The notes under the pieces were generated by a model, which saw nothing but the letters and a program-made list of their open reading frames with translations, did not search any database and was not told the origin of the DNA. The position numbers were made by a program, and so were the translations under genes. Shown one piece after another: positions 1 through 64,000 of a stretch of 64,000 nucleotides of DNA. Positions within the stretch are counted from its first letter, which is position 1; each line of letters begins with the position of its first letter. Location: positions 248,001 through 312,000 of the IMG/VR virus record IMGVR_UViG_3300042923_000569; one strand, written 5' to 3'.

Positions 1-2
1 GC

Positions 3-761
3 CTTAACAATATGGTTAAGTTTATTACACAGAGTTTCCATATTCTTTTTACTTTTATTATTAATAATCCCATGACCTTTATTAGAAGCAATAACTTCTT
101 TACAGATTCGGATATTAATTAATTCTTTTGCAAACTCATTAATAAATTCATCCCATGCAGTATTTGATACCTTAATTAAATCTTTGAAATTAAGTGGCAT
201 CAATGCCGGAATGAACTGATTATGTTTATTATAATGATTAATCAGTGCCAGCTTGTAATGTCCAGGCATAGTACTGAACTGAACAGATGGAATCTTGACA
301 CTATGTTCTTTCTTAAATCCATTCTTATTCAAGTCCAGATAAGTAAAATTACGTTTTACTTTATTAATTTCAGCATTTGGATTTAAGTTGTTCAACAAGC
401 ACCGATCATACCAGTACTTGAACTCTGCGTATTCAGCAAAAAGATTACTACGCATAAGGTTACATTTCTCACACAGCAAGTGCAAGTTATGCAACAAATT
501 AGAACCTTCAAGAGAGTTAAGTAAGTTATGGTCAACTGTCATACGACGACCATTACCAGCGAACATAATCATACCGTACATATCATGAAGTTTGAATACA
601 CCTTCTGAACCACAGCAATGACATTTTAATCCATCGCGTGTAGCTATATTGATAGCACGGATAGTACACGATTTAAATGGATAGTGTTTACGCATTTGTT
701 CTAAGTTGTTGAGAACAAACTCACCTTTAAACGTTACATTCTTTACTGATGAAATATTCAT
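3..761 (-). CDS. HNH endonuclease (3' end runs off the window)
   Basis: Not in the ORF track. Manual translation from ATG at 761: ...KCHCCG...MTVDHNLLNSLEGSNLLHNLHLLCEKCNLMRSNLFAE (CxxC plus HNH motif); paralog of 4917-5399. Confidence 0.8.
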   Translation of the reverse strand, partial: MNISSVKNVTFKGEFVLNNLEQMRKHYPFKSCTIRAINIATRDGLKCHCCGSEGVFKLHDMYGMIMFAGNGRRMTVDHNLLNSLEGSNLLHNLHLLCEKCNLMRSNLFAEYAEFKYWYDRCLLNNLNPNAEINKVKRNFTYLDLNKNGFKKEHSVKIPSVQFSTMPGHYKLALINHYNKHNQFIPALMPLNFKDLIKVSNTAWDEFINEFAKELINIRICKEVIASNKGHGIINNKSKKNMETLCNKLNHIVK

Positions 762-765
762 TTGA

Positions 766-1110
766 TTACCGTGCAATTAATTCATTTTCGTAAACAACCC
801 AGCGTGCACCGCTGAACACAATAGCTTCGGCTTTATCGATATCCGCAGTACTATGTGGAGAAGAAAGAATGCGAACACGATCACAAATCAAGCCGTTTGC
901 ATCGTCAACATAGGTGAATGATTCATCAAAGATTTTGCGGTACTTAGCATAATCTTCGTCACTAACATCATACACGAGATCATAAGACATACTATTAATA
1001 GTTTCAACTACATATGGAATGTCTGAACCTTGCATAAAAACTTTGTCTCCCACTTTAAATTTACTTGGTGGGATGATTGCAGTTTGCAGAAGATTTTTTA
1101 ATTGGCTCAT
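766..1110 (-). CDS. hypothetical protein
   Basis: 114 aa ORF; KFKVGDKV phage-type motif; downstream of promoter at 1142. Confidence 0.75.
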   Translation of the reverse strand: MSQLKNLLQTAIIPPSKFKVGDKVFMQGSDIPYVVETINSMSYDLVYDVSDEDYAKYRKIFDESFTYVDDANGLICDRVRILSSPHSTADIDKAEAIVFSGARWVVYENELIAR

Positions 1111-1141
1111 TTAAAATGTTCTCTCTTGATTTGATAAGGTT

Positions 1142-1175
1142 ATCATAACAAAAAGGGCTGACCGAAGTCAACCCC
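1142..1175 (-). promoter_or_regulatory. fused terminator / sigma70-type promoter, copy 1
   Basis: GGGTTGAC-TTCG-GTCAGCCC-TTTTT hairpin containing -35 TTGACT, then TG-T-TATGAT. Confidence 0.8.
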
Positions 1176-1180
1176 TTATA

Positions 1181-1510
1181 TTAATAATCTTTAAATTTTG
1201 AACGAATTTTTTTGGTTTTTCCAAAGCCAAACCATACCATGAAACACAGTAATACTACTACGGAGATTCCAACATAGTTAATAATTAGTGTGCCGCATAA
1301 TGTAAATTTGCTTGGGTCATTATCCATAGTAATATCAAGAATAATACACACGATATTAACGAAAGAAAATATATATAATGTTTCTTCTATACCGTCAAAA
1401 TACTTATTAACTAACTTATGACGGTTAAAGATTCTAAGTACTAATGCACATAATGCTACCAGTACTATTAAAGCCAGAACTAATGTTGAGATAAAGTTAT
1501 AGATTAACAT
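1181..1510 (-). CDS. hypothetical membrane protein
   Basis: Three hydrophobic segments; similar to 1517-1846. Confidence 0.75.
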   Translation of the reverse strand: MLIYNFISTLVLALIVLVALCALVLRIFNRHKLVNKYFDGIEETLYIFSFVNIVCIILDITMDNDPSKFTLCGTLIINYVGISVVVLLCFMVWFGFGKTKKIRSKFKDY

Positions 1511-1516
1511 ATAGCC

Positions 1517-1846
1517 TTATGTATCAATAAATGAAGAACGAAATTCTGATAATATCATACATATCAGAGCAATAACAATAATCGAACCAATTAACCCTAT
1601 GGTTGACATTAATATAACTGCTAATGCCGCATATTGATCAATTTTTGGTGGATGGTATATGTCAACTGAAAGACAAATCATAAGAAATAAGTTATATGCA
1701 CTTAAATAATACAATGAATCATCATTACCAGAAAGTTTCGCTACTAACTTTCTTTTATTAAAGAAGCATAGTATCCATAAAGAACATACATAAAATATGT
1801 ACACACCACCTACTACAGAAAAAATTGTGTTAATCCAAAAAATCAT
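1517..1846 (-). CDS. hypothetical membrane protein
   Basis: Three hydrophobic segments; shares FN..KLV.K...LY..S..N with 1181-1510. Confidence 0.75.
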   Translation of the reverse strand: MIFWINTIFSVVGGVYIFYVCSLWILCFFNKRKLVAKLSGNDDSLYYLSAYNLFLMICLSVDIYHPPKIDQYAALAVILMSTIGLIGSIIVIALICMILSEFRSSFIDT

Positions 1847-1890
1847 ATTAGAATCTCTAATGAAAAGGCACAGTTAAGTGCCTTATAGTT

Positions 1891-2289
1891 TTAGTTAATC
1901 TTGGTACATTTTGGTGATTCACCGGTACTGAGAATATCACCTTCAGAATTTTGGGTAATGATAGTAGCACTGTTACTTTTCTTGTAAACATAAATTACAG
2001 TACTACCAGTACTATCTTCATCGTAATAGATATACGTAGTGCGATCTTCATGGAAATCCACACCAGAAGTATCTAATGCAGTTTTCCATTTCTTACGTGG
2101 ATTTTTCTCATCAGTTACTTTAAAGTTGCATGAGAATACCGGGTAATTATCTTTCTTCTTTGGTTCAGAACGAAGGGTTTCGATCTGTTTGAAAGTATCT
2201 TGGGTGTTATCGTTAATCAGGCGTTCAAGTTCAGTTGCTTGAGCTGAGAAGGACAGGACCAGTACTGTAGCGATGATTAAACGTTTCAT
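1891..2289 (-). CDS. hypothetical exported protein
   Basis: Start reassigned to MKRLIIATVLVLSFSAQA (signal peptide). Confidence 0.75.
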   Translation of the reverse strand: MKRLIIATVLVLSFSAQATELERLINDNTQDTFKQIETLRSEPKKKDNYPVFSCNFKVTDEKNPRKKWKTALDTSGVDFHEDRTTYIYYDEDSTGSTVIYVYKKSNSATIITQNSEGDILSTGESPKCTKIN

Positions 2290-2320
2290 TTTATTTCTCT
2301 CAGTTAAATTTTGTCCCATC

Positions 2321-2352
2321 AGAATAGCAAAAAGGCTGACCGAAGTCAACCT
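2321..2352 (-). promoter_or_regulatory. fused terminator / sigma70-type promoter, copy 2
   Basis: GGTTGAC-TTCG-GTCAGCC-TTTTT; TTGACT-17-TATTCT with TG extension. Confidence 0.8.
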
Positions 2353-2359
2353 TTATTTT

Positions 2360-2632
2360 TTATTCTGGACGTTTAACGTCTTTAAGTTTTGGCATTTCCT
2401 GAATAACATTAAATGTGTGTAATACATTTTTACGGTCACGAGTACTGTAAACTTTACCTACATTACGTTCAAAAATGATCATTAGTGTGCTTTCTTGATT
2501 CACAAAAATACGATGTTCATCAGTACTGAATGATTTTACAAAACTGAAACCTTGGCTTTTTAAAAGTTCTCCAAGTTGTTGGATTGGAACCTGCTGCCAA
2601 CTCTTAATAACACTAAAATCTGTCTTTATCAT
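2360..2632 (-). CDS. hypothetical protein
   Basis: ORF in packed minus-strand run. Confidence 0.7.
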   Translation of the reverse strand: MIKTDFSVIKSWQQVPIQQLGELLKSQGFSFVKSFSTDEHRIFVNQESTLMIIFERNVGKVYSTRDRKNVLHTFNVIQEMPKLKDVKRPE

Positions 2633-2661
2633 GTTTAATTCCCTTTAACATATGATTTACT

Positions 2662-3003
2662 TTATTTATTCTCTATACAAATACTAACTAATTCATTTAG
2701 TTTAGTACCTTGTTCGTACAACGCTACTAATGTAAAAGCATTCTCTGAGCAGTACTTAACTGCATAACCAATATCAGTTCCAGATGCTTCAAGTTCTTTT
2801 AATGCTTTAACAATCATCTGATAGATCATAGTACTCGTCTTTTTAACAGGGTCGGGTTGAATCTTACCATTAGCACAATCAATAATATATCTACGCTTCT
2901 GAGATCTGGTTAATCCTGGTGGAATAGTAAAAGTTACACCATTGATATTATGTCTTAACCTGTCAAATTCTTCAGGGCTTACGATATATTCATTATCTTT
3001 CAT
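2662..3003 (-). CDS. hypothetical protein
   Basis: ORF, overlaps stop of upstream gene. Confidence 0.7.
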   Translation of the reverse strand: MKDNEYIVSPEEFDRLRHNINGVTFTIPPGLTRSQKRRYIIDCANGKIQPDPVKKTSTMIYQMIVKALKELEASGTDIGYAVKYCSENAFTLVALYEQGTKLNELVSICIENK

Positions 3004-3260
3004 AACTTACCTACAATTTCATAGTACTTCAATTTAATGAGATAGAGTAGATAGTCCGTATACTTTATCTCATTGTCATAACGTTTTCTTACTTTGACTT
3101 TATCACTTTCAGTAATACAAGTCTTCATTTCTTTTGCTCTGGACTTCTGCAAAACAGTTAGTTTGTTTGCTAGTTCTTTAATAGTACTGTTAACTTCATG
3201 GCGGTTTTTCCATGAAGCCCTGAGATGATTCAGTGTAGCATATGCACTGAATTTACTCAT
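3000..3260 (-). CDS. hypothetical protein
   Basis: ORF, ATGA-type coupling. Confidence 0.7.
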   Translation of the reverse strand: MSKFSAYATLNHLRASWKNRHEVNSTIKELANKLTVLQKSRAKEMKTCITESDKVKVRKRYDNEIKYTDYLLYLIKLKYYEIVGKL

Positions 3261-3445
3261 TGAATCCGGTCCTTTGAGATGTACTTCATTTTATAGTACA
3301 AACTATCTAACCGGACTTGATAGATAGCATCAGTAATAAACGCGTCAACTTCTTCTTCAGTATCCCCGGTTATTACAAGGTGAATGCTTTCGTATACATC
3401 TTCACCCGGCTTAAGACCTTTCAGTAATACATTGTATTCTAACAC
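3257..3445 (-). CDS. hypothetical protein
   Basis: ORF with GTG start and GGGGG SD. Confidence 0.65.
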   Translation of the reverse strand: MLEYNVLLKGLKPGEDVYESIHLVITGDTEEEVDAFITDAIYQVRLDSLYYKMKYISKDRIQ

Positions 3446-3461
3446 AATACACCCCCTAAAA

Positions 3462-3782
3462 TCAATTTAATTTTTCAATTAACCTTTTAAAATGATATAT
3501 AGTAAGACTAACCAAATACCAATAAGCAGAGATAAGAATTCCATATGATAAGTACATGTCTATTGATTGTTCATTTAAAATAAACATGTTTACAAGACTT
3601 AAATTACATAAAATAATTAAAGTATAAGATGCTGGTGTAGAAAGTCTCCACTTAGTTTTGTGTTCTTCTTCATTAAAGTTATTTTTAAAACTTAGTTGAA
3701 GAATCAAACTTAGAACTCCATAAAAGAACAGTACTGATGGAATTAAAGAAACTACAACAACTACAGCTAAAAGAATTTCCAT
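3462..3782 (-). CDS. hypothetical membrane protein
   Basis: Three hydrophobic segments. Confidence 0.7.
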   Translation of the reverse strand: MEILLAVVVVVSLIPSVLFFYGVLSLILQLSFKNNFNEEEHKTKWRLSTPASYTLIILCNLSLVNMFILNEQSIDMYLSYGILISAYWYLVSLTIYHFKRLIEKLN

Positions 3783-3831
3783 ATAAAATATCCTATAAAA
3801 AAAGGGAGATAATTATATCTCCCTATGATTG

Positions 3832-4152
3832 TTATTTTGTGTCTAACAGATGTACTTTATCTTTGTAGTAGTGATAGGTAGTCTTTGCATACAGACTTAC
3901 CATCCATAACCAGAACAGACATGACAGCCAGATTTGTAAATGTGTTACTACATTCCCGTATAGAAGCCCAATTAACCACAAACAAATTACGGTATATAGT
4001 GGGATTACATTAAAGAATGCAGATTTACTTTTCAGTAGTACCATCGTCGAACCCCACACAGATTTCCGTTGCTGGAATTTAGTGACGTACAAATCAAATA
4101 CGAAAAGTAAATTAACTAACGTAGTTCCGATAACGAATCCAAAAATGTTCAT
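3832..4152 (-). CDS. hypothetical membrane protein
   Basis: Three hydrophobic segments. Confidence 0.7.
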   Translation of the reverse strand: MNIFGFVIGTTLVNLLFVFDLYVTKFQQRKSVWGSTMVLLKSKSAFFNVIPLYTVICLWLIGLLYGNVVTHLQIWLSCLFWLWMVSLYAKTTYHYYKDKVHLLDTK

Positions 4153-4153
4153 A

Positions 4154-4936
4154 TTATACCTCTACGTTATTTTCCCACCACCATTCCAGCTCACCGCCGA
4201 ATGATTGGATTAGTTCTGGATTATCACGGATATATGATACTACAGTATCCCATCCAAGTACACCATCAGTGCCTAACTTTTCAATCCAGGGGCGAATCGT
4301 CCGGCGGCCTTGAATACACGCGTCACAACCATTTAGGGTTTCTTCACTGAAGTTAGGCACTACAGGGAACCCAGCGGCGACCAGTACTGCATTTGGTAAC
4401 AGAATTGGATAGCTGGAAACCTCACAGCTATAATCAAGCTGTTCAAAAATAAACTGCAAAACCGTTTGTTCTTCAGAAAACTTTTTAGTAAATGAAGTAA
4501 TAGGGATGTTTGGATTCAGTAACGGCCTGTAGTCATTTGCCTCGAATAATAACTCAATACCAACAGATTCAAAGTATTCATCAAAAGATATAATACCGTA
4601 ATTGTACTTATCACTTAAACTAATATGTTTATCAAGTTGTTCTTTATATCGTTCATAGATAAACGAACTATTATTTTTGTTTTCAATGAGATTGATACAG
4701 AATGAGCATTCAACTTTATGTTTAAACACTTCATCCCAATATTCAATTGGACGCGTATCGAATTTAAAAATACGTCCGTTCACAAAAATACGACCGGCAG
4801 CATCCAATTTACGATAAACTTTTAAGTCAATCAAATCAATCTGATCATTAGGTAAGCGGTGCCAGAGAATAGATTTAACTTCAGCAGAAGTTAGTTCGTT
4901 AATATTCTTTTCAGTACTAACACGCAACTCGATCAT
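4154..4936 (-). CDS. hypothetical protein, D(A/P)CxxGxR paralog family
   Basis: C-terminal GCDACIQGRRTIRPW motif shared with 5462 and 6873 ORFs. Confidence 0.8.
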   Translation of the reverse strand: MIELRVSTEKNINELTSAEVKSILWHRLPNDQIDLIDLKVYRKLDAAGRIFVNGRIFKFDTRPIEYWDEVFKHKVECSFCINLIENKNNSSFIYERYKEQLDKHISLSDKYNYGIISFDEYFESVGIELLFEANDYRPLLNPNIPITSFTKKFSEEQTVLQFIFEQLDYSCEVSSYPILLPNAVLVAAGFPVVPNFSEETLNGCDACIQGRRTIRPWIEKLGTDGVLGWDTVVSYIRDNPELIQSFGGELEWWWENNVEV

Positions 4937-5399
4937 CTTTTAAAACCTCAATTTTAATTAAGCTAGTACCAAAAGTTGGGTGTTTATACTCTTGATAAGC
5001 AACACCATTAAGATATACAACTTTAACTGGTACGGAAATAGTATTAGAACTAAGTTTTGGAATCCAATTATAATCTTCTTTGGTAATCTTTTTAGGCTTA
5101 GTGAGATATGAAAAGTTCTTAGAAACAGGTAAAGGATCACCGCTCCAGTACCATTCAAGAAATTCGGTTAGTTCAGCAAATAGATTACCACGGAGTTGAT
5201 TACAATCATAGCACATGGGAACAAGGTTGTCAATGCAATTAGAGCCGCCCAATGAACGAAGAAATACGTGATCCTGCGTATATCGTACTAAGGTTCCATC
5301 CAGCTTTTTAAAGTAGTTTTTACTTACTTGAGGAATACCACAGCACATACAGCAGACATTGCGGTATACTTGGTTCATATCTTGCATGAGAGACTCCAT
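4917..5399 (-). CDS. HNH endonuclease
   Basis: CMCCG...TQDHVFLRSLGGSNCIDNLVPMCYDCNQLRG. Confidence 0.85.
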   Translation of the reverse strand: MESLMQDMNQVYRNVCCMCCGIPQVSKNYFKKLDGTLVRYTQDHVFLRSLGGSNCIDNLVPMCYDCNQLRGNLFAELTEFLEWYWSGDPLPVSKNFSYLTKPKKITKEDYNWIPKLSSNTISVPVKVVYLNGVAYQEYKHPTFGTSLIKIEVLKDDRVAC

Positions 5400-5417
5400 T
5401 CATTGATTTAGGAGTCC

Positions 5418-5451
5418 ATTGTAGCTTAATCAGGGGGTCAGGTCAACCCCC
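5418..5451 (-). promoter_or_regulatory. sigma70-type promoter with -35 inside a GC hairpin
   Basis: GGGGG-TTGACC-TGACCCCC; TTGACC-17-TACAAT. Confidence 0.7.
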
Positions 5452-5461
5452 AGGGAGGATT

Positions 5462-6262
5462 TTATTGAACAGAAACGCTAGATAAAGTTGAAGATAGCCA
5501 GGTCAAATCGTCTTTAGCTTCTGATAGATTATTAACATTAGCTAAAATGTGACGGGCAACGAATTCATTCCACGAGTACCGTTGGTCACTACGCCCAGCC
5601 CATTTAACTACACGACGCCAGCCCAAACGACAAGGATCATATGAACGTAGTTCATTACTGGTCATAGTAGGTCGAACAGCACCAAAGATTTTAATTTGGT
5701 CTTCAGTACTGATAATAGTTGCACCAAATGCTTCAAACAAAGTAGCCTTAAAGCTAACCAATTGATTAAAAGAAGTTTCCGATACGTTCAAATTACTCCA
5801 GTTATCAATGAATGCTTTTGCTAGTTCAACATCTTTCTTTTCACCAACAATCTCACCGAAAAAATGTCCTCGGTGAGTAGAGTTAGAATTCGTAAGAAGA
5901 CTAATAATCTGTTCAGTACTCAATGCTTGTTGATAAATTAATGTAACAATATCGTATGAAATTTCTGCTTGACGTTCAATAAGATACTCAATACTTTCTT
6001 CATCTAATTTACAATTACTAATAACATAATCGATATATAGATTAGTTCCTTCAGTTAATATAAGGAAAATTTGTAAAGGGATTGGATCTTTTACCATTGA
6101 CAATACATCAGAATTATATAACTGCATATATTCATCTGGATTGAGATTTGATGCTAGTTGGATTAATTCTTCTACTGAAATTGGCGAATCTATTTTATAT
6201 TTTAAAAGGTTATTAGCAACTTCATTAATACTAACTTCCTTAGTAATATTTAAACGTGGCAT
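5462..6262 (-). CDS. hypothetical protein, DPCxxGxR paralog family
   Basis: SYDPCRLGWRRVVKW motif. Confidence 0.8.
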   Translation of the reverse strand: MPRLNITKEVSINEVANNLLKYKIDSPISVEELIQLASNLNPDEYMQLYNSDVLSMVKDPIPLQIFLILTEGTNLYIDYVISNCKLDEESIEYLIERQAEISYDIVTLIYQQALSTEQIISLLTNSNSTHRGHFFGEIVGEKKDVELAKAFIDNWSNLNVSETSFNQLVSFKATLFEAFGATIISTEDQIKIFGAVRPTMTSNELRSYDPCRLGWRRVVKWAGRSDQRYSWNEFVARHILANVNNLSEAKDDLTWLSSTLSSVSVQ

Positions 6263-6810
6263 TATAACAGTTCCTCATCTTTCATTTCTTCAAGGTACTT
6301 AATTACTTCAGGGTCATTTGAATGGTGTAGTACGCAGCCTAGATCTAGATCATCGCTATATTTTTTAACAAAATCCAAATCAATTGATTGTACATTTTCA
6401 ACATAGAAAAGGCGTATAAGGTTTTTCTCAGCTAGTGCGTTCAAATGTTCTTTTGAAGTACTCTCTGGTAGATATTCAAGTATTACGGATTTTTCAATTG
6501 CAATATCCATAATTTTATTCATCAAATCGTCGGAACTAACACCCAACTTATTTGATAGTAAAACAATATACTCATCATTATTAAGTCGATTAATTATAAA
6601 AGCATTAAAAATAGTGTGTAATACTTTACTTCCTGCAATGTCAACAAGTTTAACATACTTTTGTGCATCTTCAAATCCATGATTGAAAGACGTATATACA
6701 ATATCACTACCATAAAGTAATTCTACATTATCAGCACCATAGGTTTCAATGGCAGCAATAATTTCATCAAGACTACTGGTACTTGTTGACTCAACTACTT
6801 TGATATTCAT
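6262..6810 (-). CDS. hypothetical protein
   Basis: QSIDLDFVKKYSDDLD repeat unit shared with neighbours. Confidence 0.75.
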   Translation of the reverse strand: MNIKVVESTSTSSLDEIIAAIETYGADNVELLYGSDIVYTSFNHGFEDAQKYVKLVDIAGSKVLHTIFNAFIINRLNNDEYIVLLSNKLGVSSDDLMNKIMDIAIEKSVILEYLPESTSKEHLNALAEKNLIRLFYVENVQSIDLDFVKKYSDDLDLGCVLHHSNDPEVIKYLEEMKDEELL

Positions 6811-6872
6811 TTTTGTTCCTTTGTTATCTAAATTAAAAAGCCGAACTTAGTTCGGCATTATAAAGTACTTAA

Positions 6873-8003
6873 TTAGCTCTCAGTATGTTCACGAGACATA
6901 AACCGGCCAGTTGCAGGATCACGTGGTGGCATCTTGGCGGCCCGTTCCTGTTTTAGTCGTTCACGTTCTGCTTGTTGTTGTAGACGTTCTGTATGTTCTT
7001 GTTCACGTGCAACAGCTAATTCAGGATTAGCAGCATATGTTTCTTCAACAACGCGATTGAATTGTTCTGGATTTAAAACATCCATAAACTCTTCCTGGAA
7101 CGTAGCATTTGCTTCATCTACACTTACACCCGTTACTGAACTATAATCATTAACATCAATTTCTTTTAGATTATAAGTTAATTTTCGTTCTGCACGTTGT
7201 ACTTGACGTTCAGTGTTATTAACTGCACGTTCTTTCAACCAATCAACGTAACCATTGGCATTCATACGTGGATGTTTCTTGTAAAGTACTAACAAGTCAT
7301 TCCATGTTGGATAACCTTCTGGATCGTTATTAACACGACGATACTTACGTAACCAGATTGAATATGAACGTTGACCATCACCACACGGATCGCCGCTCAT
7401 CACACGCTGTTCATTCATAACGGTATAGAGGTTTTCTGGTGGAGTGATACCAATTCGTTCACAATCTTCAATAGTTGCATATTCAAGAACATCAGAGTTT
7501 TCTAAGTATTCTCGGAACGCATCGTTATAGTTATAGAACTCTTGATATGATTCAACACCTTTATTACGTGCAAAGTGATCAAAGAAATTATCAACATCCA
7601 TAATAGTTGAATTTTCATCTAAGAACTTTGGCGTGATACAATGCTGATGTTCTGCATAATCCATGTGAATATGCTGTTTATAATTTTCTAAAAATTCAAG
7701 CGAGTACTGTTGTTCATTATGAAACATTGAAGTTTCAATTTTAAATTCACGATTTCCGATTTTGTAGTTTGCTTCAATACAACGAATTAGAGCTTCTTCG
7801 TTAATATAATATAGTATATTACTTAAATTAATCCATGAAGCAAGAACATCAGGTGCTGCAACAAACAGACGATTTAATAAAACTTTGTTTGATAACTCAT
7901 CTTGGTAATCTTCAGATTCTTCAAGATAACGCCAAGCAACAATTTTTAATTCAGCTAAGCTAAGATCAAGTAAGCTGGTTTTATCTGAAATACGAGTAAG
8001 CAT
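6873..8003 (-). CDS. hypothetical protein, DPCxxGxR paralog family
   Basis: SGDPCGDGQRSYSIW motif; coiled-coil tail ending PPRDPATGRF. Confidence 0.8.
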   Translation of the reverse strand: MLTRISDKTSLLDLSLAELKIVAWRYLEESEDYQDELSNKVLLNRLFVAAPDVLASWINLSNILYYINEEALIRCIEANYKIGNREFKIETSMFHNEQQYSLEFLENYKQHIHMDYAEHQHCITPKFLDENSTIMDVDNFFDHFARNKGVESYQEFYNYNDAFREYLENSDVLEYATIEDCERIGITPPENLYTVMNEQRVMSGDPCGDGQRSYSIWLRKYRRVNNDPEGYPTWNDLLVLYKKHPRMNANGYVDWLKERAVNNTERQVQRAERKLTYNLKEIDVNDYSSVTGVSVDEANATFQEEFMDVLNPEQFNRVVEETYAANPELAVAREQEHTERLQQQAERERLKQERAAKMPPRDPATGRFMSREHTES

Positions 8004-8803
8004 TATAGAGCCTCAAGTTCACTAAGCATTAAGTTTAAAATAATATCATCGAACCACACGCGTGCCACGGCATAAACACCGCAAGTTTTCGCATCGGCTA
8101 CATATTCTTCCCAATTAGAATAACTTGTTTTGTTATTATTTCGATAGTAATTTACCATATCACGTGTACTATGACTAGCCATACTGCGATTATTATCATA
8201 ATCAGCAGCTAGTACTTCAGCGTTAATAGTACGCATATAATAACGATCCATTACTTCAATGATTGATTTTCCATTAATAATTGAATAAATCTGTTTAAAC
8301 ACATTCAATACACTATCCCGGGCAGTATCATAACGTACAAAGGATGAAATACGGTCACGATCTTTAGTAAGATCAATAAAGTTCAATACATCGCCACGTT
8401 CAGCCCTGATACCTAGAAATGCACTTACATCCATACTATCACGGTACAAATCAAAGAATTCTTTATCGATATTCCTCTGATTTTCAATATGATATAAAGG
8501 AAGTTTTGAAGCATGGTCTTTCAATACTTGAGCAGGGATATTATAATTATGATGGATGATTGAAGTATTAACACTTTTAGAATTAATAAAAATCTTAGTA
8601 ATTTGTTCAGGAGTTAATGAGAAGTTATTAATAATACGGTCTTGTAAACGCTGAGACAAATCACCTTCTAACATACGCTCAAACAATTCTTTATCAGATA
8701 GAATGTTACGTAATTCGTCACGATCTACTTGGTCAAAACAGAAAGAATTAATATTCTCTGAATTAATTTCAGATGGTTCAGCCCTTAAATGAATCTTACC
8801 CAT
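8003..8803 (-). CDS. hypothetical protein (helical repeat, related to neighbours)
   Basis: NQRNIDKEFFDLYRDSMDV resembles HQHCITPKFLDENSTIMDV of 6873-8003. Confidence 0.8.
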   Translation of the reverse strand: MGKIHLRAEPSEINSENINSFCFDQVDRDELRNILSDKELFERMLEGDLSQRLQDRIINNFSLTPEQITKIFINSKSVNTSIIHHNYNIPAQVLKDHASKLPLYHIENQRNIDKEFFDLYRDSMDVSAFLGIRAERGDVLNFIDLTKDRDRISSFVRYDTARDSVLNVFKQIYSIINGKSIIEVMDRYYMRTINAEVLAADYDNNRSMASHSTRDMVNYYRNNNKTSYSNWEEYVADAKTCGVYAVARVWFDDIILNLMLSELEAL

Positions 8804-8829
8804 TTAAATTATTACCTTAAAGTTATGGT

Positions 8830-9465
8830 TAAAAGAATGCTACTCGCCTTGCTTACGCAAGTCAATGATTTTGTTCTCTGCGAGAATCAAAATCTACTTT
8901 AATAATTATTCTGTTATTAAAAGAACCTTTAATATCAAAACACTTATGAAAGTACTTCATAACTTACCTATCTTATACTGACAAGATTTGTAGAGGCAAT
9001 TTCATCCCCCACAAGGGGAACGAATCTGACAATGATAGTCGTCGGTATATTGTATTGAGAATTACTTTTCAGTACAGAAGCGGGTTGTTCGGTATTCTTC
9101 TTATCTCAGTTCTAACAACGGTCGAGGTCTTAGCTCTCTAAGTGCCAGGTCTATACAATCAAACCCAGCACCTGAATAGTCATAAAATTTGGACGCAACT
9201 ATACTGTACAAATTTCGATGCTATTCTCCCTTATACTATTTGGTAAGGTGCATCCTTATATGTCTATCGAGGAAGTACTGTTAAGTATTAGATGTACTTC
9301 TTTATAGTGCCGCATTGCCGAGGGAGGTACAAACTATGCCTTCACCTATCGGGTTTCTTCTGCACTTCGTACTGCTTGAACTACTCATCTATCAATTACA
9401 TTTTCATTGAAGTAGGAACAAAACATTAGGGGCATTACGCCCCTATCAAACAGAGTTTTATTATC
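8830..9465 (-). ncRNA. candidate large (~600 nt) structured non-coding RNA
   Basis: No ORF >=60 aa; many hairpins (GTGCTGGGTTT/AGACCTGGCAC, TTCGTTCCCC-TTGT-GGGGGATGAA, CTTGC-GTAA-GCAAG); directly downstream of the stable-RNA promoter motif at 9474. Confidence 0.55.
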
Positions 9466-9473
9466 ACAGGTAC

Positions 9474-9503
9474 ATTATACCACATTAATCGAAGTCGTTT
9501 CAA
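9474..9503 (-). promoter_or_regulatory. WTGAAAC-type phage promoter
   Basis: TTGAAACG...TGTGGTATAAT, 18-nt spacer. Confidence 0.75.
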
Positions 9504-9528
9504 AAAATGTGTAGATTGTATAGTACCC

Positions 9529-9801
9529 TTAAAGTTTACCGAATGACGCCCATTCAGAGTTAGTCATAACACCGACTACACCTTTGTCATTAACGAAAAT
9601 GATAGTATCACCCGACCAATCTACGCCATGCTGAGTACTTGGTTTTTTGTTAGTACTATAAACTGCAACTAAGTTAGCACTGAATAAATTATTGAAAAAT
9701 TCACGCAGTGCAGTACTTTTCTTGAACTCTTCTGTATTGTAGATGAATTCAATAATGTCGTTGTAGTTCTCTGACAGGTTCAAATCAGAAAGAGCTTCCA
9801 T
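9529..9801 (-). CDS. hypothetical protein
   Basis: ORF in packed run. Confidence 0.7.
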   Translation of the reverse strand: MEALSDLNLSENYNDIIEFIYNTEEFKKSTALREFFNNLFSANLVAVYSTNKKPSTQHGVDWSGDTIIFVNDKGVVGVMTNSEWASFGKL

Positions 9802-10049
9802 TAGTAGATACCTTCCAGTTTAACAATAATATTATCAATACCAGGTTTAACCAGGTACAGAGGATCTTTTACCATATCCCAAAACCTTACAGCTTTGGAG
9901 AGAAATGCTTTACCCGTAACTTCAGTACCGTCAGGTAATGTCAGCGTGTAATCGATGTTACGTAACTGTTGAGGTTGGGTACAAGTAACTTTCTTACCAA
10001 CAACATGATTAGTATCTTCATCAACTACTGCATACATATAGATAGTCAT
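9801..10049 (-). CDS. hypothetical protein
   Basis: Start reassigned to MTIYMY (AAGGG SD, avoids overlap). Confidence 0.7.
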   Translation of the reverse strand: MTIYMYAVVDEDTNHVVGKKVTCTQPQQLRNIDYTLTLPDGTEVTGKAFLSKAVRFWDMVKDPLYLVKPGIDNIIVKLEGIY

Positions 10050-10059
10050 GATTGCACCC

Positions 10060-10596
10060 TTACAGTACTTCGACTTTAGTAATTTCGTCGGATAGGTAGT
10101 AACGAGTATCGTTAACAACAGTGAAGCGATAGTTATTACCACGACCTTGTTCCCAATCGAGTGTGACATTAACAATGTCACCCGATTTAGTTTCCACTTT
10201 GAAACTATCATCGTAGCTTGGGTTGTTGTACAGAGAATCCGCCGCACCCTCATTACCGCCAAAATCTTTCATTTTGATAGTCACTTCAGTTTCATTGTTT
10301 TCCAGCATAACTACTGGAGTTTGCGGGAGTGAAGTTTGCTGCAATACATATTTGATTGCATCTTCAACCGAACCGTTAATTTCAGTTTCTTTACCAGATT
10401 CAATATTTGTTACCAGTATCGAAAACGGACCAACTGGATAGATGTTACGAGAGGGCCAACATGCACCAGTACTGATAGAGATTTCATATCCCATAAAATC
10501 AAACTGGCAGCACGCATTAATCTTTTCGCCATAATTGGTATCGAAGTTCAATCCGAAAATAGTGAATCCTTGAAAATTCTTATCTGAAATCGTCAT
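10060..10596 (-). CDS. hypothetical protein
   Basis: N-terminal half paralogous to 10615-10887 (KNFQGF...ACCQF.F.G.EISIS). Confidence 0.75.
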   Translation of the reverse strand: MTISDKNFQGFTIFGLNFDTNYGEKINACCQFDFMGYEISISTGACWPSRNIYPVGPFSILVTNIESGKETEINGSVEDAIKYVLQQTSLPQTPVVMLENNETEVTIKMKDFGGNEGAADSLYNNPSYDDSFKVETKSGDIVNVTLDWEQGRGNNYRFTVVNDTRYYLSDEITKVEVL

Positions 10597-10614
10597 TTTG
10601 TTTCTCACTTAAAA

Positions 10615-10887
10615 TTAGGCTGTTTGATTAATAACATAATCAATTGCGTTTTCTACTGTTCCACTGATGTATTTGATTTTACCAGATACTGTGTTAATTA
10701 CCCTTATTGTTTCAGGTCCAATATTATATACAGCTTGATTTGGATGTTCCGCAGTCGGACTGATGGAAATTTCATGGCCCCTGAAAATAAATTGACAGCA
10801 GGCGATTGTATTTTGACCGAAGTCATCAATAAAATCAAGTCCAACAACGGCAAAGCCCTGATAGTTCTTTTTGGTCAATGGTTCCAT
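10615..10887 (-). CDS. hypothetical protein
   Basis: Paralog of 10060-10596; start reassigned to MEPLTK. Confidence 0.75.
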   Translation of the reverse strand: MEPLTKKNYQGFAVVGLDFIDDFGQNTIACCQFIFRGHEISISPTAEHPNQAVYNIGPETIRVINTVSGKIKYISGTVENAIDYVINQTA

Positions 10888-10926
10888 TTTATTCTCAATT
10901 AAAAGTAATGTTGTTTCGGTAGGAGT

Positions 10927-10960
10927 ACTATAGCAAAAAGGGCTGACCGAAGTCAACCCT
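10927..10960 (-). promoter_or_regulatory. fused terminator / sigma70-type promoter, copy 3
   Basis: GGGTTGAC-TTCG-GTCAGCCC-TTTTT; TG-C-TATAGT. Confidence 0.8.
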
Positions 10961-10975
10961 TATTTTAAATTCTTT

Positions 10976-11308
10976 TTATTTGTTGGCGTAATAATTAAAC
11001 AAAATATTGATAGCCTGGTTGTCAGCATCTACCTGCCGCTGAATACGCTCTTTCTCCATATGTTCTTTCGCAAGTTCATACAATTTACGAACAGTATCAG
11101 TACGAATATAACGAATTATATCACCGTTACCAAGTATTGATGGTGTTGGGTTATCACCACGAATATCAATTACGACTTCAACCGCCCGGTAACGGTTTTT
11201 AATTACAACACAGTTATGGTCGCGACCAACATCTGTTTTCACCGAAAAATCTTCTGGATGTTTTTCAAAAAGTTCCAGGAACTTATCACCGGCTTCAAAC
11301 TGTTCCAT
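10976..11308 (-). CDS. hypothetical protein
   Basis: ORF with SD. Confidence 0.7.
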   Translation of the reverse strand: MEQFEAGDKFLELFEKHPEDFSVKTDVGRDHNCVVIKNRYRAVEVVIDIRGDNPTPSILGNGDIIRYIRTDTVRKLYELAKEHMEKERIQRQVDADNQAINILFNYYANK

Positions 11309-11318
11309 TACAATACCC

Positions 11319-11918
11319 TTATTTTAATGCGTACAAGTGGAAAAGGAATACGTGTTCAATACCTTCTTCATCATAAAGGTATTCATGTTGAATATCGTGA
11401 GTACCGATATACTCACCCCACTTATGCCACCGCCAGCCGCCATCTTCGGGCTGATGTTTTTTAAAGATTGGTGCCATAACTAAAACGTACTTGTTATCGG
11501 TGGATTCAATGAACGGGTACTTTTGCAGTACTTGTTCGTAGTTATCACATACACCATAACCATCGAAAAGGTTGATGCCATCTTTCATCATCTGAAGTGT
11601 TTTATCCCGGTCAGCAGTGTATTCACCCGTAACTGGATTGAACATACCATAACCACGATCTAATAGTTCGTTCGTAGTATTATCCTGGATAGTGTATTCG
11701 AAGTTCAGCGAACTGACCAAATACACACCAGTACTTTCCTGCAAAATATGATCAATTGCAGTAGGTTCGGTATAGCTACTTTTCCAAAATTCATGATTAT
11801 GGTCACAAGTACCAATGATAGTAATCATTTCTGGATTGGTTGCATCATGTTCTTTGACGTAGTTAACACCATTGTCTGAATTAAAAGTACTCATATCGAA
11901 ATCTAAATTAACAAGCAT
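11319..11918 (-). CDS. conserved phage hypothetical protein (GGWRWHKWGxYIG motif)
   Basis: Motif recalled from large-phage hypothetical proteins. Confidence 0.8.
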   Translation of the reverse strand: MLVNLDFDMSTFNSDNGVNYVKEHDATNPEMITIIGTCDHNHEFWKSSYTEPTAIDHILQESTGVYLVSSLNFEYTIQDNTTNELLDRGYGMFNPVTGEYTADRDKTLQMMKDGINLFDGYGVCDNYEQVLQKYPFIESTDNKYVLVMAPIFKKHQPEDGGWRWHKWGEYIGTHDIQHEYLYDEEGIEHVFLFHLYALK

Positions 11919-11933
11919 TATGTATACCTTTTA

Positions 11934-12260
11934 TTAAAGATCGGGCAATCGGATGTTTTTAGGCATAAGGCGTGAAGTAGTTAAAACTTCACCATTTAAT
12001 TTTTCAAGCAACTCATGGCGAATATCCAATGCTTGCCATTCACTTTCCAGAAGACGATAAGAGAGAAAACAACCATGCTTCTCAATGCCATTTTCATCTT
12101 CATAGCGGAAAGTCCTTGTATAGATATCACGAATCGTGGCTTCTACGCCGCAGCAAAGTACTCGCTCATTAATCTTAAACTTTGAAATATCTTCAGGTGA
12201 ATAACGCGGAATAGATCTGTTGCGTACATTATGGTTCTTTTCGCGAGCTGGAGAGTTCAT
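11934..12260 (-). CDS. hypothetical protein
   Basis: ORF downstream of promoter at 12295. Confidence 0.7.
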   Translation of the reverse strand: MNSPAREKNHNVRNRSIPRYSPEDISKFKINERVLCCGVEATIRDIYTRTFRYEDENGIEKHGCFLSYRLLESEWQALDIRHELLEKLNGEVLTTSRLMPKNIRLPDL

Positions 12261-12294
12261 AAGTTTAACTTTTCTTTATCTGGTCAAGACGTCT

Positions 12295-12328
12295 ATAATA
12301 GCAAAAAGGGCTGACCGAAGTCAACCCT
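12295..12328 (-). promoter_or_regulatory. fused terminator / sigma70-type promoter, copy 4
   Basis: GGGTTGAC-TTCG-GTCAGCCC-TTTTT; TG-C-TATTAT. Confidence 0.8.
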
Positions 12329-12333
12329 TTGTT

Positions 12334-12528
12334 TTACGAATGCACTGCTAAAAAGTTTCTAATTTCACGGTCATTGTACAATGGTGTTTCATCATACTCA
12401 ACCGTCTCTAGGCTCTCTGTGCTGCCTTTGGTGAGGACTTTCACTACTACCTCATCATCGGTCTGGCTGAGTACGGTGAAGCCTGAGCTTTTGATACGGT
12501 CAACCAAATACTGACTTATCACGTTCAC
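12334..12528 (-). CDS. hypothetical protein
   Basis: ORF with AGGAGG SD nearby. Confidence 0.65.
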   Translation of the reverse strand: MNVISQYLVDRIKSSGFTVLSQTDDEVVVKVLTKGSTESLETVEYDETPLYNDREIRNFLAVHS

Positions 12529-12608
12529 CTCCTGAAAGTTGTGTTGGAGTACATAGCTTTCGGTACTGCAACACTCTAGGAGATGAATGTCAATAAGTCA
12601 AGTACTTT

Positions 12609-13331
12609 TTAGCATGAACAGCTAAAAAATGACCCGCGATCATGATAAGGAACTTCAACACCGCGATAGATTTCGTAGTTATCCCAAAACTCGTCTGAAA
12701 CATATTCACCTTCAAGTAATCCACCTTTAACAAGATAGTTATTCCAGGTTCCATTACGCTGTGAACGTACCCAATCATCTGCGTATTCCATTAGTTCATC
12801 AACCTCTAAACCTAAATCATCTGCATAGTTTTCAATCCAGTAATATGCAGTGTTTGAATCTTTCTTTTCTGGCTCTGATAAAGGTGCTGGTTCGACAAAT
12901 TCAGTACGTTTTACAACTGACGATGGTACAGATACAGTTAAACGTTTCTGGATTTCCTGCATTAGTTCTTCAGAAGTTAATTCTTCAAGAGCTTTCGGTT
13001 TATTCTCTGGAAAATCTGGATGGGTCCAAACGTGTGCAAGAGAAGTAATCTTACGTGGATAAACTACTAACCAGAAACGTTCACCTTTTTCAACTTTTTC
13101 AGTTAGAAACGGATCAACAATACCAACAGCTTTCAGTTCTGGACGGAAGTCAGTTGCATATGCTTTACCATCTGAACCAATACCAATGTTACAACCAACA
13201 GTTAAATCTTCACCTGCTTCAACAGGCTCAACACCTAAGTGAATTGCATCACGACGTTCTTCACGAGTATGAATCAAGCCAAGGGAATCTAATGCATCTG
13301 TTGCAACTGAACGTTTATCTTTATGAGACAT
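12609..13331 (-). CDS. conserved phage hypothetical protein
   Basis: RDAIH...VGIVDPFL...GERFWL...ITSLAHVWTHPDF and C-terminal FFSCSC. Confidence 0.8.
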   Translation of the reverse strand: MSHKDKRSVATDALDSLGLIHTREERRDAIHLGVEPVEAGEDLTVGCNIGIGSDGKAYATDFRPELKAVGIVDPFLTEKVEKGERFWLVVYPRKITSLAHVWTHPDFPENKPKALEELTSEELMQEIQKRLTVSVPSSVVKRTEFVEPAPLSEPEKKDSNTAYYWIENYADDLGLEVDELMEYADDWVRSQRNGTWNNYLVKGGLLEGEYVSDEFWDNYEIYRGVEVPYHDRGSFFSCSC

Positions 13332-13343
13332 AATTTTAAAACC

Positions 13344-14348
13344 TTATTCGAAGTTAATATTATTACGTACTACAATGCGACGTACTTTATCCATCATATC
13401 ATTGTAGCGACGGGATAGAGTTGCTTTTGAAGTTACAAACTTTCCTTTACCATCAATATAACCAGAAGTAATTACTTCGTCAAAGGTATGAACACGATAC
13501 CCGTCAAGGCCATGTACTAAACCTAATAGAACTCGTTCATGTTCTTCAAGTTCATCCATAATTTCTTCCATCACTGCAAGAAAATCTTTACTCAAACAAC
13601 GTTCATCTACAACGTAGTCTGCACTTTCACCTGGTATAATATCTTTTAGAGTTTGTTCTGAACCTTCTTCTGAACGGTTCATTGGCGTATCAATACTAAA
13701 AGTATTACTGTTATAATTCATAATACGTTTTACTGCACGGATATCGATCCCGGTTGCTTCTGAAATTTGTTCGTTTGTTGGATAGCCATTGCTATCAGAA
13801 ATGAAACGTTCAATGAATGATTGAATTTTAATATTACTTACAGAAAGATGTTCTGGTAGTGCAACCATCCGTACATCATTGTTGCCGTTACGATACATGT
13901 ACTGACGGATTGCAGTAGTAGCATAAGTACTAAACATTGTACGGAAAGATGGATCAAAACCATAGATTGCTTTCATCAATCCTTCGAATCCATATTGTAC
14001 TTTATCTTGGAATGGAATGTTACAAGTACAGTTCTTTGCTTCAGTATAAACTAAACCACTATTATAAAGTACTAGTAGTTTTTTAGATTCTTCTACATCT
14101 TCACCTGATTGGATCTTACGAATAAGTTCTTCATTGCTCACATATTCACGCGACTTTACAGAAGCTTTAATTTTATCCATAGTTAAATCAGAAGAGGAAG
14201 TATTATCTTCTTGTTTTGTTTCTTCTTCTAAATCAAGCGAACCTAGATTATCCAGATTTGTTGTTTCTTCTTCAAAGCATTCGTTTAGTACTTCTTCCTG
14301 AATTTCTTCTAAGTTTAGCTTTTTAATGCTCACATTTTCTCCGAACAA
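13344..14348 (-). CDS. RNA polymerase sigma-70 family factor
   Basis: Region 2 signature LVLYNSGLV...QDKVQYGFEGLMKAIYGFDPSFRTMFSTYA...RMVALP; region 3 PTNEQISEATG...SIDTP; TTG start uncertain. Confidence 0.9.
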   Translation of the reverse strand: MFGENVSIKKLNLEEIQEEVLNECFEEETTNLDNLGSLDLEEETKQEDNTSSSDLTMDKIKASVKSREYVSNEELIRKIQSGEDVEESKKLLVLYNSGLVYTEAKNCTCNIPFQDKVQYGFEGLMKAIYGFDPSFRTMFSTYATTAIRQYMYRNGNNDVRMVALPEHLSVSNIKIQSFIERFISDSNGYPTNEQISEATGIDIRAVKRIMNYNSNTFSIDTPMNRSEEGSEQTLKDIIPGESADYVVDERCLSKDFLAVMEEIMDELEEHERVLLGLVHGLDGYRVHTFDEVITSGYIDGKGKFVTSKATLSRRYNDMMDKVRRIVVRNNINFE

Positions 14349-14374
14349 AATATATACGATGAATTTTAGTCAAT

Positions 14375-14404
14375 AAAAAAAGCCAGGCTTTTCAGCTTGG
14401 CTTT
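14375..14404 (-). terminator. intrinsic terminator
   Basis: AAGCCAAGCT-GAAA-AGCCTGGCTT followed by T run. Confidence 0.7.
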
Positions 14405-14430
14405 GGTACAACACGAACGTAGGGGTTTGG

Positions 14431-14577
14431 TTATGCTGAGTAGGTGCTGTGAATAATCACGTTACCTTTCTCTTCTTTCAGATAGCGACGTGCTTCGGCT
14501 TCTGAACGTGCTGAAATGCGGGTGCGGTGCTTATTGCTGCTACCTTGGAAATAGTACTCTACGAAATATTCTTTCAT
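14431..14577 (-). CDS. small hypothetical protein (48 aa)
   Basis: Manual: MKEYFVEYYFQGSSNKHRTRISARSEAEARRYLKEEKGNVIIHSTYSA; ATGA-coupled to HTH gene, AAGGA SD. Confidence 0.6.
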   Translation of the reverse strand: MKEYFVEYYFQGSSNKHRTRISARSEAEARRYLKEEKGNVIIHSTYSA

Positions 14578-14819
14578 GATACTGTATCCTTTTGTTTAAG
14601 CTCAGTTGTTATTTTAATATCATAGCCGAGTTCAATTGCAAAGTCAACTAGCATATCGATACTAAACAAATCTTTGCGTTCCTGCATCAAGTTGGATACG
14701 CGAGGCTGAGAAGTCTTTAACGCGTGGGATAAATCCTTCTGTGACATATTGTGGATCAATGCCGTGCCTTTGATTAACTTGAACAACTGTTTCTTTAATG
14801 CGTCTTTATTACTAGCCAT
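14574..14819 (-). CDS. XRE-family HTH transcriptional regulator
   Basis: MSQKDLSHALKTSQPRVSNLMQERKDLFSIDML (HTH_37-like). Confidence 0.85.
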   Translation of the reverse strand: MASNKDALKKQLFKLIKGTALIHNMSQKDLSHALKTSQPRVSNLMQERKDLFSIDMLVDFAIELGYDIKITTELKQKDTVS

Positions 14820-15014
14820 TTCAAAATCTCACTTAAAATTCATCTCGATTAAAAGGTGGCGGGGTTTCCCCCGCCGGGTCTGGCATTCATTGCTTCAACC
14901 GTTACGCATATGCTCTCACCACCGAACTGATGATAACATAGTACTTCGTAGTAAATCAAGAACTTTGTTGAATGAGTTCGGTTCATTCTAAAAGGTACTG
15001 TTTCTCATTCCACC

Positions 15015-15497
15015 TATAAATGGTGTGGGGTATCTACGCTATACCACAAGTACCAGTTTGAAACGTTACGCGGCCTACGTCTACCGCACCAGATAAAGTA
15101 TCTGGAAAGTTTTTCGCTAACTTCATCCTGCTTAACCTATGGTATCGCAAGTCAACGTTTCTACTCCTAGATTACTCACATATTACTATGTCAGCAACAG
15201 TACTGAAACATCAATCCGGTTTCCCCCAGCCCCAGCTCTAACTCGGACTACGCGATTGACATAACCAATGTTCCAGTATACTTCTTTCAATTACCATTAC
15301 TTTGAATGGCGAAGTCAGACATGAGCGGCTTCTACGATATTTGTAGCGGGAATAAGCTACCCCGCATCAATCTCCACCTGTACAGTACAATTACTTTAGT
15401 ACTAATACGTGCTCACTGCAATATGTCTCATTTATAGTGTGAATCTAATTCGCGGTTATTGCCAAAGTGCCGCGAACCAATCACTTTTCGCCTAGAT
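15015..15497 (-). ncRNA. candidate large (~480 nt) structured non-coding RNA
   Basis: No ORF; GC-richer than flanks; hairpins TTCGCGG/CCGCGAA, GCGGG/CCCGC, CCAGATA/TATCTGG, long-range GAAACGTT/AACGTTTC. Confidence 0.5.
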
Positions 15498-15669
15498 TTA
15501 TATGATTAATTTATAATTTAAGTTTTACATTTGCGTAAAGCCCTCATCTTTATTAAACACTACACTTTTCAGTGCATCCAAGAACAATCTTGCTTTAGAG
15601 ACTCTATTATGCTTTCTTTCGAAGTAGAAGTCAAGCATAATTTTCATTTATTTTTCGAATCTTTAAAGT

Positions 15670-15981
15670 TTAAATCGGATATTTCTCTTTCAGTGCTTTC
15701 CAGTCTACCATTCCTGGTAGTACTGTCAATCGCTTTTTTAAGATTTCTTGGGCTAATTTTTCAGCCTGTTCTTCGGCTTGCCAACAGATACGATTCTTAC
15801 TTTCCAGATCATACCATTCATAACCTTCGAAACCATTCCAGCTTTTACATCGTGCTTTGACTTCATGCGTCTTCTTCCAGCACTGGAAGAAATACTTACG
15901 CTCAAGTACTTCGATCTTGATGACAGAACCAAATAAATCAGGTTCAAGTTTAATGAAACTAACAATGAATTTGTGTTTCAT
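15670..15981 (-). CDS. hypothetical protein
   Basis: ORF with SD. Confidence 0.7.
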   Translation of the reverse strand: MKHKFIVSFIKLEPDLFGSVIKIEVLERKYFFQCWKKTHEVKARCKSWNGFEGYEWYDLESKNRICWQAEEQAEKLAQEILKKRLTVLPGMVDWKALKEKYPI

Positions 15982-15986
15982 TTTTG

Positions 15987-16148
15987 TTAATCCTTGAAGT
16001 TAACAATATCAAGAACTACTTCATCATATGATTTACAGAAACCAACCGCCAGACCATGTGCATAATCAAACGCACTGAATTCTGGCTCACCTTTATTACT
16101 GCGAATTTTACGTGCAATGTTAGCAATGCACATTTCGTATGCGTTCAT
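15987..16148 (-). CDS. hypothetical protein
   Basis: Start reassigned to MNAYEM. Confidence 0.6.
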   Translation of the reverse strand: MNAYEMCIANIARKIRSNKGEPEFSAFDYAHGLAVGFCKSYDEVVLDIVNFKD

Positions 16149-16201
16149 ATTAATCTCATTTAAAAGTGGAGAGGCCGTCCCTCTCCAATACATATATAAT
16201 A

Positions 16202-16495
16202 CTACTTAACCTTACGAATTGCAACCAGAAAAATCCCCTTTCCGTTATTTTGGAAGGAAGTTTCTGCCATAATTTTTGAGCCATCCAGACCGAAATCGAT
16301 TGACAGTTTAACAATATTATGAGTGTGGCTAGTCTTACCCAACTGGAAACTCGTAATATAGGCTTCAGCTTCCTGGATAGTTTCAAAGCGTTTAGCAGTA
16401 CTGAAGTCATTTGAGCGTACCGGTGTATCCCATTTATCCTCACGGATAAACTGATACTCAGGAATAACACTATCAACTACAGTAATAATATACAT
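16202..16495 (-). CDS. hypothetical protein
   Basis: DFSTAKRF motif similar to DFKSAKKH of adjacent gene. Confidence 0.7.
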   Translation of the reverse strand: MYIITVVDSVIPEYQFIREDKWDTPVRSNDFSTAKRFETIQEAEAYITSFQLGKTSHTHNIVKLSIDFGLDGSKIMAETSFQNNGKGIFLVAIRKVK

Positions 16496-16496
16496 G

Positions 16497-16784
16497 CTAT
16501 TTTCCTAGACCAAGTGCTTTGATCTCTTGTGGAGATAGTTTCTTTAGGGCTGATTGACGAAGTTCTTCATCAATTGCATCTTGTGATACTTCTTCAGTAA
16601 TAACAGTACAGCGAAGAATTCCAGTTCCATTATCTGAACGTTTAGATTCCATCGCAGAATTCATAGTACTATGTTTCTTAGCACTTTTGAAATCTGTTTT
16701 ATATGGATAACCACCAGTGTGGTTATCATGATCGATAAAGCCATCATCTTTCTTTACTACATAGTAAACAATTGAATTAGACAT
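16497..16784 (-). CDS. hypothetical protein
   Basis: C-terminal ALKKLSPQEIKALGL phage motif. Confidence 0.75.
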   Translation of the reverse strand: MSNSIVYYVVKKDDGFIDHDNHTGGYPYKTDFKSAKKHSTMNSAMESKRSDNGTGILRCTVITEEVSQDAIDEELRQSALKKLSPQEIKALGLGK

Positions 16785-16786
16785 TT

Positions 16787-17308
16787 TTAGTCACCGTAAC
16801 GAACATTCGTAAATTTTCTTTCATTATCATACATGATATGTTCACGTACAATAACACCTTTTTCAATATGAAGTACACGTTCATGTACTGGAGTACTTAA
16901 AGTTATTTGTTTAAGTTCATCCAGTTCAACAGATACTTCACCTTTGTATTTTAAGAATCCCATACGTTTACGATTGAAGTGGTATTCGAATGATTTGTCG
17001 GTGACATTAATATAATACACACCTTCTTCTTCAATCGTCTTACCTTCTTCAACGTAAGTGATGATGATTTTAAAATTGCCATGATCTGTATAAGTACTAA
17101 AACAATTTTTCAATTCATTAGAAGTTACTGTAAATTGAAATACGTAACCACTTTTATTTTTAAATTTTTCTGCTGCACCATTAGCATTCATTTGGATGAT
17201 CTGTAATGGAACTGCGTCAAACTGTTCAAACACATTACTATTTCTGTCATCCATTGAAAGGAATTTATTAGGATCTGTCAGAATAACCCAATCATTTTTC
17301 TTGAACAT
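16787..17308 (-). CDS. hypothetical protein
   Basis: ORF in packed run. Confidence 0.75.
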   Translation of the reverse strand: MFKKNDWVILTDPNKFLSMDDRNSNVFEQFDAVPLQIIQMNANGAAEKFKNKSGYVFQFTVTSNELKNCFSTYTDHGNFKIIITYVEEGKTIEEEGVYYINVTDKSFEYHFNRKRMGFLKYKGEVSVELDELKQITLSTPVHERVLHIEKGVIVREHIMYDNERKFTNVRYGD

Positions 17309-17314
17309 AATTTC

Positions 17315-17581
17315 TCACATACTTAGAGATTCAATAAAATCGAATAGTTCATTACTTTCTACCAAGCCTGCTCCAATTAAACGAATACGAGTTTCTTCTT
17401 TGCTGGCAGTAGTTTCAAAAGTACTTTCCATAACTTCGTGCAAACAGTTTGGTAGTACATTCCAAAGTTCATCACCCAAATCATGGTCACTTAAGCAGCC
17501 ATGTTCATCGAAGTAATCTTTATCCACAATACTTATTAAAAAACCAAAATCTTCAGCATCATTGAATGAAAAGAGATACAT
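17315..17581 (-). CDS. hypothetical protein
   Basis: ORF in packed run. Confidence 0.7.
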   Translation of the reverse strand: MYLFSFNDAEDFGFLISIVDKDYFDEHGCLSDHDLGDELWNVLPNCLHEVMESTFETTASKEETRIRLIGAGLVESNELFDFIESLSM

Positions 17582-17955
17582 TATAGCTCCAGACCGTAAA
17601 CAGTTGCTTTCATGCGTAGTTCATAGGGATCGAACGACTCTTTAATCCATCCTTCAGGCGATACCCATGCATCCCAAGTTTTATTTCGGCGTTTGTAGGT
17701 GGTAAAGTCGAAACGTACTACACTGTCATTCGTATATTCCAAGTTGTCAGCTTGTACAACACAGAATTTAGAATCGATTTTTGCTACGAATTTGCGGTTA
17801 GCAAAAATAATTTCACCATCACACTCAATTCCAATTAGATCTTCAAACTCTGAAACGCGGTTAACCGTACCGGTACGCATTGTTCCTTTATAAAGGAAAC
17901 ATACTTCTTCATTTTTATTCAATAACATAACATTGTACCTCAAAAAGTACTGCAT
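17581..17955 (-). CDS. hypothetical protein
   Basis: ORF; start may be the downstream MLLNK. Confidence 0.7.
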   Translation of the reverse strand: MQYFLRYNVMLLNKNEEVCFLYKGTMRTGTVNRVSEFEDLIGIECDGEIIFANRKFVAKIDSKFCVVQADNLEYTNDSVVRFDFTTYKRRNKTWDAWVSPEGWIKESFDPYELRMKATVYGLEL

Positions 17956-17982
17956 TTGGTTGCAGTACTTAATTTATAATCT

Positions 17983-18438
17983 TTAATCTTTAAAGTTGAT
18001 GAAAGGACAAATTTTTTGTTTCTTTGCTTTTACATAAGCAAATACAAAGTTTGTTTCTTTTGGTTCATCAGATTTATTAGAAACCCAGCGATGTTTGAAG
18101 TATGTATTATATGCAATAACCAATACAAGTAAAGTATCAATTATCACAGATGTTACAACAGCACGATAGTTAAATACGCCGGGTAGCTGATGGAATATTG
18201 CAGGTAAGATCTTCATACTTGCAAGCATATCATTGAAAAATGCACCAAAGCCATATAAAAACACAATTAATATTGCAGTTAATGCGAATAGTAAAATTAC
18301 AACACCTGCAACGATTAAAAATGGTGAAAGTACTACTTGCCAGAAATAGATACAAAGTGAATTTGATGGACTTTTACCAAAAAAGTCCAACATAAAATCT
18401 GCCATACGGTAATGCCAAGAGTTACGACTGATATTCAT
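17983..18438 (-). CDS. conserved phage membrane protein
   Basis: ISRNSWHYR...SLCIYFW...KAKKQKICPFI; two TM segments. Confidence 0.8.
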   Translation of the reverse strand: MNISRNSWHYRMADFMLDFFGKSPSNSLCIYFWQVVLSPFLIVAGVVILLFALTAILIVFLYGFGAFFNDMLASMKILPAIFHQLPGVFNYRAVVTSVIIDTLLVLVIAYNTYFKHRWVSNKSDEPKETNFVFAYVKAKKQKICPFINFKD

Positions 18439-18561
18439 TAACTGCCTCGTGTTAGGGAATTAACACAATCCCCGATTGTTGGATGTTTTGTACCGAACTG
18501 ATAACCAACGCCAGCACCGATACTGAATACTACCAGGATAAGAATAATTGGCTTTAACATT

Positions 18562-19269
18562 TTACGACTCCAGTTTATCAATAATTGATTGGACAGTAGT
18601 TAAACACTCCTGCTGAAACTGCTCTGAATCATAATAAGCAGTCCCGCCGCCAGATTCAACTTGCTCTTTAGATAAGTATAACCCATTTTTAAGATTATAG
18701 TCAAGAACAATTTTCCATGCTTTATACGTCGCTAAAACCAGTTCTACGATGATCGGATGGTGATCCGGCTTAACATAAAAACAAATCGAATATTCACTGC
18801 TAAATGGGTAAGGCGTGCTGATAAAGTTCCTGCTATGGTCAGCCATCTGATCCGTTGCATAAGCAATTTGCTCTGCTGCGATTGCCTCTGCATCGAAATA
18901 GTACGATTTATCTTGTACCCCAAATTCCTGTTTGTAAGTTGAAATACTTTTCTCCATGCGTTGTTTAATACGCTCTGGAACTTCAGGGAAAAGATCTTTC
19001 CATTGTTGATAGTTGGATTCTTCTTCCTGGAGAAAACGTGCACGTTTGTCCAATACAACATCAAAATTGTAATCGTACTTAGAAAACAAATTCTGATAAC
19101 GTCTTTCATCATATTCTTCGTACTGCAACCCTTGTACTGGATCATACTCAATTCCATTTCCAATAACAGAAAAAATATGATCCAGTTGGCTTAGTGCAGT
19201 AGGATGAATAGTAATGTACTTATACTTCTGGAAACTCAAGTTGTATAGTACATTATCTAATTCCGACAT
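18562..19269 (-). CDS. hypothetical protein
   Basis: 235 aa ORF. Confidence 0.75.
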   Translation of the reverse strand: MSELDNVLYNLSFQKYKYITIHPTALSQLDHIFSVIGNGIEYDPVQGLQYEEYDERRYQNLFSKYDYNFDVVLDKRARFLQEEESNYQQWKDLFPEVPERIKQRMEKSISTYKQEFGVQDKSYYFDAEAIAAEQIAYATDQMADHSRNFISTPYPFSSEYSICFYVKPDHHPIIVELVLATYKAWKIVLDYNLKNGLYLSKEQVESGGGTAYYDSEQFQQECLTTVQSIIDKLES

Positions 19270-19273
19270 TTTA

Positions 19274-19522
19274 TTATCCTAACAGAATGTTTAAGATTTG
19301 TTTTTTCATATTGACTACACTAGCTTCCAGCTTTGATTTAGCATTGAAGGTACTGTCAATATCTTTATAGAACTGGTCAATCTCTTTAGTCCTGATATTT
19401 TTTGATTCAGTAAACTTCTCCTGAATAGTCTCGTACAGACCTTTAATCTTAAGAGTCATTTCCTGTACCTGAACATCAGTACTTTTGATAGATACAACTA
19501 AGTCGTTAATTTGTTCTGACAT
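19274..19522 (-). CDS. hypothetical coiled-coil protein
   Basis: ORF. Confidence 0.7.
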   Translation of the reverse strand: MSEQINDLVVSIKSTDVQVQEMTLKIKGLYETIQEKFTESKNIRTKEIDQFYKDIDSTFNAKSKLEASVVNMKKQILNILLG

Positions 19523-19529
19523 TTTGAAC

Positions 19530-19940
19530 CTACTTTAATTGTTGGATGACAGTATCATCGTAAATTTTCTGCTGCAATTTACGTAGTACAATGAAGAATG
19601 CCACAAAAAATAAAGTTGTGCAAGCCCCAAAATACATTTGATACTGAAACATGAATAATGCACATGGAACTAAAATATACACTGGTGTTGATGAAATCAC
19701 ATAGGTTCCATAACGCCGGTACATACCTAATCGTATTTCATGATTCTTATTGCCCAACGCATCAATCATCATATGTGCCGTTATACCGGCAGCCGCAGAC
19801 AATATAATAAGAACTACTGTACTTAATGTAAACCACTGCTGAGGAATATGTAAGTCCAAATTTAAAGATTTTTGAATAACATCCATGAATGCAATAAAGT
19901 ACAATACAAAGAATGCTATTAGATACTTATTGATTTTCAT
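19530..19940 (-). CDS. hypothetical membrane protein
   Basis: Four hydrophobic segments. Confidence 0.75.
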   Translation of the reverse strand: MKINKYLIAFFVLYFIAFMDVIQKSLNLDLHIPQQWFTLSTVVLIILSAAAGITAHMMIDALGNKNHEIRLGMYRRYGTYVISSTPVYILVPCALFMFQYQMYFGACTTLFFVAFFIVLRKLQQKIYDDTVIQQLK

Positions 19941-19947
19941 TTTAACC

Positions 19948-20403
19948 TCAGTCGTTAAGTACTACAGTTGGCTTCTTCTTGGCATTTTCTTTTGCTACTT
20001 CAAGATTATGTGCATCAGCTCGTTCATTCTGACTGACCCGAACATAGTTCCATACTGCAAACATAATTAATGACATCATTAAGAACGGCCAATTACTACA
20101 AAAGAAGCATAATGCTGCAAATACAATAAAGTGGTAAGTATAAATGAAATTGAAACTTTCATACTTATATACTTCCGACAGATGTAAATCTATTTTACGG
20201 GTACTATCTAAATCAGGATATTGAATCCAGTACCCCATAGTAAACAACGAAGAAGCCATATATGCAATGATCATAACTGCTACATATTTTGTTTGTAGTG
20301 TTTGATTAATGTACACATACATTTCATTCAATGAATAAAACGCAAAGATAATTTCAATGAAAATAAGTATTACAGTAATTAAGTTGATATAAGAACGTTT
20401 CAT
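19948..20403 (-). CDS. hypothetical membrane protein
   Basis: Four hydrophobic segments. Confidence 0.75.
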   Translation of the reverse strand: MKRSYINLITVILIFIEIIFAFYSLNEMYVYINQTLQTKYVAVMIIAYMASSLFTMGYWIQYPDLDSTRKIDLHLSEVYKYESFNFIYTYHFIVFAALCFFCSNWPFLMMSLIMFAVWNYVRVSQNERADAHNLEVAKENAKKKPTVVLND

Positions 20404-20424
20404 TATTCCACCGTAAAATTAATA

Positions 20425-20946
20425 TTACTTTAGGGAGATACCCCAATTCTTTTCCATCTCAGCTTTCAAATTACTGATTTCATTATTTGAAAGTACAATC
20501 TTTTCTTTTTTCTGTGAAGACATAGGCTTAGCTACCGCAACATCAGAAGTACCCATATTATTACTGACGTACTGCTGAACGCCTTTGGTGGTTAAGAACT
20601 TACCATTCAGTAGTTGTCCGAAGGTGATATTACGTTTCTCAGTATATTCACCAATTTCACTAACAGGTACGACAGTTTTGCTTAGTACTGCCACTTTGGT
20701 AAAGCCAGTAATTAGTTTATCAGCTTTAACATCACACACGATAGCAAACGGGTAACCTTCCCAATAACAAACCCATTTATGGAAATCAGTACTATCAACT
20801 TTTAAACAATCTTTAAAAGTATAATACATAAAGTCGTCATCCATAAGACCCAAGAAACCTCCACCGTCTGCAATAGATTCAATTGGAATGTAGCCAGCAC
20901 GGTTGATCATTGTCTTGGTAATTTTAGTTGCGAGTACGGATGACAT
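20425..20946 (-). CDS. hypothetical protein
   Basis: ORF with GAGG SD. Confidence 0.75.
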   Translation of the reverse strand: MSSVLATKITKTMINRAGYIPIESIADGGGFLGLMDDDFMYYTFKDCLKVDSTDFHKWVCYWEGYPFAIVCDVKADKLITGFTKVAVLSKTVVPVSEIGEYTEKRNITFGQLLNGKFLTTKGVQQYVSNNMGTSDVAVAKPMSSQKKEKIVLSNNEISNLKAEMEKNWGISLK

Positions 20947-20995
20947 AGTTTAAACCCTCAAGTAACACATTAAAATATAGTTGTTCAAAAATAAC

Positions 20996-21475
20996 TTAAA
21001 GTACTTTACGCTGACGTGCTATTTTTTCTTTACGTTCTTTTTCATGCAACATAGCAACGACTTTGTTTGCAAGTATAAAGACGGTTGGAGAAAGTAAGTA
21101 CTCAACATCGTTTATATTACCAATATTGTACTGAAAAGGCAATGTATTTCTGTTTTCTGGTTGAACAATGCGTAATTTATACTCATCGGTTTCATCCCGC
21201 CAGCTAGACCCTGACCAGCCTACATCAGTTCCACCATCTAAAGCAAGTGCTAATAATTTTTCAAGTTTAGCATTGACTTCTGGATAAAACTGTTGATTGG
21301 TATTGATTTGCTTATAAGTACACAAATATGACAGTGCATAGTTCTGAAGAAATGACCACACACTATTAGATACTTTATAAGCATATCGTGAACGTATATT
21401 AATTCCACCACATGCAAAACTGAATGCACCCTGGAACATTACAAAAAAACATAATAGATACCATTCAAATGTCAT
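20996..21475 (-). CDS. hypothetical protein (N-terminal TM)
   Basis: ORF. Confidence 0.7.
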   Translation of the reverse strand: MTFEWYLLCFFVMFQGAFSFACGGINIRSRYAYKVSNSVWSFLQNYALSYLCTYKQINTNQQFYPEVNAKLEKLLALALDGGTDVGWSGSSWRDETDEYKLRIVQPENRNTLPFQYNIGNINDVEYLLSPTVFILANKVVAMLHEKERKEKIARQRKVL

Positions 21476-21777
21476 TTGCTTACCTTATATTCTTCCTCAC
21501 ATTTAATAGCTAAAGGAGATGTTGAGTTGTTGGTTGCAGTATCGACGCCGCTTTGATAGTACTCTGAAATAATCTGATTCTTTTCAAGTATGCCATTTGG
21601 AATCTGACTATCAAAGTACTTCTGCATTTTCACGTATACTTTCTTTTTCTTTACATAGCTCATCTGTGATGAATATCCAGCACAAAATGAGATATGATTA
21701 ATACCAGTACTTGCTTGTGCTTGTTTATATAAAAACAAACTGATCAATGCAATGAAAATTAATCCAATCGTTTTCAT
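21472..21777 (-). CDS. hypothetical exported protein
   Basis: Signal peptide ending AQA. Confidence 0.7.
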   Translation of the reverse strand: MKTIGLIFIALISLFLYKQAQASTGINHISFCAGYSSQMSYVKKKKVYVKMQKYFDSQIPNGILEKNQIISEYYQSGVDTATNNSTSPLAIKCEEEYKVSK

Positions 21778-21971
21778 TAAACCTTCTCCAAGAAGATTTT
21801 TACAGGAGTAAATGGATCAGCATAAGTATACAATGCTTTATGAAGAACTTTTTTCACAAGGTATTCTTGATTATACAAAAGTACTGTGTCTCCTACCGAT
21901 GGAATTTCCCAAAACTGAATAGTTTCTTCGGCTTCATCAACAACTACATCAACATCTTTTTGAACAATCAT
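21777..21971 (-). CDS. hypothetical protein
   Basis: ORF coupled to neighbours. Confidence 0.65.
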   Translation of the reverse strand: MIVQKDVDVVVDEAEETIQFWEIPSVGDTVLLYNQEYLVKKVLHKALYTYADPFTPVKIFLEKV

Positions 21972-22543
21972 TGGAATCGTAGCTCCTGTAATGGCGACAT
22001 AATACTACTGACCGGATAGTTTTCAATCTTAGGACGATTGTCTGGCCCGGTTAGTACGGGTTCGAGTAGATGGATTTGATCTACCTTATTGTAACCTTCG
22101 AACGTAAACTCATGGATACGTTCATTGAACAACGCCCAAAGAACAATATCAGCTTTACGTTGGATCTTTGGAAGCTGTCGTGAACTGATGCAAGGCCCGT
22201 AGCGTAGCCATGAACCGTACTTAATGCCTTTGACTTCAATCCGCTGTCCACCTACATAAATGTCGCATTCACCTTCACGGCGTTCATCCATGTAAGCAGG
22301 GTCAATTGACAGATTCGCTCCCGTCATTTTCTCAATCTCTTGGAACAGTACATGAGCAGCGTACTCCGCAGCTAAGCCTACCAGATGAGAGTGAGCGTGA
22401 TTGAAGCCATAAGGGGAGACGCCATCAGGTGACAGTACGGAGAACTTTTCGGCCTTGGCTTCAGCCAGGTCCAGAAAGTTCGCGAACTCCGGTTCCGTCA
22501 AGCGAATCTTCATTTTGTTATCACGCACGATTAAACGACTCAT
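21968..22543 (-). CDS. putative PD-(D/E)XK restriction-fold nuclease
   Basis: GLAAEYA (E-helix)...GECDIYVGGQRIEVKG (D...EVK motif). Confidence 0.6.
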   Translation of the reverse strand: MSRLIVRDNKMKIRLTEPEFANFLDLAEAKAEKFSVLSPDGVSPYGFNHAHSHLVGLAAEYAAHVLFQEIEKMTGANLSIDPAYMDERREGECDIYVGGQRIEVKGIKYGSWLRYGPCISSRQLPKIQRKADIVLWALFNERIHEFTFEGYNKVDQIHLLEPVLTGPDNRPKIENYPVSSIMSPLQELRFQ

Positions 22544-22572
22544 AAAATTCTCACCTCAATTAATATGCAACC

Positions 22573-22600
22573 ATTGTACCAAAAACTGGTGCCAAGTCAA
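22573..22600 (-). promoter_or_regulatory. sigma70-type promoter
   Basis: TTGACT-16-TACAAT with TG extension. Confidence 0.65.
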
Positions 22601-22718
22601 GCAGTTTAGAATTTGTTATCTTTTTTCTACAAACTTATTGTTGCACTAAACTGTTATAAAAGTCAACAAAAAATGATGTTTTTTAAATAAATACCTCATA
22701 ATAACAGGAGGATAAAAG

Positions 22719-23855
22719 ATGGCTAGACCTATTGCTGGTATTGATGAATATAAATTTGGTGAATGTGGGTTCGTGGTTGACGGTGCTTTACTAAAGAATG
22801 GTGTTAAACTCAAAAATGTTCGTATCTATAAACAACGTTCAATCCATATGTTCGATTTAATCGATCCAATCACAAGAACTATATATCAGAAAGTACAGAT
22901 TACGGGTTATGACAATGATACTCGTGTTCTTAATTATGATTTAACGGATGATGCTTTGCTGAACGTTATTCCAGTAAACTCATTTTATGTGCGTGGGTAT
23001 AATGATACTCTATCGCAAAAAGGTTTTGTAATAAGATTCTTAACTAATAAAGTAGTACTGAGTGATGGAAGTCATGCATATCTATACGATATGTATACAC
23101 CGTTCTGTAGTTTGCCTAATCCAGATTTGGGTACAATCATTGTTAATACTGTAACAGTTGACAGTACTACAGTTACTGGTTCAGTAAGTGCAACATCAGG
23201 CAATTTAATTGAAAATGGAATGGTAGTAACGTTAACAACTCCAGAAGGAAGAGTGTATGCGACTAATGTAGTTAATCGTATCTTTACATTTACTGGTGTT
23301 GTGTTTGAAGGAACAGGAACAGGCACGATTGAGATAACTTCACCAATCTATAACACCAGTTCCATTGAATTTGAAGTACAGCCTGAAACGGCAGATAGTG
23401 ATTATGTAACTGTATATCCAGTTGCGGCTAGCCAGTTCATAGCTAATCCAGATAGTACGTACAGTTATGTTCTTCCTGAAAGTGTACATATGAGAGGGGT
23501 TGATCTTATCGTTCAGGTACAATCGAATGGTTCGGTTTATACCAGTACTGTGAATGTGGATGGCACCGGTAATATCACACTTACTCAACTAAGCAGAGCA
23601 GATGCTAACATACTTATTATTGGTAGTACAAGACTTACAGTGACTTATTCGACTGCATTGGTTTGGACATTGAACGGTTCACATTATCAGATGAGTATTC
23701 CACAATCTGTTCACCAGAAAGAGAATATATCTCTAGCAGTATATAATGACACTGAGCTTGTTACGGTAGAAGTACAAATAGATAACTCAGAAAATATAAC
23801 TCTAATCAGTGATACTAACTTTACTGGTAAGGTTGTTATTTCTGGTAAATCATAA
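22719..23855 (+). CDS. putative virion structural protein (beta-rich, Ig-like repeats)
   Basis: Only long plus-strand gene; AGGAGG SD; Thr/Val-rich; internal duplication (PESVH / PQSVH ... V.VDGTGNITL / VQIDNSENITL). Confidence 0.7.
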   Translation: MARPIAGIDEYKFGECGFVVDGALLKNGVKLKNVRIYKQRSIHMFDLIDPITRTIYQKVQITGYDNDTRVLNYDLTDDALLNVIPVNSFYVRGYNDTLSQKGFVIRFLTNKVVLSDGSHAYLYDMYTPFCSLPNPDLGTIIVNTVTVDSTTVTGSVSATSGNLIENGMVVTLTTPEGRVYATNVVNRIFTFTGVVFEGTGTGTIEITSPIYNTSSIEFEVQPETADSDYVTVYPVAASQFIANPDSTYSYVLPESVHMRGVDLIVQVQSNGSVYTSTVNVDGTGNITLTQLSRADANILIIGSTRLTVTYSTALVWTLNGSHYQMSIPQSVHQKENISLAVYNDTELVTVEVQIDNSENITLISDTNFTGKVVISGKS

Positions 23856-23858
23856 ACG

Positions 23859-23887
23859 AAAAAAGGGAGCCAATAGGCTCCCTTTTG
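23859..23887. terminator. bidirectional intrinsic terminator
   Basis: AAAAAAGGGAGCC-AATA-GGCTCCCTTTTT between convergent genes. Confidence 0.85.
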
Positions 23888-23900
23888 TTTTAATCAAATA

Positions 23901-24605
23901 TTATAGACCACGAAGAATTTCGTTGAATACCTGATTAACGGTTAGATGTGCATTGTTACGTGCAGTATCAAAGATAAACGATTTGTGATTTGCAACAGCA
24001 CCTGCAACTTCGTCATCACCGTGGAAACGACGAACGTTATCAACTAGTGCAATGACACGAGCATCATTTGCCATTAGGTGTGCAACTTTGTCATCGATAG
24101 CAGACGTTAGTTCTGCATCAGTTAGATCAGAAACTACTGAATCTGCTGACACCGCAGTTTTTGCTGCTGAACGACCGTTACCAAATACAGATTCTGCATC
24201 AGCAACAGTATCACGACCAGTACGTACTGAACCGCGTAGTGCTTCAGTAATGGTATCGATCATATCCTGAGCACGGGCTTCAACATCAACTTTCTGAGTG
24301 GTTGCCGCCGCACCAGCTTTACGTGCTTTAGCAGAAACGGTATCAACTACGCCACCGAAAAGACCAGATACTAGGCTGGAAACTTCCTGGAAAAGACCAG
24401 TTACCGAGTTTGAACTTTTTGCATCATCAAGGATTTCACCAAGATCAAGCTGAGCAGATAGTGCTTCTTCGTGTGAATCAAAAGCAACGATTAGTTCTGC
24501 TTTAGAAGTTTTGATGACTAGGGAAGTAGCATCAACTACTGCGAATAGGAAATCTTCTGAATCAAATAGTACGGTTTCGAATTGAACTTGCATTGTATAC
24601 CTCAA
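23901..24605 (-). CDS. hypothetical protein
   Basis: Ala/Asp-rich; start probably MQVQF (24593). Confidence 0.8.
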   Translation of the reverse strand: MRYTMQVQFETVLFDSEDFLFAVVDATSLVIKTSKAELIVAFDSHEEALSAQLDLGEILDDAKSSNSVTGLFQEVSSLVSGLFGGVVDTVSAKARKAGAAATTQKVDVEARAQDMIDTITEALRGSVRTGRDTVADAESVFGNGRSAAKTAVSADSVVSDLTDAELTSAIDDKVAHLMANDARVIALVDNVRRFHGDDEVAGAVANHKSFIFDTARNNAHLTVNQVFNEILRGL

Positions 24606-24667
24606 GGGTTATTGGATTATTTTGTTTCTTAGTTACTTAAAATGTACTTAATTCCTTAAGTACTTTG

Positions 24668-24740
24668 TGGAGCTATGCGGATTTGAACCGCAGACCTACT
24701 ACGTGCAAGGCAGTTGCTCTACCAACTGAGCTATAGCCCC
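24668..24740 (-). tRNA. tRNA-Ala(UGC)
   Basis: GGGGCTATAGCTCAG...CTTGCAC...TTCAAATCC; G3:U70; CCA not encoded. Confidence 0.95.
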
Positions 24741-24821
24741 TTATCACGTCCTAACTTATACCGAGTCGGCTTTCGGGCAGACGTGATACACCCCGAAGCA
24801 CATTGGCTTTGTATAAGCTTG

Positions 24822-24895
24822 ATGCGGGAGAGGGATTTGAACCCCCGACCTCCAGGTTATGAGCCTTGCGAGCTACCTGCCTGCTCCATCCCGCA
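24822..24895 (-). tRNA. tRNA-Met(CAU), initiator-like
   Basis: TGCGGGATGGAGCAG...GGTAGCTCG...GGCTCATAACC. Confidence 0.9.
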
Positions 24896-24910
24896 CTTGA
24901 TTACGTATCT

Positions 24911-24940
24911 ATTATACCAGATTTTTTCGTTTCGTTTCAT
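24911..24940 (-). promoter_or_regulatory. WTGAAAC-type phage promoter
   Basis: ATGAAACG...CTGGTATAAT upstream of tRNA-fMet. Confidence 0.75.
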
Positions 24941-24986
24941 ATTTTTAAGATTTATTTTTAAAATCTTTATCTCAACGAATGCCCTT

Positions 24987-25016
24987 ATTATACCACAAAA
25001 AAATCTGGCGTTTCAT
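24987..25016 (-). promoter_or_regulatory. WTGAAAC-type phage promoter (tandem copy)
   Basis: ATGAAACG...TGTGGTATAAT. Confidence 0.75.
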
Positions 25017-25020
25017 ATTT

Positions 25021-25224
25021 TTAAAGGGCAATGTAAAAAACAAAACCTGGGATGCCGATGAACAGTACTAACAATGCAATAGTCAGGAGTATATCGTACT
25101 TCATCCGATTCTTCTTTGACCCGTACTGTGGAGCCGCAATACCGAAGTTAATTAACACCAGAATACCAACTACCCAACAAATCAACATGAATACTACGGA
25201 CAATAAAATATGCATAAAATCCAC
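25021..25224 (-). CDS. hypothetical membrane protein
   Basis: Two TM segments. Confidence 0.65.
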   Translation of the reverse strand: MDFMHILLSVVFMLICWVVGILVLINFGIAAPQYGSKKNRMKYDILLTIALLVLFIGIPGFVFYIAL

Positions 25225-25226
25225 CG

Positions 25227-25457
25227 TTATTTGTCAATCTTTTTAAGAATTAATTCTTCGGCCTTTTTGTAGTTTAACCCACTAACTGACGCAAGCTGCA
25301 TTTCTTCAGAAACCATCTTATCACATTTAGTGCATTCAGCAGTATAATTAATTTGATGATTTCCGTTGGGTTCACCCCACCAGTTTAAACGCTGATATAC
25401 ATTCAATGACAGTACTTCAAACTTATGTCGGCAAAAGAACATTTTTAATTTAGACAT
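25227..25457 (-). CDS. hypothetical protein (FCRH...CxKC)
   Basis: Small phage zinc-finger-like pattern. Confidence 0.7.
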   Translation of the reverse strand: MSKLKMFFCRHKFEVLSLNVYQRLNWWGEPNGNHQINYTAECTKCDKMVSEEMQLASVSGLNYKKAEELILKKIDK

Positions 25458-25462
25458 ACAAG

Positions 25463-25858
25463 TTACCAGATATTAGACATATTATGAAGTGCTAAGCGTG
25501 CATCCTCAATTGTATTGAGTTTGTTGACAAAGAAAGGACTATTAATTTCCGATTCAGTCAAAGCACGATCAATACAAGCATTGGCAACTTCTAGGAATTC
25601 AGTGCATTCTTCATTGGTGAATGGTTTATCAAACACCCAATAAGGATGTGATGAATCCAACGAAATATGAACTAAATTAATTGCTTTTTTGAATGATATA
25701 TCAGCGTTTGTTGCAAGGGTAAGTACATCTTCAACAAAATCTTCAGTACTGATATATGTTGTTAATTTAACAGGTTCAAAAATCATTTCTTTGGATGTAG
25801 ATTCTTTAAGTGCAACTTCTACTTTGTTGTCTCGTTCATCCAATATGAAGTATTTCAT
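25463..25858 (-). CDS. hypothetical protein
   Basis: ORF with AAGGA SD. Confidence 0.75.
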   Translation of the reverse strand: MKYFILDERDNKVEVALKESTSKEMIFEPVKLTTYISTEDFVEDVLTLATNADISFKKAINLVHISLDSSHPYWVFDKPFTNEECTEFLEVANACIDRALTESEINSPFFVNKLNTIEDARLALHNMSNIW

Positions 25859-25871
25859 TTATTTTCCTTAG

Positions 25872-25944
25872 TGGTCAGTACTGGATTTGAACCAGTGACT
25901 TCTACATTATGAGTGTAGCGTTCTACCAACTGAACTAACTGACC
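25872..25944 (-). tRNA. tRNA-Met(CAU), elongator-like
   Basis: CTACA-CTCATAA-TGTAG anticodon arm, full cloverleaf. Confidence 0.9.
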
Positions 25945-26169
25945 TTAATTTTTATATTTTTGTATGTTGTGTGCTAGTGCGTGAATGTCGAACCGTGCAC
26001 GTTGTAGTGCAGATACTGCTGAGTCCTGATAGCTATTAGTTGTCGCCTGTACATTCTTTTCAACTGTAATATACTGCTGTAATTCAAGCTGGATGTTCAG
26101 AAGCTTTTCTTCGATCTCGATCAAACGTTGTGCAGTAATCATAATTTTTATCTCATTTAAAAAGACCAC
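25945..26169 (-). CDS. hypothetical protein
   Basis: ORF; start probably MITAQ. Confidence 0.65.
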   Translation of the reverse strand: MVFLNEIKIMITAQRLIEIEEKLLNIQLELQQYITVEKNVQATTNSYQDSAVSALQRARFDIHALAHNIQKYKN

Positions 26170-26199
26170 TCCTATAGTGGTCAGGACAGATGTAGTGTC

Positions 26200-27447
26200 T
26201 CACGACACGGCTTCTGTGTCAAGCCTAGAAATGAATTCTTCGGCATTATCTTTACATTCCAAGAAAAGTGCTTGTAAATCACAACCAGCTTTCGTTGAGA
26301 ATGTAATATCAGGTATATTTGCATCAGGGTACATTAGTTTAATATATTCCTTGATTTCAATATCTTCTAGATATGGTATTTCATATATATAATCAACCCT
26401 TCCTTTACGCACTACTGCTGGATCAACTTTTTCAAGATGGTTAGTAGTTAAGAAGATGATAGTACCGTTCAACGAAATCACACCATCTAGTACATTAAGA
26501 ATTTTTGATAGGCTTAACATTTCCATATCAAAGATATTATCGGATTGTGCTTTTGTTTCACGGTCATGAACTGCACTACATGAATCAAAGTCTTCAATCA
26601 GTACTATACTATTAGGTGGAATAGTACTCATTGCTTTTTCAAATGATTTATTACTCATAGTTGATAAATCAATGATACAAATATTTTTATTAAAGTTAGA
26701 TGCAATTGCTTTAATAGTACTACTCTTACCAGTGCCAGGTTTTCCATGTAAAATATAAGTTTGTTTACATGCTAGACCACGAGATGTGTACCAATCAGGA
26801 TTACTATAGAAGTACTCTAGGTTTTCTAGAATTTTATCTTTAATTTCTTTTTTGAGAATTACAGAAGATAATGGACGCTTCTTAACACTTGTCAAGTACT
26901 TCCAGTCTTCACCAGCAATTGTATAAATTCCCATATCGTCTTTCTTTGGTTTATATGCGAAGTCCTGTATTAATGCCATAATAGGCTTTTGGCTTCGACC
27001 AAAGGTTTTAATTACAATATGTTGCTTTTCTTTTTCTGAACCCTGTGAGTTTAAAGATGTTTTTTCAAACCAGAATAATCTTTTATTATAGAAGAAGAAG
27101 TGTTTACCATACCCTGCACCTACCACGTATGACTCATTATTATCGTTATCACTGTACCAACCGGTATTACCATCAAGAGATAAGTATCTAGACCATTTAG
27201 CATATGGTGATTTTAAAAACCAAGACATAAAAGCTTTAAACTGAGTCTCGTTTCCGGTATGTCCTGCGTTATTAAACTCTAAACTTGTCAGTACCTGTCT
27301 TTTTACAAACATAATAAATGTTGGAATAAACTTTAGACAGTACGTTAATACACCTAATCCCCATAATGAAACTGCCCCTGCTAACCAGGGATAGGTTTTC
27401 ATTGCCAGTACTAACTGTGCGTATAATCCCGCAACAAACTCGAACAT
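26200..27447 (-). CDS. BCS1-like AAA+ ATPase with N-terminal TM segment
   Basis: RPLSSVIL...WYTSRGL...Walker A GKPGTGKS, Walker B VLIEDFD, LNVLDG, TTNH..KVDPAVVRKGRVD. Confidence 0.9.
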   Translation of the reverse strand: MFEFVAGLYAQLVLAMKTYPWLAGAVSLWGLGVLTYCLKFIPTFIMFVKRQVLTSLEFNNAGHTGNETQFKAFMSWFLKSPYAKWSRYLSLDGNTGWYSDNDNNESYVVGAGYGKHFFFYNKRLFWFEKTSLNSQGSEKEKQHIVIKTFGRSQKPIMALIQDFAYKPKKDDMGIYTIAGEDWKYLTSVKKRPLSSVILKKEIKDKILENLEYFYSNPDWYTSRGLACKQTYILHGKPGTGKSSTIKAIASNFNKNICIIDLSTMSNKSFEKAMSTIPPNSIVLIEDFDSCSAVHDRETKAQSDNIFDMEMLSLSKILNVLDGVISLNGTIIFLTTNHLEKVDPAVVRKGRVDYIYEIPYLEDIEIKEYIKLMYPDANIPDITFSTKAGCDLQALFLECKDNAEEFISRLDTEAVS

Positions 27448-27806
27448 TACATATCCTTTACTGCACGTGTTAAAATATAATTAAATCTTGCTAGATCATA
27501 GATGTTTAAATCAAATAGATCTTCTCTCATAATTTGTAAGTACTCGTAAATCTCTGGTGTATCACCTTGTGATTCAATATCAGTATTGATTAGAAGGCCA
27601 AAATCTACGATACAAAGAAGAAGGTTTAAATCACCTTCATCATCAAAGTAACCCACTTTTACTAATGGTACTGGTGCTGTGTGGTCAAGTTCTAACAAAT
27701 ACGTCACACCATTATAATCAAGTGTGTGATCATCGTAACGAAGAAAATGATAGTAGTTCTTGTCAAAGAACTGTGCAACTTCACGTAATGAACCGAATGC
27801 GTGCAT
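27447..27806 (-). CDS. hypothetical protein
   Basis: ORF with AAGGA SD. Confidence 0.7.
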   Translation of the reverse strand: MHAFGSLREVAQFFDKNYYHFLRYDDHTLDYNGVTYLLELDHTAPVPLVKVGYFDDEGDLNLLLCIVDFGLLINTDIESQGDTPEIYEYLQIMREDLFDLNIYDLARFNYILTRAVKDM

Positions 27807-27827
27807 TGTGTTTCCTTATATTGAATG

Positions 27828-27903
27828 TGGAGCATGGGATCGGATTCGAACCGATGAATAATGGATTTGCAATCCACCCCCTTAACCGTTCAGGCACCCA
27901 CGC
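27828..27903 (-). tRNA. tRNA-Cys(GCA)
   Basis: GTGGA-TTGCAAA-TCCAT; U73, CCA encoded. Confidence 0.95.
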
Positions 27904-28473
27904 TTATTTGAACTTTATATATACTCGATTTCCGCTACCTTTAATGAACAAACCAAATGATTCAAAGTAATCTACAATCATTTGTAGTCTCTGGCATTGC
28001 TCAAAGTCCAAGATATAATCTTGTGTAGTAGCTGTTTGGAAGTGTTCTTCTTCCGTTTTGGGTAGTACTGGATAGTGTAAATTCAAACTGGTGGTTACTA
28101 TTTCAACCATATCATTCTCAAAATAAGATAATGCAGTTGTGTTAGAGTTAGATACCATAGTTTTAGTAAAATTAACCCAGCTCATATCATCACTTGCACT
28201 AATCATACTAACAGAATCTTGACGCCATTCGAGAACGTTAACTACAGAATCAAGACGTTTGGTTTCAATACGACCACTGTACTGTCTTTGATCATATTCA
28301 GCGTATACATACATTTTAAAAGTTATAGTGTTGTTGAATAAGTCATGTTCAATTTTAAGATTGTCATATTCATAGACGCGTGATAAATTTCCCACATCTT
28401 TACTTTGTTTAAAATTATTAAGGTTTTCATAGAATACGTTAACAATTGCATTTCTAGTATCTAGAGCATCCAT
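27904..28473 (-). CDS. hypothetical protein, EExxFQxxT family
   Basis: TEEEHFQTATTQD. Confidence 0.75.
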   Translation of the reverse strand: MDALDTRNAIVNVFYENLNNFKQSKDVGNLSRVYEYDNLKIEHDLFNNTITFKMYVYAEYDQRQYSGRIETKRLDSVVNVLEWRQDSVSMISASDDMSWVNFTKTMVSNSNTTALSYFENDMVEIVTTSLNLHYPVLPKTEEEHFQTATTQDYILDFEQCQRLQMIVDYFESFGLFIKGSGNRVYIKFK

Positions 28474-28647
28474 TTATTTGTTATATCCTGTAAGATTTTT
28501 CTTTTAATGGTTTTAATATTCTCAGTACTTTCATAAGGTAACACATTAGAATGAACTGTACTTTGTTGAAATGTTTGTTCAAATATATTAGATACAGTTT
28601 TCATTTTATCTCAAACAATAAAATAGGGAGCAATTTGCTCCCTTATT

Positions 28648-28860
28648 TTAATTAGATTGGCTGGCATCTGGTGCAGGCGGTTCTGGCTGTACTACTGGTG
28701 CAGGATCTGCGGCAGGGGTAACAACTTCAGCGGGTGCGTCAGTACTTACTTCGTCTTCACTTGCTGGAATACCAACGTCAAGTTGATTGTTTTCCGGCTC
28801 TTTAGTTAAAGCGGCAAATATTGATTTTAGAATAGACCAAATTTTACTTAAAATACTCAT
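28648..28860 (-). CDS. hypothetical Pro/Ala-rich protein
   Basis: AAGGAG SD; amphipathic N-terminus; terminator at 28621-28648. Confidence 0.7.
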   Translation of the reverse strand: MSILSKIWSILKSIFAALTKEPENNQLDVGIPASEDEVSTDAPAEVVTPAADPAPVVQPEPPAPDASQSN

Positions 28861-28955
28861 AAGTACTCCTTAGATAAACAGACTTGTGTCTGCTAATTAT
28901 TTAAGTAAGTACTTAATATAATGATGTAAACAATTATTACTGTATGTAAAAGTTG

Positions 28956-29291
28956 TTATTTACGAATACAACTGATTCCACCTTCCCATGTTTTACTGTT
29001 CATGACGACAAAACATGATGCATCGGGATATTCTACACGTTTAACACTTTGATAGTTATTACCTGATGTAGCTACTGAGATTACACGGTTGTTAGGTGTA
29101 ATATCTTCATCAATGACCGGTTTCGGTTCATCGTCAACATCTTCTTCCGTTGGTTCAGGTGCATTTTGTACATGAACTTGAACGGTAGTTGCAGTTTCTT
29201 GTGGTGCTGGATTGTTTTTCTGAGCTTCTGCCGGAAAAGGTTTACATCCAGCAAGTAGTAACAGAGCTGTAATAAGAAGTGCTTGTTTCAT
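28956..29291 (-). CDS. putative lipoprotein
   Basis: Lipobox LLLAG-C. Confidence 0.75.
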   Translation of the reverse strand: MKQALLITALLLLAGCKPFPAEAQKNNPAPQETATTVQVHVQNAPEPTEEDVDDEPKPVIDEDITPNNRVISVATSGNNYQSVKRVEYPDASCFVVMNSKTWEGGISCIRK

Positions 29292-29596
29292 TATAATTCC
29301 TTTGGAATTTTGATTTGTTTAACATCAACTACAGTTTCATCTTCAAAGAAACTTACCGCCCACTGATGGGTATTTGGATTACGAACAACTGACTTAACAG
29401 TATTGTACTTTTCACGACTTTTAAATGGCTTAAGAGATTTTTTACAAACCATCTTACCAATAAGTTTAGTTCCTAATTCCCACACTTCACGATCTGAATC
29501 GATATGACGTTGTGCCAGTACTTCTTTTTCTTTTGGAGTAAGTGAAATATACATATTAACCTTACATAATTTTAATACGTTTAAACTCAGGAACAA
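29291..29596 (-). CDS. conserved phage hypothetical protein
   Basis: IGKMVCKKSLKPFKS...NTVK...NPNT; start probably MYISL. Confidence 0.7.
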   Translation of the reverse strand: MFLSLNVLKLCKVNMYISLTPKEKEVLAQRHIDSDREVWELGTKLIGKMVCKKSLKPFKSREKYNTVKSVVRNPNTHQWAVSFFEDETVVDVKQIKIPKEL

Positions 29597-30008
29597 TAAA
29601 GTCTTCTTCGATTAAGAAGATCTCTGCATCAGAGAACACACGACAGAACTCATAATCATATTCAACCGGATTACCAAGAATACATGATTGAATGAATTCA
29701 AGTACACAATAACTATCTAATTCTTCATTATATAAGTCAATATTGTACAGAGAAAGAAGCTTCAGTACTTCTTCTTTTATTTCTGATTTCTCAACCAATT
29801 CCAACATGTCGTCGATTACAAAATCATTAAATTCTTTGTTGCCATACTTGTTAGAAGTATAAAGTTTAGCTACTGAAACTAAAAACACTGCCTGTTCATA
29901 TGAAAGGCCGTGTTGGTTTACAGTATTGTAATGATCTCCATCATTTTCCCATGAAGTAATGGCGACCGAATAACCTTTCGGAATTGTACTACCAGTTTCT
30001 ACTAGCAT
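29562..30008 (-). CDS. conserved phage hypothetical protein
   Basis: IPKGY...TSWENDGDHY motif. Confidence 0.75.
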   Translation of the reverse strand: MLVETGSTIPKGYSVAITSWENDGDHYNTVNQHGLSYEQAVFLVSVAKLYTSNKYGNKEFNDFVIDDMLELVEKSEIKEEVLKLLSLYNIDLYNEELDSYCVLEFIQSCILGNPVEYDYEFCRVFSDAEIFLIEEDFIVPEFKRIKIM

Positions 30009-30015
30009 TTTTGCC

Positions 30016-30222
30016 TTATTGTATTAGTTCAACGAAGTTTACCAGATAGATATATTTTTCATCATTGTAGGTAGTACCGAATGATGCTTTGATAATCTGG
30101 ATATTATTTTCGATACAGAAGTCTTCGAACAGATTACGGTTGTCAAATGACTTGAATACACGCCTTGAGTTAGCACCATGTTCTTTGCTGAACTGCTCAA
30201 CTACCACGATTTCTTTTGACAT
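30016..30222 (-). CDS. hypothetical protein
   Basis: ORF with SD. Confidence 0.65.
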   Translation of the reverse strand: MSKEIVVVEQFSKEHGANSRRVFKSFDNRNLFEDFCIENNIQIIKASFGTTYNDEKYIYLVNFVELIQ

Positions 30223-30418
30223 TTTTCCGCTCCTTACTCTGATTGTTCCGAGCTTTCGCTTCGCTAATACGAATGTGTTCTATTGCTTCATCAATCGTAT
30301 TATACGTGCTAAGCCGTTGGCTGTCAACAGATTTTACTGAAGATGTGTCACCCATGCAAGCATGAATTCCAGTACAGCCACACCACAAACATTTATCCTT
30401 TAAGTTTAGTTTTTTCAT
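30197..30418 (-). CDS. hypothetical protein (CxxCGxxGxHxC)
   Basis: Zinc-knuckle-like motif. Confidence 0.6.
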   Translation of the reverse strand: MKKLNLKDKCLWCGCTGIHACMGDTSSVKSVDSQRLSTYNTIDEAIEHIRISEAKARNNQSKERKNVKRNRGS

Positions 30419-30710
30419 ATCCTTCCAATTGTTCCATGATATTCATATCATATAACGCACCTGAAACAGTACTGTATACTATCGCATTATTTTTATCATC
30501 ATACACAATTGAACCATTTTTGGTGATACAATATCCCCATTCTTTGTCAACATTTTGTTCACGCGATAAACTATAAGGACTTTTTTTGCCGGTTGCTTCA
30601 GGATTGACAGTTTTTACATAAATCCATGCTGCAATACGTTTATTCATAGCATAAACAATACAAACACAAACAAATAAAATTGTACAACAAATTAATAAAG
30701 TGTTCATCAT
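30393..30710 (-). CDS. membrane-anchored protein, SPY-TKNG tandem paralog 1
   Basis: TM + SPY...GYCITKNG...VY...EGY. Confidence 0.8.
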   Translation of the reverse strand: MMNTLLICCTILFVCVCIVYAMNKRIAAWIYVKTVNPEATGKKSPYSLSREQNVDKEWGYCITKNGSIVYDDKNNAIVYSTVSGALYDMNIMEQLEGYEKTKLKG

Positions 30711-30712
30711 TA

Positions 30713-31051
30713 TTATACCTTAGTTAAACGATAACCTTCCATCTTCTCGTATTTGTTCATTACTTCAATCGCACTTTCCATATACTTGTAAACATCATAT
30801 GTATTTTCAGTACCATGAATTTTAACTACATTACCATTTTTAGTGATAGTATAACCCGTATCACCTTTGTAGTCTTTTGAACGTACTAAACCATAAGGAC
30901 TCTGTGGTAGTGAATCGTTTTGTACATCAGATACTGTCATCATATAAAGATTGGCTGTAATCTTTTTTACGTTGCTATATGTTTTAGCTACAATCAATAA
31001 GATTAAAGTCCCGCAAATCATTGCGATAGATATATCACTCACTTTGTTCAC
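30713..31051 (-). CDS. membrane-anchored protein, SPY-TKNG tandem paralog 2
   Basis: TM + SPY...GYTITKNG...VY...EGY. Confidence 0.8.
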   Translation of the reverse strand: MNKVSDISIAMICGTLILLIVAKTYSNVKKITANLYMMTVSDVQNDSLPQSPYGLVRSKDYKGDTGYTITKNGNVVKIHGTENTYDVYKYMESAIEVMNKYEKMEGYRLTKV

Positions 31052-31436
31052 CTATATCTGATACTTCATAACCTTCAAGCTTTTCATAAGTATTGATAAC
31101 TGCCATAGCATCAGTGATTTTAGTATACACTGGTGCTGAAGCAGACCTGCTTGAACGAAATATTTCTCCATTTTTAGTAACACAGTACCCCCAATTTTTA
31201 TTGGATGAAACTGTATGTATTACACCGTAAGGGCTTTTTGGTTTAGGCTTGGGTGGTGTTGGTGGTTCAATTTCACCAGTAACCATCCGGCGATACAACA
31301 TTGCAGCAATTGTCTTAGTACTGTTATGAATAACACACGCTGTAATAGCAAGTACTACGGTACAAAACATAATTATCTGTGTATCAGTCATGATATTCTC
31401 AAATTTTAGTTTGCTTATATCCACCGATCTTTTCAA
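31035..31436 (-). CDS. membrane-anchored protein, SPY-TKNG tandem paralog 3
   Basis: TM + SPY...GYCVTKNG...EGY; start probably MTDTQ. Confidence 0.8.
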   Translation of the reverse strand: MKRSVDISKLKFENIMTDTQIIMFCTVVLAITACVIHNSTKTIAAMLYRRMVTGEIEPPTPPKPKPKSPYGVIHTVSSNKNWGYCVTKNGEIFRSSRSASAPVYTKITDAMAVINTYEKLEGYEVSDIGEQSE

Positions 31437-31707
31437 GTTCGTTCATGGATTTAAGTGCAGTTGGTAAATCATAGAATGTTGATGTATCAATGGTAACCAT
31501 ACCATTTTTAATAACATATATATCTGTGTTGCTATAAGACGAATACTTTCTATCGATTTTATATGGGCTGTTCTTTAAGCCGGATTCATCAACTGGTTTA
31601 ACTAGCTTCATATGCATATTAGCTGCTATCTTTTTGTTAGCAACATATACAAGTGAACCAGAGATTGAAAGTACTACAACCACTCCTAATAAAATGAATT
31701 CAATCAT
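31399..31707 (-). CDS. membrane-anchored protein, SPY-TKNG tandem paralog 4
   Basis: TM + SPY...YVIKNG...GGY. Confidence 0.8.
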   Translation of the reverse strand: MIEFILLGVVVVLSISGSLVYVANKKIAANMHMKLVKPVDESGLKNSPYKIDRKYSSYSNTDIYVIKNGMVTIDTSTFYDLPTALKSMNELEKIGGYKQTKI

Positions 31708-32006
31708 TATGCTTTTCCATTAAGTACTGAACAGTACCATTGTAAAAGGTCAAGGTATGCTTGCTCGGTGGCAGTACGTTGTTTGATTGAACGCATCCAC
31801 CGCATATCGTCAATAATCCATTGTTCAGGTTTCATTCATCATCCTCAATAGGTGAATCAAGATCGACTTCAACACCTTTAGTTAATTCTTTAATTTCATT
31901 CCAGAAACGAACTGGTACTGGATGGACATTGATTGATACATTAATCTCTCTTGCAATTAAATCTAAGTGAATATGTTCAGGAAGTGACATATGTTTTCCT
32001 TATTAG

Positions 32007-32079
32007 TACCGCGTATTGGACTCGAACCAATGACAAAGCGATTAAGAGTCGCCTACTCTACCAACTGAGTTAACACGGC
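32007..32079 (-). tRNA. tRNA-Lys(CUU)
   Basis: GGCGA-CTCTTAA-TCGCT. Confidence 0.92.
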
Positions 32080-32090
32080 ATGTGTTTTAG

Positions 32091-32164
32091 TACCCCGTCC
32101 GAGACTCGAACTCGGAACCTTCCGATTAAAAGTCGGATATTCTAACCAATTGAATTAACGAGGC
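32091..32164 (-). tRNA. tRNA-Lys(UUU)
   Basis: TCCGA-CTTTTAA-TCGGA. Confidence 0.92.
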
Positions 32165-32353
32165 ATTATACTTTTAAAAGTACAATTTACTTTCCAGAAG
32201 AACTTATAGTTCTCATGTTTGGTTTTCCCATACGTTTACCGCAATCCTTACACAACTTAGTGTAAATCAAATCAGTACTGTCAGGGTTATAATGAATTTT
32301 ACAAACTTCAATGCTGACATGATGCCCGCAGAATAGCTGTTTAAGTATTTTCA

Positions 32354-32557
32354 TTACGGATGGAGGATATCGATCATATCATCTGGATATTCGGCATTAC
32401 ATGCAATGATACCGTGAATTGATTCACCATTTTCTGAATCTACCAAATTACCAGAAAACAGTCTATATTCTTCATTCATTTCTGAACCAGAAATATCTTT
32501 CACTTCAAATCCAGACATTAATGCAAGTTGTTGAATTTGTTTTCGGGTTAATACCAT
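32354..32557 (-). CDS. hypothetical protein
   Basis: ORF with SD. Confidence 0.65.
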   Translation of the reverse strand: MVLTRKQIQQLALMSGFEVKDISGSEMNEEYRLFSGNLVDSENGESIHGIIACNAEYPDDMIDILHP

Positions 32558-32605
32558 TATTATCTTCCTTAATTTTAAAGGGTACTAAGTACCCTTATTT
32601 TTTTA

Positions 32606-33073
32606 TTATTCTGTCGCTGCTTCAGTTTCGTAACCGTTGATAATACGGTGAATAATATCGTGTACTGACATTCCTTGGTAGCGAGTTTTACCCACATATA
32701 CATCATGCGTAACAAACGATACCGGAGTACCATCTTCTGATACCCAATTAAGTTCAGTTGGAACAAGACGGAGCTTGTGTTTGATAATATACCAATACAG
32801 ATCATGCACGTTTAATTCAATATCACGTGGTGATGGATTGAATTTAGTTGCAACATAACTTTTTTCTGATTCAGTACTTTTCAGATATACCTGGTAAACG
32901 ATTTGATTATCATCATTTCGATCAATACAGTTAGTCTGTTCAATCAGTACAGAAATCTTCTCATCAGATTCTTCTTTAGTATTAGCAAGTAGAGTCAGAG
33001 AGAATTCTTCACGGCGGTTGTCAAGAGGCCACAGCTTTACAAAGTTTAAAGTACTTTTAATTTTCAAAGACAT
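32606..33073 (-). CDS. hypothetical protein
   Basis: ORF downstream of promoter at 33108. Confidence 0.75.
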   Translation of the reverse strand: MSLKIKSTLNFVKLWPLDNRREEFSLTLLANTKEESDEKISVLIEQTNCIDRNDDNQIVYQVYLKSTESEKSYVATKFNPSPRDIELNVHDLYWYIIKHKLRLVPTELNWVSEDGTPVSFVTHDVYVGKTRYQGMSVHDIIHRIINGYETEAATE

Positions 33074-33107
33074 TTGTTTTATTTCCTGTTAGGTGTTCAT
33101 TACGAGC

Positions 33108-33136
33108 ATGGTATCAGGTTCACGCCACTCTGTCAA
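33108..33136 (-). promoter_or_regulatory. sigma70-type promoter
   Basis: TTGACA-17-TACCAT with TG extension. Confidence 0.7.
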
Positions 33137-33144
33137 GCGTGATT

Positions 33145-33221
33145 TGGTGGGGCCAGCGGGAGTCGAACCCGCGACCTTCGGATTTTCAATCCGACGCTCT
33201 AACCAACTGAGCTACAACCCC
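33145..33221 (-). tRNA. tRNA-Phe(GAA)
   Basis: TCGGA-TTGAAAA-TCCGA; CCA encoded. Confidence 0.95.
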
Positions 33222-33222
33222 A

Positions 33223-33474
33223 TTAAACTTCTTTTTGTAATTCCTTCACTTTTTCAAAAAATCTGAGAAATTTGGTTATATAATCTGGATGTATATCTTT
33301 GTGTCTTTTGGGGATACTTAGGTTTTCAAATATACCTTCATAACTGAATACATAATGACTTGATGCATTATTAACACACGGCACCCCGAACTTATCTGCA
33401 ACTGTCAGGAGATGCCGCATTGACCAGTTACGTTTGTTTTGACGCATTTTATTAAGAATCTTTTCTGCACTCAT
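33223..33474 (-). CDS. HicA-family toxin-like protein (orphan)
   Basis: 83 aa; helix-FG-beta-SSHYVF...LSIP...I.P.YI pattern of the HicA dsRBD fold; no hicB adjacent. Confidence 0.7.
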   Translation of the reverse strand: MSAEKILNKMRQNKRNWSMRHLLTVADKFGVPCVNNASSHYVFSYEGIFENLSIPKRHKDIHPDYITKFLRFFEKVKELQKEV

Positions 33475-33522
33475 TATTTTGTTTCCTTATATTATGGAAA
33501 CAAAATAATGTTTCCATTAAAT

Positions 33523-33930
33523 TTATAATTTATTTTTCATAAAATAAGATACTACGTCATAAAATTCTTTAATCATCTGCATATCTTCCAATTCTAAATC
33601 ATCGAAATCATGTAGAGTACTTTGCTGGAAGAATTGTTCTTCTGTCAATGTTAATGGAAGCTCTTTGTTATTTTTAATTGAGAATATGTCACCCTGTATA
33701 ATACATACATTTTTACCAATCATGGGTTTTTCATAATCATTTATAATTAAATTATTATTTCTTAAGATGAATGCATGTAAAGAGGTGTTCATAATTTTGG
33801 TATCACCAACCGGCCTAGTTAAATATTGGCGTAGTTGTATAGAGCTAGTACATTCAACATCATACTCACCATTTTGATTAATGGTTATCTTAGTACTTTC
33901 AAAAATACTTTCTATTAGTTTCTTGTACAT
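33523..33930 (-). CDS. hypothetical protein, EExxFQxxT family
   Basis: LTEEQFFQQSTLHDF. Confidence 0.75.
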   Translation of the reverse strand: MYKKLIESIFESTKITINQNGEYDVECTSSIQLRQYLTRPVGDTKIMNTSLHAFILRNNNLIINDYEKPMIGKNVCIIQGDIFSIKNNKELPLTLTEEQFFQQSTLHDFDDLELEDMQMIKEFYDVVSYFMKNKL

Positions 33931-33946
33931 GTTAAGATCTTATTAT

Positions 33947-34024
33947 TGGTGTGGCTGGCGGGATTCGAACCCGCGTCATCTGCGTCACAGGCAGGAACGT
34001 TAACCAACTACGCTCACAGCCACC
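33947..34024 (-). tRNA. tRNA-His(GUG)
   Basis: CTGC-CTGTGAC-GCAG; G-1 present but discriminator reads A. Confidence 0.88.
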
Positions 34025-34029
34025 ATTGA

Positions 34030-34410
34030 TTAAAAACCAATTTCATTATCTTTAAGTACTTTAATAATCTTCTTCAAGTACTTTATTTCTTCGTCAGTGT
34101 ATCCGAAATCTAAAAGTTGTTGTTCAAAACCGTTATTGACATATACTGTAATAGATGGAATACCTTCAATCGCCTTCCAAGTATAAATCTTAGAGGAAGT
34201 CATTCTAAAACCACTAGTAAGAGCACTACCAAAAACTTTTTCATTAATGGTGATACATGGTACAGTTCCAGTATTTGGTTCGACCATAGTAGTGAGTTCA
34301 GTGATTAATTGTGCATATTGCATTTCGTAATCATGCTTAGTTAAAGCTTTTAAATTAACTTCAGAAATAATATCATTCAGTACTACTTCTAATACAAAGT
34401 CTTTAAACAT
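34030..34410 (-). CDS. hypothetical protein
   Basis: ORF. Confidence 0.7.
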   Translation of the reverse strand: MFKDFVLEVVLNDIISEVNLKALTKHDYEMQYAQLITELTTMVEPNTGTVPCITINEKVFGSALTSGFRMTSSKIYTWKAIEGIPSITVYVNNGFEQQLLDFGYTDEEIKYLKKIIKVLKDNEIGF

Positions 34411-34779
34411 TTAAAATTCTCGCATTGGAATAAAAGGATAATCACCTTCATCTTCTATATGAATATGTACTTTATCATCTGAATCCATAAAGTATTCTCC
34501 CATCCACATAGCACATTCAGTATTACCGAATCCTGAATACCATCTTCCAGTATCCAATGCACTCTTAGGTATGTAGATAAAATCCAGTACTTCAGACTCT
34601 GGTACAAATACATCATGTACACTGTCATCATCTGGATGGCTTATGTATTCATTGTATACGTCACCGTACCATTCACTTCGAGTATAAATGAATTTTCTAC
34701 CATCCCATACTGCTGATGATGCATTCCTGCAATCACCAGAGTACATGCAACCACGTTCTAATTCAGATTTAGGAATCAT
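34411..34779 (-). CDS. hypothetical protein with duplicated domain
   Basis: IPKSEL..G..YSG..RN...A.W.G..F occurs twice; start reassigned to MIPKS. Confidence 0.75.
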   Translation of the reverse strand: MIPKSELERGCMYSGDCRNASSAVWDGRKFIYTRSEWYGDVYNEYISHPDDDSVHDVFVPESEVLDFIYIPKSALDTGRWYSGFGNTECAMWMGEYFMDSDDKVHIHIEDEGDYPFIPMREF

Positions 34780-35089
34780 TCTTCTTTGCCTTGTTCTTGG
34801 CTTTGTTATTCTGAATTTCATTGTAGTAAAGTACTTTACCACGTGGTGCTCCATCTGTGTTATGACGCTTACGAGCATTAGCAGTGTGCATATTACCTGC
34901 ACCTAATTTGTCGCACCAACGCATCATTTCGCGACAAATCCAGCCAATATCAGAACGAAGCTCACACGCCATTTCATCAGAGAAATTACCATTAACAAAC
35001 AATCGTGCGTGCCAACGATTATTAATCTTGGTAACCTTAATATCAGTTTCTGATTCAGTACTTAATATCATTTGTCTATTACGTTTCAT
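34769..35089 (-). CDS. hypothetical protein
   Basis: ORF with AAGG SD. Confidence 0.7.
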   Translation of the reverse strand: MKRNRQMILSTESETDIKVTKINNRWHARLFVNGNFSDEMACELRSDIGWICREMMRWCDKLGAGNMHTANARKRHNTDGAPRGKVLYYNEIQNNKAKNKAKKNDS

Positions 35090-35105
35090 TGTTAACCTTT
35101 TATTT

Positions 35106-35183
35106 TGGTCGGGATGGTTGGACTCGAACCAACGACTTCATCGTCCCAAACGATGCACTCTAAACCAACTGAGCTACATCCCG
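35106..35183 (-). tRNA. tRNA-Pro(UGG)
   Basis: CATCG-TTTGGGA-CGATG; CCA encoded. Confidence 0.95.
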
Positions 35184-35189
35184 AATTTG

Positions 35190-35263
35190 TCCGTGTGGCA
35201 GGATTTGAACCTGCGACCCCTCCGCCCCAAACGGAGTACTCTACCAAACTGAGCCACACACGG
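35190..35263 (-). tRNA. tRNA-Pro(UGG), second copy
   Basis: CTCCG-TTTGGGG-CGGAG. Confidence 0.93.
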
Positions 35264-35283
35264 TTTTTATTTCTTATGGTATT

Positions 35284-35313
35284 ATTATACCATATTTGTT
35301 TAAACTGTTTCAT
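35284..35313 (-). promoter_or_regulatory. WTGAAAC-type phage promoter
   Basis: ATGAAACA...TATGGTATAAT upstream of tRNA-Pro pair. Confidence 0.7.
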
Positions 35314-35695
35314 ATTTCTCTTTGAAATATATGCGGTGCAGTTCACGCATTGTTTGGTACATATCAGTACTCAAATCATAGGTATCAATTGTAGTTCCAA
35401 TCTGGAATAATCTAGCTTCAAATTCATCAAGATTCCTAATCTCCGAACTATGAGACAGAACCTCATCATTTTCATATATAGAAACACCTAATGAATCATC
35501 GTTCAGATCATATGAAAAGTTGAATATAGTAGTGCTATTGCCGTTCATTATATAGATACAAAAAATTAACATTGTTTGGTCTTGGTACTTTTCAATCTCA
35601 TACTGAAAAGATATATCAGTACCTTCAATTGACCATAAATTACCTTTCCAATTATGTTTTGCTCGCAATGAACATAAATCAAATATATTAGTCAT
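35300..35695 (-). CDS. hypothetical protein, EExxFQxxT family
   Basis: EARLFQIGTTID. Confidence 0.7.
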   Translation of the reverse strand: MTNIFDLCSLRAKHNWKGNLWSIEGTDISFQYEIEKYQDQTMLIFCIYIMNGNSTTIFNFSYDLNDDSLGVSIYENDEVLSHSSEIRNLDEFEARLFQIGTTIDTYDLSTDMYQTMRELHRIYFKEKYETV

Positions 35696-35696
35696 A

Positions 35697-36095
35697 TTAT
35701 GTTAAACTATAGAAATCGTAGATTCGTTTAAATTTCGTTACATGCTTAGGCTTAAGCCATTTCAAATCTTCAATAGTACTCAACTGGAATAGCATTGCTT
35801 CATCAGCTTCATAGGGTACAAATAAATCATCACTTGCATCAAACACTTCATCATCATTATAACTAAGAAATGTTGTGAACATAAAACCATCAGGCTTAAG
35901 TACTATTTCAACTAGTTCACCCTTAATATAAACATTTAAGGTAGGATACTTAGTACCTTCGTACCAACCAACAAACAGTTGCAATTGCTTACCAACGTAA
36001 TACGTTATGCGTTTCATCCATATTGCATCATATATCAGTACTCTTGAGCTTGGGTCAAGTACGTGACTAAGCTTTTGATCGAAGTTCATTCCCAT
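35697..36095 (-). CDS. hypothetical protein, EExxFQxxT family
   Basis: DEAMLFQLSTIED. Confidence 0.7.
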   Translation of the reverse strand: MGMNFDQKLSHVLDPSSRVLIYDAIWMKRITYYVGKQLQLFVGWYEGTKYPTLNVYIKGELVEIVLKPDGFMFTTFLSYNDDEVFDASDDLFVPYEADEAMLFQLSTIEDLKWLKPKHVTKFKRIYDFYSLT

Positions 36096-36474
36096 GAATT
36101 TTCCCTAAAATGTTTATTAACTTGTTACAATTGATGATTGTTTCATATATCATATCTCCGAAATCCTGAACAGTACTCTGTTGAAAGAATTCTTCCTCAG
36201 TAATGTTCAATGGTATTCTTACGTCGAATCCAGGTCGCATGTACCAGATTAATTTCTTACACACCTTAATAGTAGTATCATGAAGCTCACCTTCGGTATA
36301 AGGTATTAAGTCAAACAAACTGACATATTCATCACACTCATCAAAGTTCTGATTAGTTAATGCTATAATATAGTTGTTAATATTGAAAAACTTTAAATCG
36401 AAATGAGTTAAGTTATCAACATTCTCAAGAAACTGTGTCACCTTATCAATCGTTTGATGAATAGTCAATTTCAT
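36067..36474 (-). CDS. hypothetical protein, EExxFQxxT family
   Basis: ITEEEFFQQSTVQDF; start reassigned to MKLTI. Confidence 0.75.
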   Translation of the reverse strand: MKLTIHQTIDKVTQFLENVDNLTHFDLKFFNINNYIIALTNQNFDECDEYVSLFDLIPYTEGELHDTTIKVCKKLIWYMRPGFDVRIPLNITEEEFFQQSTVQDFGDMIYETIINCNKLINILGKIHGNELRSKA

Positions 36475-36763
36475 ATTCTGCCTTATAGTACGTATCGTCG
36501 TCATAGTCGAATGTAAAACATATCTGATAAAGACCTTCTTCAAGGTCAAGTGAATGTGTTATATCATGACAACAGTCTTGTTTTTCATTGAAATTTCTAT
36601 ATTCCTTCATTCCAGTAGTTGTGTAACAGAAGTTCTGTACAAGATGTAATACATCTTTTCTAAAGAAAGCTATCTCATACAACATATCATCTGAGAAAAA
36701 AGCAACACTGCTGAAGTTTTCAGGTAATTCAATTTCTTGATTATTCGGTAATAAAATTTTCAT
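36446..36763 (-). CDS. hypothetical protein
   Basis: ORF. Confidence 0.65.
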   Translation of the reverse strand: MKILLPNNQEIELPENFSSVAFFSDDMLYEIAFFRKDVLHLVQNFCYTTTGMKEYRNFNEKQDCCHDITHSLDLEEGLYQICFTFDYDDDTYYKAEYEIDYSSND

Positions 36764-36784
36764 AATAAAAAAGGAGAGTACACC

Positions 36785-37159
36785 TTACGGCATCTCTCCT
36801 AGTATAAATTCATAGATTTCTTTAAGTACAAGTATTTCTTCTAGAGTTAAGTCTAGGAAATCATGTACAGTACTTTGCTGGAAGTATGATTCTTCTGAGT
36901 GTACTTTATCTATGTTACGGCGAGATCCGTTGTAAAATAAATTTCTACAATTGAAGCTAAAGCCAGTACCATCGACACTACAGTATTTTATGAAATAATC
37001 ATATGTCACATATCCCCATACACTGGCTGAACCTTCGTATTTGAATCGGTGAATTACTTCTTTCACTACTTTCCATTGGTCTTCGGAAAGATGAACTGCT
37101 TTAAATTCTATGGGTTCATCTTTCCAACTTTCATTATGCATTTTCTTTTTCGGAAGCAA
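36785..37159 (-). CDS. hypothetical protein, EExxFQxxT family
   Basis: SEESYFQQSTVHDF. Confidence 0.75.
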   Translation of the reverse strand: MLPKKKMHNESWKDEPIEFKAVHLSEDQWKVVKEVIHRFKYEGSASVWGYVTYDYFIKYCSVDGTGFSFNCRNLFYNGSRRNIDKVHSEESYFQQSTVHDFLDLTLEEILVLKEIYEFILGEMP

Positions 37160-37352
37160 TCATCTCAAGATGTTTGCGAATCCAACGCATAAAGAATGTG
37201 GCTTTATCTTCGTTTTTAAATTCTGCGTTACCTGTATCAGCTACGGGAACGGGGAACATAAAGCCACATTCAGTAGTGTACCATAACTCATTTTCTTTAT
37301 AATGGCTAAATTTGACTTTTTTGTCTTTCACCATGTCTAGTAGTTTACTCAT
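37134..37352 (-). CDS. conserved phage hypothetical protein
   Basis: LWYTTECGFMFPVP..DTGNAEF...DKA..FMRWIRK. Confidence 0.8.
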   Translation of the reverse strand: MSKLLDMVKDKKVKFSHYKENELWYTTECGFMFPVPVADTGNAEFKNEDKATFFMRWIRKHLEMIASEKENA

Positions 37353-37374
37353 TTCTTTAATCCTTTAGATTTTG

Positions 37375-37448
37375 TGTTCTCGGTAGGGTACGATCCTACA
37401 ACCTATTGCTTCGTAAACAATGGCTCTATCCAGTTGAGCTACAAGAAC
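37375..37448 (-). tRNA. tRNA-Arg(ACG)
   Basis: ATTGT-TTACGAA-GCAAT; D-loop A20; atypical T-loop ATCGTAC. Confidence 0.85.
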
Positions 37449-37869
37449 TCGTTATAGTAAGAGTACCCGAAGGTACTCATAGATGTTCGTCGGCCTGCAT
37501 CTTTCAGCGTCGTAGGGGGAGTGCCGTCCCTTGTCCCTACCAAAATTCTTAATGTACTGCACTGTCACGTACAGCAGTGTTATGCACTATTCACATCGTC
37601 AACCTTCACGGTGCACTAAGGCAGTGTGATAGGATTTGTTATAGTAAGTCAGTACTTCAGTACCGACAGTATAAGCTGGACTTACCATCCACATGTGCTT
37701 ATTCGTTGCTTATACAATTTCATTAATCTCAATATAATCAGGATCGCTTATAGCACCCATTACTTGATATTCCTTTCCATTGTATTCATATTTTTCATCC
37801 CAAAGATGAAGTGAAGAACCTGATGTAATCATTACACCATTTTCTTGTAATTCTTCATACGTTGGCATA

Positions 37870-38103
37870 TTATTTAGTCTCAAAAATATCAGTACTAATT
37901 AGATGGCATTGATGGGTCATAAGACCAAAATCTCCGTAATCTTTACATACATGTTTTTTAATTTCTTTTTTGACTAATATATTTAGATGTTCTTCTGAAA
38001 TAGATGATTCCAGTACTACAGTATCTTTACGAGAACTATCGCCATCGTAGTCATACCAATCATGTTCAAATACTAATATAGCTTTATGCATTTGCATTCC
38101 CAC
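37870..38103 (-). CDS. hypothetical protein
   Basis: ORF. Confidence 0.65.
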   Translation of the reverse strand: MGMQMHKAILVFEHDWYDYDGDSSRKDTVVLESSISEEHLNILVKKEIKKHVCKDYGDFGLMTHQCHLISTDIFETK

Positions 38104-38365
38104 ACATCAAACCAACACTTTGTTCTAAACGTGCGGCTTCTTCAGCATCCCATTCGGGATAAGTTTCTTTATGTCGCCAAGTCATTTTATGAATAATTTC
38201 AGCTTCAGTCCATAATCCACCTTTATACTTACGGCGACCACGACCACGAGAACTCATTAGTATGCTTTTCTTTACCATATTACGATAACGGTGATTGTTT
38301 TGAACATGTTCACCTGATGATGCCATTACAGCATCAAAGATACGCTTCTTAGCTTTCTTGTTCAT
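38084..38365 (-). CDS. hypothetical basic protein
   Basis: ORF with AAGGA SD. Confidence 0.7.
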   Translation of the reverse strand: MNKKAKKRIFDAVMASSGEHVQNNHRYRNMVKKSILMSSRGRGRRKYKGGLWTEAEIIHKMTWRHKETYPEWDAEEAARLEQSVGLMCGNANA

Positions 38366-38384
38366 AAGTTTCCTTATTAATTTG

Positions 38385-38456
38385 CGGAACCAGCGGGAAT
38401 CGAACCCGCGTTACCTCCGTGACAGGGAGGCGTCCTTACCGCTAGACGATGGCTCC
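38385..38456 (-). tRNA. tRNA-Asp(GUC)
   Basis: CCTCC-CTGTCAC-GGAGG; G73. Confidence 0.95.
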
Positions 38457-38464
38457 AATAGACA

Positions 38465-38686
38465 TTATAGCCTATTCATTGCTATAATATCAAAGTACTC
38501 ATTAAGATGAGTTACTTCTTTTAATTTATCTCGTACTTGATCCATATCAGTGAATTCAAATACCGATGTAATAATACATGAATCGGCAATATCAACCAAT
38601 TCAGTTCTGTAATAATCATCACTAAATTGATCAGTACTCTTTTTTTCATAATAAGAGTACTGATAACGTACAAAGTACTTAAACAT
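38465..38686 (-). CDS. hypothetical protein
   Basis: KYFVRY...DSCII, similar to adjacent gene (RYYVKY...DSVII). Confidence 0.7.
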   Translation of the reverse strand: MFKYFVRYQYSYYEKKSTDQFSDDYYRTELVDIADSCIITSVFEFTDMDQVRDKLKEVTHLNEYFDIIAMNRL

Positions 38687-39012
38687 TATAGTAATCCAAT
38701 AAAATCAATTGTAATCCACATTGGTTCGATGTTTGCTGGAATAATATCTTCATCATTATACTGAAAAATATTTACACCATCACGGAATTTAGTAATTGTT
38801 TTAGCTACTGCGACATTTACTTCCCATGCTTCAACAAAATCTTTTTCAATTTCAATAATTACGGAATCAGTGACCGGCTCGTGTCCACCACGATTCATTG
38901 CATCTTCAAGGCTTAATCCTTCACCAAGTGCAAATGCAAACTGTGGTACTGAGTACTTTACATAATAACGTTTCATTTTACTTTCCATTGAATATTGCTC
39001 GTGTAGCATCAC
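38686..39012 (-). CDS. hypothetical protein
   Basis: ORF; start probably MKRYY. Confidence 0.7.
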   Translation of the reverse strand: MMLHEQYSMESKMKRYYVKYSVPQFAFALGEGLSLEDAMNRGGHEPVTDSVIIEIEKDFVEAWEVNVAVAKTITKFRDGVNIFQYNDEDIIPANIEPMWITIDFIGLL

Positions 39013-39478
39013 GTTCTTCGTTTACTACCAAGTATCCTTTCATAGTCATGCAACCTTGAATGTATCCCAACCAGCGGTGTTTTTTTGTTTCTGACATATC
39101 ATCTTTTGATAGTTCAGTTAACATCCAAGAAAGATGTGAATCAGCCGTTGGTAGTTCAGAGTTTGCTTCTGGTGTGGTATTAAGAATATCATAGTAACGC
39201 TGTCTTAATTCTGGATAGAAATTTCCATGAATCGGATTACTACATTTCTCTTGTTCTTTGAATAGGATATATGCAAGATTAACAGATTTAGAATACAAAT
39301 CAAAGTCCAATTTATCTAAATTACCACCTAAAAATAGATGATCAAGTAGAAACAGTACTGATTTGTGAGCTTTAATCTGATTAGCTGAAGCTAGTTCATA
39401 AATGCGGTGAGGATCACGAAAGTACATTTGAAACAATTCACGTGCTTGTGCCATCTCTGTATTATTCATCACTGTCAT
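38978..39478 (-). CDS. conserved phage hypothetical protein
   Basis: C-terminal HLSWML...KKHRWLGYIQG...ERDATR. Confidence 0.8.
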   Translation of the reverse strand: MTVMNNTEMAQARELFQMYFRDPHRIYELASANQIKAHKSVLFLLDHLFLGGNLDKLDFDLYSKSVNLAYILFKEQEKCSNPIHGNFYPELRQRYYDILNTTPEANSELPTADSHLSWMLTELSKDDMSETKKHRWLGYIQGCMTMKGYLVVNEERDATRAIFNGK

Positions 39479-39725
39479 CCTGCATATCTTGCAAGCGTTT
39501 CATGATTTCATCAATGAAAATCATAGCTTGTTCTTCTGATAGATTATCAGGAATTTCTAAAATCAGTTCACCTGACTCTTTCCCACTTTCAATCATATCA
39601 CGTAAACAATTATTAATCTGTTCTGCGAAATCTTCTGCGGATAGTTCAATTTTTGGTACTTCATTCATGTATGCAAAATGCATAAAATTAGTAGTCATAT
39701 AACTCTCAATAATGCTGGAATCCAT
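39462..39725 (-). CDS. hypothetical acidic protein
   Basis: ORF; start probably MTTNF. Confidence 0.65.
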   Translation of the reverse strand: MDSSIIESYMTTNFMHFAYMNEVPKIELSAEDFAEQINNCLRDMIESGKESGELILEIPDNLSEEQAMIFIDEIMKRLQDMQDDSDE

Positions 39726-39777
39726 TTTGAAGTTTTCAATTAACAGTTGAGTTCATTATGGTTGCTGATAGATTCCA
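39716..39777 (-). ncRNA. GAAUC/CAGCAA-module RNA A (minimal, Asn GUU anticodon-loop mimic)
   Basis: TGGAATC-TA-TCAGCAACCA...TCAA-CTGTTAA-TTGA...GATTCCA. Confidence 0.7.
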
Positions 39778-39783
39778 ATTTTT

Positions 39784-40113
39784 TTATTTAAGCTTAATGG
39801 AGGACGCAATTTCTTCCATTAGTTCTGCTGTAAATTCAATTCCGAACACTTCACTATATCGTTTAGAAGTACGCTCTAACCAATTAGTACTTTTCGTTGT
39901 GAAACCGTATTGTACGTTCTTAGCTGCGTTGTTGTAAGAGTTCCAAGGCTCGTTAGACGATGCATTTAAACGACCCCAATCAGTAATAGCAATGAAGCCT
40001 AGTGCTGATTCTTTACCCCGAAGAATGTTATAGACAATATGGTCTTCTGCGGTGTGTTCTTTCTTACTTTTCCAGGTTTTGATTACGGTGATGTATTGTT
40101 CTTTATTTAACAT
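39784..40113 (-). CDS. conserved phage hypothetical protein
   Basis: HIVYNILRGK motif; own AAGGA SD; preceded in frame by an amber-interrupted leader. Confidence 0.8.
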   Translation of the reverse strand: MLNKEQYITVIKTWKSKKEHTAEDHIVYNILRGKESALGFIAITDWGRLNASSNEPWNSYNNAAKNVQYGFTTKSTNWLERTSKRYSEVFGIEFTAELMEEIASSIKLK

Positions 40114-40194
40114 GATATGTTCCTTTAGATAATTTAATTTAGTTTGTTCTGAATTAAGTTTATCTGGAGGACCAGTACTAAATTTCTATAGCAT
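40114..40194 (-). promoter_or_regulatory. Met-Leu-amber leader, in frame with downstream CDS
   Basis: AAAGGT SD, ATG CTA TAG then KFSTGPPDKLNSEQTKLNYLKEHI-M with no other stop. Confidence 0.5.
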
Positions 40195-40222
40195 AATATT
40201 ACCTTTGTGCTTGTTTAATTTG

Positions 40223-40305
40223 AGCGGAATACAGGATTCGAACCTGCGTAAACTATTCGCCTCTTGCTTGGAAGGCAAGTGCTCTACCAACTGAGCTAAT
40301 CCCGC
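40223..40305 (-). tRNA. tRNA-Gly(UCC) with long variable region
   Basis: CTTGC-CTTCCAA-GCAAG; U73; 15-nt variable region AGGCGAATAGTTTAC. Confidence 0.88.
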
Positions 40306-40444
40306 TAGGATGTACTGCCGCTCTCAGTACTGTACATACTTAATCTTTACGATTTGACCTGTACAGGTGCAACGCGGTTCCCGTCATATAATTTTACAAG
40401 CTGGGGGAATCATACAAGCTTGTTTCACAAGGAAATGAAATCTT

Positions 40445-40693
40445 TTAAATTAAGGTTTCTGAAACTTCTACATTACTTACACTGTAGTAACGATCATACT
40501 CTGAAGTTTTCTTTTCATAATGTGCAATGAACTTACGCTCTGCATGATCTTCATCAAGAGCATAAACAATGTGCGACTTATTATAAGTTCTTGGTTCATC
40601 AACCATATAATCGCTAATTACCACTTTACCCGTTACAAAGTATGCAAGCATATCTCGTACTGGTGTTGTGTTACCATATTCTTCTTCGATCAT
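40445..40693 (-). CDS. hypothetical protein
   Basis: ORF with AAGG SD. Confidence 0.7.
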   Translation of the reverse strand: MIEEEYGNTTPVRDMLAYFVTGKVVISDYMVDEPRTYNKSHIVYALDEDHAERKFIAHYEKKTSEYDRYYSVSNVEVSETLI

Positions 40694-40714
40694 AATTTAC
40701 CTTATTTTATTTTG

Positions 40715-40788
40715 CAGGAGATGGTGGATTCGAACCACCGATACCGATTTCAAAGACCGGTGCATTAGGCCATCTATGCTAATCTCCT
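40715..40788 (-). tRNA. tRNA-Gln(UUG)
   Basis: CCGGT-CTTTGAA-ATCGG; G73. Confidence 0.92.
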
Positions 40789-40793
40789 AAGAC

Positions 40794-40847
40794 TAGAATC
40801 TATTGTTTTTCATATATCCAATGATGTTTGATTGCTGTTAGATTCTA
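40794..40847 (-). ncRNA. GAAUC/CAGCAA-module RNA B (minimal)
   Basis: TAGAATC-TA-ACAGCAATCA...TCAT-TGGATAT-ATGA...GATTCTA; near-identical to 41113-41166. Confidence 0.7.
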
Positions 40848-40852
40848 AATTT

Positions 40853-41083
40853 TTATTCTACTTCATGTTCCCAAACTAGTACTGCTTGCTCTAATATAGT
40901 AGTATCACCATAATAGGTTTCAAGAGTATAAGGGTACGTTTTCTGGTGCCATATTGTCTTTTGTGGGTCAGTCCATATATGTTTTAACATATCAGATACC
41001 ACAAAAATGTTATCACCGTCTACACCGATATAATCATCTTCACGACCTTCTCGTTGTAGTAAATACATTTTAATTTTTTTCAT
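40853..41083 (-). CDS. hypothetical protein
   Basis: ORF lying between RNA B and RNA C repeats. Confidence 0.7.
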   Translation of the reverse strand: MKKIKMYLLQREGREDDYIGVDGDNIFVVSDMLKHIWTDPQKTIWHQKTYPYTLETYYGDTTILEQAVLVWEHEVE

Positions 41084-41112
41084 TTAACGTCACCGTTTAT
41101 CTAAATTAAAAC

Positions 41113-41166
41113 TAGAATCCATCTTTTTTCATATATCCAATGATGTTTGATTGCTGTTAGATTCTA
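41113..41166 (-). ncRNA. GAAUC/CAGCAA-module RNA C (minimal)
   Basis: Direct repeat of RNA B. Confidence 0.7.
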
Positions 41167-41298
41167 AAAGAGAAAGTTTCAAATTGAGTTTACAGAAAGA
41201 TTTTCAAGATCTTAATACGTATTCTATTCCAACCTTATAGGATAACATGCTATCCGTATTGCACCATAGTACGCCTGGTGAATTTGAAACAAATTTTG

Positions 41299-41371
41299 CG
41301 ATCACGGCTGGATTTGAACCAGCGACCACTCGCTTAACAGGCGAACGCTCTAACCACTGAGCTACGTAACC
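41299..41371 (-). tRNA. tRNA-Asn(GUU)
   Basis: TTCGC-CTGTTAA-GCGAG; G73. Confidence 0.93.
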
Positions 41372-41390
41372 ATTTGTATTTCTTACTTAT

Positions 41391-41420
41391 ATTATACCAC
41401 AAAATTTTGCGGCGTTTCAT
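41391..41420 (-). promoter_or_regulatory. WTGAAAC-type phage promoter
   Basis: ATGAAACG...TGTGGTATAAT upstream of tRNA-Asn. Confidence 0.78.
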
Positions 41421-41424
41421 TTAT

Positions 41425-41602
41425 TTCAGTACTAATATCAATTTAATAATAAGGCCATATCGGTCGTTGCGACAATTTATATAACCCCTGCGTGTACTTT
41501 CGGAGTAATTAATTCCTATCCTTAACGATGTTATTTGCCTGCTGATAAATTATTCTAGAAGTAATTTAACGCACTTATTATTAAATTATTATTAGTACTG
41601 AA
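41425..41602. repeat. 178-nt element closed by a ~28-bp inverted repeat (rod-like ncRNA candidate)
   Basis: TTCAGTACTAATA-TC-AATTTAATAATAAG ... CTTATTATTAAATT-AT-TATTAGTACTGAA. Confidence 0.7.
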
Positions 41603-41709
41603 TTGTTGGGAGCCGCAGCGTAACTCCCGTCAGATGATAAGCCATCTGCTACCCATCGTACATAGTCTATAGCTTATTGAATCAGTGTACGTAAGCTCTT
41701 GTAGTGTTT

Positions 41710-42159
41710 TTAACAGCCAAAAAGTCCATAACCCATGCTCATATTCAAATCGCCCCAAAATCCGTTAAAGTCTGGAACTTCGTCATTAACGATTGAATAT
41801 TCAAAATCCAATTCAGTTTGTGCAATTCGCATTAATAAGTCAACAAAATAACTTGGGTCTTCGATAATATAATTAGGTTCTTCATCAGTACCGTCATTAA
41901 ACACCAAGTCACTAAATTTAACACCAGCATCAGCTAGATTCTGAGCATGTTCATTATTAAGTTGACTGTCTTCGTAATCATCAGCAATCAGAAATCGAGG
42001 ATGGTTACCTCCACTGATAATACCAATCTTAGTACCAGCAATCTTGAATGATTCTTGAACTTTTTCATTAGGTTCAGTACTTTCAACAATGAAGACTTCA
42101 TACTGATTGTGTCCATCTTTAGACCAATCACCAATATTAACTTTGAAACGATAACTCAT
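41710..42159 (-). CDS. conserved phage hypothetical protein
   Basis: IGDWSKDGH N-terminus and GYGLF C-terminus. Confidence 0.8.
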   Translation of the reverse strand: MSYRFKVNIGDWSKDGHNQYEVFIVESTEPNEKVQESFKIAGTKIGIISGGNHPRFLIADDYEDSQLNNEHAQNLADAGVKFSDLVFNDGTDEEPNYIIEDPSYFVDLLMRIAQTELDFEYSIVNDEVPDFNGFWGDLNMSMGYGLFGC

Positions 42160-42170
42160 GATTTTACCTT

Positions 42171-42761
42171 TTATTGACCAAACTTGGTCATAGCTTCTTC
42201 TAGTGTATATGAATTTACAACTTTAATAGATGCAACATTGTATATTATTACGAATACTTCACCATTATTAAACTTGTACGTATAAGCATCATACCCAAGT
42301 TGTGTTAATGCACGAACAAATTGCGTCGGATGACTGTTATACCAATCATACCATACTGACATAAGTGCATCATACATACTATCTTCACTCATATAATTAT
42401 CGAGTGCAGTACGAATAGCACGATTTTTGTCTTCGTCCCAATTTGTATATGCTTCATCATCAGGAGTATTCTGTATTAATTTTAGCAGTACTGCCTTGTT
42501 AATTTTCTGACTTTTTGATAGTTCTTTTCTTATTGTCAATTCACATTCATAAATCATACCCGTAGGGGATTTTTCACAATACCCACGTGCAGTAATTGGA
42601 TTAGATGTGAAATATATACCTGGCCCGTATTCATCGTTACCTCTACCAACGAATTCATCGCTGAATTGTGAAATTGGATTTTGTGTACCATGATAATAGT
42701 AACCGGATAGTTTACCTTCCATGATAGAAGATATATCTTCCATCAATTTTTTCATTTGCAT
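42171..42761 (-). CDS. putative ADP-ribosyltransferase-fold protein
   Basis: YYHGT...YGPGIYFTSN...ARGY...LGYDAY...E.FVIIYN (H-Y-E type ART pattern). Confidence 0.65.
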   Translation of the reverse strand: MQMKKLMEDISSIMEGKLSGYYYHGTQNPISQFSDEFVGRGNDEYGPGIYFTSNPITARGYCEKSPTGMIYECELTIRKELSKSQKINKAVLLKLIQNTPDDEAYTNWDEDKNRAIRTALDNYMSEDSMYDALMSVWYDWYNSHPTQFVRALTQLGYDAYTYKFNNGEVFVIIYNVASIKVVNSYTLEEAMTKFGQ

Positions 42762-42790
42762 AATTATGTCCCTAAGAGTTTTATTTTTAT

Positions 42791-43144
42791 TTACTTCTTA
42801 AAGAATAACCATCCAAATGCTCGTACACCAGCATACATCAGTACTGCACGAGGTTTACCAACGTTGGTATCTCTTAATGCTTGCATAAGAACTGCGTCAG
42901 CCTCTTTGCGGCTTAGATTCCCATAGTGGTATAGCCAATCATGTAGGGTTGCTGCGGAATGACCACGATCCCCAACCAGCTCAAATACTACCGGAATACG
43001 AGGAACACTTGCAAAATCTGTTTCAAACCCTGCTGGTACAATAATAGTACCGTGCTTCTTATCCTCGTAAATTAAATCAGATAGTAAACGCCACTTCTTA
43101 CCTTCGTTGTTAATTAACTCTACTTTTAAATGTGTAATGAACAT
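42791..43144 (-). CDS. DUF1353 family protein
   Basis: IIVPAGFETDFASVPR...AATLHDWLY...RKEAD...MYAGVRAFG. Confidence 0.9.
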   Translation of the reverse strand: MFITHLKVELINNEGKKWRLLSDLIYEDKKHGTIIVPAGFETDFASVPRIPVVFELVGDRGHSAATLHDWLYHYGNLSRKEADAVLMQALRDTNVGKPRAVLMYAGVRAFGWLFFKK

Positions 43145-43206
43145 ATTCCATCCTTGATTATAGTTAGTACTATAATATTTAAGAATAGATGTTCATTTTT
43201 AGGTAA

Positions 43207-43434
43207 TTATACCTTTTCGATAATAACAGTACTAGTACGTTTAACTACTGAAAAATTTTCAAGATACTGTTTACTGCGATTTAGAAATATATATGCATCG
43301 TCTTCAGTTTCAAACTCCATAGCACCGAAAAGTACTGGAAGTGTTATTACTGAATTTTGAAAACCAATGCTACTGAAAAACTCTTCAGTTTCGTTATCTT
43401 GTAACATATACGCAGTATTTGTATGAGTATACAT
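43207..43434 (-). CDS. hypothetical protein
   Basis: ORF with AAGGA SD. Confidence 0.7.
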   Translation of the reverse strand: MYTHTNTAYMLQDNETEEFFSSIGFQNSVITLPVLFGAMEFETEDDAYIFLNRSKQYLENFSVVKRTSTVIIEKV

Positions 43435-43459
43435 GCAATATTTCCTTTATTATAATTGC

Positions 43460-43580
43460 TGGAATTCATTTAATTTTTGACCGCTGCGTCTACCGATTTC
43501 GCCACTTGCACCGAAGTGCAAGGCAGGACTCGAACCTGCAAAAAGCTGTTTGCTATTAGTGTGTTTGCTGCTGAATTCCA
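43460..43580 (-). ncRNA. GAAUC/CAGCAA-module RNA D (circularly permuted tRNA mimic)
   Basis: TGGAATTC-A-GCAGCAAACA...T-arm GCAGG-TTCGAGT-CCTGC, acceptor CTTGCAC-TTCG-GTGCAAG, D-arm TGGCGAAATCGGTAGACGC...GAATTCCA. Confidence 0.85.
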
Positions 43581-43590
43581 AATTTATTAT

Positions 43591-43667
43591 TGGTGGGAAT
43601 AACTGGACTCGAACCAGTGACCTCTCCCTTATCAGGGGAGTGCTCTAACCAACTGAGCTATATTCCC
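43591..43667 (-). tRNA. tRNA-Ile(GAU)
   Basis: CTCCC-CTGATAA-GGGAG; CCA encoded. Confidence 0.95.
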
Positions 43668-43675
43668 GTACTACT

Positions 43676-44134
43676 TTACATATTATACCGTCTGTTTAAC
43701 CAATTATCATCGATACGAGTACGGCGTTCTCTTTCCGCGAATTCATCATCCAATTTCTTCACTGCTTCACAGATGCTGTCAATTTGCTCTTGAGTAGGTT
43801 CCCAAGTTTTTATGAACTCATATAGATCATTAACTGTCATTTTACCGTCAGTAAGAGGGTCTTTCACTTCAGTACTGTCAGGTTCTTCTACATGAGATTT
43901 AATGATTGGTTTAGCTTCTTCCTGCCAACCACGAGGCATCCAGTTGTCGTCTTCTAATTCACAAGACATTAGCTCTGTTGGATTCATTGTAGTATCACCA
44001 TAGAAAACATGATACAATTCACCATTCTTGTTCAGATAAAGACGTTCATTGGATCTGAACTTTGGAAGTTCAAATAAAATACCGTCTTCACCTGAATCTT
44101 GGAGTAGTTTTTTGATTTCGTTAAAAGTCATCAC
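43676..44134 (-). CDS. hypothetical protein
   Basis: ORF. Confidence 0.75.
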   Translation of the reverse strand: MMTFNEIKKLLQDSGEDGILFELPKFRSNERLYLNKNGELYHVFYGDTTMNPTELMSCELEDDNWMPRGWQEEAKPIIKSHVEEPDSTEVKDPLTDGKMTVNDLYEFIKTWEPTQEQIDSICEAVKKLDDEFAERERRTRIDDNWLNRRYNM

Positions 44135-44344
44135 TTACCACGCGAATTTATTCATAGAATCTAGTACTTCATTAAGTACTTCAAGTTTTGGGTCATTGTC
44201 TTCAATATCAAACAATGCATAAGCAAGTTCACCATAAAGAACAACGTTTTGGTCATAAGTTTGCTTTTCAACAATTTGTTTAGTGCAAACTGCAATATCA
44301 GTACTTTCAAGAATTTGCTTTACAATATTTTCCATGACATTCAC
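44135..44344 (-). CDS. hypothetical protein
   Basis: ORF. Confidence 0.65.
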   Translation of the reverse strand: MNVMENIVKQILESTDIAVCTKQIVEKQTYDQNVVLYGELAYALFDIEDNDPKLEVLNEVLDSMNKFAW

Positions 44345-44424
44345 CTAATTTTGGACATAAAAAATGGACTACACCATATGTTAAGAAACACAAGGAATAA
44401 TCCATAATCATGACTAGTTCAGTA

Positions 44425-44649
44425 TTAGAACGAATCTGGTTTAGCTACTGATCGTACTGCCGACATAAAACCTTTTTGCAGGTCAGTCCTAGCAATAGAA
44501 AGCCAACGTTGATCAATTTCTGGATTATCTTGTAGGGAATCAATAAGATCACCAACTTGGCTAGCCAAGTTTTTAATATTATTCATCGCATCAATCTCAG
44601 CCTGAGATAAATCGCGATACCCTTTAATGTGTTTGTGTTGATTATCCAT
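44425..44649 (-). CDS. acb2: anti-CBASS cyclic-nucleotide sponge Acb2
   Basis: [20 protein letters not shown]...[27 protein letters not shown] matches the Acb2 N- and C-terminal signatures as recalled. Confidence 0.9.
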
Positions 44650-44672
44650 AATCGTTATCTCTTAATTAAAAC

Positions 44673-44731
44673 TGGAATCCACATAGTCAAAGTAAAAGTT
44701 TGAGTTTTTGTGTGGTTGCTGGGGGATTCCA
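44673..44731 (-). ncRNA. GAAUC/CAGCAA-module RNA E (minimal, Lys UUU anticodon-loop mimic)
   Basis: TGGAATC-CC-CCAGCAACCA...TCAAA-CTTTTAC-TTTGA...GATTCCA. Confidence 0.72.
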
Positions 44732-44738
44732 AAACTTG

Positions 44739-44966
44739 TTATTCTACGTAGCCTAAGTAACCTACATGTACCTTTTCAGTACTCTTAGTTTTCTTGCCCG
44801 TTTCTTTATCTTCTGTGCTTACTTCACGCTCAAATACAATTGGCTCAAGTAAGACTACTTTCTTTTCTGCACCGAATACACTACTAATTTCATCATTAGA
44901 AAGTTTATCAGTACTAGTATGACGGCGTAGTGTACCATCAACTTTGTAATAATAATCGTAATACAT
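44739..44966 (-). CDS. hypothetical protein
   Basis: ORF with AAGGA SD. Confidence 0.7.
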   Translation of the reverse strand: MYYDYYYKVDGTLRRHTSTDKLSNDEISSVFGAEKKVVLLEPIVFEREVSTEDKETGKKTKSTEKVHVGYLGYVE

Positions 44967-45026
44967 AGTTATTTCCTTTTGTACTTTCTTCTATGATATT
45001 ATTTATCAATATATTCGTGCTAAATT

Positions 45027-45103
45027 TGGAGGGATACCAGTGGACTCGAACCACCAACGCAAGGATTTCACATCTCCGCTCTACCAATTGAGCTAGGCAA
45101 CCC
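45027..45103 (-). tRNA. atypical tRNA (8-bp acceptor, degenerate anticodon arm, identity unclear)
   Basis: Canonical D and T arms and CCA; anticodon arm GGAGA-TGTGAAA-TCCTT. Confidence 0.6.
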
Positions 45104-45114
45104 CATTACTAATT

Positions 45115-45205
45115 TGGTGGAAGGTCAGGGATTCGAACCCTGGGAGGGCTATTAACCCCCGACGGTTTTCAAGACCGTTGCATTAAACCACTCTGCCAAC
45201 CTTCC
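45115..45205 (-). tRNA. tRNA-Ser(UGA)
   Basis: ACGGT-CTTGAAA-ACCGT; long variable arm; CCA encoded. Confidence 0.95.
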
Positions 45206-45237
45206 AAAGAAAGTACTATAAAGTACTTTTGTACGCT

Positions 45238-45395
45238 GAATTCTATAGTAATCGAACATACTACCTTTAACACGGTTCAATATGACTTATTTATATATCC
45301 CAAGTCACCAAGTGATTACGAAGGGAGTTTTACGTCCGAGTAACCAATCCATTATTGTATGATTTTAGATTGTTTTATGTTTGCAGTGAGAATTC
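45238..45395 (-). ncRNA. GAAUC/CAGCAA-module RNA F (divergent, longer cargo)
   Basis: GAATTC-TC-ACTGCAAACA...GAATTC closing ~145 nt with internal hairpins. Confidence 0.55.
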
Positions 45396-45423
45396 GGTGT
45401 GTTAAAAATTTCTAAATTAAAAC

Positions 45424-45527
45424 AAGAATCGGGTTTTTCTGTGCCTCGTAACCAACGATGAAAGGGAATTGAACCCTAAGCGGTTTTCGCCAAATGAAAT
45501 AAGATTTATGGTTGCTGTGCGATTCTT
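45424..45527 (-). ncRNA. GAAUC/CAGCAA-module RNA G (permuted, Gln UUG-like loop)
   Basis: AAGAATC-GC-ACAGCAACCA...TTTC-ATTTGGC-GAAA, T-arm AGGG-TTCAATT-CCCT, D-like TCGT-TGGTT-ACGA...GATTCTT. Confidence 0.75.
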
Positions 45528-45643
45528 TAAATTGGAGTATATATTGGTGTTCTACAGGACTAGTGATTCTCAATAAGAGACGAATGATAAGCGTCGTGTC
45601 ATATCATCCTACAATAGAGCATCAGATCTGAGCAATACATACT

Positions 45644-45725
45644 TGGTGGGGTGTCCTGGATTCGAACCAGGGTGTGGTGTGCCTGATTTACAGTCAGGTG
45701 CATTCGACCGCTCTGCCAACTCCCC
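45644..45725 (-). tRNA. tRNA-Tyr(GUA)
   Basis: CCTGA-CTGTAAA-TCAGG; CCA encoded. Confidence 0.93.
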
Positions 45726-45731
45726 AAATTG

Positions 45732-45803
45732 CGTTCCCACGGAGACTTGAACTCCGGTTCCATGCGTGAAAGGCATGTGTCCTAACCACTAGACGATGGG
45801 AAC
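45732..45803 (-). tRNA. tRNA-Glu(UUC)
   Basis: CATGC-CTTTCAC-GCATG; G73. Confidence 0.93.
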
Positions 45804-45974
45804 AGTTTTACTACTTCAATGTCCACTCTTTACTTTTCTCTGTATCTTTCGATACTTCAAAGTTAATAGATTCCATTACTTCAGACAGATTGTTGTTCGC
45901 AATCCCATCCAAAATTTTTCTAAGGATTTTAATGTTTTCTTCCGATGACATATTTATTCCTAAATTAAAAGGCT

Positions 45975-46092
45975 GAAATCTTTTCTATACGGTCATCCAG
46001 ACACAGCCTAAAAAGCAACATGGCTGCTGGGGGATCGAACCCCACCGTTTTTCATAGCAGGAAAAAAGTTTTTATGTTTGCTGTAAGATTTC
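45975..46092 (-). ncRNA. GAAUC/CAGCAA-module RNA H (permuted tRNA mimic, Ser GCU loop)
   Basis: GAAATC-TT-ACAGCAAACA...TTTTTC-CTGCTAT-GAAAAA, T-arm TGGGG-TTCGATC-CCCA, acceptor hairpin GCAGCC/GGCTGT, D-arm GTC-TGGAT-GAC...GATTTC. Confidence 0.8.
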
Positions 46093-46105
46093 GATATTGC
46101 TTCGT

Positions 46106-46212
46106 GCAGCGACAAGGATTTGAACCTACGTGATATTAAGAGAAACCTTCTCTACTTAATTCATTACCAGTGATCGATTTACTAATGAATCGCGTCAATC
46201 ACCATCCCGCTA
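46106..46212 (-). ncRNA. tRNA-like RNA with enlarged anticodon and variable arms
   Basis: Acceptor TAGCGG/TCGCTG, T-loop AGG-TTCAAAT-CCT, arms TTCATTA/TAATGAA and AGAGAA/TTCTCT. Confidence 0.5.
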
Positions 46213-46223
46213 AACTTACTTAT

Positions 46224-46253
46224 ATTATACCACAATTTTTTCTACCGTTTCAT
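46224..46253 (-). promoter_or_regulatory. WTGAAAC-type phage promoter
   Basis: ATGAAACG...TGTGGTATAAT at the head of the 45.0-46.2 kb RNA cluster. Confidence 0.78.
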
Positions 46254-46926
46254 ATTTTTTCAAAGTATTTCGAAAAGATACACCATCACCTGTATAACTT
46301 TGTGGAAGTAATGGATTTTGAGTATTGTTCATATCATCAATCATAATAGGAACAAATGAAATACGAACAAATGTACGGACTTTGTTAGTACTTTCAACTG
46401 GACGACGATGAAGTACATAAGGATCTAAACAATAAAGTACATTCTCTTTGCATACACGAACTTCTTCAGAAATATTATCCTGTAAGAAGTAATTAACATT
46501 GTGTACTTTAGGATAAAAGTCATCAGGGAACTTAACAGAAACATTGGTGTATTCTGTTGGAATACGATTAGACCAAATATAATTTTGTTCAGGTACATGT
46601 GAGACTTTAGTACTGAAACCATCTACATGCCATTCATCATCTGTTACTGATTTAACGTAACCATGTCGAACGGTAATATAACAGTACTTTTTATCTACAT
46701 TAACTACATTCTGTTGATGAGTTAATGCTTCAATTAGTAATGATTTCATCCATTGTAGTTCATCAGGAATATGAAGAGTTTCACCATCTTCACTGATACA
46801 CATACGTAAAATATACTGAGTACCATAAGGACATTTAACTTCAATCTTAGATAACTCAATTGGTTCAACATTGTTCTCAAATTCTGCTACAGAAACTAAA
46901 CGCTTTGCACGATCAATGATACGCAT
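46225..46926 (-). CDS. putative 2OG-Fe(II) dioxygenase-like protein
   Basis: WHVDGF (HxD)...VLHRRP (distal H)...RTFVRISF. Confidence 0.55.
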   Translation of the reverse strand: MRIIDRAKRLVSVAEFENNVEPIELSKIEVKCPYGTQYILRMCISEDGETLHIPDELQWMKSLLIEALTHQQNVVNVDKKYCYITVRHGYVKSVTDDEWHVDGFSTKVSHVPEQNYIWSNRIPTEYTNVSVKFPDDFYPKVHNVNYFLQDNISEEVRVCKENVLYCLDPYVLHRRPVESTNKVRTFVRISFVPIMIDDMNNTQNPLLPQSYTGDGVSFRNTLKKYETVEKIVV

Positions 46927-46959
46927 GTGTACCTCTCAATTAAAAAAGGGCATAAGCCC

Positions 46960-47430
46960 TTAGTCTAATACTACTTCTTCAGTTTCTTTACGTTTAGCTG
47001 GTGCAGTAGTTGCAGCAGTAACATCAGTACTGGTAGTTTCTAGACTTTGTTCAAGTTTAACTACACGCTTGAACGTTTTGATCTTTGGTTTAAAGCAAGA
47101 CCATTCATTACTGTTATTTGCACCGTACTTAGCAAGATTCGCATATGCATAGTACTTATTACCTGTCCAAATCTCACCAGCTTTCTTACCGGTTTCTTTG
47201 TCATTAAAAGATAAAGATTTCTCAAGACGATCAACCGTCAAAAGACCAGCTTCAAGCTTATCAATTAGAAGGTTGATTTTAGTATCAGCTTCTTCATTGT
47301 AAATCATTGAGGACATTAGGAATTGTGCAACTTTCAGACGGTTGGTTCCCATAGCAGCCGTTACAACCAACATGTAGATAACAAAACATGCAAGAGCACT
47401 AGCAACACCATAAAGAATATAAAGACCCAT
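46960..47430 (-). CDS. hypothetical membrane-anchored protein
   Basis: N-terminal TM; EIWTGNKYYAY motif. Confidence 0.75.
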   Translation of the reverse strand: MGLYILYGVASALACFVIYMLVVTAAMGTNRLKVAQFLMSSMIYNEEADTKINLLIDKLEAGLLTVDRLEKSLSFNDKETGKKAGEIWTGNKYYAYANLAKYGANNSNEWSCFKPKIKTFKRVVKLEQSLETTSTDVTAATTAPAKRKETEEVVLD

Positions 47431-47442
47431 TTAAAACTCCGA

Positions 47443-47685
47443 TTAAGACGAAATAATTTCGGTGATAACCTTTTCTTTGAGTTCGTTGAATTTTAATTCA
47501 AGACCACGAATCTCATAGATAAGACCCCATTTTAATTTAGAAACATTCGCTAGATGCTTTGTTTCATCCTTTGATTTACCTTCTTTACTTTCAAGTACTG
47601 CCCATTCATCCGTTGCAAGCTGAAGCTGCCCTTTCAGAAGTTTAATACGTTTGTGAAGGTTCTTAAGATCAGTTGCACTTTTCAT
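47443..47685 (-). CDS. hypothetical coiled-coil protein
   Basis: ORF. Confidence 0.7.
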   Translation of the reverse strand: MKSATDLKNLHKRIKLLKGQLQLATDEWAVLESKEGKSKDETKHLANVSKLKWGLIYEIRGLELKFNELKEKVITEIISS

Positions 47686-47765
47686 GATAACAGTCCCGTT
47701 TCTAACTTAAAAGATACCGCCAACGTAGTTGACGGTATTTGGTAATTCAAACTTTAAAGTTTAAT

Positions 47766-48047
47766 TTACTTAGTATGACGTGGTTTTGGAGCTACGCCAC
47801 GAAGTTCTGCAAGCTCAGCCTGCAACTTCTTCTTCCAATCAAGAAGATGTGCGTAGCAGATCTTTGGCTTATCGCTGTTAGCGAATGGAGCAAGCTGCTC
47901 GTTTGCCTGAGCGATCTGGAACTTGATGTAGTTCTCAGTACGCATTGTTTCCAGACGAGCGATTTCAGCTTCTAGTTCTTCATTGCTCATTTCAACGATG
48001 GTGTTCTTAGCCATATCTTTATAATACCTTTTAAATAAATGCTTCAA
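47766..48047 (-). CDS. hypothetical protein
   Basis: ORF; start probably MAKNT; promoter TTGACT-17-TATCAT at ~48104-48132. Confidence 0.7.
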   Translation of the reverse strand: MKHLFKRYYKDMAKNTIVEMSNEELEAEIARLETMRTENYIKFQIAQANEQLAPFANSDKPKICYAHLLDWKKKLQAELAELRGVAPKPRHTK

Positions 48048-48155
48048 ATAGTAACTCCAACACGAAGTTACCGGAAATACGATTTACATCCGTCGATGTG
48101 AATATGATACGAGATTTCTTATTAGGAGTCAAGTACAATTTTCAAAGTTTAATTC

Positions 48156-48632
48156 TTAATCTTGAAGTAAACCGTAATCATAGATGATTAGTTCATCATC
48201 TTTGATTCCGATATTATGACTCTCTACGTCATAAAGGATATTCGAAATATCTTCACGTGTCAAGCCACTTTTTAAAATCTTTTTTGCAAATTCTCTGAAG
48301 TGAGGATGAATAGAATTTAAGTACTTTTCATCTTCAGTCGCAGAATACAAGCGATGCATCATTTCGTCCAACTCATCCAGATCATAATCATTAGGATGGT
48401 CAGTAATACTAATCACTCGTTCCATCACTATACGCGTTTCTGAACTCATGTCAACAAAAATCTTACACAGAGGAAGTTTATCGCCATATTCCTTGAAAGT
48501 GGTTAGCTCGTTATGACACTGCTTAACACCCCAGGAATCTATGAAATCCATATTCTGTGCAATCTTGATTACCATATCATCATTGATTGCATATACTATA
48601 CGTGTAGATCCAGAAGCAATATAATTGAACAT
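48156..48632 (-). CDS. protein kinase-like fold protein
   Basis: IASGSTRIVY, VIKIA, NE, YDVESHNIG (catalytic loop), IYDYG. Confidence 0.75.
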   Translation of the reverse strand: MFNYIASGSTRIVYAINDDMVIKIAQNMDFIDSWGVKQCHNELTTFKEYGDKLPLCKIFVDMSSETRIVMERVISITDHPNDYDLDELDEMMHRLYSATEDEKYLNSIHPHFREFAKKILKSGLTREDISNILYDVESHNIGIKDDELIIYDYGLLQD

Positions 48633-48652
48633 TATATCCCTTAATTTTCATC

Positions 48653-48688
48653 ATCTTAATTAAAATTTGAGGGGCTGTCAAGCCCCTC
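48653..48688 (-). promoter_or_regulatory. fused terminator-like hairpin / sigma70-type promoter
   Basis: GAGGGGCT-TGAC-AGCCCCTC hairpin containing TTGACA; TTGACA-17-TAAGAT. Confidence 0.7.
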
Positions 48689-48700
48689 GTGGTATTTATT

Positions 48701-50062
48701 TTACCACTCTACACCGACACCAGCACCCCAAAGTACTTCGGACTGTGTGTTGGTACTGACCGTCACTTTCGTGGTTACAGCTTGGTTTACACGAGAACTG
48801 AAGCCTACTGCCACAGCCTGTTCACCATCATAACCACCTACGCCTGCACCCAGCATGAAATTACCATCGCGGGTTACCTGGGGAATGTTCGCCATAGCAC
48901 CGGCACCGGCAATACCTGCACTTGCAAGTTTACGGTTATCGCCCATACGTTTATCAATATCAGAGAAACGTTTGTTATTTTTGTAATCGCTGTTGTTCAT
49001 GCGATCTTCAACTTTACCAATACGCTGAGTGTTACTGGTGATACGTTCGTCATGATCAACCAGAGTACTGTCATTGTTATCGATACGTTTACTTAACACA
49101 GCATCAGCACTTTTACGCGACGATGTTTCAGCAGTTACTGAGCGTTGTACAGAAGATACCGCAGCGGTACGTTCAGTACTTTCATCGTTGATCTGTTGTG
49201 CCAATGCTTTATCTGCGTTACCACGAGTAGTGGATTCAGACTGTAATGCATTATCCTGACGTTGTTGATCTTTCAGGAAGGTATTATTATCTACCTTAGT
49301 ACTGATAACAACGTTTTGCTGGTCATCCGTAATACGCTGTTCAGCTTTGTTTTTGTCGATATTGCTTTGCAGCATTTTATCGCCAGAAACACGCTCGGAT
49401 TTTTCAACAATAAGTGCATTACTATTGTCCTGTCCCAGCCGAACACCAATATCAGCAGTGTTTTGTGCATTGATCGCATTGTTGTTGGCATTCTGACCAA
49501 TTTCAATTGCAGTCTGTGCATTATTACCTGCGTTGATTGCATTGTTATTTGCATTATGTGCCAGGTCTTTTGCTTCTTCAACACCGGCTTGTGCAGTGAT
49601 TGCCTTGTTATCGGCTGCCTGACCAATTTCAATTGCAGTTTGTGCATTGGTCATTGCATTGTTAGCGGTGTTTTGTGCATCGCTGGCTTTATTAAAAGCG
49701 TTATGACCGATGTTTTTTGCTTCTTCAACACCTGTCTGACGTTCACTGATTTCTTTCTGAAGTGCATTGTCCTGACGTTGTTGATCAACCTGGAAAACGC
49801 TCTTATCAAGTTTATCTTTTTGGAGGTTTGAAACTTGATATTCTAAATTCTTCCCGGCGGCTTCATTGTACTTAGTTTGAATTTCTTTCCACTGAGTTTG
49901 TTCTTCTTTCCATGCACGATCTTTCTCAGCGAGAAGGTTCGCATCTTGTACTTTATCGTAAGCAGTGGGAGTTTTTACACAACCACAACTTGGATCAATT
50001 GAAGTAGCATGTGCAGAAACTGAACATGCAACAATCGCCATTGCAATCAATGTCTTTTTCAT
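48701..50062 (-). CDS. YadA-family trimeric autotransporter adhesin
   Basis: Signal peptide MKKTLIAMAIVACSVSAHA (start reassigned), coiled-coil stalk with repeats, anchor GIAGAGAMANIPQ...GAGVGGYDGEQAVAVG...GAGVGVEW. Confidence 0.9.
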   Translation of the reverse strand: MKKTLIAMAIVACSVSAHATSIDPSCGCVKTPTAYDKVQDANLLAEKDRAWKEEQTQWKEIQTKYNEAAGKNLEYQVSNLQKDKLDKSVFQVDQQRQDNALQKEISERQTGVEEAKNIGHNAFNKASDAQNTANNAMTNAQTAIEIGQAADNKAITAQAGVEEAKDLAHNANNNAINAGNNAQTAIEIGQNANNNAINAQNTADIGVRLGQDNSNALIVEKSERVSGDKMLQSNIDKNKAEQRITDDQQNVVISTKVDNNTFLKDQQRQDNALQSESTTRGNADKALAQQINDESTERTAAVSSVQRSVTAETSSRKSADAVLSKRIDNNDSTLVDHDERITSNTQRIGKVEDRMNNSDYKNNKRFSDIDKRMGDNRKLASAGIAGAGAMANIPQVTRDGNFMLGAGVGGYDGEQAVAVGFSSRVNQAVTTKVTVSTNTQSEVLWGAGVGVEW

Positions 50063-50189
50063 TTTTATTACCCTGGTGTGCCGCCACATTTGGCGTGAGG
50101 TAATAATACCGTGTCGAAACATTTCGGTCAACACATTTTTTAATATAATTCAAAGAAAACTTAACCCAAATTTACATTAAAAAAGATAT

Positions 50190-50277
50190 TGGTGGGAATA
50201 GTCGGACTCGAACCGACACGCCATCTCTGGCGGGGGATTTTGAATCCCCTGCGTGCTACCAATTTCGCCATATTCCC
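50190..50277 (-). tRNA. tRNA-Leu(CAA)
   Basis: GGGGA-TTCAAAA-TCCCC; long variable arm; CCA encoded. Confidence 0.95.
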
Positions 50278-50311
50278 AGATAAGCCCTTCAGATGAAGGG
50301 CTAAGAAGTAC

Positions 50312-50671
50312 TTATACTGACTTGTAAGAAATTACATGAATCCGATCACTAGCAATTGGAATACCAGTGTGGTCAGTAATATACTCAGCAAGAGTTAGGA
50401 GTACTTTATTACTATCTACTGTATATAAATGTAATTTAGCCGTGAATGTTTCACCTGGATTAGTGTAGAATTCATAAACTACTTCTACATTACTGTTCTT
50501 TTGTCCAGTGGCAGATGCATAAATCTGGTCTGGTGTTTGGTGTACTTTCTTAATAGGAACAGCCCAAGCAATTAGACAGAACATACCAGCAAAGATACCT
50601 ACTGCCATGTTGCCAAGAGAAAATGCTACAATTGCAACTGCAAGAAAGAATACTTCAAAAAAATGTTTCAT
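50312..50671 (-). CDS. hypothetical membrane protein
   Basis: Two N-terminal TM segments. Confidence 0.75.
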   Translation of the reverse strand: MKHFFEVFFLAVAIVAFSLGNMAVGIFAGMFCLIAWAVPIKKVHQTPDQIYASATGQKNSNVEVVYEFYTNPGETFTAKLHLYTVDSNKVLLTLAEYITDHTGIPIASDRIHVISYKSV

Positions 50672-50680
50672 TGTTAATCC

Positions 50681-51115
50681 TTAAAATCCAGTTACTTTGA
50701 ATTCACGACTTTCTTCGTCGAAGTATAGTACTTCACCAATAGAAGCTGATGCCGCTGATGAATGGTCAGTTGTTGCATCACTTTCACCTTCTACCGATAC
50801 ACGGATACCATCGATAACAAAGGTCATATTATAACCATTAACTACTAGTTCATTTTCAACAGTAGTTTCAGAGTTTGATTCTTCATCATCATTTTCGTCT
50901 TCATCCCAATGATCATCCCAATCATCGTTCTCACTTATACGCCAGATGTTTGCTCGAAGGAAAGAAAGAATTTCTTCAATGCTTTCTGATTTTTCAGGTA
51001 CAATTTTTACATTAAAGTGTTTATAAGTATATGCATCTGCATCTCCGTGCATAAACTTTAATGCAATTACAAGAACGTTTTTCTTTGGTTCTACAGGAAT
51101 TAGTTTAATAGACAA
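50681..51115 (-). CDS. hypothetical protein
   Basis: FMHGDADAYT motif, acidic loop; likely TTG start at 51115 (track ORF extends to 51235). Confidence 0.7.
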   Translation of the reverse strand: MSIKLIPVEPKKNVLVIALKFMHGDADAYTYKHFNVKIVPEKSESIEEILSFLRANIWRISENDDWDDHWDEDENDDEESNSETTVENELVVNGYNMTFVIDGIRVSVEGESDATTDHSSAASASIGEVLYFDEESREFKVTGF

Positions 51116-51125
51116 TTTGTAACCC

Positions 51126-51374
51126 TTATTCTTCAGTTTGTTCTGGCATATTATGGTATTTGAAATTACCATGTTTATCTTTTGCCGTGTAACGATCATA
51201 AGTTCCTGGATAGGATGACTTAATTGATTGTTCACGTGCGACCGCAGGGTTAATAAAAGTTACATCAGTTTTAATGTAATCTTTAAATTCTTTTTTCTTT
51301 TGTTCAAAAAGAACAGCAGTACTTTCAATGAAGTTATAAAACTTCATAGTAAGGTTTAATAGGTAATTAAACAT
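51126..51374 (-). CDS. hypothetical protein
   Basis: Start reassigned to MFNYL (GAGG SD). Confidence 0.65.
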   Translation of the reverse strand: MFNYLLNLTMKFYNFIESTAVLFEQKKKEFKDYIKTDVTFINPAVAREQSIKSSYPGTYDRYTAKDKHGNFKYHNMPEQTEE

Positions 51375-51389
51375 ATAATCCTCTGTAAT

Positions 51390-51513
51390 TGGCGGCGAGT
51401 ACTGGATTCGAACCAGTGACCAGGACATTAAAAGTGTATGAGTTATGGTTGCTGCGGGAATCCAATCAGGATTCCTTGGGTTCTACCTGCTCTACCAACT
51501 GAGCTAACTCGCC
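51390..51513 (-). ncRNA. tRNA-Lys(UUU) interrupted by a 48-nt GAAUC/CAGCAA module (RNA I)
   Basis: Removing 51438-51485 gives a 76-nt cloverleaf with GGACA-CTTTTAA-TGTCC and CCA. Confidence 0.88.
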
Positions 51514-51520
51514 TATATTT

Positions 51521-51877
51521 TTAACGAATAAGTACTAAAGTATTATTTTTAGCCAGCTCATTCACATCATAATTATCAAGTAGTTGATCAAGTGATTCAA
51601 CTAAGATAATTGGATTTTCGGTACTTTCGCTTACATCAACCAAGCTTTCTTTAATTTCCAAGAAATCTTGTACATATGGTTCACTGATAACACTATTATA
51701 CTCAGATGCATAATAAGTTACAGTTTTGTTGACACGCAAATTAAGTAATGTTCCTACAAAATCATGAATATCATTTGGTTTACCAATTAAAGTAAACTTC
51801 ATACCAAGATCTTTTTTAGAACAAATATCAGATGCAATATCTTGATATGCATGTTCTGCCATTTTAATATTTAACAT
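51521..51877 (-). CDS. hypothetical protein
   Basis: ORF with AAGGA SD. Confidence 0.7.
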   Translation of the reverse strand: MLNIKMAEHAYQDIASDICSKKDLGMKFTLIGKPNDIHDFVGTLLNLRVNKTVTYYASEYNSVISEPYVQDFLEIKESLVDVSESTENPIILVESLDQLLDNYDVNELAKNNTLVLIR

Positions 51878-51885
51878 TGTTATCC

Positions 51886-52245
51886 TTAGCTACGATTAGG
51901 TCGTGAATTTTTAATTAACTCAATGCCTGCATCAGTACATTTTTTAATATTCTGTTCGTACAGATTATCAACAACATCGGTATCTGAACTGTGAAGATAA
52001 ATCTGTTTCAGATTAGGAAACAGACCCCGCTTAAAGCGATATGTCATCATCGTTAGAATCTGACCACCAGTACGCCCACCTGAACCAGACAAGAAATTAT
52101 CCAAATGAACAACTTCGATTTCTGAAGCATTATCAAAGATAAAATTCTTTGCTTCCCACCACTCTTTCAACCAAACAATACCGTCTGATTGTTCAGCACT
52201 AAGGTGATTAGCTGGATTCCGAATATCATCTACATAGACTTTCAT
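51886..52245 (-). CDS. cyclic-phosphate-processing receiver-like domain protein
   Basis: MKVYVDDIRNP...W...EVVHLDNFL...TG...IYLHSS. Confidence 0.7.
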   Translation of the reverse strand: MKVYVDDIRNPANHLSAEQSDGIVWLKEWWEAKNFIFDNASEIEVVHLDNFLSGSGGRTGGQILTMMTYRFKRGLFPNLKQIYLHSSDTDVVDNLYEQNIKKCTDAGIELIKNSRPNRS

Positions 52246-52607
52246 TCGTGATTCTCCAGGCTATTAGCAATCAGTTCGATTCCAACTGCTTTTAGTAATT
52301 CAAAACAATTATCGAACATCATGTTAACCAAATCAGCATCAGATGAATGAAGATAAATCTGCTTGAGCTTAGGCCAAGTACTACCATCTCCCCACATCCA
52401 ATCACCAGCAACCATATAAAACAGATCCTGACCAGTAAGTTCAGGTTCATCCATATAGTTATCGAAATGGATCACTTCGATTTCAGCGGCATTTGCAATC
52501 AGGAAACTTCTTGATTCCCACCATTCTTTCAGCCAAACAATACCTTCTGACTGTTCAGGGGTAAGATGATTAACCGGATTGCGAATATCATCAATAAAGA
52601 CTTTCAT
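52242..52607 (-). CDS. cyclic-phosphate-processing receiver-like domain protein (tandem paralog)
   Basis: MKVFIDDIRNP...EVIHFDNYM...TG...IYLHSS. Confidence 0.7.
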   Translation of the reverse strand: MKVFIDDIRNPVNHLTPEQSEGIVWLKEWWESRSFLIANAAEIEVIHFDNYMDEPELTGQDLFYMVAGDWMWGDGSTWPKLKQIYLHSSDADLVNMMFDNCFELLKAVGIELIANSLENHE

Positions 52608-52846
52608 TGACTTTCCTTAATAACTTTTTGAAATGCTCGTATCTGCCTAATAATAACACAAACCGAATCATATTCATCAATTGCTCCGGTATTAACCAGT
52701 ACTTCAATTGAATCAAGAAGTTTTTCATCTTCTTCATTGATGTTGATTGATTTACTTAGTTTATTAAGTATCAATAACGAACGATGAACAAAATGTAAAT
52801 TATTCGAGCCAGGTTCACTGAAGATAGTTAGAAGATTATTGTCCAT
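52604..52846 (-). CDS. hypothetical protein
   Basis: ORF. Confidence 0.65.
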   Translation of the reverse strand: MDNNLLTIFSEPGSNNLHFVHRSLLILNKLSKSININEEDEKLLDSIEVLVNTGAIDEYDSVCVIIRQIRAFQKVIKESQ

Positions 52847-53171
52847 TTACCACCAGATGATGACCATGACTACGAGCAATAAACTGATCGACACTACAAC
52901 CCATTTCTTTACCAATAGTGGCAGTAGTGAAATCTGCTGAACCTACTTCACGGAACGTTTGTGTATCGAATGTATTATCAACATTCAATTCATAAACACA
53001 GTTCTCTTTTAATTCGATGCTGCCATTAGCTGGATGGTCTTTTGGTACAATATGACCAATTACAATACCACCTGGCATTACATGGAGCCGCATGACCATT
53101 GAGTTCATAAAATTAAATCCAGTGCATTTATTCAAGATATGAATGTTATCAAATACGTCAATCAAAGTCAA
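52836..53171 (-). CDS. hypothetical protein
   Basis: ORF, TTG start. Confidence 0.65.
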   Translation of the reverse strand: MTLIDVFDNIHILNKCTGFNFMNSMVMRLHVMPGGIVIGHIVPKDHPANGSIELKENCVYELNVDNTFDTQTFREVGSADFTTATIGKEMGCSVDQFIARSHGHHLVVNGQ

Positions 53172-53178
53172 GTACTTT

Positions 53179-53472
53179 TTATGAAAAATTTTCGTGATGC
53201 TTATAATTTAACGATGAATAGCACGATAGATCATACGCAATAAAATCATAAAATTTTGGTACATGTTCTTGTAGTTTACGCATCACTTTGAAATCAGCAC
53301 GTGCTTCTTCAGGTGTGTAAACTTTTAGACCGCAATGAAAGTACTCGTCATGTTCGGACTTCCACTTTTCAATTGCCATTTCATCAGTCATCAGATGATC
53401 ATCAGTGTAGATAATCTCGGTTGTCCATCCTTCGCCAGTAGCAGCGTACTCATAGAATAAGAAACTTTTCAC
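53179..53472 (-). CDS. hypothetical protein
   Basis: YAATGEG motif. Confidence 0.7.
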   Translation of the reverse strand: MKSFLFYEYAATGEGWTTEIIYTDDHLMTDEMAIEKWKSEHDEYFHCGLKVYTPEEARADFKVMRKLQEHVPKFYDFIAYDLSCYSSLNYKHHENFS

Positions 53473-53678
53473 TTATTAACCTCACTTATGTTTCTGATAA
53501 TATTTTCACATCGCCCAAGTTTCTTTTTCAGCTTATTATGTTCCTTCAACAAATCATTGTATGTCTGAAGTTTAACAAATTCACCTTTTTTAGATTCCTG
53601 CATTTCTGCGTCATAAGAATATTCATCATCCCATAAATCAAAACTACGTTTTACTACTGGATTATATTTCTTTACCAT
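53469..53678 (-). CDS. hypothetical protein
   Basis: MQES..GEFVK..Y phage motif. Confidence 0.7.
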   Translation of the reverse strand: MVKKYNPVVKRSFDLWDDEYSYDAEMQESKKGEFVKLQTYNDLLKEHNKLKKKLGRCENIIRNISEVNK

Positions 53679-53692
53679 GATATTACCATTTG

Positions 53693-53803
53693 TGCAAGGT
53701 GCAGGATTCGAACCTGCGTTACGTTCTTGAAATGAAAGTTATGTATGCCGTAAGATTCCATCTGGAATCGCTTTTCGTGTCCTAACCACTAGACGAACCT
53801 TGC
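53693..53803 (-). ncRNA. tRNA-Glu(UUC) interrupted by a 39-nt GAAUC/CGGCAU module (RNA J)
   Basis: Removing 53737-53775 gives a cloverleaf with CGTTC-ATTTCAA-GAACG and a Glu-type D-arm TCGTCTAGTGGTTAGGAC. Confidence 0.85.
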
Positions 53804-53809
53804 TATATT

Positions 53810-54112
53810 TTAGATTACTGGTGCATTAGAACCAATAAACATTTTAAAATTGCAGTCATGCATATAACCATTGAAATCTTTAATTGCAGTTTCAATGATT
53901 GTTAAGTATTCAGTACTACCGGGTTGAACATCAACTTCAAAGTAGTATTCCGATATATCAGTTGGATCAATCTGTAAAAGACGGGCTTTTCCACCTGCAT
54001 AGATATTATATAACAGACGTTCATGAACGTCAGACCACGCTTCAGTATCTTGTTCATTTTTAGGTGCAATGGTCAATACGTTGGAACGTGCAACAATAAC
54101 TAAGTTAATCAT
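53810..54112 (-). CDS. hypothetical protein
   Basis: ORF. Confidence 0.7.
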   Translation of the reverse strand: MINLVIVARSNVLTIAPKNEQDTEAWSDVHERLLYNIYAGGKARLLQIDPTDISEYYFEVDVQPGSTEYLTIIETAIKDFNGYMHDCNFKMFIGSNAPVI

Positions 54113-54394
54113 TTAATCTCCGATGGCAATTTCTTTAGGAGTGAATTCAAAATAGCCGTGAGAATTCAATACTTCAATTACTTTGTCACGCACTTCTTCA
54201 TCACGCTTATTATGATATTTTACATAATACTTATCTTCTTCACTAGCATGATCAACTTTAGCGTATTCATATTCACGCATTTTTTCAATTACAATGTTAC
54301 GCATTTCATCGACTTCAGGAGAAGTATTATTACCGATGAATAATGATGTATATGAACAACAATCATATTCTTTTAGATTTAAAATTTTCATCAA
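54113..54394 (-). CDS. hypothetical protein (paralog of 54391-54657)
   Basis: LF.G...SP...L..HGY.E..P..I.IGD. Confidence 0.75.
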   Translation of the reverse strand: MMKILNLKEYDCCSYTSLFIGNNTSPEVDEMRNIVIEKMREYEYAKVDHASEEDKYYVKYHNKRDEEVRDKVIEVLNSHGYFEFTPKEIAIGD

Positions 54395-54657
54395 TCACCA
54401 ATAGTAATAGAACGAGGTTTATATTCTGAGTAACCATGACCTTTAAGAATCGAATAGAACAATTCCTTCAATTCTTGTTGTTCACGATAACTACGGCAGT
54501 TAGTCTGAAAACCTTCGTCATCAACGATAGGTTCTTCCATGTATGTTTTTAATTCTGCCAGTACTACACTTGGCTGTGGGGAAAGTTCCCCACCTTTGAA
54601 CAGTGTCTGTACCAAGCAATCAAAATCACCATAGGTGTTAATTGCTAGTAGTTTCAT
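54391..54657 (-). CDS. hypothetical protein (paralog of 54113-54394)
   Basis: Same motifs. Confidence 0.75.
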   Translation of the reverse strand: MKLLAINTYGDFDCLVQTLFKGGELSPQPSVVLAELKTYMEEPIVDDEGFQTNCRSYREQQELKELFYSILKGHGYSEYKPRSITIGD

Positions 54658-54839
54658 TAGTAGTCACCCAAGTTTGATACACAAAAATCAGTATTGATTT
54701 CGTGTTCTTGAACATCAGTGATTTCACGGTCAACGGCAACTGGATGCGTAGAAAGCATACGATTGTAGGCATTTTCAACGGATACATCCACTAGCGTTAT
54801 TGAACCGTAATATCCCAAATCTAACGTGTACAGTTTCAT
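54657..54839 (-). CDS. hypothetical protein
   Basis: ORF coupled to neighbours. Confidence 0.65.
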   Translation of the reverse strand: MKLYTLDLGYYGSITLVDVSVENAYNRMLSTHPVAVDREITDVQEHEINTDFCVSNLGDY

Positions 54840-55249
54840 AAGTAATCCTTAGTCATATCATATACAACTGAATTAAGTTCAGAGAATTTTACTTTCCACG
54901 GCTGATAGTACTGTTGGAGTAGCTGATCTTTCTTGAACAAAGCTTCTAGTGCATTTACTGCGTATTTGAGATCTTCAACGAACTTATCCTTAACTTTCTG
55001 GATATATTCTGGTTTCATACCAGAGAAGCCCATTTTGTACGCAACTTCGAATTCACGATAGGACGCACCCAAATCACCTAATGGGTTCTTAACGTTCTCA
55101 GGAAAACAGAAGCGATATACTTCTTCACATGTTTCCTTTAGACGTTCTTCAGCTTTAGCTTCTTTCCCGTACTTTTCGAAAAAGATTTCTGCTGGAGGAT
55201 AGGTTTTGGCATTCGCATACCATTGAACCAGTAATTCATTCATTGCCAT
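54836..55249 (-). CDS. hypothetical protein
   Basis: ORF. Confidence 0.7.
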   Translation of the reverse strand: MAMNELLVQWYANAKTYPPAEIFFEKYGKEAKAEERLKETCEEVYRFCFPENVKNPLGDLGASYREFEVAYKMGFSGMKPEYIQKVKDKFVEDLKYAVNALEALFKKDQLLQQYYQPWKVKFSELNSVVYDMTKDYL

Positions 55250-56051
55250 AATCCTTATCAGACACGCCAGGGATGCTAGTATAATCTTCTACACTGGTAT
55301 TATGCATTTCCAGTACTATTACACCAGCACCTTGATCTTTCACAAATCCAGTACTACTGTAAATGGCGTCCATCATTTCGGTCCACTTATCATAGTTCAC
55401 TGTGTACTCAGTTCCGACAAACTCCCAGCGTCCGAAGCTTCCAGAAATGAATCCAATGAATTCACCTTTCCAGAAGACGTTAATAGTTCGAGTTCCGAAT
55501 TTGTTATCGTAGCTATCAACATCATTCCATACAACTTTGAGATCTAAATCTACTGGCTGATTCTCATTATAACCAAACCAGCTTTTAAAGTCCATGATTA
55601 GATCGTAGTTGCGATCATATTGTTCTTCCTGCAATCCAAAGAATTTACAAAAAGAATCTGTTAATACAGAGAAATCAGATTTCATGATTTCGGGTGCATC
55701 AATTAGCTGACGCCAGTTCGGAACTTCAAGATGAATACGTGCGAAGCGTGAAGCATCAATGACCAGTGTTTCAGTTAATCCAGAAACATCCAATGTGTCA
55801 CATTTGACGTAATCACGACAAGATTCAATAAGTTTAAAGGCTTTGTGCATGTCATCTTCGCACATTTGGTAAACAGTACTTTCATTGGAGAACCCGACCA
55901 TAAGTTCAACTTCATCGTTTACTAAAAACGGATAAACCAAAAAGTACTTATATTCTTCAATATTTTTATTGAAGCTTTTAATATGATTCCGACGACCATT
56001 TTTGATAAGATCGGTATAACCATCTACCAGCGTTTGTACTAAATCAGACAT
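55236..56051 (-). CDS. hypothetical protein
   Basis: 271 aa ORF downstream of promoter at 56087. Confidence 0.8.
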   Translation of the reverse strand: MSDLVQTLVDGYTDLIKNGRRNHIKSFNKNIEEYKYFLVYPFLVNDEVELMVGFSNESTVYQMCEDDMHKAFKLIESCRDYVKCDTLDVSGLTETLVIDASRFARIHLEVPNWRQLIDAPEIMKSDFSVLTDSFCKFFGLQEEQYDRNYDLIMDFKSWFGYNENQPVDLDLKVVWNDVDSYDNKFGTRTINVFWKGEFIGFISGSFGRWEFVGTEYTVNYDKWTEMMDAIYSSTGFVKDQGAGVIVLEMHNTSVEDYTSIPGVSDKDYGNE

Positions 56052-56082
56052 TGGACAACCTTTGGTTTCTCAATTAATAGAA

Positions 56083-56115
56083 CAGTACTGTACCAGAAAG
56101 ATTCAGTACTGTCAA
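56083..56115 (-). promoter_or_regulatory. sigma70-type promoter overlapped by two CAGTACTG palindromes
   Basis: TTGACA-GTACTGAATCTTTCTGG-TACAGT-ACTG. Confidence 0.7.
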
Positions 56116-56119
56116 CAAC

Positions 56120-56578
56120 TTATACTATTTTATCGATAGCATCCAGATCAAACGCCTGCTCTGAACCAGGCACGTGCGTTGAAGAAGTAAAGATAAAGTT
56201 TCCTGCTGGTGTTTCTTCGAACCGTTGACCCGGATGTGCGGTGAGATAACGATTTTCCTCACCATCAGGCCATTCAATACCAACGGTTTTAACAGTTCCG
56301 CTTTCGTAGTTAATTTCGAATGCAGTTACATCTACGCCTTTTAAACGTGTTTTCCAATCGTATGAAGATGCAAAAGTTTCATCAGCAACAAGTTGTGCTG
56401 TTGGAAGAAATGCAATTCCAAACAATTCGCGGTTGTCATCTTCGAATACTTCGTGACCATTTTCAAACATAAAGTCACGATTGTTTATAAAACTAAACCA
56501 GAATACATGTTTGATATCGAATGTTAGTACTTCGCAGTTTTCTGTTACTAAGGTAATGCTTTTGATCTTATCTGTCAT
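56120..56578 (-). CDS. hypothetical protein
   Basis: IKSITLVTENCE phage motif. Confidence 0.75.
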   Translation of the reverse strand: MTDKIKSITLVTENCEVLTFDIKHVFWFSFINNRDFMFENGHEVFEDDNRELFGIAFLPTAQLVADETFASSYDWKTRLKGVDVTAFEINYESGTVKTVGIEWPDGEENRYLTAHPGQRFEETPAGNFIFTSSTHVPGSEQAFDLDAIDKIV

Positions 56579-56724
56579 ATTGTTCCTTATTTGATAAAGT
56601 AGTATACTACGCTTAAGCCGATAACTACTGCTACAGTAGTAACAAGCTTCTTCAAATCATTCTTTCCAATACTTTCTGGATTTACTGCTTTATCGGTTTC
56701 TGGATCAATTTTAATAGACATGGT

Positions 56725-56988
56725 TTACCAATCGTTAAGGATATAAATTGTTCTACACTCTGGATTATCTGCAAAAAGCTTTTCAAAGATTTTAGTCAAA
56801 CCTTCAGATTCAAAGCTCATATAATCACGACTGACAGTAGTGAAGCCGGAACCATCTTGACCATAAAGACAATCAACTTGACACATATCACATACGTCAT
56901 TCCATTCATAGCCAAGTATTTCACCAACGGTATTAATATCACCAGTTGTAATGATATAATGCTGTTCAATAATAAATGGTTCTGACAT
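56725..56988 (-). CDS. hypothetical protein
   Basis: ORF. Confidence 0.7.
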   Translation of the reverse strand: MSEPFIIEQHYIITTGDINTVGEILGYEWNDVCDMCQVDCLYGQDGSGFTTVSRDYMSFESEGLTKIFEKLFADNPECRTIYILNDW

Positions 56989-57218
56989 TATTTTACCTTT
57001 GGAGCAGTACGTGCTGCATCATAGAATTTGTTTACTTTATTACGATAAGAAATTGCAGCATCAAATGCAGTACTGTCAATCCCTTCTTTCATGATGCGAA
57101 TAACACCGTCTTCATATTCATAAAATTCTTTATTGATATAAGCAAGCACCGTAGTGCGGTGACCTTTAAGACGCTGAAGGCTCATTTTCTGTAGTACTTT
57201 ATCTTCTAACTGTTTCAT
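56988..57218 (-). CDS. hypothetical protein
   Basis: ORF. Confidence 0.7.
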   Translation of the reverse strand: MKQLEDKVLQKMSLQRLKGHRTTVLAYINKEFYEYEDGVIRIMKEGIDSTAFDAAISYRNKVNKFYDAARTAPKVK

Positions 57219-57529
57219 TTGGACGTCCTAATTTTACAACTAGCATTGATATAACTAAATGCATCACCATCAGTATCAATACCAGAAATGATTTTTTTAT
57301 CATAACTTAAAATATACGAAATAGCATCAACATCACCGTAACCCGTACAGTACAGTGTAAAGTACTTGTAACCGGGTGGAACAGTATACTTAGTTGATGG
57401 CTCATCAATACGATCCGCTAATGCAGAAGTACTGAATATCGATAACATTAATACCAGAAACATCTTACTCATATTATTCACCAAATAACTCAGGTGGTTC
57501 GGTAATTGCCAGTAATTGTAAAAAATCAC
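57215..57529 (-). CDS. hypothetical exported protein
   Basis: Signal peptide MSKMFLVLMLSIFSTSALA; true start is internal. Confidence 0.65.
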   Translation of the reverse strand: MIFYNYWQLPNHLSYLVNNMSKMFLVLMLSIFSTSALADRIDEPSTKYTVPPGYKYFTLYCTGYGDVDAISYILSYDKKIISGIDTDGDAFSYINASCKIRTSK

Positions 57530-57695
57530 AACAATCGTAATGGCTTATACCATCCACCAGAACAATACGACCACCATTAATAGGCCAGCTTTCGATTTTA
57601 ACAAGACTTCTTTTATTCTCAAAATCAGTCTCTAGTACTGTACCAAGCCAAACACCTTCTGGTACATTTTCAAAGTCAGTACATTCAATCCACAT
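57474..57695 (-). CDS. hypothetical protein
   Basis: MWIEC...PEG...W phage pattern. Confidence 0.7.
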   Translation of the reverse strand: MWIECTDFENVPEGVWLGTVLETDFENKRSLVKIESWPINGGRIVLVDGISHYDCCDFLQLLAITEPPELFGE

Positions 57696-57713
57696 GATTA
57701 TAGTACTCTTAAT

Positions 57714-57800
57714 TGGTACGGGTGATGAGATTCGAACTCACAAGACCTAAGTCTGAGGGATTTTAAATCCCTTGCGTACTGCCAATACCGCCACACCCGC
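57714..57800 (-). tRNA. tRNA-Leu(UAA)
   Basis: AGGGA-TTTAAAA-TCCCT; CCA encoded. Confidence 0.93.
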
Positions 57801-57815
57801 ATTTAAATTTATAAT

Positions 57816-58265
57816 TTAGTAAGTACTTTCTAAAGGAAGAAAAGAGCTAGCGTTCTCGCTATGCAAGTCGCTCATTTTTCCCCAAAAGGACATTGAACCT
57901 GCGATTCCATAACCAGCAGAGAGCATACCTGAAAAATTAGACTTAATCAAGCGTTTATTCATTTCAGTATAAAGTTTCTTACCATAACCCATACCACGAA
58001 AATCAGGCTTAATATAAATTTGGATATTGGTATCGAAATAACTCCAACGATATTCTTCATTATGGAAAACTACACCAATGTTATTACCTGTATCATCCTG
58101 GATAATAATTAAATCCGAGGATACAGCAACATCTTCATCAAAAGTTATATCCTGAAGACAACTAATTAATGTCCAAGCTGGAGATTCATAAAGTCCAGAA
58201 TCAATTGCTAGTTGTGCAAGTTGTTTAATGCAAAATTCATCAGTAGTTAATAATTTCATTACCAT
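57816..58265 (-). CDS. GNAT-family acetyltransferase
   Basis: IYIKPDFRGMGYGKKLY motif A; SFWGK. Confidence 0.85.
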   Translation of the reverse strand: MVMKLLTTDEFCIKQLAQLAIDSGLYESPAWTLISCLQDITFDEDVAVSSDLIIIQDDTGNNIGVVFHNEEYRWSYFDTNIQIYIKPDFRGMGYGKKLYTEMNKRLIKSNFSGMLSAGYGIAGSMSFWGKMSDLHSENASSFLPLESTY

Positions 58266-58471
58266 AATCCAGTATGAGTTACACTAAACAAACGAAGGAA
58301 TGCATCAATCCAGATTACTGAATATGGTAAAGCATTACCAACTGATTTAATAAAAGTACTTAATTCGGACGCAATTACAGTTTTTATTGCAACATGCCAA
58401 TGATAAAATCCAAAGAATAAAGACCAGAAGAAAATCAATACGAGTACAATGCTCATTAAATAATTTCCCAA
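58259..58471 (-). CDS. hypothetical membrane protein
   Basis: Hydrophobic ORF. Confidence 0.6.
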   Translation of the reverse strand: MGNYLMSIVLVLIFFWSLFFGFYHWHVAIKTVIASELSTFIKSVGNALPYSVIWIDAFLRLFSVTHTGLW

Positions 58472-58656
58472 TCTTGAACTTCTAGTTCAATATTCATGAA
58501 ATCATCTTTAAGTACTTTACCATTAGTTAATTGATATACATTATTTCGTTTATCAATATAAAGTTCAATACCATGTTCAATGAAATGTGGGCGTCTGATA
58601 TAGAAGCCATTTTTAAAAGAGGTTTTTAAAAGTTGTTGGATTTCAGCAATAGTCAT
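58456..58656 (-). CDS. hypothetical protein
   Basis: IRRP.F...DWEII pattern. Confidence 0.65.
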   Translation of the reverse strand: MTIAEIQQLLKTSFKNGFYIRRPHFIEHGIELYIDKRNNVYQLTNGKVLKDDFMNIELEVQDWEII

Positions 58657-59139
58657 AGGTTCTCACTTGTTAACGAGATATGTTTCATCAATTTGGTTCT
58701 GAGAAATTATACGACCTATTCCTTCATGTATTGCGTTTGATACTACTAGTAGTACTATGACAACTAACAAACCAAAAAGTACAAAGCATGAATTTCTTTT
58801 TAAGAAATGAATCATAATTTATTTCTCTATTCTCAATTAAAAACTACAAGACTCCGTACTGACCGGAGATCTCTACTTGTAGAAGGTTTGTGTGGTTGGG
58901 GGTATCAACACAGTTAAGGCCAAATTCCCATTCTCGCCACGTCAAGATGTAAGTACTCTTACATTAGAGTTTGTTTTACCGCGATTAACTGGCTACATTC
59001 GAGGATAACCAATCCCCTAGCTACGATCAAGTAGCGTGGTTCTTTTTATTTCAAAAGGTGCACACCCTGTTAATTCAGGCTTTCTATCTTTACGGGATAG
59101 TTTTTTGAATTATCCTTACTGGATAACTGTGTGGGTATT

Positions 59140-59216
59140 TGGTGGTCCCAGCAGGACTCGAACCTGCGACCAAAGAATTATGAGTTCTCTGCTCTAACCA
59201 ACTGAGCTATAGGACC
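59140..59216 (-). tRNA. tRNA-Ile2(CAU) (lysidine type), or Met
   Basis: GGTCCTATAGCTCAGTTGGTTAGAGCAG..ACTCATAAT..TTGGTCGCAGG resembles ileX. Confidence 0.88.
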
Positions 59217-59374
59217 GAATTAATTATTTCTTTTCTTCGCCGCAGTACTCGCATTGTACTACTTCAGTTGGTTCACCACCTTCTTCACCAGTGATAAACT
59301 CTGATGGGATGGATTGTTTCTGGTAGTTATGTCCTGCACCAGATGCTGAACACTCATTATATGGGAATGACATA

Positions 59375-59587
59375 TTAACCTCTTTTACGACGCATTAATT
59401 TACGTAAAGCTAAAAATGGATTAGCTGGTTCTTTTACAGCTTCTTTTACTTTACCAAAAGATTCTTCTGAAAGTACTTTACTGTTTGTTTGAACGATTCC
59501 GGTAGTATTACAAGGATGACATTCATACATCATACCATCACCAGCATAATGCCAGCCATCACCATTACAAGAAGTACACTTATCCAT
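59375..59587 (-). CDS. small zinc-finger protein (CxxCxGxG)
   Basis: CTSCNGDG...CHPCNTTG. Confidence 0.7.
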   Translation of the reverse strand: MDKCTSCNGDGWHYAGDGMMYECHPCNTTGIVQTNSKVLSEESFGKVKEAVKEPANPFLALRKLMRRKRG

Positions 59588-59611
59588 GATAATCTCTCTT
59601 AATTAAAAGGG

Positions 59612-59721
59612 TGCATAAAGTAGGGTTCGAACCTACAAGGGAACCTCGCGGCTGCTCCCGAAGTCCTATCTTCGCTTTCGCTATTGTCGGACTCTCCGTT
59701 TACCAATTCCGGCATTTATGC
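59612..59721 (-). ncRNA. tRNA-Leu-like RNA with 22-nt anticodon loop
   Basis: Acceptor GCATAAA/TTTATGC-A, Leu-type D-arm, GAGTCC-[22 nt]-GGACTT, long variable arm, canonical T-arm. Confidence 0.8.
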
Positions 59722-59723
59722 AT

Positions 59724-59808
59724 TGGTGCGTCTGGTCGGACTCGAACCGACAAGCCATACGGCGGGGGATTTTAAATCCCCTGTGTTTACCAATTTCACC
59801 ACAGACGC
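59724..59808 (-). tRNA. tRNA-Leu(UAA), second copy
   Basis: GGGGA-TTTAAAA-TCCCC; CCA encoded. Confidence 0.95.
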
Positions 59809-59890
59809 TTTGTTCATCTTATATAAGTGTAGGCGTGTTCCGACGACCTCGTGTTAGTTGCTCGACATATTATGTCGCTACCTTTAGTGC

Positions 59891-59977
59891 GGCGGGTAGA
59901 GGGAATCGAACCCCCGTAGCGATGAAACGCATTGACTAAGCTAGCACGTCAATTGAGGTCGCCAACCTCATACCCGC
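59891..59977 (-). ncRNA. atypical tRNA-like RNA (long D stem, 11-nt anticodon loop)
   Basis: GCGGGTA/TACCCGC, GAGGT-TGGCG-ACCTC, ATTGAC-GTGCTAGCTTA-GTCAAT, GGGGG-TTCGATT-CCCTC. Confidence 0.75.
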
Positions 59978-60021
59978 ATCGATAATCGATGAACCACTAA
60001 AGCTCACTTATATTTTAAATT

Positions 60022-60097
60022 TGGTGCAGACAGCAGGATTCTAACCTGCGTCCATACATTCGGAATGTATGTGTTTTGACCCATAAACTATATCTGC
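60022..60097 (-). tRNA. tRNA-Arg(CCG)-like, atypical T-loop
   Basis: ATACA-TTCCGAA-TGTAT; T-loop TTAGAAT; CCA encoded. Confidence 0.7.
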
Positions 60098-60098
60098 T

Positions 60099-60173
60099 TG
60101 GTGCCCCTGACAGGATTCGAACCCGCGAATCACGGTTTTAGGGACCGCTGTTCTACCATAGAACGGCAGGGGC
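60099..60173 (-). tRNA. amber suppressor-like tRNA (CUA)
   Basis: GCGGT-CCCTAAA-ACCGT; full cloverleaf and CCA; C8 and C33 are non-canonical. Confidence 0.75.
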
Positions 60174-60193
60174 GTTGTTGTCTTGATGTATCT

Positions 60194-60223
60194 ATTATAC
60201 CACAGTTTTTCGAGCCGTTTCAA
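60194..60223 (-). promoter_or_regulatory. WTGAAAC-type phage promoter
   Basis: TTGAAACG...TGTGGTATAAT upstream of the CUA tRNA. Confidence 0.78.
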
Positions 60224-60257
60224 TTTTTTCTTCAATTTTCAACGGCTTGGGCAAAAA

Positions 60258-60527
60258 TCAATCAGTACTGTTACGTAGCTCAATGCAATGTGAGATATAA
60301 GTTCCTACCCACCAGCATAGTACTACAAGATTTACTACAGGTAAACTGCAAACTAAAATTATCGCTACAGTTAAACCCCAAATATTTCCGAAGCTATAAC
60401 CAAACTTCGGGTCAGGCTTACAATATCCTAATAAACAAAGAATATCGTATACTGCAAAACAAAGGAACATTACAATTCCAATTGTTAAACATAGCCAGAG
60501 ATACCCATACCAAATAGTTAATAACAT
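60258..60527 (-). CDS. hypothetical membrane protein
   Basis: Two TM segments. Confidence 0.7.
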   Translation of the reverse strand: MLLTIWYGYLWLCLTIGIVMFLCFAVYDILCLLGYCKPDPKFGYSFGNIWGLTVAIILVCSLPVVNLVVLCWWVGTYISHCIELRNSTD

Positions 60528-60535
60528 AGGTATCC

Positions 60536-60799
60536 TTAGTACTGGTAGCGTTCAACAAACTTGTTCTGACGAACATCGAACACATGATGCCAAACATCAG
60601 TTGGTTCAAGCTGAACTACATCGATAATGAAACCTTCTTCAGTATCGCCAGTCCATGTATCTTCGAACATATATGGACGATTAATCCACACACGAACGGT
60701 TCCATCTAAATCAATGGTTACATAACGAACATGTGAATGAACTTTAATAACTTGACCATTAATATTACAGTCAAGAAAAAGCTGTTCTTTCATTTTCAT
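60536..60799 (-). CDS. hypothetical protein (paralog of 60809-61072)
   Basis: C.ING...V...V...IDLDG.V..W...PYM. Confidence 0.75.
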   Translation of the reverse strand: MKMKEQLFLDCNINGQVIKVHSHVRYVTIDLDGTVRVWINRPYMFEDTWTGDTEEGFIIDVVQLEPTDVWHHVFDVRQNKFVERYQY

Positions 60800-60808
60800 A
60801 TCATAACC

Positions 60809-61072
60809 TTAATCGTAATACATGTCAACAAAAGAATGTGTGTCAACTGAATAAAGTTTTGTCCAGGTGTCACCATCTTCCATTGTTACCTGATACGCCC
60901 TGATGCTACTGGAACGGTCATGATACCAGTACCCTTCTGACATGTATGGAAGCTCAAGCCAGAATTCTACACGCCCTGCCATATCAATTGAAATGAATTT
61001 AACACCGAATGGAACTGAGAGTTCTGCACCATTGACGGTGCAAATCGTTTCGTTCTTTGCAAGTACTTTCAT
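60809..61072 (-). CDS. hypothetical protein (paralog of 60536-60799)
   Basis: Same motifs. Confidence 0.75.
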   Translation of the reverse strand: MKVLAKNETICTVNGAELSVPFGVKFISIDMAGRVEFWLELPYMSEGYWYHDRSSSIRAYQVTMEDGDTWTKLYSVDTHSFVDMYYD

Positions 61073-61203
61073 TTTATTTTTTACTCTTTCGTGTCGATGA
61101 AAAGATTATACTCTTAAAACATGGCACTAATCAAGGCTTTTTTTGATCTTTTTTAAGCTCGTGTACGGGCATCTGAGGGGTTTTTGTGGCTTCCCTGATG
61201 CGG

Positions 61204-61575
61204 TCAAGCATTGACTGCTTCGGCTTCTCTGGCTGCTTTTCGTTGCTCATAGCGTTTCGTCCATTCGTCGTGTTGGTAGGATACCCAAAAATATACCCAT
61301 GATATATTTTCAGGTGTCGCAAGCTTTTGCTGATTTAAATGATTAATTACAAATTGAATATCATCATCTTCATTCATATCATGAGCATCATATTCAAGTG
61401 CTTCATCATAATGTCGGTACTGAATGCTACCCATACGTTCTATTGGAGTATCATTACTATCTAGCCAGAAAAACTCTATCTCAACTATTTCATGCCATCT
61501 AATAGTGCCAAGTGAGTTACTATCTGGATATTCAACCCATTCTTGTGTTATATACTCCCATAAAAGTACTTTCAT
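61204..61575 (-). CDS. hypothetical protein
   Basis: ORF coupled to upstream gene. Confidence 0.7.
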   Translation of the reverse strand: MKVLLWEYITQEWVEYPDSNSLGTIRWHEIVEIEFFWLDSNDTPIERMGSIQYRHYDEALEYDAHDMNEDDDIQFVINHLNQQKLATPENISWVYFWVSYQHDEWTKRYEQRKAAREAEAVNA

Positions 61576-61931
61576 AGTATTAACTCATGGTATTTTTTAA
61601 TTTCAGCAAAATCATCAAAGTCAAAGTTTGCTGCTAAGAAATTTTTAGTACTTTCTTGAAAATGAGATTCTTCGGTATATTGATCTAATAGATCTAAATC
61701 CACTCTTCCACCACCGGTATAAATTAAAACTATATCATTCTGGTGAATGTACAATGTTCCTACATCTACAAAAAGGCATATATGTTTGTCAAGTATTGAC
61801 AGTTCGAAACCACCCTCGGTAATATTTGTGTCTTCTAAAAATGCCCAAGTTACCCACTTAATAGGTTTGCCGTACAGGAGTGTATAGTTTACATAAATGT
61901 CATTTAATGCTTTTAGTACTTGTTCTCTCAT
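61572..61931 (-). CDS. hypothetical protein, EExxFQxxT family
   Basis: TEESHFQESTKNF. Confidence 0.7.
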   Translation of the reverse strand: MREQVLKALNDIYVNYTLLYGKPIKWVTWAFLEDTNITEGGFELSILDKHICLFVDVGTLYIHQNDIVLIYTGGGRVDLDLLDQYTEESHFQESTKNFLAANFDFDDFAEIKKYHELIL

Positions 61932-61985
61932 TACACTATCCTACAAAAACAAAAAACCCAAGACTTAGCTTGGGTTAATTTAAAT

Positions 61986-62060
61986 TGGCATCCCGTATAG
62001 GAATCGAACCTATATCGATAGCTTAGAAGGCTACTGCTCTATCCATTGAGCTAACGGGAC
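61986..62060 (-). tRNA. tRNA-Arg(UCU)
   Basis: GTAGC-CTTCTAA-GCTAT; A20; CCA encoded. Confidence 0.95.
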
Positions 62061-62092
62061 ATAGTACTACTTTGTAGTACTTTTATTTATTC

Positions 62093-62434
62093 TTATTCAG
62101 TTTCGTTAAATTCACTGAATGTCATTACTGCACGTTGGTTTTTACCATTAAAATAATAGGTACAGGCAACATCACCTGATTCTTCACCATGACGAATACA
62201 CGTCAACAGAATTCCCGGTAAAGATAAGCTTAATTTAGTTAAATCTTCTATTTCATCATACCAAACAGCATCACTATCAGTGCAAATCTGGTTGTTACGG
62301 ATAAAGAATGATTCACCCGAAACTACATCTTTAAGTGCAGCTTGAATATAATTCAAATCAACTTTAGCATCTTTAATACCTGGTGGTAATGTATGTAGTT
62401 TAGCAGTAATTGAAAATGATGATGAGTAACCCAT
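62093..62434 (-). CDS. conserved phage hypothetical protein
   Basis: MGYSS.F...WYD...DL..LS...P...GEESGD...YYFNGK. Confidence 0.8.
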   Translation of the reverse strand: MGYSSSFSITAKLHTLPPGIKDAKVDLNYIQAALKDVVSGESFFIRNNQICTDSDAVWYDEIEDLTKLSLSLPGILLTCIRHGEESGDVACTYYFNGKNQRAVMTFSEFNETE

Positions 62435-62436
62435 TA

Positions 62437-62631
62437 TTAAACCTCTGTTGTTTCCTGAACTTCTAGTTCAAGTACATTATCTAAATCTTCAGTACTACAA
62501 GTATCAAGCCATTCCTGACGTTCTTCAGCACTTTCGAAAATAAAAATACTATCCTTGTATTCGAAGCCATATGGAACACCATATTCAGCTTCTAAATCAT
62601 CACGTAGATTAACCGAATCCTTCGTAATCAT
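62437..62631 (-). CDS. hypothetical acidic protein
   Basis: ORF with AAGGA SD. Confidence 0.7.
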   Translation of the reverse strand: MITKDSVNLRDDLEAEYGVPYGFEYKDSIFIFESAEERQEWLDTCSTEDLDNVLELEVQETTEV

Positions 62632-62643
62632 ATTGTATCCTTG

Positions 62644-63105
62644 TTAAAGTTGAAGTTCCATGAACTTCTGCATAAGTAAATCATAATCATCAATTACAGT
62701 ACTAGTTTTAGTTTCTGATACTTGTTTGTAATCATTTAAACTAATAATGTAAGTCCAACCTGTACAATAACCATATCCACTAAATTCAGCAATGATATGG
62801 TCGTTTGATTGAATTCCTTCATTCGTTGAATATGCTTTCGCAAAAGAATGAACGAATCCAAGAGATTCACTACCCCGAAGAATAGATGATACATGTTCAC
62901 GAGCATTAATTGTTGAACGAATAAAAGAATACCATTGATTTCTTTTATCAAAGCCATAGTCATAAAGATCAATTTCCTGTGCAGGAGAATGATCTTGAAA
63001 AACCAGAGTACAAATATCTTTTGTTTTTTCTGTTTTCGCACTAAACAATTTAAAAGTCAGCGTAGACATGTTATTTCTCTGTTTATTGGCACCCGAAGGT
63101 GCCAA
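62644..63105 (-). CDS. hypothetical protein
   Basis: ORF; start probably MSTLT. Confidence 0.7.
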   Translation of the reverse strand: MAPSGANKQRNNMSTLTFKLFSAKTEKTKDICTLVFQDHSPAQEIDLYDYGFDKRNQWYSFIRSTINAREHVSSILRGSESLGFVHSFAKAYSTNEGIQSNDHIIAEFSGYGYCTGWTYIISLNDYKQVSETKTSTVIDDYDLLMQKFMELQL

Positions 63106-63111
63106 TCATTA

Positions 63112-63489
63112 TTATTTAGGTAAAGAGTTTAAGTACTTTTTACCTGCTTGGATAAGTTTCTTCTTTTTGATCTTAAAAGAAGTACTGTCCTGACCACCAA
63201 ACATTGTGCAGTTCGCGAGAATTTCAGCCCACGCTGTCATATAAAGAGTTGGTGCAAGAGGATCTGTCCATATGGTTTCAAAGTCCTCAGACTTCGCCAT
63301 ATGGAAGGTCATATCCTTGCGGATCAATTCTTGAATTACAGTTTCTTCAGGAAAGAGATGTTTCCATGTATCAGCACTAACATTAGCGTGATCAGGGAAA
63401 TGTACTTTACCCTCTTCATCTTCTACACGACATAATGGTTTACCACAGTCATGATATTCTTGGTAACGAAGTACAATATCATTTGGCAA
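63112..63489 (-). CDS. putative HD-domain-like protein (start uncertain)
   Basis: YHDCGKP...HFPDHA.VSA resembles the HD-domain HDxGK...H..H motifs. Confidence 0.5.
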   Translation of the reverse strand: MPNDIVLRYQEYHDCGKPLCRVEDEEGKVHFPDHANVSADTWKHLFPEETVIQELIRKDMTFHMAKSEDFETIWTDPLAPTLYMTAWAEILANCTMFGGQDSTSFKIKKKKLIQAGKKYLNSLPK

Positions 63490-63674
63490 AATCTTATCTT
63501 TGATTTTGCTATATACTTCAAGTAATACAGGGTCGCCCTATCCAGTGTCAAGTTCAGAAATTAGTACTTTGTACTGTTCCTGAACCATAAGACCATGTGC
63601 ATGTACACTTAGTCCTTTCATCTGTTCGGTTGTCTGCATTAAGTGTAGTAAGTCTTCGAAAGTGTTTGGATAAA

Positions 63675-63998
63675 TCATTTAGCACCTCCGTTGAAGAGTT
63701 GATACTTACGGAAGATACTACGCTGTTCAGCAGTTACTGGAGCACTTGCAAAGGCGGTGAAGCCATAATCCCAATCAGGTTCGAAGAACTGAACAAAGTC
63801 AATCCCTAATCCCTGGAGTTCATCATATGCTTTTTGTAACTTATGTTTATTCTTACACGAAATGACAATTAGAGAACTAGTCTCAGTACTGTTATTTTCG
63901 AAGGCCAAGCCGCTTTCATAAGCTGCGTGGTTAGATTGTACTACTATTTGCTCGATTGGAAGATCCGTTCTTACAAATACATAAATCCAAGTTTTTTC
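63675..63998 (-). CDS. peptidyl-tRNA hydrolase Pth2-like protein (5' end beyond the window)
   Basis: Frame extends to the edge: WIYVFVRTDL...VQSNHAA...LIVIS...FFEPD...TAFASAP. Confidence 0.75.
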   Translation of the reverse strand, partial: EKTWIYVFVRTDLPIEQIVVQSNHAAYESGLAFENNSTETSSLIVISCKNKHKLQKAYDELQGLGIDFVQFFEPDWDYGFTAFASAPVTAEQRSIFRKYQLFNGGAK

Positions 63999-64000
63999 AT

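What the first reader, a model, noticed from the sequence alone, without database searches (positions are those of the whole stretch)
39716..53803. A family of ten tRNA-mimic RNAs built on one conserved GAAUC-N2-NCAGCAAHCA module that displays different anticodon loops
Seen: ten minus-strand non-coding elements (39716, 40794, 41113, 43460, 44673, 45238, 45424, 45975, 51390, 53693) share a 6-7 bp GGAAUC/GAUUCC-type stem followed by NCAGCAA(A/C/U)CA (variants ACUGCAAACA, ACGGCAUACA). About 17-23 nt after CAGC most carry a 7-nt anticodon-type stem-loop: Asn GUU (A), Lys UUU (E, I), Gln UUG (G), Ser GCU (H), Glu UUC (J), and a weak GAU loop (B, C). One topology occurs in three forms: a full tRNA with the module inserted in the anticodon stem, a circular permutation opened at the module and closed at the acceptor end, and a minimal anticodon-only RNA. 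Established: bacterial YrlA Y RNAs have a terminal Ro60-binding stem plus permuted T-, acceptor- and D-arms, and anti-phage anticodon nucleases (PrrC, RloC, PARIS AriB, colicin E5-type) cut Lys/Glu/Gln/Asn loops. Inference: the module is a docking site for one phage protein (a Ro60/TROVE-like or RNA-repair factor, not encoded in this window), and the RNAs form a library of anticodon decoys or sensors. The motif differs from the YrlA consensus as I recall it, and YrlA lacks an anticodon loop, so this may be an undescribed family.
Basis: partly seen in the sequence, partly recalled or inferred. Interest (0 to 1): 0.95.

Follow-up and report, generated by a model that had tools for sequence, protein, structure and literature searches.

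The report
Handle-tagged tRNA-mimic RNAs in jumbo phages
A giant phage's tRNA region encodes ten structured small RNAs, unannotated in related GenBank phages, that share one conserved stem-plus-CAGCAA "handle" attached to different pieces of tRNA; the family is conserved across a whole clade of jumbo phages and probably serves the phage-host fight over tRNAs.

Summary

**The module:** a 7-11 bp helix (P1, mostly GAAUC/GAUUC), followed within 0-1 nt by NCAGCAA (variants CGGCAU, CUGCAA). An A-rich strand enters P1 from the other side.

**The cargo varies:**
- anticodon-type hairpins (A, E, and weakly B, C)
- permuted T-arm / closed-acceptor / D-arm bodies (D, G, H)
- a three-hairpin body that is not tRNA-like (F)
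- whole tRNA-Lys and tRNA-Glu paralogs carrying the module between nt 28 and 29 (I, J)

**Conservation:** the same orthologous types occur at 12-16 copies per locus in GAP32, CBB, Serratia BF, Yersinia fHe-Yen9-04, XbC2 and metagenomic relatives. Fewer occur in Salmonella phage Munch. Copies sit on the transcribed strand with one exception, with compensatory changes in P1 and in the cargo helices. GenBank records do not annotate them, and Rfam has no matching family.

**Not Ro60-type Y RNAs:** the CGAA motif is absent, and related phages show no TROVE gene.

**Context:** an early island with Acb2, two cRec genes and an ADP-ribosyltransferase.

**Best reading (inferred):** stable trans-acting RNAs whose common handle docks one unknown factor, while the cargo mimics tRNA parts. 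Decoy or adaptor roles are untested.

The parts
39715..39778 (-). Element A: minimal form. P1 is UUGGAAUC/GAUUCCAG, the module is UCAGCAACCA, and the hairpin is UCAA-CUGUUAA-UUGA (Asn GUU loop).
   Evidence: Sequence; fold; nhmmer hit; orthologs in 7 relatives.
40794..40847 (-). Element B: minimal form. P1 is UAGAAUCUA/UAGAUUCUA, the module is ACAGCAAUCA, and the hairpin is UCAU-UGGAUAU-AUGA. It ends a few nt upstream of tRNA-Gln.
   Evidence: The same type sits 4 nt upstream of a tRNA in Munch and in L017.
41112..41167 (-). Element C: a near-duplicate of B.
43460..43580 (-). Element D: permuted, YrlA-like. Order: P1 UGGAAUUC, module GCAGCAAACA, T arm GCAGG-UUCGAGU-CCUGC, a 7-bp acceptor stem closed by UUCG, a D arm, a 3-bp split anticodon stem, an A-rich strand, then P1.
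   Evidence: The Rfam YrlA local alignment scores 25.7 bits over model positions 24-84.
44673..44731 (-). Element E: minimal form. P1 is UGGAAUCC/GGAUUCCA, the module is CCAGCAACCA, and the hairpin is UCAAA-CUUUUAC-UUUGA (Lys UUU loop). It lies directly upstream of the Acb2-like ORF.
   Evidence: The XbC2 block including the flanking ORFs is 79% identical.
45238..45395 (-). Element F: 158 nt. P1 is GAAUUCU/AGAAUUC, the module variant is ACUGCAAACA, and three covarying hairpins follow that are not tRNA-like. It lies upstream of tRNA-Ser.
   Evidence: The alignment of 8 orthologs, including Salmonella phage Munch, is; pair counts are.
45424..45527 (-). Element G: permuted. P1 is AAGAAUCG/CGAUUCUU, the module is ACAGCAACCA, the hairpin is UUC-AUUUGGC-GAA, and the T arm is AGGG-UUCAAUU-CCCU.
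   Evidence: P1 covaries to AGGAUUCG/CGAAUCCU in L004 and L007.
45975..46092 (-). Element H: permuted. P1 is GAAAUCUU/AAGAUUUC, the module is ACAGCAAACA, the hairpin is UUC-CUGCUAU-GAA, and the T arm is UGGGG-UUCGAUC-CCCCA. The acceptor-like stem is GCAGCC/GGCUGU; its loop holds GUUGCU, which is complementary to AGCAAC of the module.
   Evidence: The acceptor stem covaries across orthologs as GCAGCC/GGCUGU, ACAUCC/GGAUGU and ACAACC/GGUUGU.
51390..51513 (-). Element I: a tRNA-Lys(UUU) paralog. Between nt 28 and 29 of the anticodon stem it carries a hairpin-closed handle (GGAAUCC-UGAU-UGGAUUCC at 51475-51457, then GCAGCAACCA at 51455-51446). It has an encoded CCA end.
   Evidence: Rfam tRNA scores 47 bits, with 63 nt in place of the anticodon arm. 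In XbC2 the hairpin is replaced by AAAUUACAG/CUGUAAUUU.
53693..53803 (-). Element J: a tRNA-Glu(UUC) paralog. Its handle is GAUUCC-AGAU-GGAAUC (53769-53754) followed by the module variant ACGGCAUACA, again between nt 28 and 29.
   Evidence: Rfam tRNA scores 43.1 bits. All J orthologs keep ACGGCAU.
46224..46253 (-). Promoter (TGAAACG, 17-18 nt spacer, TGnTATAAT) that drives the unit containing H, the tRNAs, G, F and E. A second copy lies at 41391-41420.
   Evidence: In XbC2 two such promoters each sit directly in front of a handle RNA with no ORF between them. The motif is described for CBB and GAP32 in PMC5259590.

Best explanation
These are genes for a lineage-specific family of small structured RNAs, here called handle RNAs. 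They are transcribed early, together with the phage tRNAs.

**Anatomy.** Each RNA joins two parts.
- A constant handle: helix P1, the invariant single-stranded (N)CAGCAA immediately 3' of P1's 5' strand, and an A-rich strand entering P1 from the other side.
- A variable cargo that copies part or all of a tRNA: an anticodon stem-loop, a T / acceptor / D elbow, or a whole tRNA. In type F the cargo is a different fold.

**Shown.**
- The family, its structure and its covariation.
- Its strand specificity.
- Its conservation as orthologous types across a jumbo-phage clade.
- Dedicated promoters in front of some copies.
- The whole-tRNA versions are extra paralogs beside canonical tRNA-Lys and tRNA-Glu.

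**Inferred.**
- P1 locks both ends of the RNA after it is excised from the polycistronic tRNA/mRNA transcript, which makes it stable.
- The CAGCAA loop is the docking site for one common partner, probably a protein of the phage or the host.
- The cargo engages tRNA-binding proteins such as anticodon nucleases, aminoacyl-tRNA synthetases or modification enzymes.
- The RNAs would therefore act in trans as decoys, sponges or adaptors in the tRNA-centred arms race, in the way a Y RNA couples a constant protein-binding stem to a variable effector module.
For: **Copy number and strand.**
- There are exactly ten copies in the window, all on the minus strand.
- The eight close relatives (GAP32 = L003, Serratia BF = L004, CBB = L006, fHe-Yen9-04 = L007, XbC2 = L001, plus L002, L005 and L067) carry 12-16 copies each. 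All but one of their 115 hits are on the transcribed strand.
- Copies also occur in Munch and L017.
- A stringent B-type pattern hits cellular genomes only at about the chance rate: 45 single hits in 596 Gb, against about 34 expected. In IMG/VR its hits fall almost only in contigs of 350-380 kb.

**Structure.**
- P1 covaries: UGGAAUCC/GGAUUCCA, UAGAAUCU/AGAUUCUA, AGGAUUCG/CGAAUCCU, GGAUUUAU/AUAAAUCC, and the hairpin form AAAUUACAG/CUGUAAUUU.
- CAGCAA starts 0-1 nt after P1 in 80 of 81 copies, and a 7-nt A-rich run precedes the 3' strand of P1.
- The cargo helices also covary.

**Gene-like behaviour.**
- Rfam scores I and J as tRNA and matches D locally to YrlA.
- In XbC2, standalone promoters sit directly in front of two handle RNAs.
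- Canonical tRNA-Lys(UUU) and tRNA-Glu(UUC) coexist with I and J in the window and in XbC2.

**Context.** Neighbouring ORFs are Acb2/Tad1 (downstream of E), two cRec cyclic-phosphate-processing domains (upstream of I) and ART-PolyVal. cRec is linked to RNA ligases in PMC7824862.
Against: - There are no expression data, no mapped RNA ends and no identified partner.
- About half of the cargos (B, C, F, G; D lacks a loop) are not convincing anticodon mimics, so a pure anticodon-decoy library does not fit.
- The stems of the anticodon-like hairpins differ from those of the phage tRNAs, and from E. coli tRNAs as I recall them. The one nuclease whose determinants I read about, AriB, depends on stem bases (PMC12409363).
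- Most elements fill short gaps between ORFs, and B-type copies abut tRNAs. A purely cis role in processing or stability is therefore not excluded.
- The invariance of CAGCAA could reflect RNA-RNA pairing rather than protein binding. The H-type loop GUUGCU is complementary to it.
Confidence: 0.4

Rival explanations
1. The elements act in cis as punctuation. P1 plus its AU-rich flanks would be processing and stability signals, for example RNase E cuts in the U-rich flanks with P1 blocking exonucleases. They would separate and stabilise the mRNAs and tRNAs of the long early transcripts. The released RNAs would have no trans function.
For: - The elements fill almost the whole gap between a stop codon and the next ribosome-binding site.
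- B-type copies lie 4 nt upstream of tRNAs in three distant phages.
- Other copies start right after a tRNA 3' end.
- UU(U) is conserved 3-5 nt after P1, and A/U-rich sequence precedes it.
Against: - This does not explain the invariant CAGCAA.
- It does not explain anticodon-loop sequences kept identical to tRNA loops across hosts.
- It does not explain the T / acceptor / D bodies.
- It does not explain the handle sitting inside complete tRNA paralogs.
- It does not explain dedicated promoters driving a handle RNA with no ORF.
Confidence: 0.22
2. They are interrupted or circularly permuted tRNA genes. The handle would be an intron-like element that is cut out, with the nick in the anticodon stem sealed by a phage RNA ligase. 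Permuted forms would be circularised and then opened at the acceptor loop, yielding functional tRNAs.
For: - Removing the insert from I and J restores canonical 5-bp anticodon stems with Lys and Glu loops.
- D-type copies have a split anticodon stem (nt 27-31 with 39-43) and a 7-nt loop-like segment.
- Related phages encode RnlA plus a second RNA ligase, a Thg1-like enzyme and a tRNA nucleotidyltransferase (PMC5259590, PMC11273794).
Against: - The minimal forms (A, B, C, E) and F contain no tRNA body.
- The acceptor stems of the permuted forms are closed by short loops with no CCA (UUCG in D).
- By inspection there is no bulge-helix-bulge motif at the junctions.
- Canonical tRNA-Lys(UUU) and tRNA-Glu(UUC) are present as well.
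- The D-type 'anticodons' differ between orthologs: AGC, AUC, UCA.
Confidence: 0.1
3. They are true Y RNAs. The handle would bind a Ro60/Rsr ring, from the host or from an undetected phage homolog, to form RYPER-like complexes.
For: - The architecture matches Y RNAs: a terminal 5'/3' stem flanking a large loop with a conserved motif on the 5' strand, and a tRNA-like module in D, G and H (PMC4201824; PMC12135203).
Against: - The CGAA (GNCGAA) motif is replaced by CAGCAA, CGGCAU or CUGCAA.
- The YrlA score is 25.7 bits against a gathering threshold of 69, and covers only the tRNA-like part.
- No TROVE ORF appears among the window ORFs scanned in Pfam.
- tblastn with the phiLo Ro60 reaches TROVE genes at 23-28% identity in 92 phages. 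It finds none in the Cronobacter, Erwinia, Pectobacterium, Serratia, Yersinia or Salmonella phage groups that hold the family.
- Ten to sixteen copies per genome is unlike Y RNA loci.
Confidence: 0.07
4. They are sibling regulatory sRNAs. The conserved single-stranded ACAGCAA would be a shared seed that pairs with UUGCUGU-containing targets, in host or phage mRNAs or in the H-type loop.
For: - The motif is invariant, single-stranded and lies near the 5' end.
- There are many paralogs sharing one motif.
- The H-type acceptor loop keeps the complementary GUUGCU in all eight orthologs.
Against: - The seed is only 6-7 nt long.
- The complement is not notably enriched on the sense strand: GUUGCU occurs 15 times against 11.6 expected, and UUGCUG 21 times against 11.6.
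- The model does not explain the tRNA-like cargo.
- There is no covariation to test the pairing.
Confidence: 0.08

Closest known systems
YrlA / bacterial and phage Y RNAs (Rfam RF02553; PMC4201824; phiLo Yrl1/2 in PMC12135203)
   Same: - A terminal helix is formed by the 5' and 3' ends.
- A large internal loop carries a short conserved motif on its 5' strand.
- The inner module is a circularly closed tRNA mimic: T arm, closed acceptor stem, D arm and a split anticodon stem.
- D aligns locally to the YrlA model.
- The logic is modular: a constant stem plus a variable effector module.
   Different: - The motif is CAGCAA rather than (GN)CGAA.
- No Ro60/TROVE gene is nearby or in related phages.
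- There are 10-16 paralogs per genome instead of 1-2.
- The cargo includes bare anticodon hairpins, complete tRNAs and a non-tRNA fold, none of which Y RNAs have.
- The score lies far below the Rfam threshold.
Stable RNAs of unknown function in the T4 tRNA cluster (rnaC/species 1 and rnaD/species 2)
   Same: They are small stable RNAs encoded inside a phage tRNA gene cluster and co-transcribed with the tRNAs. rnaC carries a T-arm-like hairpin. The Rak2/GAP32 group is distantly related to T4 (PMC5259590).
   Different: The handle profile finds nothing in the T4 region. T4 has no P1/CAGCAA module and no paralog family.
Phage tRNAs that neutralise tRNA-cleaving defences (T5 tRNA-Lys/Thr/Asn against PARIS AriB; PMC11464382, PMC12409363)
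   Same: They are phage-encoded tRNA-Lys and tRNA-Asn related RNAs in an early region, and the context is counter-defence.
   Different: Those are ordinary, decoding-competent tRNAs with point changes in the anticodon stem. Here the anticodon stem is interrupted by a roughly 50-nt handle, or only the hairpin is present, so replacement in translation is unlikely.
RNA mimics used as decoys or operators: the pseudo-ToxI antitoxin mimic, RNA anti-CRISPRs, and the thrS operator that mimics the tRNA-Thr anticodon arm
   Same: They follow the same principle: an RNA copies the part of a cellular RNA that a protein recognises.
   Different: None of them share sequence or architecture with this family. 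The comparison is an analogy only.

Membership tests
YrlA / Y RNA | A terminal 5'/3' stem enclosing a large internal loop. | tested here: met
   P1 is 7-11 bp and 99.2% paired with covariation.
YrlA / Y RNA | A conserved Ro60-binding motif, GNCGAA(N)G or CGAA, on the 5' strand of the loop. | tested here: not met
   All 81 closed-stem copies used for the consensus, and the I, J and F types, have CAGCAA, CGGCAU or CUGCAA. None has CGAA at that place. The motif definition comes from PMC4201824 and PMC12135203.
YrlA / Y RNA | A tRNA-like T / acceptor / D module. | tested here: inconclusive
   It is met by D (local YrlA alignment) and by reading for G and H. It is absent from A, B, C, E and F.
YrlA / Y RNA | Reaches the Rfam gathering score (69 bits). 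| tested here: not met
   The best hit is 25.7 bits, for D only.
YrlA / Y RNA | Encoded next to a Ro60/TROVE gene. | tested here: not met
   No TROVE ORF appears among the 42 window ORFs scanned in Pfam, including the largest. tblastn with the phiLo Ro60 gives no hits in the phage groups that carry the family. A host-encoded Rsr was not examined.
YrlA / Y RNA | Binds Ro60/Rsr. | not testable with these tools
   This needs a gel-shift assay or co-immunoprecipitation.
tRNA (RF00005) | A cloverleaf scoring above the gathering threshold. | tested here: inconclusive
   I scores 47 bits and J 43 bits, both above the threshold of 29. The other eight elements do not score as tRNA, and ARAGORN calls none of the ten.
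tRNA (RF00005) | A continuous 5-bp anticodon stem with a 7-nt loop. | tested here: not met
   In I and J, 63 and 52 nt replace 15 and 13 model positions. Reading the sequence places the insert between nt 28 and 29.
Intron-containing or permuted tRNA genes (archaeal/algal type) | A bulge-helix-bulge motif at the exon-intron junctions. | tested here: not met
   None was found on reading the junctions of I, J and D. This was inspection only, not a dedicated search.
Intron-containing or permuted tRNA genes (archaeal/algal type) | Removing the insert restores a complete tRNA. | tested here: inconclusive
   This holds for I and J and partly for D. It is impossible for A, B, C, E and F.
Retron ncRNA | Terminal inverted repeats with an AGC branch site, plus an adjacent reverse transcriptase. 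| not tested
   A stem followed by AGC is present, but the minimal copies are only 54-64 nt. None of the 42 window ORFs scanned in Pfam matched a reverse transcriptase. Whole genomes of relatives were not scanned.

The most novel reading that the evidence does not exclude
The handle (P1 plus CAGCAA) is the binding platform of a previously unknown phage ribonucleoprotein system. It would display a genome-encoded library of tRNA parts (anticodon arms of Asn, Lys, Glu and others, tRNA elbows, whole tRNAs) to capture, inhibit or redirect host tRNA-directed enzymes such as anticodon nucleases. That would make it an RNA-based, multi-specific counter-defence, analogous in logic to Y RNPs but independent of Ro60.
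Probability: 0.3. Interest if true: 0.9.

Novelty: new variant of a known kind. Interest (0 to 1): 0.8.

Why it matters
**Why it is surprising.** GAP32, CBB, Serratia BF, fHe-Yen9-04 and their relatives have been sequenced for years. Yet 10-16 conserved structured RNA genes per genome sit unannotated in their tRNA regions. Some are mis-called as odd tRNAs: in the XbC2 record one is annotated as 'tRNA-Phe(AAA)' and another as a 122-nt tRNA-Lys.

**What is new in the design.** A single handle joined to interchangeable tRNA fragments has not been described for phage RNAs, as far as my Rfam and literature searches reach.

**What it could open up.**
- If the RNAs act on tRNA-targeting defences or on the translation apparatus, they would be a new class of RNA-based counter-defence.
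- That would help explain why jumbo phages keep large tRNA islands.
- The handle could serve as a natural scaffold for displaying RNA modules.
- Even on the cis-processing reading, the family defines how these long early transcripts are punctuated.

Tried and rejected
- **Rfam.** The scan at gathering thresholds and again at E up to 10 gave only tRNA hits and one weak YrlA hit.
- **T4 stable RNAs rnaC and rnaD.** They have no module.
- **Ro60 partner.** Rejected as above.
- **Promoter or MotA-box reading of the DNA motif.** The spacing to any -10 element is wrong, and the motif also occurs inside tRNA paralogs.
- **Intrinsic terminator.** P1 is AU-rich, its loop is 40-140 nt, and the scan does not call the elements as terminators.
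- **Self-cleaving ribozymes, K-turn, GNRA loop, tmRNA-like tag.** No known core matches by inspection. Reading frames starting at the GCA are inconsistent. The H acceptor stem lacks G3.U70.
- **Mini-ORFs inside the elements.** AUG appears only when P1 happens to start with G.
- **MazF-type ACA sites.** Copies with GCAGCAACCA contain no ACA.
- **Pairing of the module with a loop in the same RNA.** Conserved only in the H type.
- **Sense-strand complements of the module.** Not informative.
- **Neighbouring small ORFs.** Most have no known family in PHROGs or Pfam.
- **Literature.** I found no description of the family.
- **Cellular genomes.** Hits were at about the chance rate.
- **Supplement of the jumbo-phage survey.** Not held as text.

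Full report
**What the window is.** The window is part of a jumbo phage. It is 100% identical in the tested gene to the 357,873-bp IMG/VR contig 3300042923_000569. It carries 26 tRNA genes by ARAGORN and 27 tRNA matches in Rfam at gathering scores, all on the minus strand. Its nearest GenBank relative is Xanthomonas phage XbC2, and the region is syntenic with GAP32, CBB, Serratia phage BF and Yersinia phage fHe-Yen9-04. The CBB paper describes this part of the genome as the early, host-takeover region with RpoD-like promoters (PMC5259590).

**The observation.**
- A profile built from the 26 nt around the module finds exactly ten hits in the window, all on the minus strand and none elsewhere.
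- The 9-mer TGDTTGCTG occurs 11 times against 1.6 expected.
- Each element has a helix P1 of 7-11 bp. The usual form is UUGGAAUC/GAUUCCAG or UUAGAAUCUA/UAGAUUCUAG.
- NCAGCAA follows the 5' strand of P1 after 0-1 unpaired nt in 80 of 81 copies collected from the window and eight relatives.
- A 7-nt A-rich run precedes the 3' strand of P1, and UU(U) follows it 3-5 nt downstream.

- *Minimal.* In A, B, C and E, P1 closes a loop that holds only the module and a short hairpin.
- *Permuted.* In D, G and H, P1 closes a permuted tRNA body: T arm, an acceptor-like stem closed by a loop, then a D-like arm. Rfam's YrlA model aligns to D's T / acceptor / D segment and to the 3-bp split anticodon stem (25.7 bits).
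- *Inserted.* I and J are complete tRNA-Lys(UUU)-like and tRNA-Glu(UUC)-like genes (47 and 43 bits). P1 is a hairpin there, and handle plus linkers sit between nt 28 and 29.
- *A fourth kind of cargo.* F (158 nt) has the handle plus three hairpins that are not tRNA-like.

**It is a conserved RNA family, not a local oddity.**
- Each of the eight close relatives (XbC2, GAP32, BF, CBB, fHe-Yen9-04 and three metagenomic relatives) carries 12-16 copies. Only one of their 115 hits lies on the non-transcribed strand.
- The types are orthologous. The Asn-loop type, the Lys-loop type, the B type, and the G, H, D, F, I and J types all recur at syntenic places.
- The more distant Salmonella phage Munch and contig L017 have 3-6 copies, including the F type next to tRNA-Ser and the B type 4 nt upstream of a tRNA.
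- GenBank records carry no annotation under the matches.
- A stringent B-type pattern hits cellular genomes at about the chance rate: 45 single hits against about 34 expected in 596 Gb. In IMG/VR it hits almost only 350-380 kb contigs.
- The T4 tRNA cluster, with its stable RNAs rnaC and rnaD, has no module.

**Structure is under selection.**
- P1 changes by compensation between types and between orthologs: G-C to A-U at the third pair, AAGAAUCG/CGAUUCUU to AGGAUUCG/CGAAUCCU, GAAUUCU to GGAUUUAU/AUAAAUCC, and the I-type hairpin GGAAUCC/GGAUUCC to AAAUUACAG/CUGUAAUUU.
- On 33 minimal copies P1 is 99.2% paired, against 50% or less for slid partners.
- On eight F orthologs, 32 pairs are 95.6% paired and 16 carry double changes; no shuffle out of 500 reaches this.
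- Cargo helices covary as well:
  - B hairpin: UCAU/AUGA against UUCU/AGAA.
  - G hairpin: UUC/GAA against UAC/GUA.
  - I anticodon stem: ACA/UGU against CCA/UGG.
  - H acceptor stem: GCAGCC/GGCUGU, ACAUCC/GGAUGU, ACAACC/GGUUGU.
- By contrast the core CAGCAA is invariant. Its type-specific variants are CGGCAU in all J orthologs, and CUGCAA in F of the window and of L002.

**They behave as genes.**
- In XbC2 two promoters of the TGAAACG...TGnTATAAT type each stand directly in front of a handle RNA, with no ORF in between.
- In the window the same promoter (46253-46224) precedes an unscored tRNA-like RNA and then H.
- The whole-tRNA versions are extra copies. Canonical tRNA-Lys(UUU) and tRNA-Glu(UUC) exist in the window. 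They also exist in XbC2, where ARAGORN finds a tRNA-Lys(UUU) that the record does not annotate.

**Comparison with Y RNAs.**
- The permuted members share the YrlA architecture: a terminal stem, a loop with a conserved 5'-strand motif, and a tRNA-like module.
- The defining Ro60 motif, GNCGAA or CGAA (PMC4201824, PMC12135203), is absent.
- The Rfam score is far below threshold.
- No TROVE ORF appears among the 42 window ORFs scanned in Pfam.
- I identified the phiLo Ro60 gene by its Pfam TROVE match and used it in tblastn.
  - The search reaches TROVE genes at 23-28% identity in 92 phages of many groups.
  - No genus with two or more records that carries the handle family appears among them.
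- I therefore do not file the family under Y RNA. It may still work like one.

**Context.**
- The ORF just downstream of E is an Acb2/Tad1-type cyclic-nucleotide sponge (PF24729, E 2e-20).
- Two tandem cRec domains lie just upstream of I. They are predicted cyclic-phosphate processing enzymes, linked to RNA ligases in PMC7824862.
- An ART-PolyVal ADP-ribosyltransferase lies between C and D.
- Most other neighbours have no known family.
- This is a counter-defence island, which fits a role in the conflict over tRNAs without proving it. AriB of PARIS cuts tRNA-Lys, tRNA-Thr and tRNA-Asn, and phage tRNAs rescue infection (PMC12409363).

**Mechanism.**
- *Shown:* a modular RNA family with a constant handle and variable, mostly tRNA-derived cargo. 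It is structurally constrained, strand-specific, clade-wide, partly self-promoted, and redundant with canonical tRNAs.
- *Inferred:*
  - P1 defines and protects the ends of RNAs cut out of the polycistronic transcripts.
  - CAGCAA, with the A-rich strand, is a docking site for one shared partner.
  - The cargo presents tRNA parts to tRNA-binding proteins, so the RNAs act as decoys, sponges or adaptors.
- *Confidence:* I put this at about 0.4.
- *Rivals:* cis-acting punctuation (0.22), spliced or permuted tRNA genes (0.10), seed-sharing sRNAs (0.08) and true Y RNAs (0.07).

**Verdict.** The family appears undescribed, and it is best classed as a new variant of the modular tRNA-mimic (Y-RNA-like) kind. 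Its function is open.

Noticed in passing
window 44425-44649 (-): This 74-aa ORF directly downstream of element E matches the Acb2/Tad1 hairpin domain (PF24729, E 2e-20), an anti-CBASS/anti-Thoeris nucleotide sponge. Homologs occur in about 80 viral contigs, most of them small phages that lack the RNA family.
   Followed up: partly
window 51886-52245 and 52242-52607 (-): Two tandem ORFs carry the cREC_REC domain (PF20274), a predicted cyclic-phosphate processing domain associated with RNA ligases. They lie just upstream of the handle-bearing tRNA-Lys paralog I.
   Followed up: partly
window 42171-42761 (-): An ORF with an ART-PolyVal ADP-ribosyltransferase domain (PF18760, E 7e-10) lies between elements C and D.
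   Followed up: no
window 46105-46220 (-): A tRNA-like RNA sits between the promoter and element H. It has a T arm (UAGG-UUCAAAU-CCUUG), a long extra arm and an 8-nt loop CAUUAGUA. Neither ARAGORN nor Rfam calls it, and its fold is no more stable than that of shuffled sequence (z = -0.5).
   Followed up: partly
window 60102-60173 (-): Rfam calls a tRNA here (50.6 bits), next to tRNA-Arg(CCG). ARAGORN does not call it.
   Followed up: no
L001 (XbC2) 29630-29703, 12265-12379, 19662-19783: The XbC2 GenBank record has annotation problems. ARAGORN finds a canonical tRNA-Lys(UUU) where the record shows a 'tRNA-Leu (AGG)' and a CDS. The handle-bearing tRNA-likes are annotated as tRNA-Phe(AAA) and as a 122-nt tRNA-Lys(TTT).
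   Followed up: yes
L001 (XbC2) 10962-11039: This tRNA-like gene has an anticodon arm that reads as a long stem capped by UUCG, with no obvious anticodon loop. ARAGORN and the record call it tRNA-Glu(TTC).
   Followed up: no
window 45994-46020 (-) and H-type orthologs: The loop closing the acceptor-like stem of H keeps GUUGCU in all eight orthologs. This is complementary to AGCAAC of the family's module and could form a pseudoknot or a kissing contact with other members. Because both sides are invariant, there is no covariation to test it.
   Followed up: partly
window 43540-43560 (-) and D-type orthologs (L001 22006-22120, L006 10967-11113): D-type RNAs have a split anticodon stem. The 7-nt loop-like segment beside it differs between orthologs: AUAGCAA, CUAUCAC and AUUCAAC, which correspond to the triplets AGC, AUC and UCA.
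   Followed up: no
window 48701-50134, 26200-27447, 13344-14348 (-): Three other ORFs have recognisable domains: a protein with a YadA-like membrane anchor (477 aa), a BCS1-type AAA ATPase (415 aa) and a sigma-70 family factor (334 aa).
   Followed up: no

Follow-up and report, generated by a model that had tools for sequence, protein, structure and literature searches.

Why would a jumbo phage that otherwise uses the standard genetic code keep a Met-Leu-UAG start, followed by a conserved RNA hairpin, in front of a small gene? The locus that raises this question lies in a 64,000-nucleotide stretch of DNA (positions 248,001 to 312,000 of IMG/VR virus record IMGVR_UViG_3300042923_000569), hereafter the window, which is part of a 357,873-bp phage genome with direct terminal repeats (genome coordinates are given with the prefix C1). 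The phage is related to Pectobacterium phage CBB, Cronobacter phage GAP32, Serratia phage BF, the Yersinia fHe-Yen9 phages, the Erwinia pEa_SNUABM phages, and Xanthomonas phage XbC2. The region is the phage's tRNA-rich zone; it contains 26 tRNAs identified by ARAGORN and two more identified by Rfam, nearly all on the minus strand.

The initial annotation described an SD, ATG CTA TAG, and then 24 sense codons that include a GPP motif and continue in frame into the ATG of a conserved gene with its own SD; noting that diproline motifs stall ribosomes, it inferred a sensor of amber read-through or RF1 status that controls the downstream gene, possibly linked to the CUA tRNA and a Pth2-like hydrolase. 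The observation is correct, although its coordinates were plus-strand numbers for a minus-strand feature (Table 1). The leader reads ATG CTA TAG and then AAA TTT AGT ACT GGT CCT CCA GAT and onward, that is, exactly 24 sense codons (K F S T G P P D K L N S E Q T K L N Y L K E H I) before the ATG of the 109-aa ORF. In a single sequence this is weak evidence: the genome contains 239 copies of ATG-NNN-TAG, 36 of which are followed by 24 or more open codons, and about 30% of random 24-codon windows are open; however, only two of these sites also have an SD-like motif upstream.

Table 1. Features of the leader locus and of associated loci (window coordinates unless prefixed with C1; all on the minus strand).
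Feature	Position	Description	Basis
tRNA-Gly(UCC)	40222-40305	84 nt with a long variable region, directly upstream of the leader on the same strand; its 3' end lies 16 nt before SD1, so the leader probably starts at a tRNA processing site	ARAGORN; Rfam, 67.6 bits; same position in relatives
SD1	40201-40206	AAAGGT (AAGGT core invariant), 6-7 nt before ATG1	Sequence; comparison of loci
Mini-ORF	40186-40194	ATG CTA TAG; with the next two bases (AA) invariant in 16 loci; ATG ATG CTA TAG in some lineages	Sequence; comparison of loci
5' arm of hairpin	40166-40179	AGTACTGGTCCTCC; invariant, anti-SD-like, encodes S-T-G-P-P in the zero frame	Comparison of loci; folding; pair counts
Three-tier hairpin	40115-40178	Outer helix pairs the 5' arm with SD2 plus spacer; middle helix ((N)GAUA/UAUC(N)) and inner helix (UUAAUU/AAUUAA) carry compensatory changes; starts 5-7 nt after the UAG, with no indels in this spacing	Per-sequence MFE; RNAalifold; pair counts
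SD2	40121-40126	AAAGGA, SD of the 109-aa ORF, in the 3' arm of the hairpin	Sequence; folding; accessibility model
109-aa ORF	39784-40113	phrog_22448, function unknown, no Pfam family; restricted to this phage group; start codon (ATG2) at 40113	ORF and family comparison
121-nt tRNA match	51393-51513	Insertion of about 45 nt after the anticodon-stem region; not called by ARAGORN	Rfam, 47 bits
tRNA(CUA)	60102-60173	Amber-suppressor anticodon; perfect acceptor stem, C8 and C33; not called by ARAGORN	Rfam, 50.6 bits; sequence; homologues with CUA in relatives
PTH2-like ORF	63675-64000	Start, GAGGAA-N7-ATG GCT CAC TAG, lies 2-13 nt beyond the window end (C1:312013-312002); TAG is codon 4	Scan; comparison of loci; Pfam
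188-aa gene	C1:311112-311678	Just outside the window (positions 113-679 of extracted sequence L036); TAG at codon 47; overlaps the PTH2-like stop (ATGA)	Comparison with CBB and BF
Second PTH2 gene	C1:317536-317787	Outside the window; canonical family member	Pfam PF01981, E 2.3e-11
MADE-TAG mini-ORF	C1 about 149095-149122	Outside the window; ATG GCA GAT GAG TAG behind a terminator-like hairpin	Comparison with CBB and BF

Is the pattern conserved, as the initial annotation had proposed to ask? We collected 16 homologous loci (nine phage records and seven IMG/VR or metagenome contigs) that provide 10 distinct leader sequences from about six lineages of CBB/GAP32/BF-like jumbo phages. ATGCTATAGAA and AGTACTGGTCC are unchanged in all 16 loci, and each has AAGGT upstream; in contrast, the downstream protein is only 52-58% identical between lineages, so the leader is better conserved than the gene. 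The ATG ATG CTA TAG found in some lineages results from a 3-nt indel that keeps the SD spacing. The distance from the TAG to the ATG of the ORF is 72 or 78 nt (in frame) in 13 loci; it is 80 nt in BF and pEa12 and 77 nt in one further locus (L021), and in these three the zero frame stays open and ends at the TAA of ATGTTAA, overlapping the start of the ORF. As a baseline, ordinary TAG stops of diverged orthologues are retained as TAG in 3/9 cases in CBB and 2/10 cases in BF (20-33%), and in both relatives in 1/8. The stops of the long ORFs in the genome are TAA (346), TGA (87), and TAG (27 of 460). The identity of this stop codon is therefore selected.

Is the leader conserved as RNA or as protein? 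When folded alone, each sequence gives the same long hairpin of roughly 60-75 nt, in which the 5' arm AGUACUGGUCCU(CC) pairs with SD2 and the spacer (AGGAACAUAC), followed by a middle helix and an inner helix (UUUAAUU/AAUUAAA). On the alignment used for pair counts (A5), 91.5% of the cells are paired and six pairs have changes on both sides; none of 500 shuffles reaches this value, and slid controls give 28-42%. The covariation lies in the inner helices; the outer anti-SD helix is invariant and has none. Substitutions in the leader fall 8:5:10 over the three codon positions, so there is no clear coding signature, and the block AGTACTGGTCC shows no synonymous change at all, that is, the constraint is at the nucleotide rather than the amino acid level. 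The third base of the second Pro codon (A, U, or G) covaries with its pairing partner (U, A, or C). Thus, GPP is most simply a by-product of an anti-SD-like UCCUCC arm, and we found nothing that supports it as a stalling motif.

We then asked whether the position of a ribosome would affect access to SD2, using a thermodynamic model with ribosome footprints. SD2 is about 25% accessible both in the free RNA and with a ribosome terminating at the UAG; with a read-through ribosome at the Pro codons, it is 59-75% accessible in five of the 10 distinct sequences (the window, CBB, GAP32, L021, and another of the loci, L031). The increase is weak in three (Yen9 and BF) and absent in the XbC2 type, so the predicted occlusion is partial and lineage-dependent. 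Because the hairpin starts a short and fixed distance after the UAG, it may act on read-through itself, although this is an inference.

Which tRNA could read the UAG? The Rfam search identified a tRNA with anticodon loop CCCUAAA, that is, anticodon CUA; it is the only CUA tRNA found in this genome. It is atypical in having C8 and C33 instead of the near-universal U8 and U33; the CBB and BF versions have U33 but two mismatches in the acceptor stem. CBB, BF (annotated tRNA-Sup), XbC2, Kaldavass, and GAP32 also have a tRNA(CUA), so that every phage with this leader that was checked for one (not including Yen9-03/04 and the metagenomic loci) carries it; the sequences have diverged but the anticodon is kept. 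The genome is not recoded: there is no excess of TAG-interrupted frames.

Does the phage contain other in-frame TAGs? We scanned for an SD and ATG followed by four or fewer sense codons, a stop, and a long open frame, and then compared the entire genome with those of CBB and BF. Conserved ORFs that lack a start codon, or that are interrupted, were found only behind TAG, never behind TAA or TGA on the coding strand; these are a PTH2-like gene, its 188-aa neighbor, and the present leader. In the PTH2-like gene, the TAG at codon 4 is followed by AAT GAA AAA ACT TGG; the SD and the TAG are kept in the window's genome, CBB, BF, XbC2, and Yen9-04, while codons 2 and 3 vary. The first in-frame start codon occurs 31 codons later, after the conserved VRTDL core, or is absent. 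The gene is 90-95% identical among relatives, far above neighboring genes; seven of eight family members match Pfam PTH2 (best E 5e-6), and the best solved relative is a peptidyl-tRNA hydrolase. A homopolymer sequencing error does not explain this TAG, because BF and Yen9 have GATAAAAC instead of the A-run and Yen9-04 has no nearby ATG. The 188-aa gene has only a weak HD-domain match (E 0.077, below Pfam's cut-off) and is called HD-like here on that basis; the flanks of its TAG are 12/12 and 10/12 identical in CBB and BF. Annotators truncated or missed both this gene and the PTH2-like gene. Position 47 of this protein aligns to V, V, N, and S in distant homologues, so the amino acid inserted at UAG cannot be inferred. 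For both genes, the TAG lies within a frame whose flanks are conserved as protein, and TAG was translated as X only in these two frames; for the leader, the frame is open in all 16 loci, but the constraint is at the RNA level.

Two other candidates were rejected. A hit at genome position 152815 is a false positive located inside the upstream gene in another frame, and an 'ORF' at genome position 312717 does not read like a protein, with no tRNA found there. The MADE-TAG mini-ORF (at about genome position 149100) remains a candidate; it is conserved in CBB and BF and is followed in frame by seven codons and the ATG of a short ORF, but it has no clear SD.

Beyond this clade, the PTH2-like gene, or its fusion with the HD-like gene, starts Met-X(-X)-UAG in seven additional distant lineages: Salmonella phage Arash (ATG CTG TAG), Ralstonia phage RsoM2USA (ATG TTG TAG; the gene is unannotated), Acinetobacter phage ME3 (ATG ACT TAG), Tenacibaculum phage pT24 (ATG AAA TAG), the uncultured 595-kb phage LR756511 (ATG ACT CAC TAG), XacN1, and Xoo-sp13; in the last two the start is Met-Lys(-Lys)-UAG, followed by four codons and then the annotated ATG. 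The two domains are fused in the order PTH2-HD in pT24 and HD-PTH2 in XacN1 and Xoo-sp13. Each of these phages carries a tRNA(CUA) (PMC8504454; PMC5852040), often close to the gene (about 0.4 kb in ME3, 0.5 kb in Arash, 2.5 kb in pT24, and 8 kb in LR756511, where it lies apart from the main tRNA clusters); ME3 and pT24 have only about four tRNAs, one of which is the CUA tRNA. RaK2 is the one contrast that we found: its PTH2-like gene starts normally, and none of its eight tRNAs has the anticodon CUA. This is a co-occurrence across related and unrelated phages and not a formal independent-contrast test.

We interpret the Met-Leu-UAG element as an amber-gated translational leader that is read through by the phage suppressor, a reading to which we assign a probability of about 0.5. 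In this view, ribosomes load at SD1/ATG1 and meet UAG at codon 3 (codon 4 in the lineages with ATG ATG CTA TAG); if RF1 wins, a dipeptide is released at almost no cost, whereas if the phage tRNA(CUA) decodes the UAG, the ribosome would run through the leader and unwind the hairpin. In 13 of 16 loci it would then continue in frame into the 109-aa ORF and make a 136-138-aa form; in the other three it would stop at the TAA on top of the start of the ORF, a coupling arrangement. In about half of the lineages the hairpin would also bury SD2, so read-through should in addition open the ORF's own start. Output of the gene would then follow suppressor-tRNA activity relative to RF1, and the same logic would apply to the PTH2-like and 188-aa genes. 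UAG is followed by A in every leader, a context that favors suppression in E. coli. What the comparisons establish is the sequence, its conservation, the hairpin, the co-occurrence with tRNA(CUA), and the two other in-frame TAGs; that UAG is decoded here and that decoding affects the gene are inferences made without RNA, ribosome, or peptide data. The ORF has its own SD and ATG and may be expressed without read-through, and the window's tRNA(CUA) is rejected by ARAGORN. The interpretation in the initial annotation is thus partly supported: the link between leader, CUA tRNA, and Pth2-like gene is real at the level of comparative genomics; a sensor of read-through or RF1 status that controls the downstream gene remains an inference, with a link in frame that is not universal; and GPP as a ribosome-stalling sensor is not supported.

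Other explanations appear less likely. The gene might simply start at ATG1, with the UAG a sense position read by tRNA(CUA), the 136-aa protein the product, and the hairpin and ATG2 without a regulatory role; the 13 in-frame loci without a stop, the sense-like UAGs in the PTH2-like and HD-like genes, and the same layout in XacN1 and Xoo-sp13 are consistent with this reading, which we consider unlikely but the strongest of the alternatives. However, three loci in two independent lineages (BF/pEa12 and L021) break the frame yet keep the leader, the leader lacks a coding substitution pattern, the hairpin covaries, and SD2, ATG2, and the N-terminus MLNKEQYITV are strongly conserved. A search for relatives in which the extension is fused without a stop returned only six proteins, all of the short form. 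Less likely still is a mini-ORF that depends on termination without read-through, acting as a ribosome loading or standby site or as a lambda bar-like minigene (fMet-Leu-tRNA drop-off at the rare CUA codon) and tuning translation of the gene behind the hairpin. SD1 and ATG-CTA-stop are conserved, the phage lacks a tRNA-Leu(UAG), and it encodes PTH2-family proteins (the PTH2-like protein and a second, canonical one); but this reading does not explain why the stop is always TAG in a genome where 75% of stops are TAA and TAG stops turn over quickly, a ribosome terminating at the UAG does not free SD2 in the model, and the parallel Met-X-UAG starts of PTH2-like genes cannot work without read-through.

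An untranslated element, that is, a processing or stability hairpin behind tRNA-Gly or a protein-binding site (CTATAG and AGTACT are palindromes) in which ATG-CTA-TAG is a coincidence, is similarly doubtful. The nucleotide-level constraint, the covariation, and the location directly 3' of a tRNA agree with it; in contrast, the 3-nt indel creates ATG ATG while keeping the SD spacing, and the zero frame stays open to ATG2 or to the overlapping TAA in all 16 loci although other stop triplets in the leader fall in the other two frames. GAP32 has no annotated tRNA-Gly at this site (a remnant of one may be present), no Rfam family matches the element, and the motif is not a repeated promoter or signal, as ATGCTATAG occurs twice and AGTACTGGTCCTCC once in the genome and there is no sigma-70-like site at the leader. 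The least likely of these readings is EF-P-dependent stalling of read-through ribosomes at GPP(D), with the stall opening the downstream start. G-P-P is kept through synonymous changes (CCT CCA, CCT CCT, CCA CCG), the CC of the second Pro codon is invariant although unpaired in most MFE folds, and a ribosome parked there frees SD2 in half of the lineages in the model; however, the third-base changes covary with RNA partners, the UCCUCC is explained as an anti-SD arm, and the residue after PP varies (D, K, E). The simplest account of all these observations is that UAG is decoded by the phage tRNA(CUA) at a few chosen sites, of which the leader is one; a plain recoded N-terminus, a termination-only mini-ORF, and an untranslated RNA element do not explain the invariance of TAG, the tRNA(CUA), and the parallel Met-X-UAG genes as well.

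How does the element compare with known systems? TAG-recoded phages (code 15; crAss-like, Lak, and jumbo phages) also have a tRNA(CUA) and in-frame TAGs, with a proposed role in gating translation on the suppressor; here the genome is standard-code, and only three loci carry conserved in-frame TAGs, two of them at codons 3-4, right after the start. In prfB (RF2) autoregulation, an early in-frame stop likewise sets up a competition between termination and recoding, so that output reports the activity of the termination or decoding machinery, but prfB uses a +1 frameshift at CUU UGA with an internal SD; in the leader, CUA UAG offers no re-pairing, the +1 and +2 frames close within 2-18 codons, the conserved open frame is the zero frame, and the recoding agent would be a suppressor tRNA. 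A T4 gene 60-type bypass is also rejected, because there is no conserved CUA landing codon (BF has none). Leader-peptide attenuation (ermC, cat, secM-secA) shares a short upstream ORF with its own SD and a hairpin that includes the SD of the regulated gene, and ribosome position in the leader would decide access to that SD; here the leader is closed by a stop at codon 3 and would need read-through, the modelled occlusion is partial and lineage-dependent, and no arrest peptide is shown. In structure-stimulated read-through of the MuLV gag-pol type, a UAG is followed after a short fixed spacer by a conserved structure; the present structure is a hairpin, no pseudoknot is shown, and the system is bacterial with a dedicated suppressor tRNA. 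Lambda bar minigenes are two-codon AUG-sense-stop ORFs with an SD that act by tRNA sequestration and have no conserved TAG requirement.

Many large phages that use the standard code carry an amber-suppressor tRNA with no known purpose; the XacN1 authors state that they could not find its targets (PMC5852040). If our reading is correct, the leader and the Met-X-UAG start of the PTH2-like gene would give these tRNAs concrete targets and would explain truncated or missing annotations in public records (CBB_406, XbC2_407, and Arash gp84c, and no call in BF, Yen9-04, and RsoM2USA). They would also describe a minimal form of stop-codon gating, possibly a step towards full TAG reassignment, in which an early UAG makes abortive events almost free, as would suit a sensor of suppression. 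The papers on CBB and on the Eneladusvirus phages do not mention the suppressor or these genes, and searches for phage suppressor tRNAs together with in-frame amber codons or peptidyl-tRNA hydrolase returned only work on TAG-recoded phages; within the literature searched, the element is undescribed. A broader and more tentative possibility is that standard-code jumbo phages from many host phyla carry a small, ancient amber-suppression circuit, composed of a tRNA(CUA) and a PTH2-like/HD-like enzyme pair whose own synthesis requires that tRNA through a Met-X-UAG start; this would form a feedback or sensor loop on the balance between suppressor tRNA and RF1, into which the CBB/BF-like clade has wired phrog_22448 through this leader and hairpin.

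As to phrog_22448 itself, structural comparison gave atlas TM scores below 0.5. The sequencing runs that were found are DNA contigs, and the contigs examined list no variant in the invariant blocks; the RNA runs contain only small shares. The 84-nt form of the upstream tRNA-Gly(UCC) is also present in the Yen9 phages and BF, whereas CBB and XbC2 have an unrelated, normal 73-74-nt tRNA-Gly at the same place. Elsewhere in the tRNA-rich zone, the 121-nt tRNA match in the window may be compared with BF, in which a 125-nt tRNA-Pseudo is annotated in the tRNA region.

What the first reader, a model, noticed from the sequence alone, without database searches (positions are those of the whole stretch)
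41425..41602. 178-nt rod with long closing stem and central bubble, a 6S RNA-like geometry
Seen: a ~28-bp terminal inverted repeat, then unpaired strands of about 20 and 18 nt, then inner stems ATAATTTAT/ATAAATTGT and ATAAC/GTTAT. Established: 6S RNA is a ~180-nt rod with a central bubble that sequesters sigma70 holoenzyme. Inference: a phage promoter-mimic RNA could help switch RNA polymerase to the phage sigma factor. It could instead be a MITE-like element or an RNase III substrate.
Basis: inference. Interest (0 to 1): 0.62.

Follow-up and report, generated by a model that had tools for sequence, protein, structure and literature searches.

The report
Conserved structured RNA in phage tRNA cluster
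The 178-base inverted repeat is real and is a conserved folded RNA gene of unknown job, found among the tRNA genes of a few giant phages; its 17-base core is identical even in very distant relatives, but nothing shows it is a 6S-like decoy of RNA polymerase.

Summary
The window belongs to a 357,873-bp jumbo phage of the CBB/GAP32 (Rak2-like) group. All genes and 26 tRNAs lie on the minus strand.

**Observation.** The inverted repeat at 41425-41453 / 41574-41602 is real: 29 nt, 27 of 29 complementary, fold z about -5 to -6. It is one of only four such repeats in the genome.

**Structure.** Relatives show a three-way junction, not a rod with a two-stranded bubble:
- a closing stem P1;
- a hairpin H1;
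- a composite arm H2;
- a 17-nt strand, GCAACGACCGAUAUGGC, between H2 and P1.

The same layout occurs in five phage sequences from three lineages: the window phage and two close kin, CBB, and a distant 335-kb phage. Stem sequences are wholly replaced, yet pairing is kept. The 17-mer is identical although shared proteins are only 25-58% identical. Wobble pairs favour the minus, transcribed strand.

**What it is not.**
- 6S: no Rfam family matches, 6S included.
- MITE: single copy, arms covary, no target duplication.
- Y RNA: no TROVE gene.
- Antisense RNA: no target better than chance.

**Best reading.** A small stable RNA cut out of the tRNA/ORF transcript, as with T4 rnaC/rnaD, that acts through its invariant single strand. 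Function and expression are untested. A second conserved structured RNA abuts it at 41603-41712.

The parts
41574..41602 (-). P1, 5' strand of the closing stem (RNA positions 1-29, minus sense)
   Evidence: Inverted repeat. Two compensatory pairs and one U-G/C-G change against L011. Sequence fully replaced but pairing kept in CBB and G001. Pairing beats shuffles with z -5.6, -6.6, -2.6 and -8.9 in the four sequences.
41540..41573 (-). H1, local hairpin: 7-bp stem and a 9-nt loop that holds the palindrome UCUAGA
   Evidence: One compensatory A-U to G-C pair against L011. CBB has an 8-bp stem of different sequence whose loop again holds UUCUAGA. G001 has a short GC hairpin at the same place.
41471..41539 (-). 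H2, composite arm: stem a GGCAA/UUGUC, a 5-nt bulge on the 3' side (AUAAA), stem b AUAAC/GUUAU, then a 44-nt distal part
   Evidence: Stem a (4-5 bp), a 3' bulge of 4-5 nt and stem b (5-6 bp) recur with different sequences in L011, CBB and G001. The G-U in stem a of the window is G-C in L011. Segment coordinates.
41454..41470 (-). Invariant 17-nt core GCAACGACCGAUAUGGC, the strand joining H2 to P1
   Evidence: Identical in the window, L087, L011, CBB and G001. Absent at up to 3 mismatches from BF and GAP32. Keeping it unpaired costs only 2-6 kcal/mol.
41425..41453 (-). P1, 3' strand of the closing stem
   Evidence: As for the 5' strand.
41391..41419 (-). Phage promoter of the TGAAACG type (-35 TGAAACG, extended -10 TGTGGTATAAT), 5 nt after the element, driving tRNA-Asn. 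It bounds the element but is not part of the RNA
   Evidence: Best promoter-like site in the region, 10 of 12 with TG. One of seven near-identical sites on the minus strand of the window. This promoter type is described for CBB and GAP32 in PMC5259590.
41298..41371 (-). tRNA-Asn (GTT), the next gene downstream in the sense direction
   Evidence: ARAGORN and Rfam.
41603..41712 (-). Element X, a second conserved structured non-coding module that abuts the 5' end of the rod in this phage only
   Evidence: 87-92% identical to unannotated intergenic DNA of GAP32 and CBB. Absent here in L087 and L011, whose homology breaks exactly at 41602. Three hairpins with 4 compensatory pairs.

Best explanation
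The element is a gene for a small, stable, structured non-coding RNA of about 160-180 nt, read from the minus strand. It is one of the shufflable modules (tRNAs, small ORFs, element X) in the tRNA region of CBB/GAP32-like jumbo phages.

It is transcribed as part of the long tRNA/ORF transcripts and then cut out. The cut could come from the enzymes that trim the adjacent tRNA, or from RNase III acting on the long closing stem.

The mature RNA is a three-way junction. Its working part is the invariant single-stranded 17-mer held between arm H2 and stem P1, which binds a highly conserved partner, more likely a protein or a machine of the host or of the phage core than an RNA target.

Shown: the fold, its conservation, the invariance of the core, the strand bias and the genomic placement. 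Inferred: transcription, excision, stability, action in trans and the nature of the partner.
For: 1. Real and rare fold.
2. Five sequences from three lineages share P1-H1-H2-core-P1'. P1 and both H2 stems are replaced in sequence with pairing kept. Against the closest diverged relative there are three compensatory pairs.
3. The 17-mer is identical between phages that share only about 75 ORFs at 25-58% amino-acid identity, so selection acts on the sequence itself.
4. Strand: four G-U wobbles in covariation-supported helices are legal only in the minus sense (window P1 x1, window H2 stem a x1, G001 P1 x2). All genes and tRNAs run on that strand.
5. It behaves as an independent module:
- In the window it lies downstream of the 149-aa ORF.
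- In CBB it lies upstream of that ORF's homologue.
- In G001 it starts 4 nt after the CCA of tRNA-His.
- In CBB it starts a few nt after a decayed tRNA 3' half.
- Homology with L087 and L011 breaks exactly at its 5' edge.
6. There is no open reading frame on the sense strand. The one ORF of 20 aa or more that overlaps it lies on the other strand and also covers the promoter.
7. Precedent: T4 carries two adjacent stable RNAs of unknown function, rnaD and rnaC, at the end of its tRNA cluster (PMC9697503). Here, too, two structured modules lie side by side, X and the rod.
Against:
- Minimum free energies do not favour the sense strand.
- One small inner hairpin pairs better in the plus sense.
- Only three independent lineages exist, so the distal part of H2 is not resolved.
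- No own promoter or terminator was found for the element.
- No gene co-occurs with it.
- No partner is identified.
- P1 in CBB is short (about 14 bp with a bulge), which is poor for RNase III.
Confidence: 0.45

Rival explanations
1. A cis-acting RNA processing and stability module. The long stem is an RNase III site, or a barrier to 3' exonucleases, that separates the upstream mRNA from the downstream tRNA unit and sets their half-lives. No free RNA has a function of its own.
For: There is a 27-of-29 perfect-pair stem. The element always lies between transcription units, 5 nt ahead of a promoter in the window and just after an ORF stop in L011 and L087.
Against: A processing stem needs neither a 17-nt invariant single strand nor conserved H1 and H2 arms. 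The stems in CBB (about 14 bp) and G001 (19 bp) are short for RNase III. The position relative to the same ORF differs between the window and CBB.
Confidence: 0.2
2. A 6S-like decoy of host RNA polymerase. The closing stem and H2 mimic promoter duplexes and the 17-mer mimics an opened strand, possibly as a mirror-image (permuted) version of 6S that templates a short product RNA.
For: Similar length. A long closing stem and an apical arm flank a large unpaired strand. The core holds CCGAUAU, as does the 5' part of the E. coli 6S bubble. An invariant strand fits a very conserved partner such as RNA polymerase.
Against: There is no 6S covariance-model match (positive control). The open strand is on the 3' side and the other side is a hairpin. 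The conserved 6S flanking helices are absent. P1 is too short in CBB and G001 to reach a -35-like contact. The heptamer match is weak evidence.
Confidence: 0.08
3. A DNA-level element: a cruciform or protein-binding site used for recombination, module shuffling, replication initiation or homing, with the 17-mer as the recognition sequence.
For: The region is strongly mosaic, with blocks of 99-100% identity next to blocks of 58-75%. One homology break coincides with the element's edge. Both strands fold about equally well.
Against: Four wobble pairs are legal only as minus-sense RNA. There is no GC-skew turn near the element in G000, G001 or CBB. Covariation of three separate helices is not expected for a protein-binding DNA site. 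No endonuclease or recombinase gene travels with it.
Confidence: 0.12
4. A miniature inverted-repeat transposable element (MITE) or another passive insertion.
For: Terminal inverted repeats of 29 nt flank about 120 nt. Distribution among related phages is sporadic.
Against: It is single copy in each of five genomes. The arms differ completely between lineages while an internal 17-mer is invariant, the reverse of a transposon. There is no target-site duplication and no transposase.
Confidence: 0.02

Closest known systems
Phage T4 rnaC and rnaD (species 1 and species 2 stable RNAs)
   Same: Small RNAs of 119-139 nt with unknown function. They are encoded on the same strand as the tRNAs, directly behind one of them in the tRNA cluster of a T4-related myovirus, and lie next to each other (PMC9697503). 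Here the rod and X are likewise adjacent, and in G001 the rod starts 4 nt after a tRNA.
   Different: No homology was found. T4 rnaC ends in a tRNA-like T arm and acceptor-like stem, which the rod lacks. The shared 11-mer GAUAUGGCCUU is probably chance. Expression is proven for T4, not here.
6S RNA (Rfam RF00013)
   Same: About 180 nt, with a closing stem formed by the two ends, an apical arm and a large unpaired stretch in the middle.
   Different: No model match. The fold is a three-way junction, the conserved flanking helices are absent, and the open strand is on the 3' side. RNA polymerase binding and product RNA are untested.
RNase III processing stems (T7 early mRNA sites; stems flanking 16S and 23S rRNA). 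From general knowledge
   Same: Long-range inverted repeats form at least 20 bp of duplex around an RNA that is then cut out of a longer transcript.
   Different: Such stems carry no invariant junction strand. The stems of CBB and G001 are shorter than typical substrates.
Bacterial Y RNA-like YrlA (Rfam RF02553)
   Same: A long stem formed by the 5' and 3' ends carries a structured module, and the gene lies near tRNA-like sequences.
   Different: The genome has no Ro/TROVE gene and the element gives no YrlA hit. The weak YrlA hit in CBB falls on the neighbouring decayed tRNA.
phi29 packaging RNA (pRNA). From general knowledge
   Same: A phage RNA of about 174 nt built on a three-way junction, with a closing helix and loops that pair between molecules. 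The H1 loop here holds a 6-nt palindrome that could form a kissing dimer.
   Different: No homology, and these myoviruses are not known to need such an RNA. The palindromic loop is absent in G001.

Membership tests
6S RNA (RF00013) | Match to the family covariance model | tested here: not met
   No hit at the gathering score in the window, nor at E up to 10 in 41350-41720 on both strands. E. coli ssrS scores 139.8 bits in the same library.
6S RNA (RF00013) | Rod with a central bubble of two largely open strands between a closing stem and an apical stem | tested here: not met
   The comparative fold is a three-way junction. The 5' side is a conserved hairpin (H1) and only the 3' side (17 nt) is open.
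6S RNA (RF00013) | Conserved helices flanking the bubble (consensus CuGAgCC / GGuUCaAg) | tested here: not met
   The consensus is shown. The element sequence has no such segments.
6S RNA (RF00013) | Binds sigma70 holoenzyme and templates a product RNA | not testable with these tools
   This needs gel shift and in vitro transcription.
MITE / terminal-inverted-repeat transposon | Several copies with conserved terminal repeats | tested here: not met
   One copy per genome. The arm sequences are unrelated between lineages.
MITE / terminal-inverted-repeat transposon | Target-site duplication at the ends | tested here: not met
   The flanks ...CATTTAT and TTGTTGG... are not direct repeats.
Y RNA-like (YrlA) with Ro protein | Ro/TROVE gene in the genome and a model match | tested here: not met
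   PF05731 is absent from G000, with positive controls. The element gives no YrlA hit.
tRNA / tmRNA | Cloverleaf or tRNA-like domain recognised by ARAGORN or Rfam | tested here: not met
   ARAGORN finds nothing in 41381-41760 even with relaxed scoring, and Rfam finds no tRNA or tmRNA there.
T4 rnaC / rnaD type stable RNAs of phage tRNA clusters (a functional kind, not a homology family) | Non-tRNA structured RNA gene placed within or next to the tRNA cluster on the tRNA strand | tested here: met
   In G001 it starts 4 nt after the CCA of tRNA-His.
T4 rnaC / rnaD type stable RNAs of phage tRNA clusters (a functional kind, not a homology family) | Accumulates as a discrete stable RNA during infection | not testable with these tools
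T4 rnaC / rnaD type stable RNAs of phage tRNA clusters (a functional kind, not a homology family) | Sequence or structure homology to T4 rnaC or rnaD | tested here: not met
   The folds differ: rnaC has a T-arm-like hairpin. Only an 11-mer is shared.

The most novel reading that the evidence does not exclude
The RNA is a phage-made decoy or cofactor that docks, through its invariant 17-mer, onto a universally conserved host machine such as RNA polymerase. In that case it would be a mirror-image 6S-like RNA whose open strand templates a short product starting AUCGG. Other candidate machines are the ribosome or a tRNA-processing enzyme. Either way it would be a new class of trans-acting RNA by which jumbo phages take over the host.
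Probability: 0.12. Interest if true: 0.85.

Novelty: new variant of a known kind. Interest (0 to 1): 0.58.

Why it matters
Phage tRNA clusters are usually annotated as tRNAs plus small hypothetical ORFs. This region holds at least two further structured RNA modules, both unannotated in the deposited CBB and GAP32 records.

The rod has a 17-base strand that is identical in phages whose shared proteins are only about a third identical. That degree of conservation is normally seen in tRNA, rRNA or catalytic RNA, and it points to a direct contact with something equally conserved.

The function of T4 rnaC and rnaD has stayed unknown for decades. A second, unrelated family in the same genomic niche, carried by a phage that can be grown (CBB), gives a fresh way to ask what such RNAs do.

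Tried and rejected
- **Rfam.** No family but tRNA in the window at the gathering score, and only chance-level hits over the element at E up to 10.
- **Y RNA.** No TROVE gene in the genome.
- **Antisense to the phage's own genome.** No complement of 12 nt or more to the core. One 11-mer was found, against 0.24 expected.
- **Antisense to host stable RNAs.** Duplexes of the core with E. coli 16S, 23S and 5S rRNA, three tRNAs, rnpB, the ssrA region and ssrS are no better than duplexes of shuffled cores.
- **Core copied from, or exactly complementary to, a bacterial gene.** The exact 17-mer occurs 64 times across 185,579 species genomes, in scattered taxa and in no Enterobacterales. My own estimate of the chance expectation is about 70.
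- **Partner gene by presence/absence.** No ORF of G000 is present in G001 and CBB yet absent from BF and GAP32.
- **Replication origin.** There is no cumulative GC-skew turn near the element.
- **Small ORF or tmRNA-like tag.** The frames after the core end at different places and encode unrelated short peptides, there is no Shine-Dalgarno sequence, and ARAGORN finds no tmRNA.
- **More family members.**
  - Exact and gapped core patterns in viral, metagenome and genome collections gave only the same lineages, plus one new close relative, L087.
  - One search found nothing because I set the gap 1-2 nt too short.
  - Protein-anchored searches returned only known genomes.
  - G001 has no relatives in the phage collection for this region.
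- **T4 rnaC similarity.** It is limited to an 11-mer.

Full report
**Context**

The window is bases 248,001-312,000 of a 357,873-bp phage genome with direct terminal repeats. Its nearest named relatives are Pectobacterium phage CBB, Cronobacter phage GAP32, Serratia phage BF and the Erwinia pEa_SNUABM phages. These are the Rak2-like jumbo myoviruses, distantly related to T4 (PMC5259590).

In this part of the genome all plausible genes and 26 tRNA genes lie on the minus strand. In the sense (minus) direction the finding sits between a 149-aa ORF (41710-42159) and tRNA-Asn (41298-41371).

Yes for the inverted repeat.
- The arms 41425-41453 and 41574-41602 are 29 nt long and 93% complementary.
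- The 178-nt stretch folds with z = -6.1 on the plus strand and -5.1 on the minus strand. None of 200 dinucleotide shuffles does as well.
- A scan of the whole genome finds only four inverted repeats with exact arms of at least 14 nt lying 40-500 nt apart.
- The element is single copy.

**Relatives**

An exact search for an inner 17-mer, followed by a covariance model built from the first two sequences, found the element in four other places:
- a 355-kb phage from a metagenome (L011 = G002; 161 of 177 aligned positions identical);
- a 20.9-kb contig (L087; one difference);
- phage CBB (L004:2039-2199, minus strand);
- a 335-kb phage, G001 (L007:2423-2591, minus strand).

G001 is only a distant relative. 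Just 76 of 898 ORFs of the window's genome have a match there, at 25-58% amino-acid identity.

The element is absent from BF, GAP32, XbC2, fHe-Yen9-03, fHe-Yen9-04 and Kaldavass. In those genomes the model matches only short hairpins. The core is missing from BF and GAP32 even with three mismatches allowed. Further pattern scans of the viral, metagenome and genome collections added nothing.

**Anatomy**

Coordinates below are RNA positions in the minus sense. The window coordinate is 41602 minus (position - 1).

With the 17-mer held unpaired, L011, L087, CBB and G001 fold the same way. The window's own constrained fold shows P1 and H1 but not stems a and b of H2. Its near-identical relative L087 forms both, and the window bases GGCAA/UUGUC and AUAAC/GUUAT can pair in the same way. 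The parts, are:
- **P1**, positions 1-29 pairing with 150-178.
- **H1**, within 30-63: a 7-bp stem and a 9-nt loop.
- **H2**, positions 64-132:
  - stem a, GGCAA/UUGUC;
  - a 5-nt bulge on the 3' side;
  - stem b, AUAAC/GUUAU;
  - a 44-nt distal part.
- **The single strand** GCAACGACCGAUAUGGC, positions 133-149, which runs straight into the 3' strand of P1.

Evidence that the pairing is selected:
- Against L011, P1 has two compensatory pairs and one U-G/C-G change. H1 has one compensatory pair, and the G-U in stem a becomes G-C.
- In CBB and G001 the sequences of P1, stem a and stem b are entirely different, yet they pair at the same places. The 3' bulge of 4-5 nt is also kept.
- The 20 nt after the core pair with the expected upstream segment far better than with shuffled versions of it:

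| Sequence | z | Shuffles of 1000 at least as good |
|---|---|---|
| Window | -5.6 | 1 |
| L011 | -6.6 | 0 |
| CBB | -2.6 | 21 |
| G001 | -8.9 | 0 |

**Strand, and RNA versus DNA**

Minimum free energies do not separate the strands. The wobble pairs do. In helices supported by covariation there are four G-U pairs that are legal only in the minus sense:
- one in P1 of the window;
- one in stem a of the window;
- two in P1 of G001.

None is legal only in the plus sense. One small inner hairpin, not supported by covariation, pairs better in the plus sense.

Together with the direction of all neighbouring genes, this makes a minus-sense RNA the likely active form. I put that at about three in four. 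The only ORF of 20 aa or more that overlaps the element lies on the other strand and also covers the promoter, so it is not credible.

**Genomic behaviour**

The element behaves as an independent module.
- In the window, L011 and L087 it lies downstream of the 149-aa ORF. In CBB it lies upstream of that ORF's homologue, CBB_457 (52% identity).
- In G001 its first base comes 4 nt after the encoded CCA of tRNA-His, and it is followed by an unrelated 131-aa ORF.
- In CBB it starts a few bases after the T-arm and acceptor remnant of a decayed tRNA.
- The alignment of the window with L087 and L011 breaks exactly at 41602, the outer edge of P1.
- The whole region is a mosaic of blocks at 99-100% identity next to blocks at 58-75%.

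Five bases after the element lies the best promoter-like site of the region: TGAAACG, then 14 nt, then TGTGGTATAAT. It is one of seven near-identical sites on the minus strand of the window. This promoter type, with -35 TGAAACG, was described for CBB and GAP32 (PMC5259590).

No promoter or intrinsic terminator belongs to the element itself. It is therefore presumably made by read-through from upstream and then processed.

**What it is not**

- **6S RNA.** See the membership table: no model match with a working positive control, different topology, and no conserved flanking helices. The core shares CCGAUAU with the 5' part of the E. coli 6S bubble. From memory, that is where the product RNA starts. 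Here the heptamer sits on the other side of the junction, so only a mirror-image arrangement would fit. A heptamer match is expected by chance about once in ten such comparisons (my estimate). I keep this as a minority reading.
- **MITE.** Single copy, arms that covary instead of being conserved, and no target duplication.
- **Y RNA.** No TROVE gene.
- **tRNA or tmRNA.** Nothing is recognised.
- **Antisense regulator.** There is no target better than chance in the phage or among E. coli stable RNAs. The 17-mer is not a piece of any enterobacterial genome.
- **Replication origin.** No skew signal.

**Most likely mechanism**

The identity of 17 consecutive bases between phages whose shared proteins are about one-third identical means that the sequence itself is read by something equally conserved. 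The stems merely present it.

The placement right behind tRNAs, the independence from neighbouring ORFs and the precedent of T4 all point the same way. In T4, rnaD and rnaC follow tRNA-Arg, accumulate late and still have no known function (PMC9697503). The likely reading is a small stable RNA released from the tRNA/ORF transcript.

The 27-of-29 pair stem of the window would be a good RNase III substrate. The shorter stems of CBB and G001 make that step uncertain.

The 9-nt H1 loop of the window lineage has two bases, then the palindrome UCUAGA, then one base. The CBB loop again contains UUCUAGA. This could allow a kissing dimer. It is a lead only, and G001 lacks it.

Everything about expression, excision and the partner is inference.

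**A second element, noticed on the way**

The 110 nt directly 5' of the rod (41603-41712, minus sense) are missing at this place in L087 and L011. They are 87-92% identical to unannotated intergenic DNA of GAP32 (308,869-308,970) and CBB (304,461-304,563), which is far above the roughly 72% seen for the surrounding region.

This stretch forms three hairpins with four compensatory pairs among three sequences, and two U-G pairs that are legal only in the minus sense. It is absent from G002, G001, BF and Kaldavass, and XbC2 has only a 21-nt match. No Rfam family matches it.

So the tRNA region of these phages carries at least two families of shuffled, structured, non-tRNA RNA modules.

**Verdict**

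- The structure is a conserved three-way junction with an invariant strand.
- The 6S reading is unsupported but not excluded.
- The MITE reading is rejected.
- The best reading is a new family of phage stable RNA of unknown function.

Noticed in passing
window 41603-41712 (minus sense); GAP32 308869-308970; CBB 304461-304563: Element X is a second conserved non-coding module with three hairpins and four compensatory pairs. It is 87-92% identical across phages whose surrounding DNA is about 72% identical. It is unannotated in both deposited genomes and sits at a different place in each.
   Followed up: partly
window minus strand, -35 boxes at 60222, 46252, 41419, 35312, 25015, 24939, 9502: Seven near-identical promoter-like sites: AAAAWA TGAAACG, 13-14 nt, TGTGGTATAAT. 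This is the 'divergent RpoD-like' type reported for CBB and GAP32, and several sit in front of tRNA genes (PMC5259590).
   Followed up: partly
window 40000-43700 compared with L087 and L088: Sharp mosaicism. tRNA-Asn, tRNA-Gln and tRNA-Gly are each either 100% or about 58-60% identical between close relatives, so whole tRNA alleles are swapped as cassettes.
   Followed up: no
window, 24 sites such as 5702, 25742, 35362, 44775: The 13-mer TTCAGTACTAATA from the outer end of P1 has 24 matches with up to two mismatches, against 4.0 expected (0 of 100 shuffles reach this). The shared part is mostly TTCAGTACT. The meaning is unknown.
   Followed up: no
window 51393-51513 and 60102-60173 (minus): Rfam reports tRNA matches that ARAGORN does not list. 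One spans 121 nt at 47 bits, possibly a tRNA with an insertion or intron. The other is a 72-nt match next to tRNA-Arg.
   Followed up: no
L004 1988-2040 and 2198-2256 (CBB, minus): Two decayed tRNA fragments, a D-arm half and a T-arm/acceptor half, flank the CBB copy of the element.
   Followed up: partly
window 26200-27447 (minus, 415 aa) and G000 325799-327028: A pair of paralogous ORFs. The first has a match in the distant phage G001 but none in CBB, BF or GAP32.
   Followed up: no
L014 3909-4047 (T4 rnaC): T4 rnaC shares the 11-mer GAUAUGGCCUU with the 3' end of the core and the start of P1 in the window. It is probably chance, as it lies in a paired region of rnaC.
   Followed up: partly
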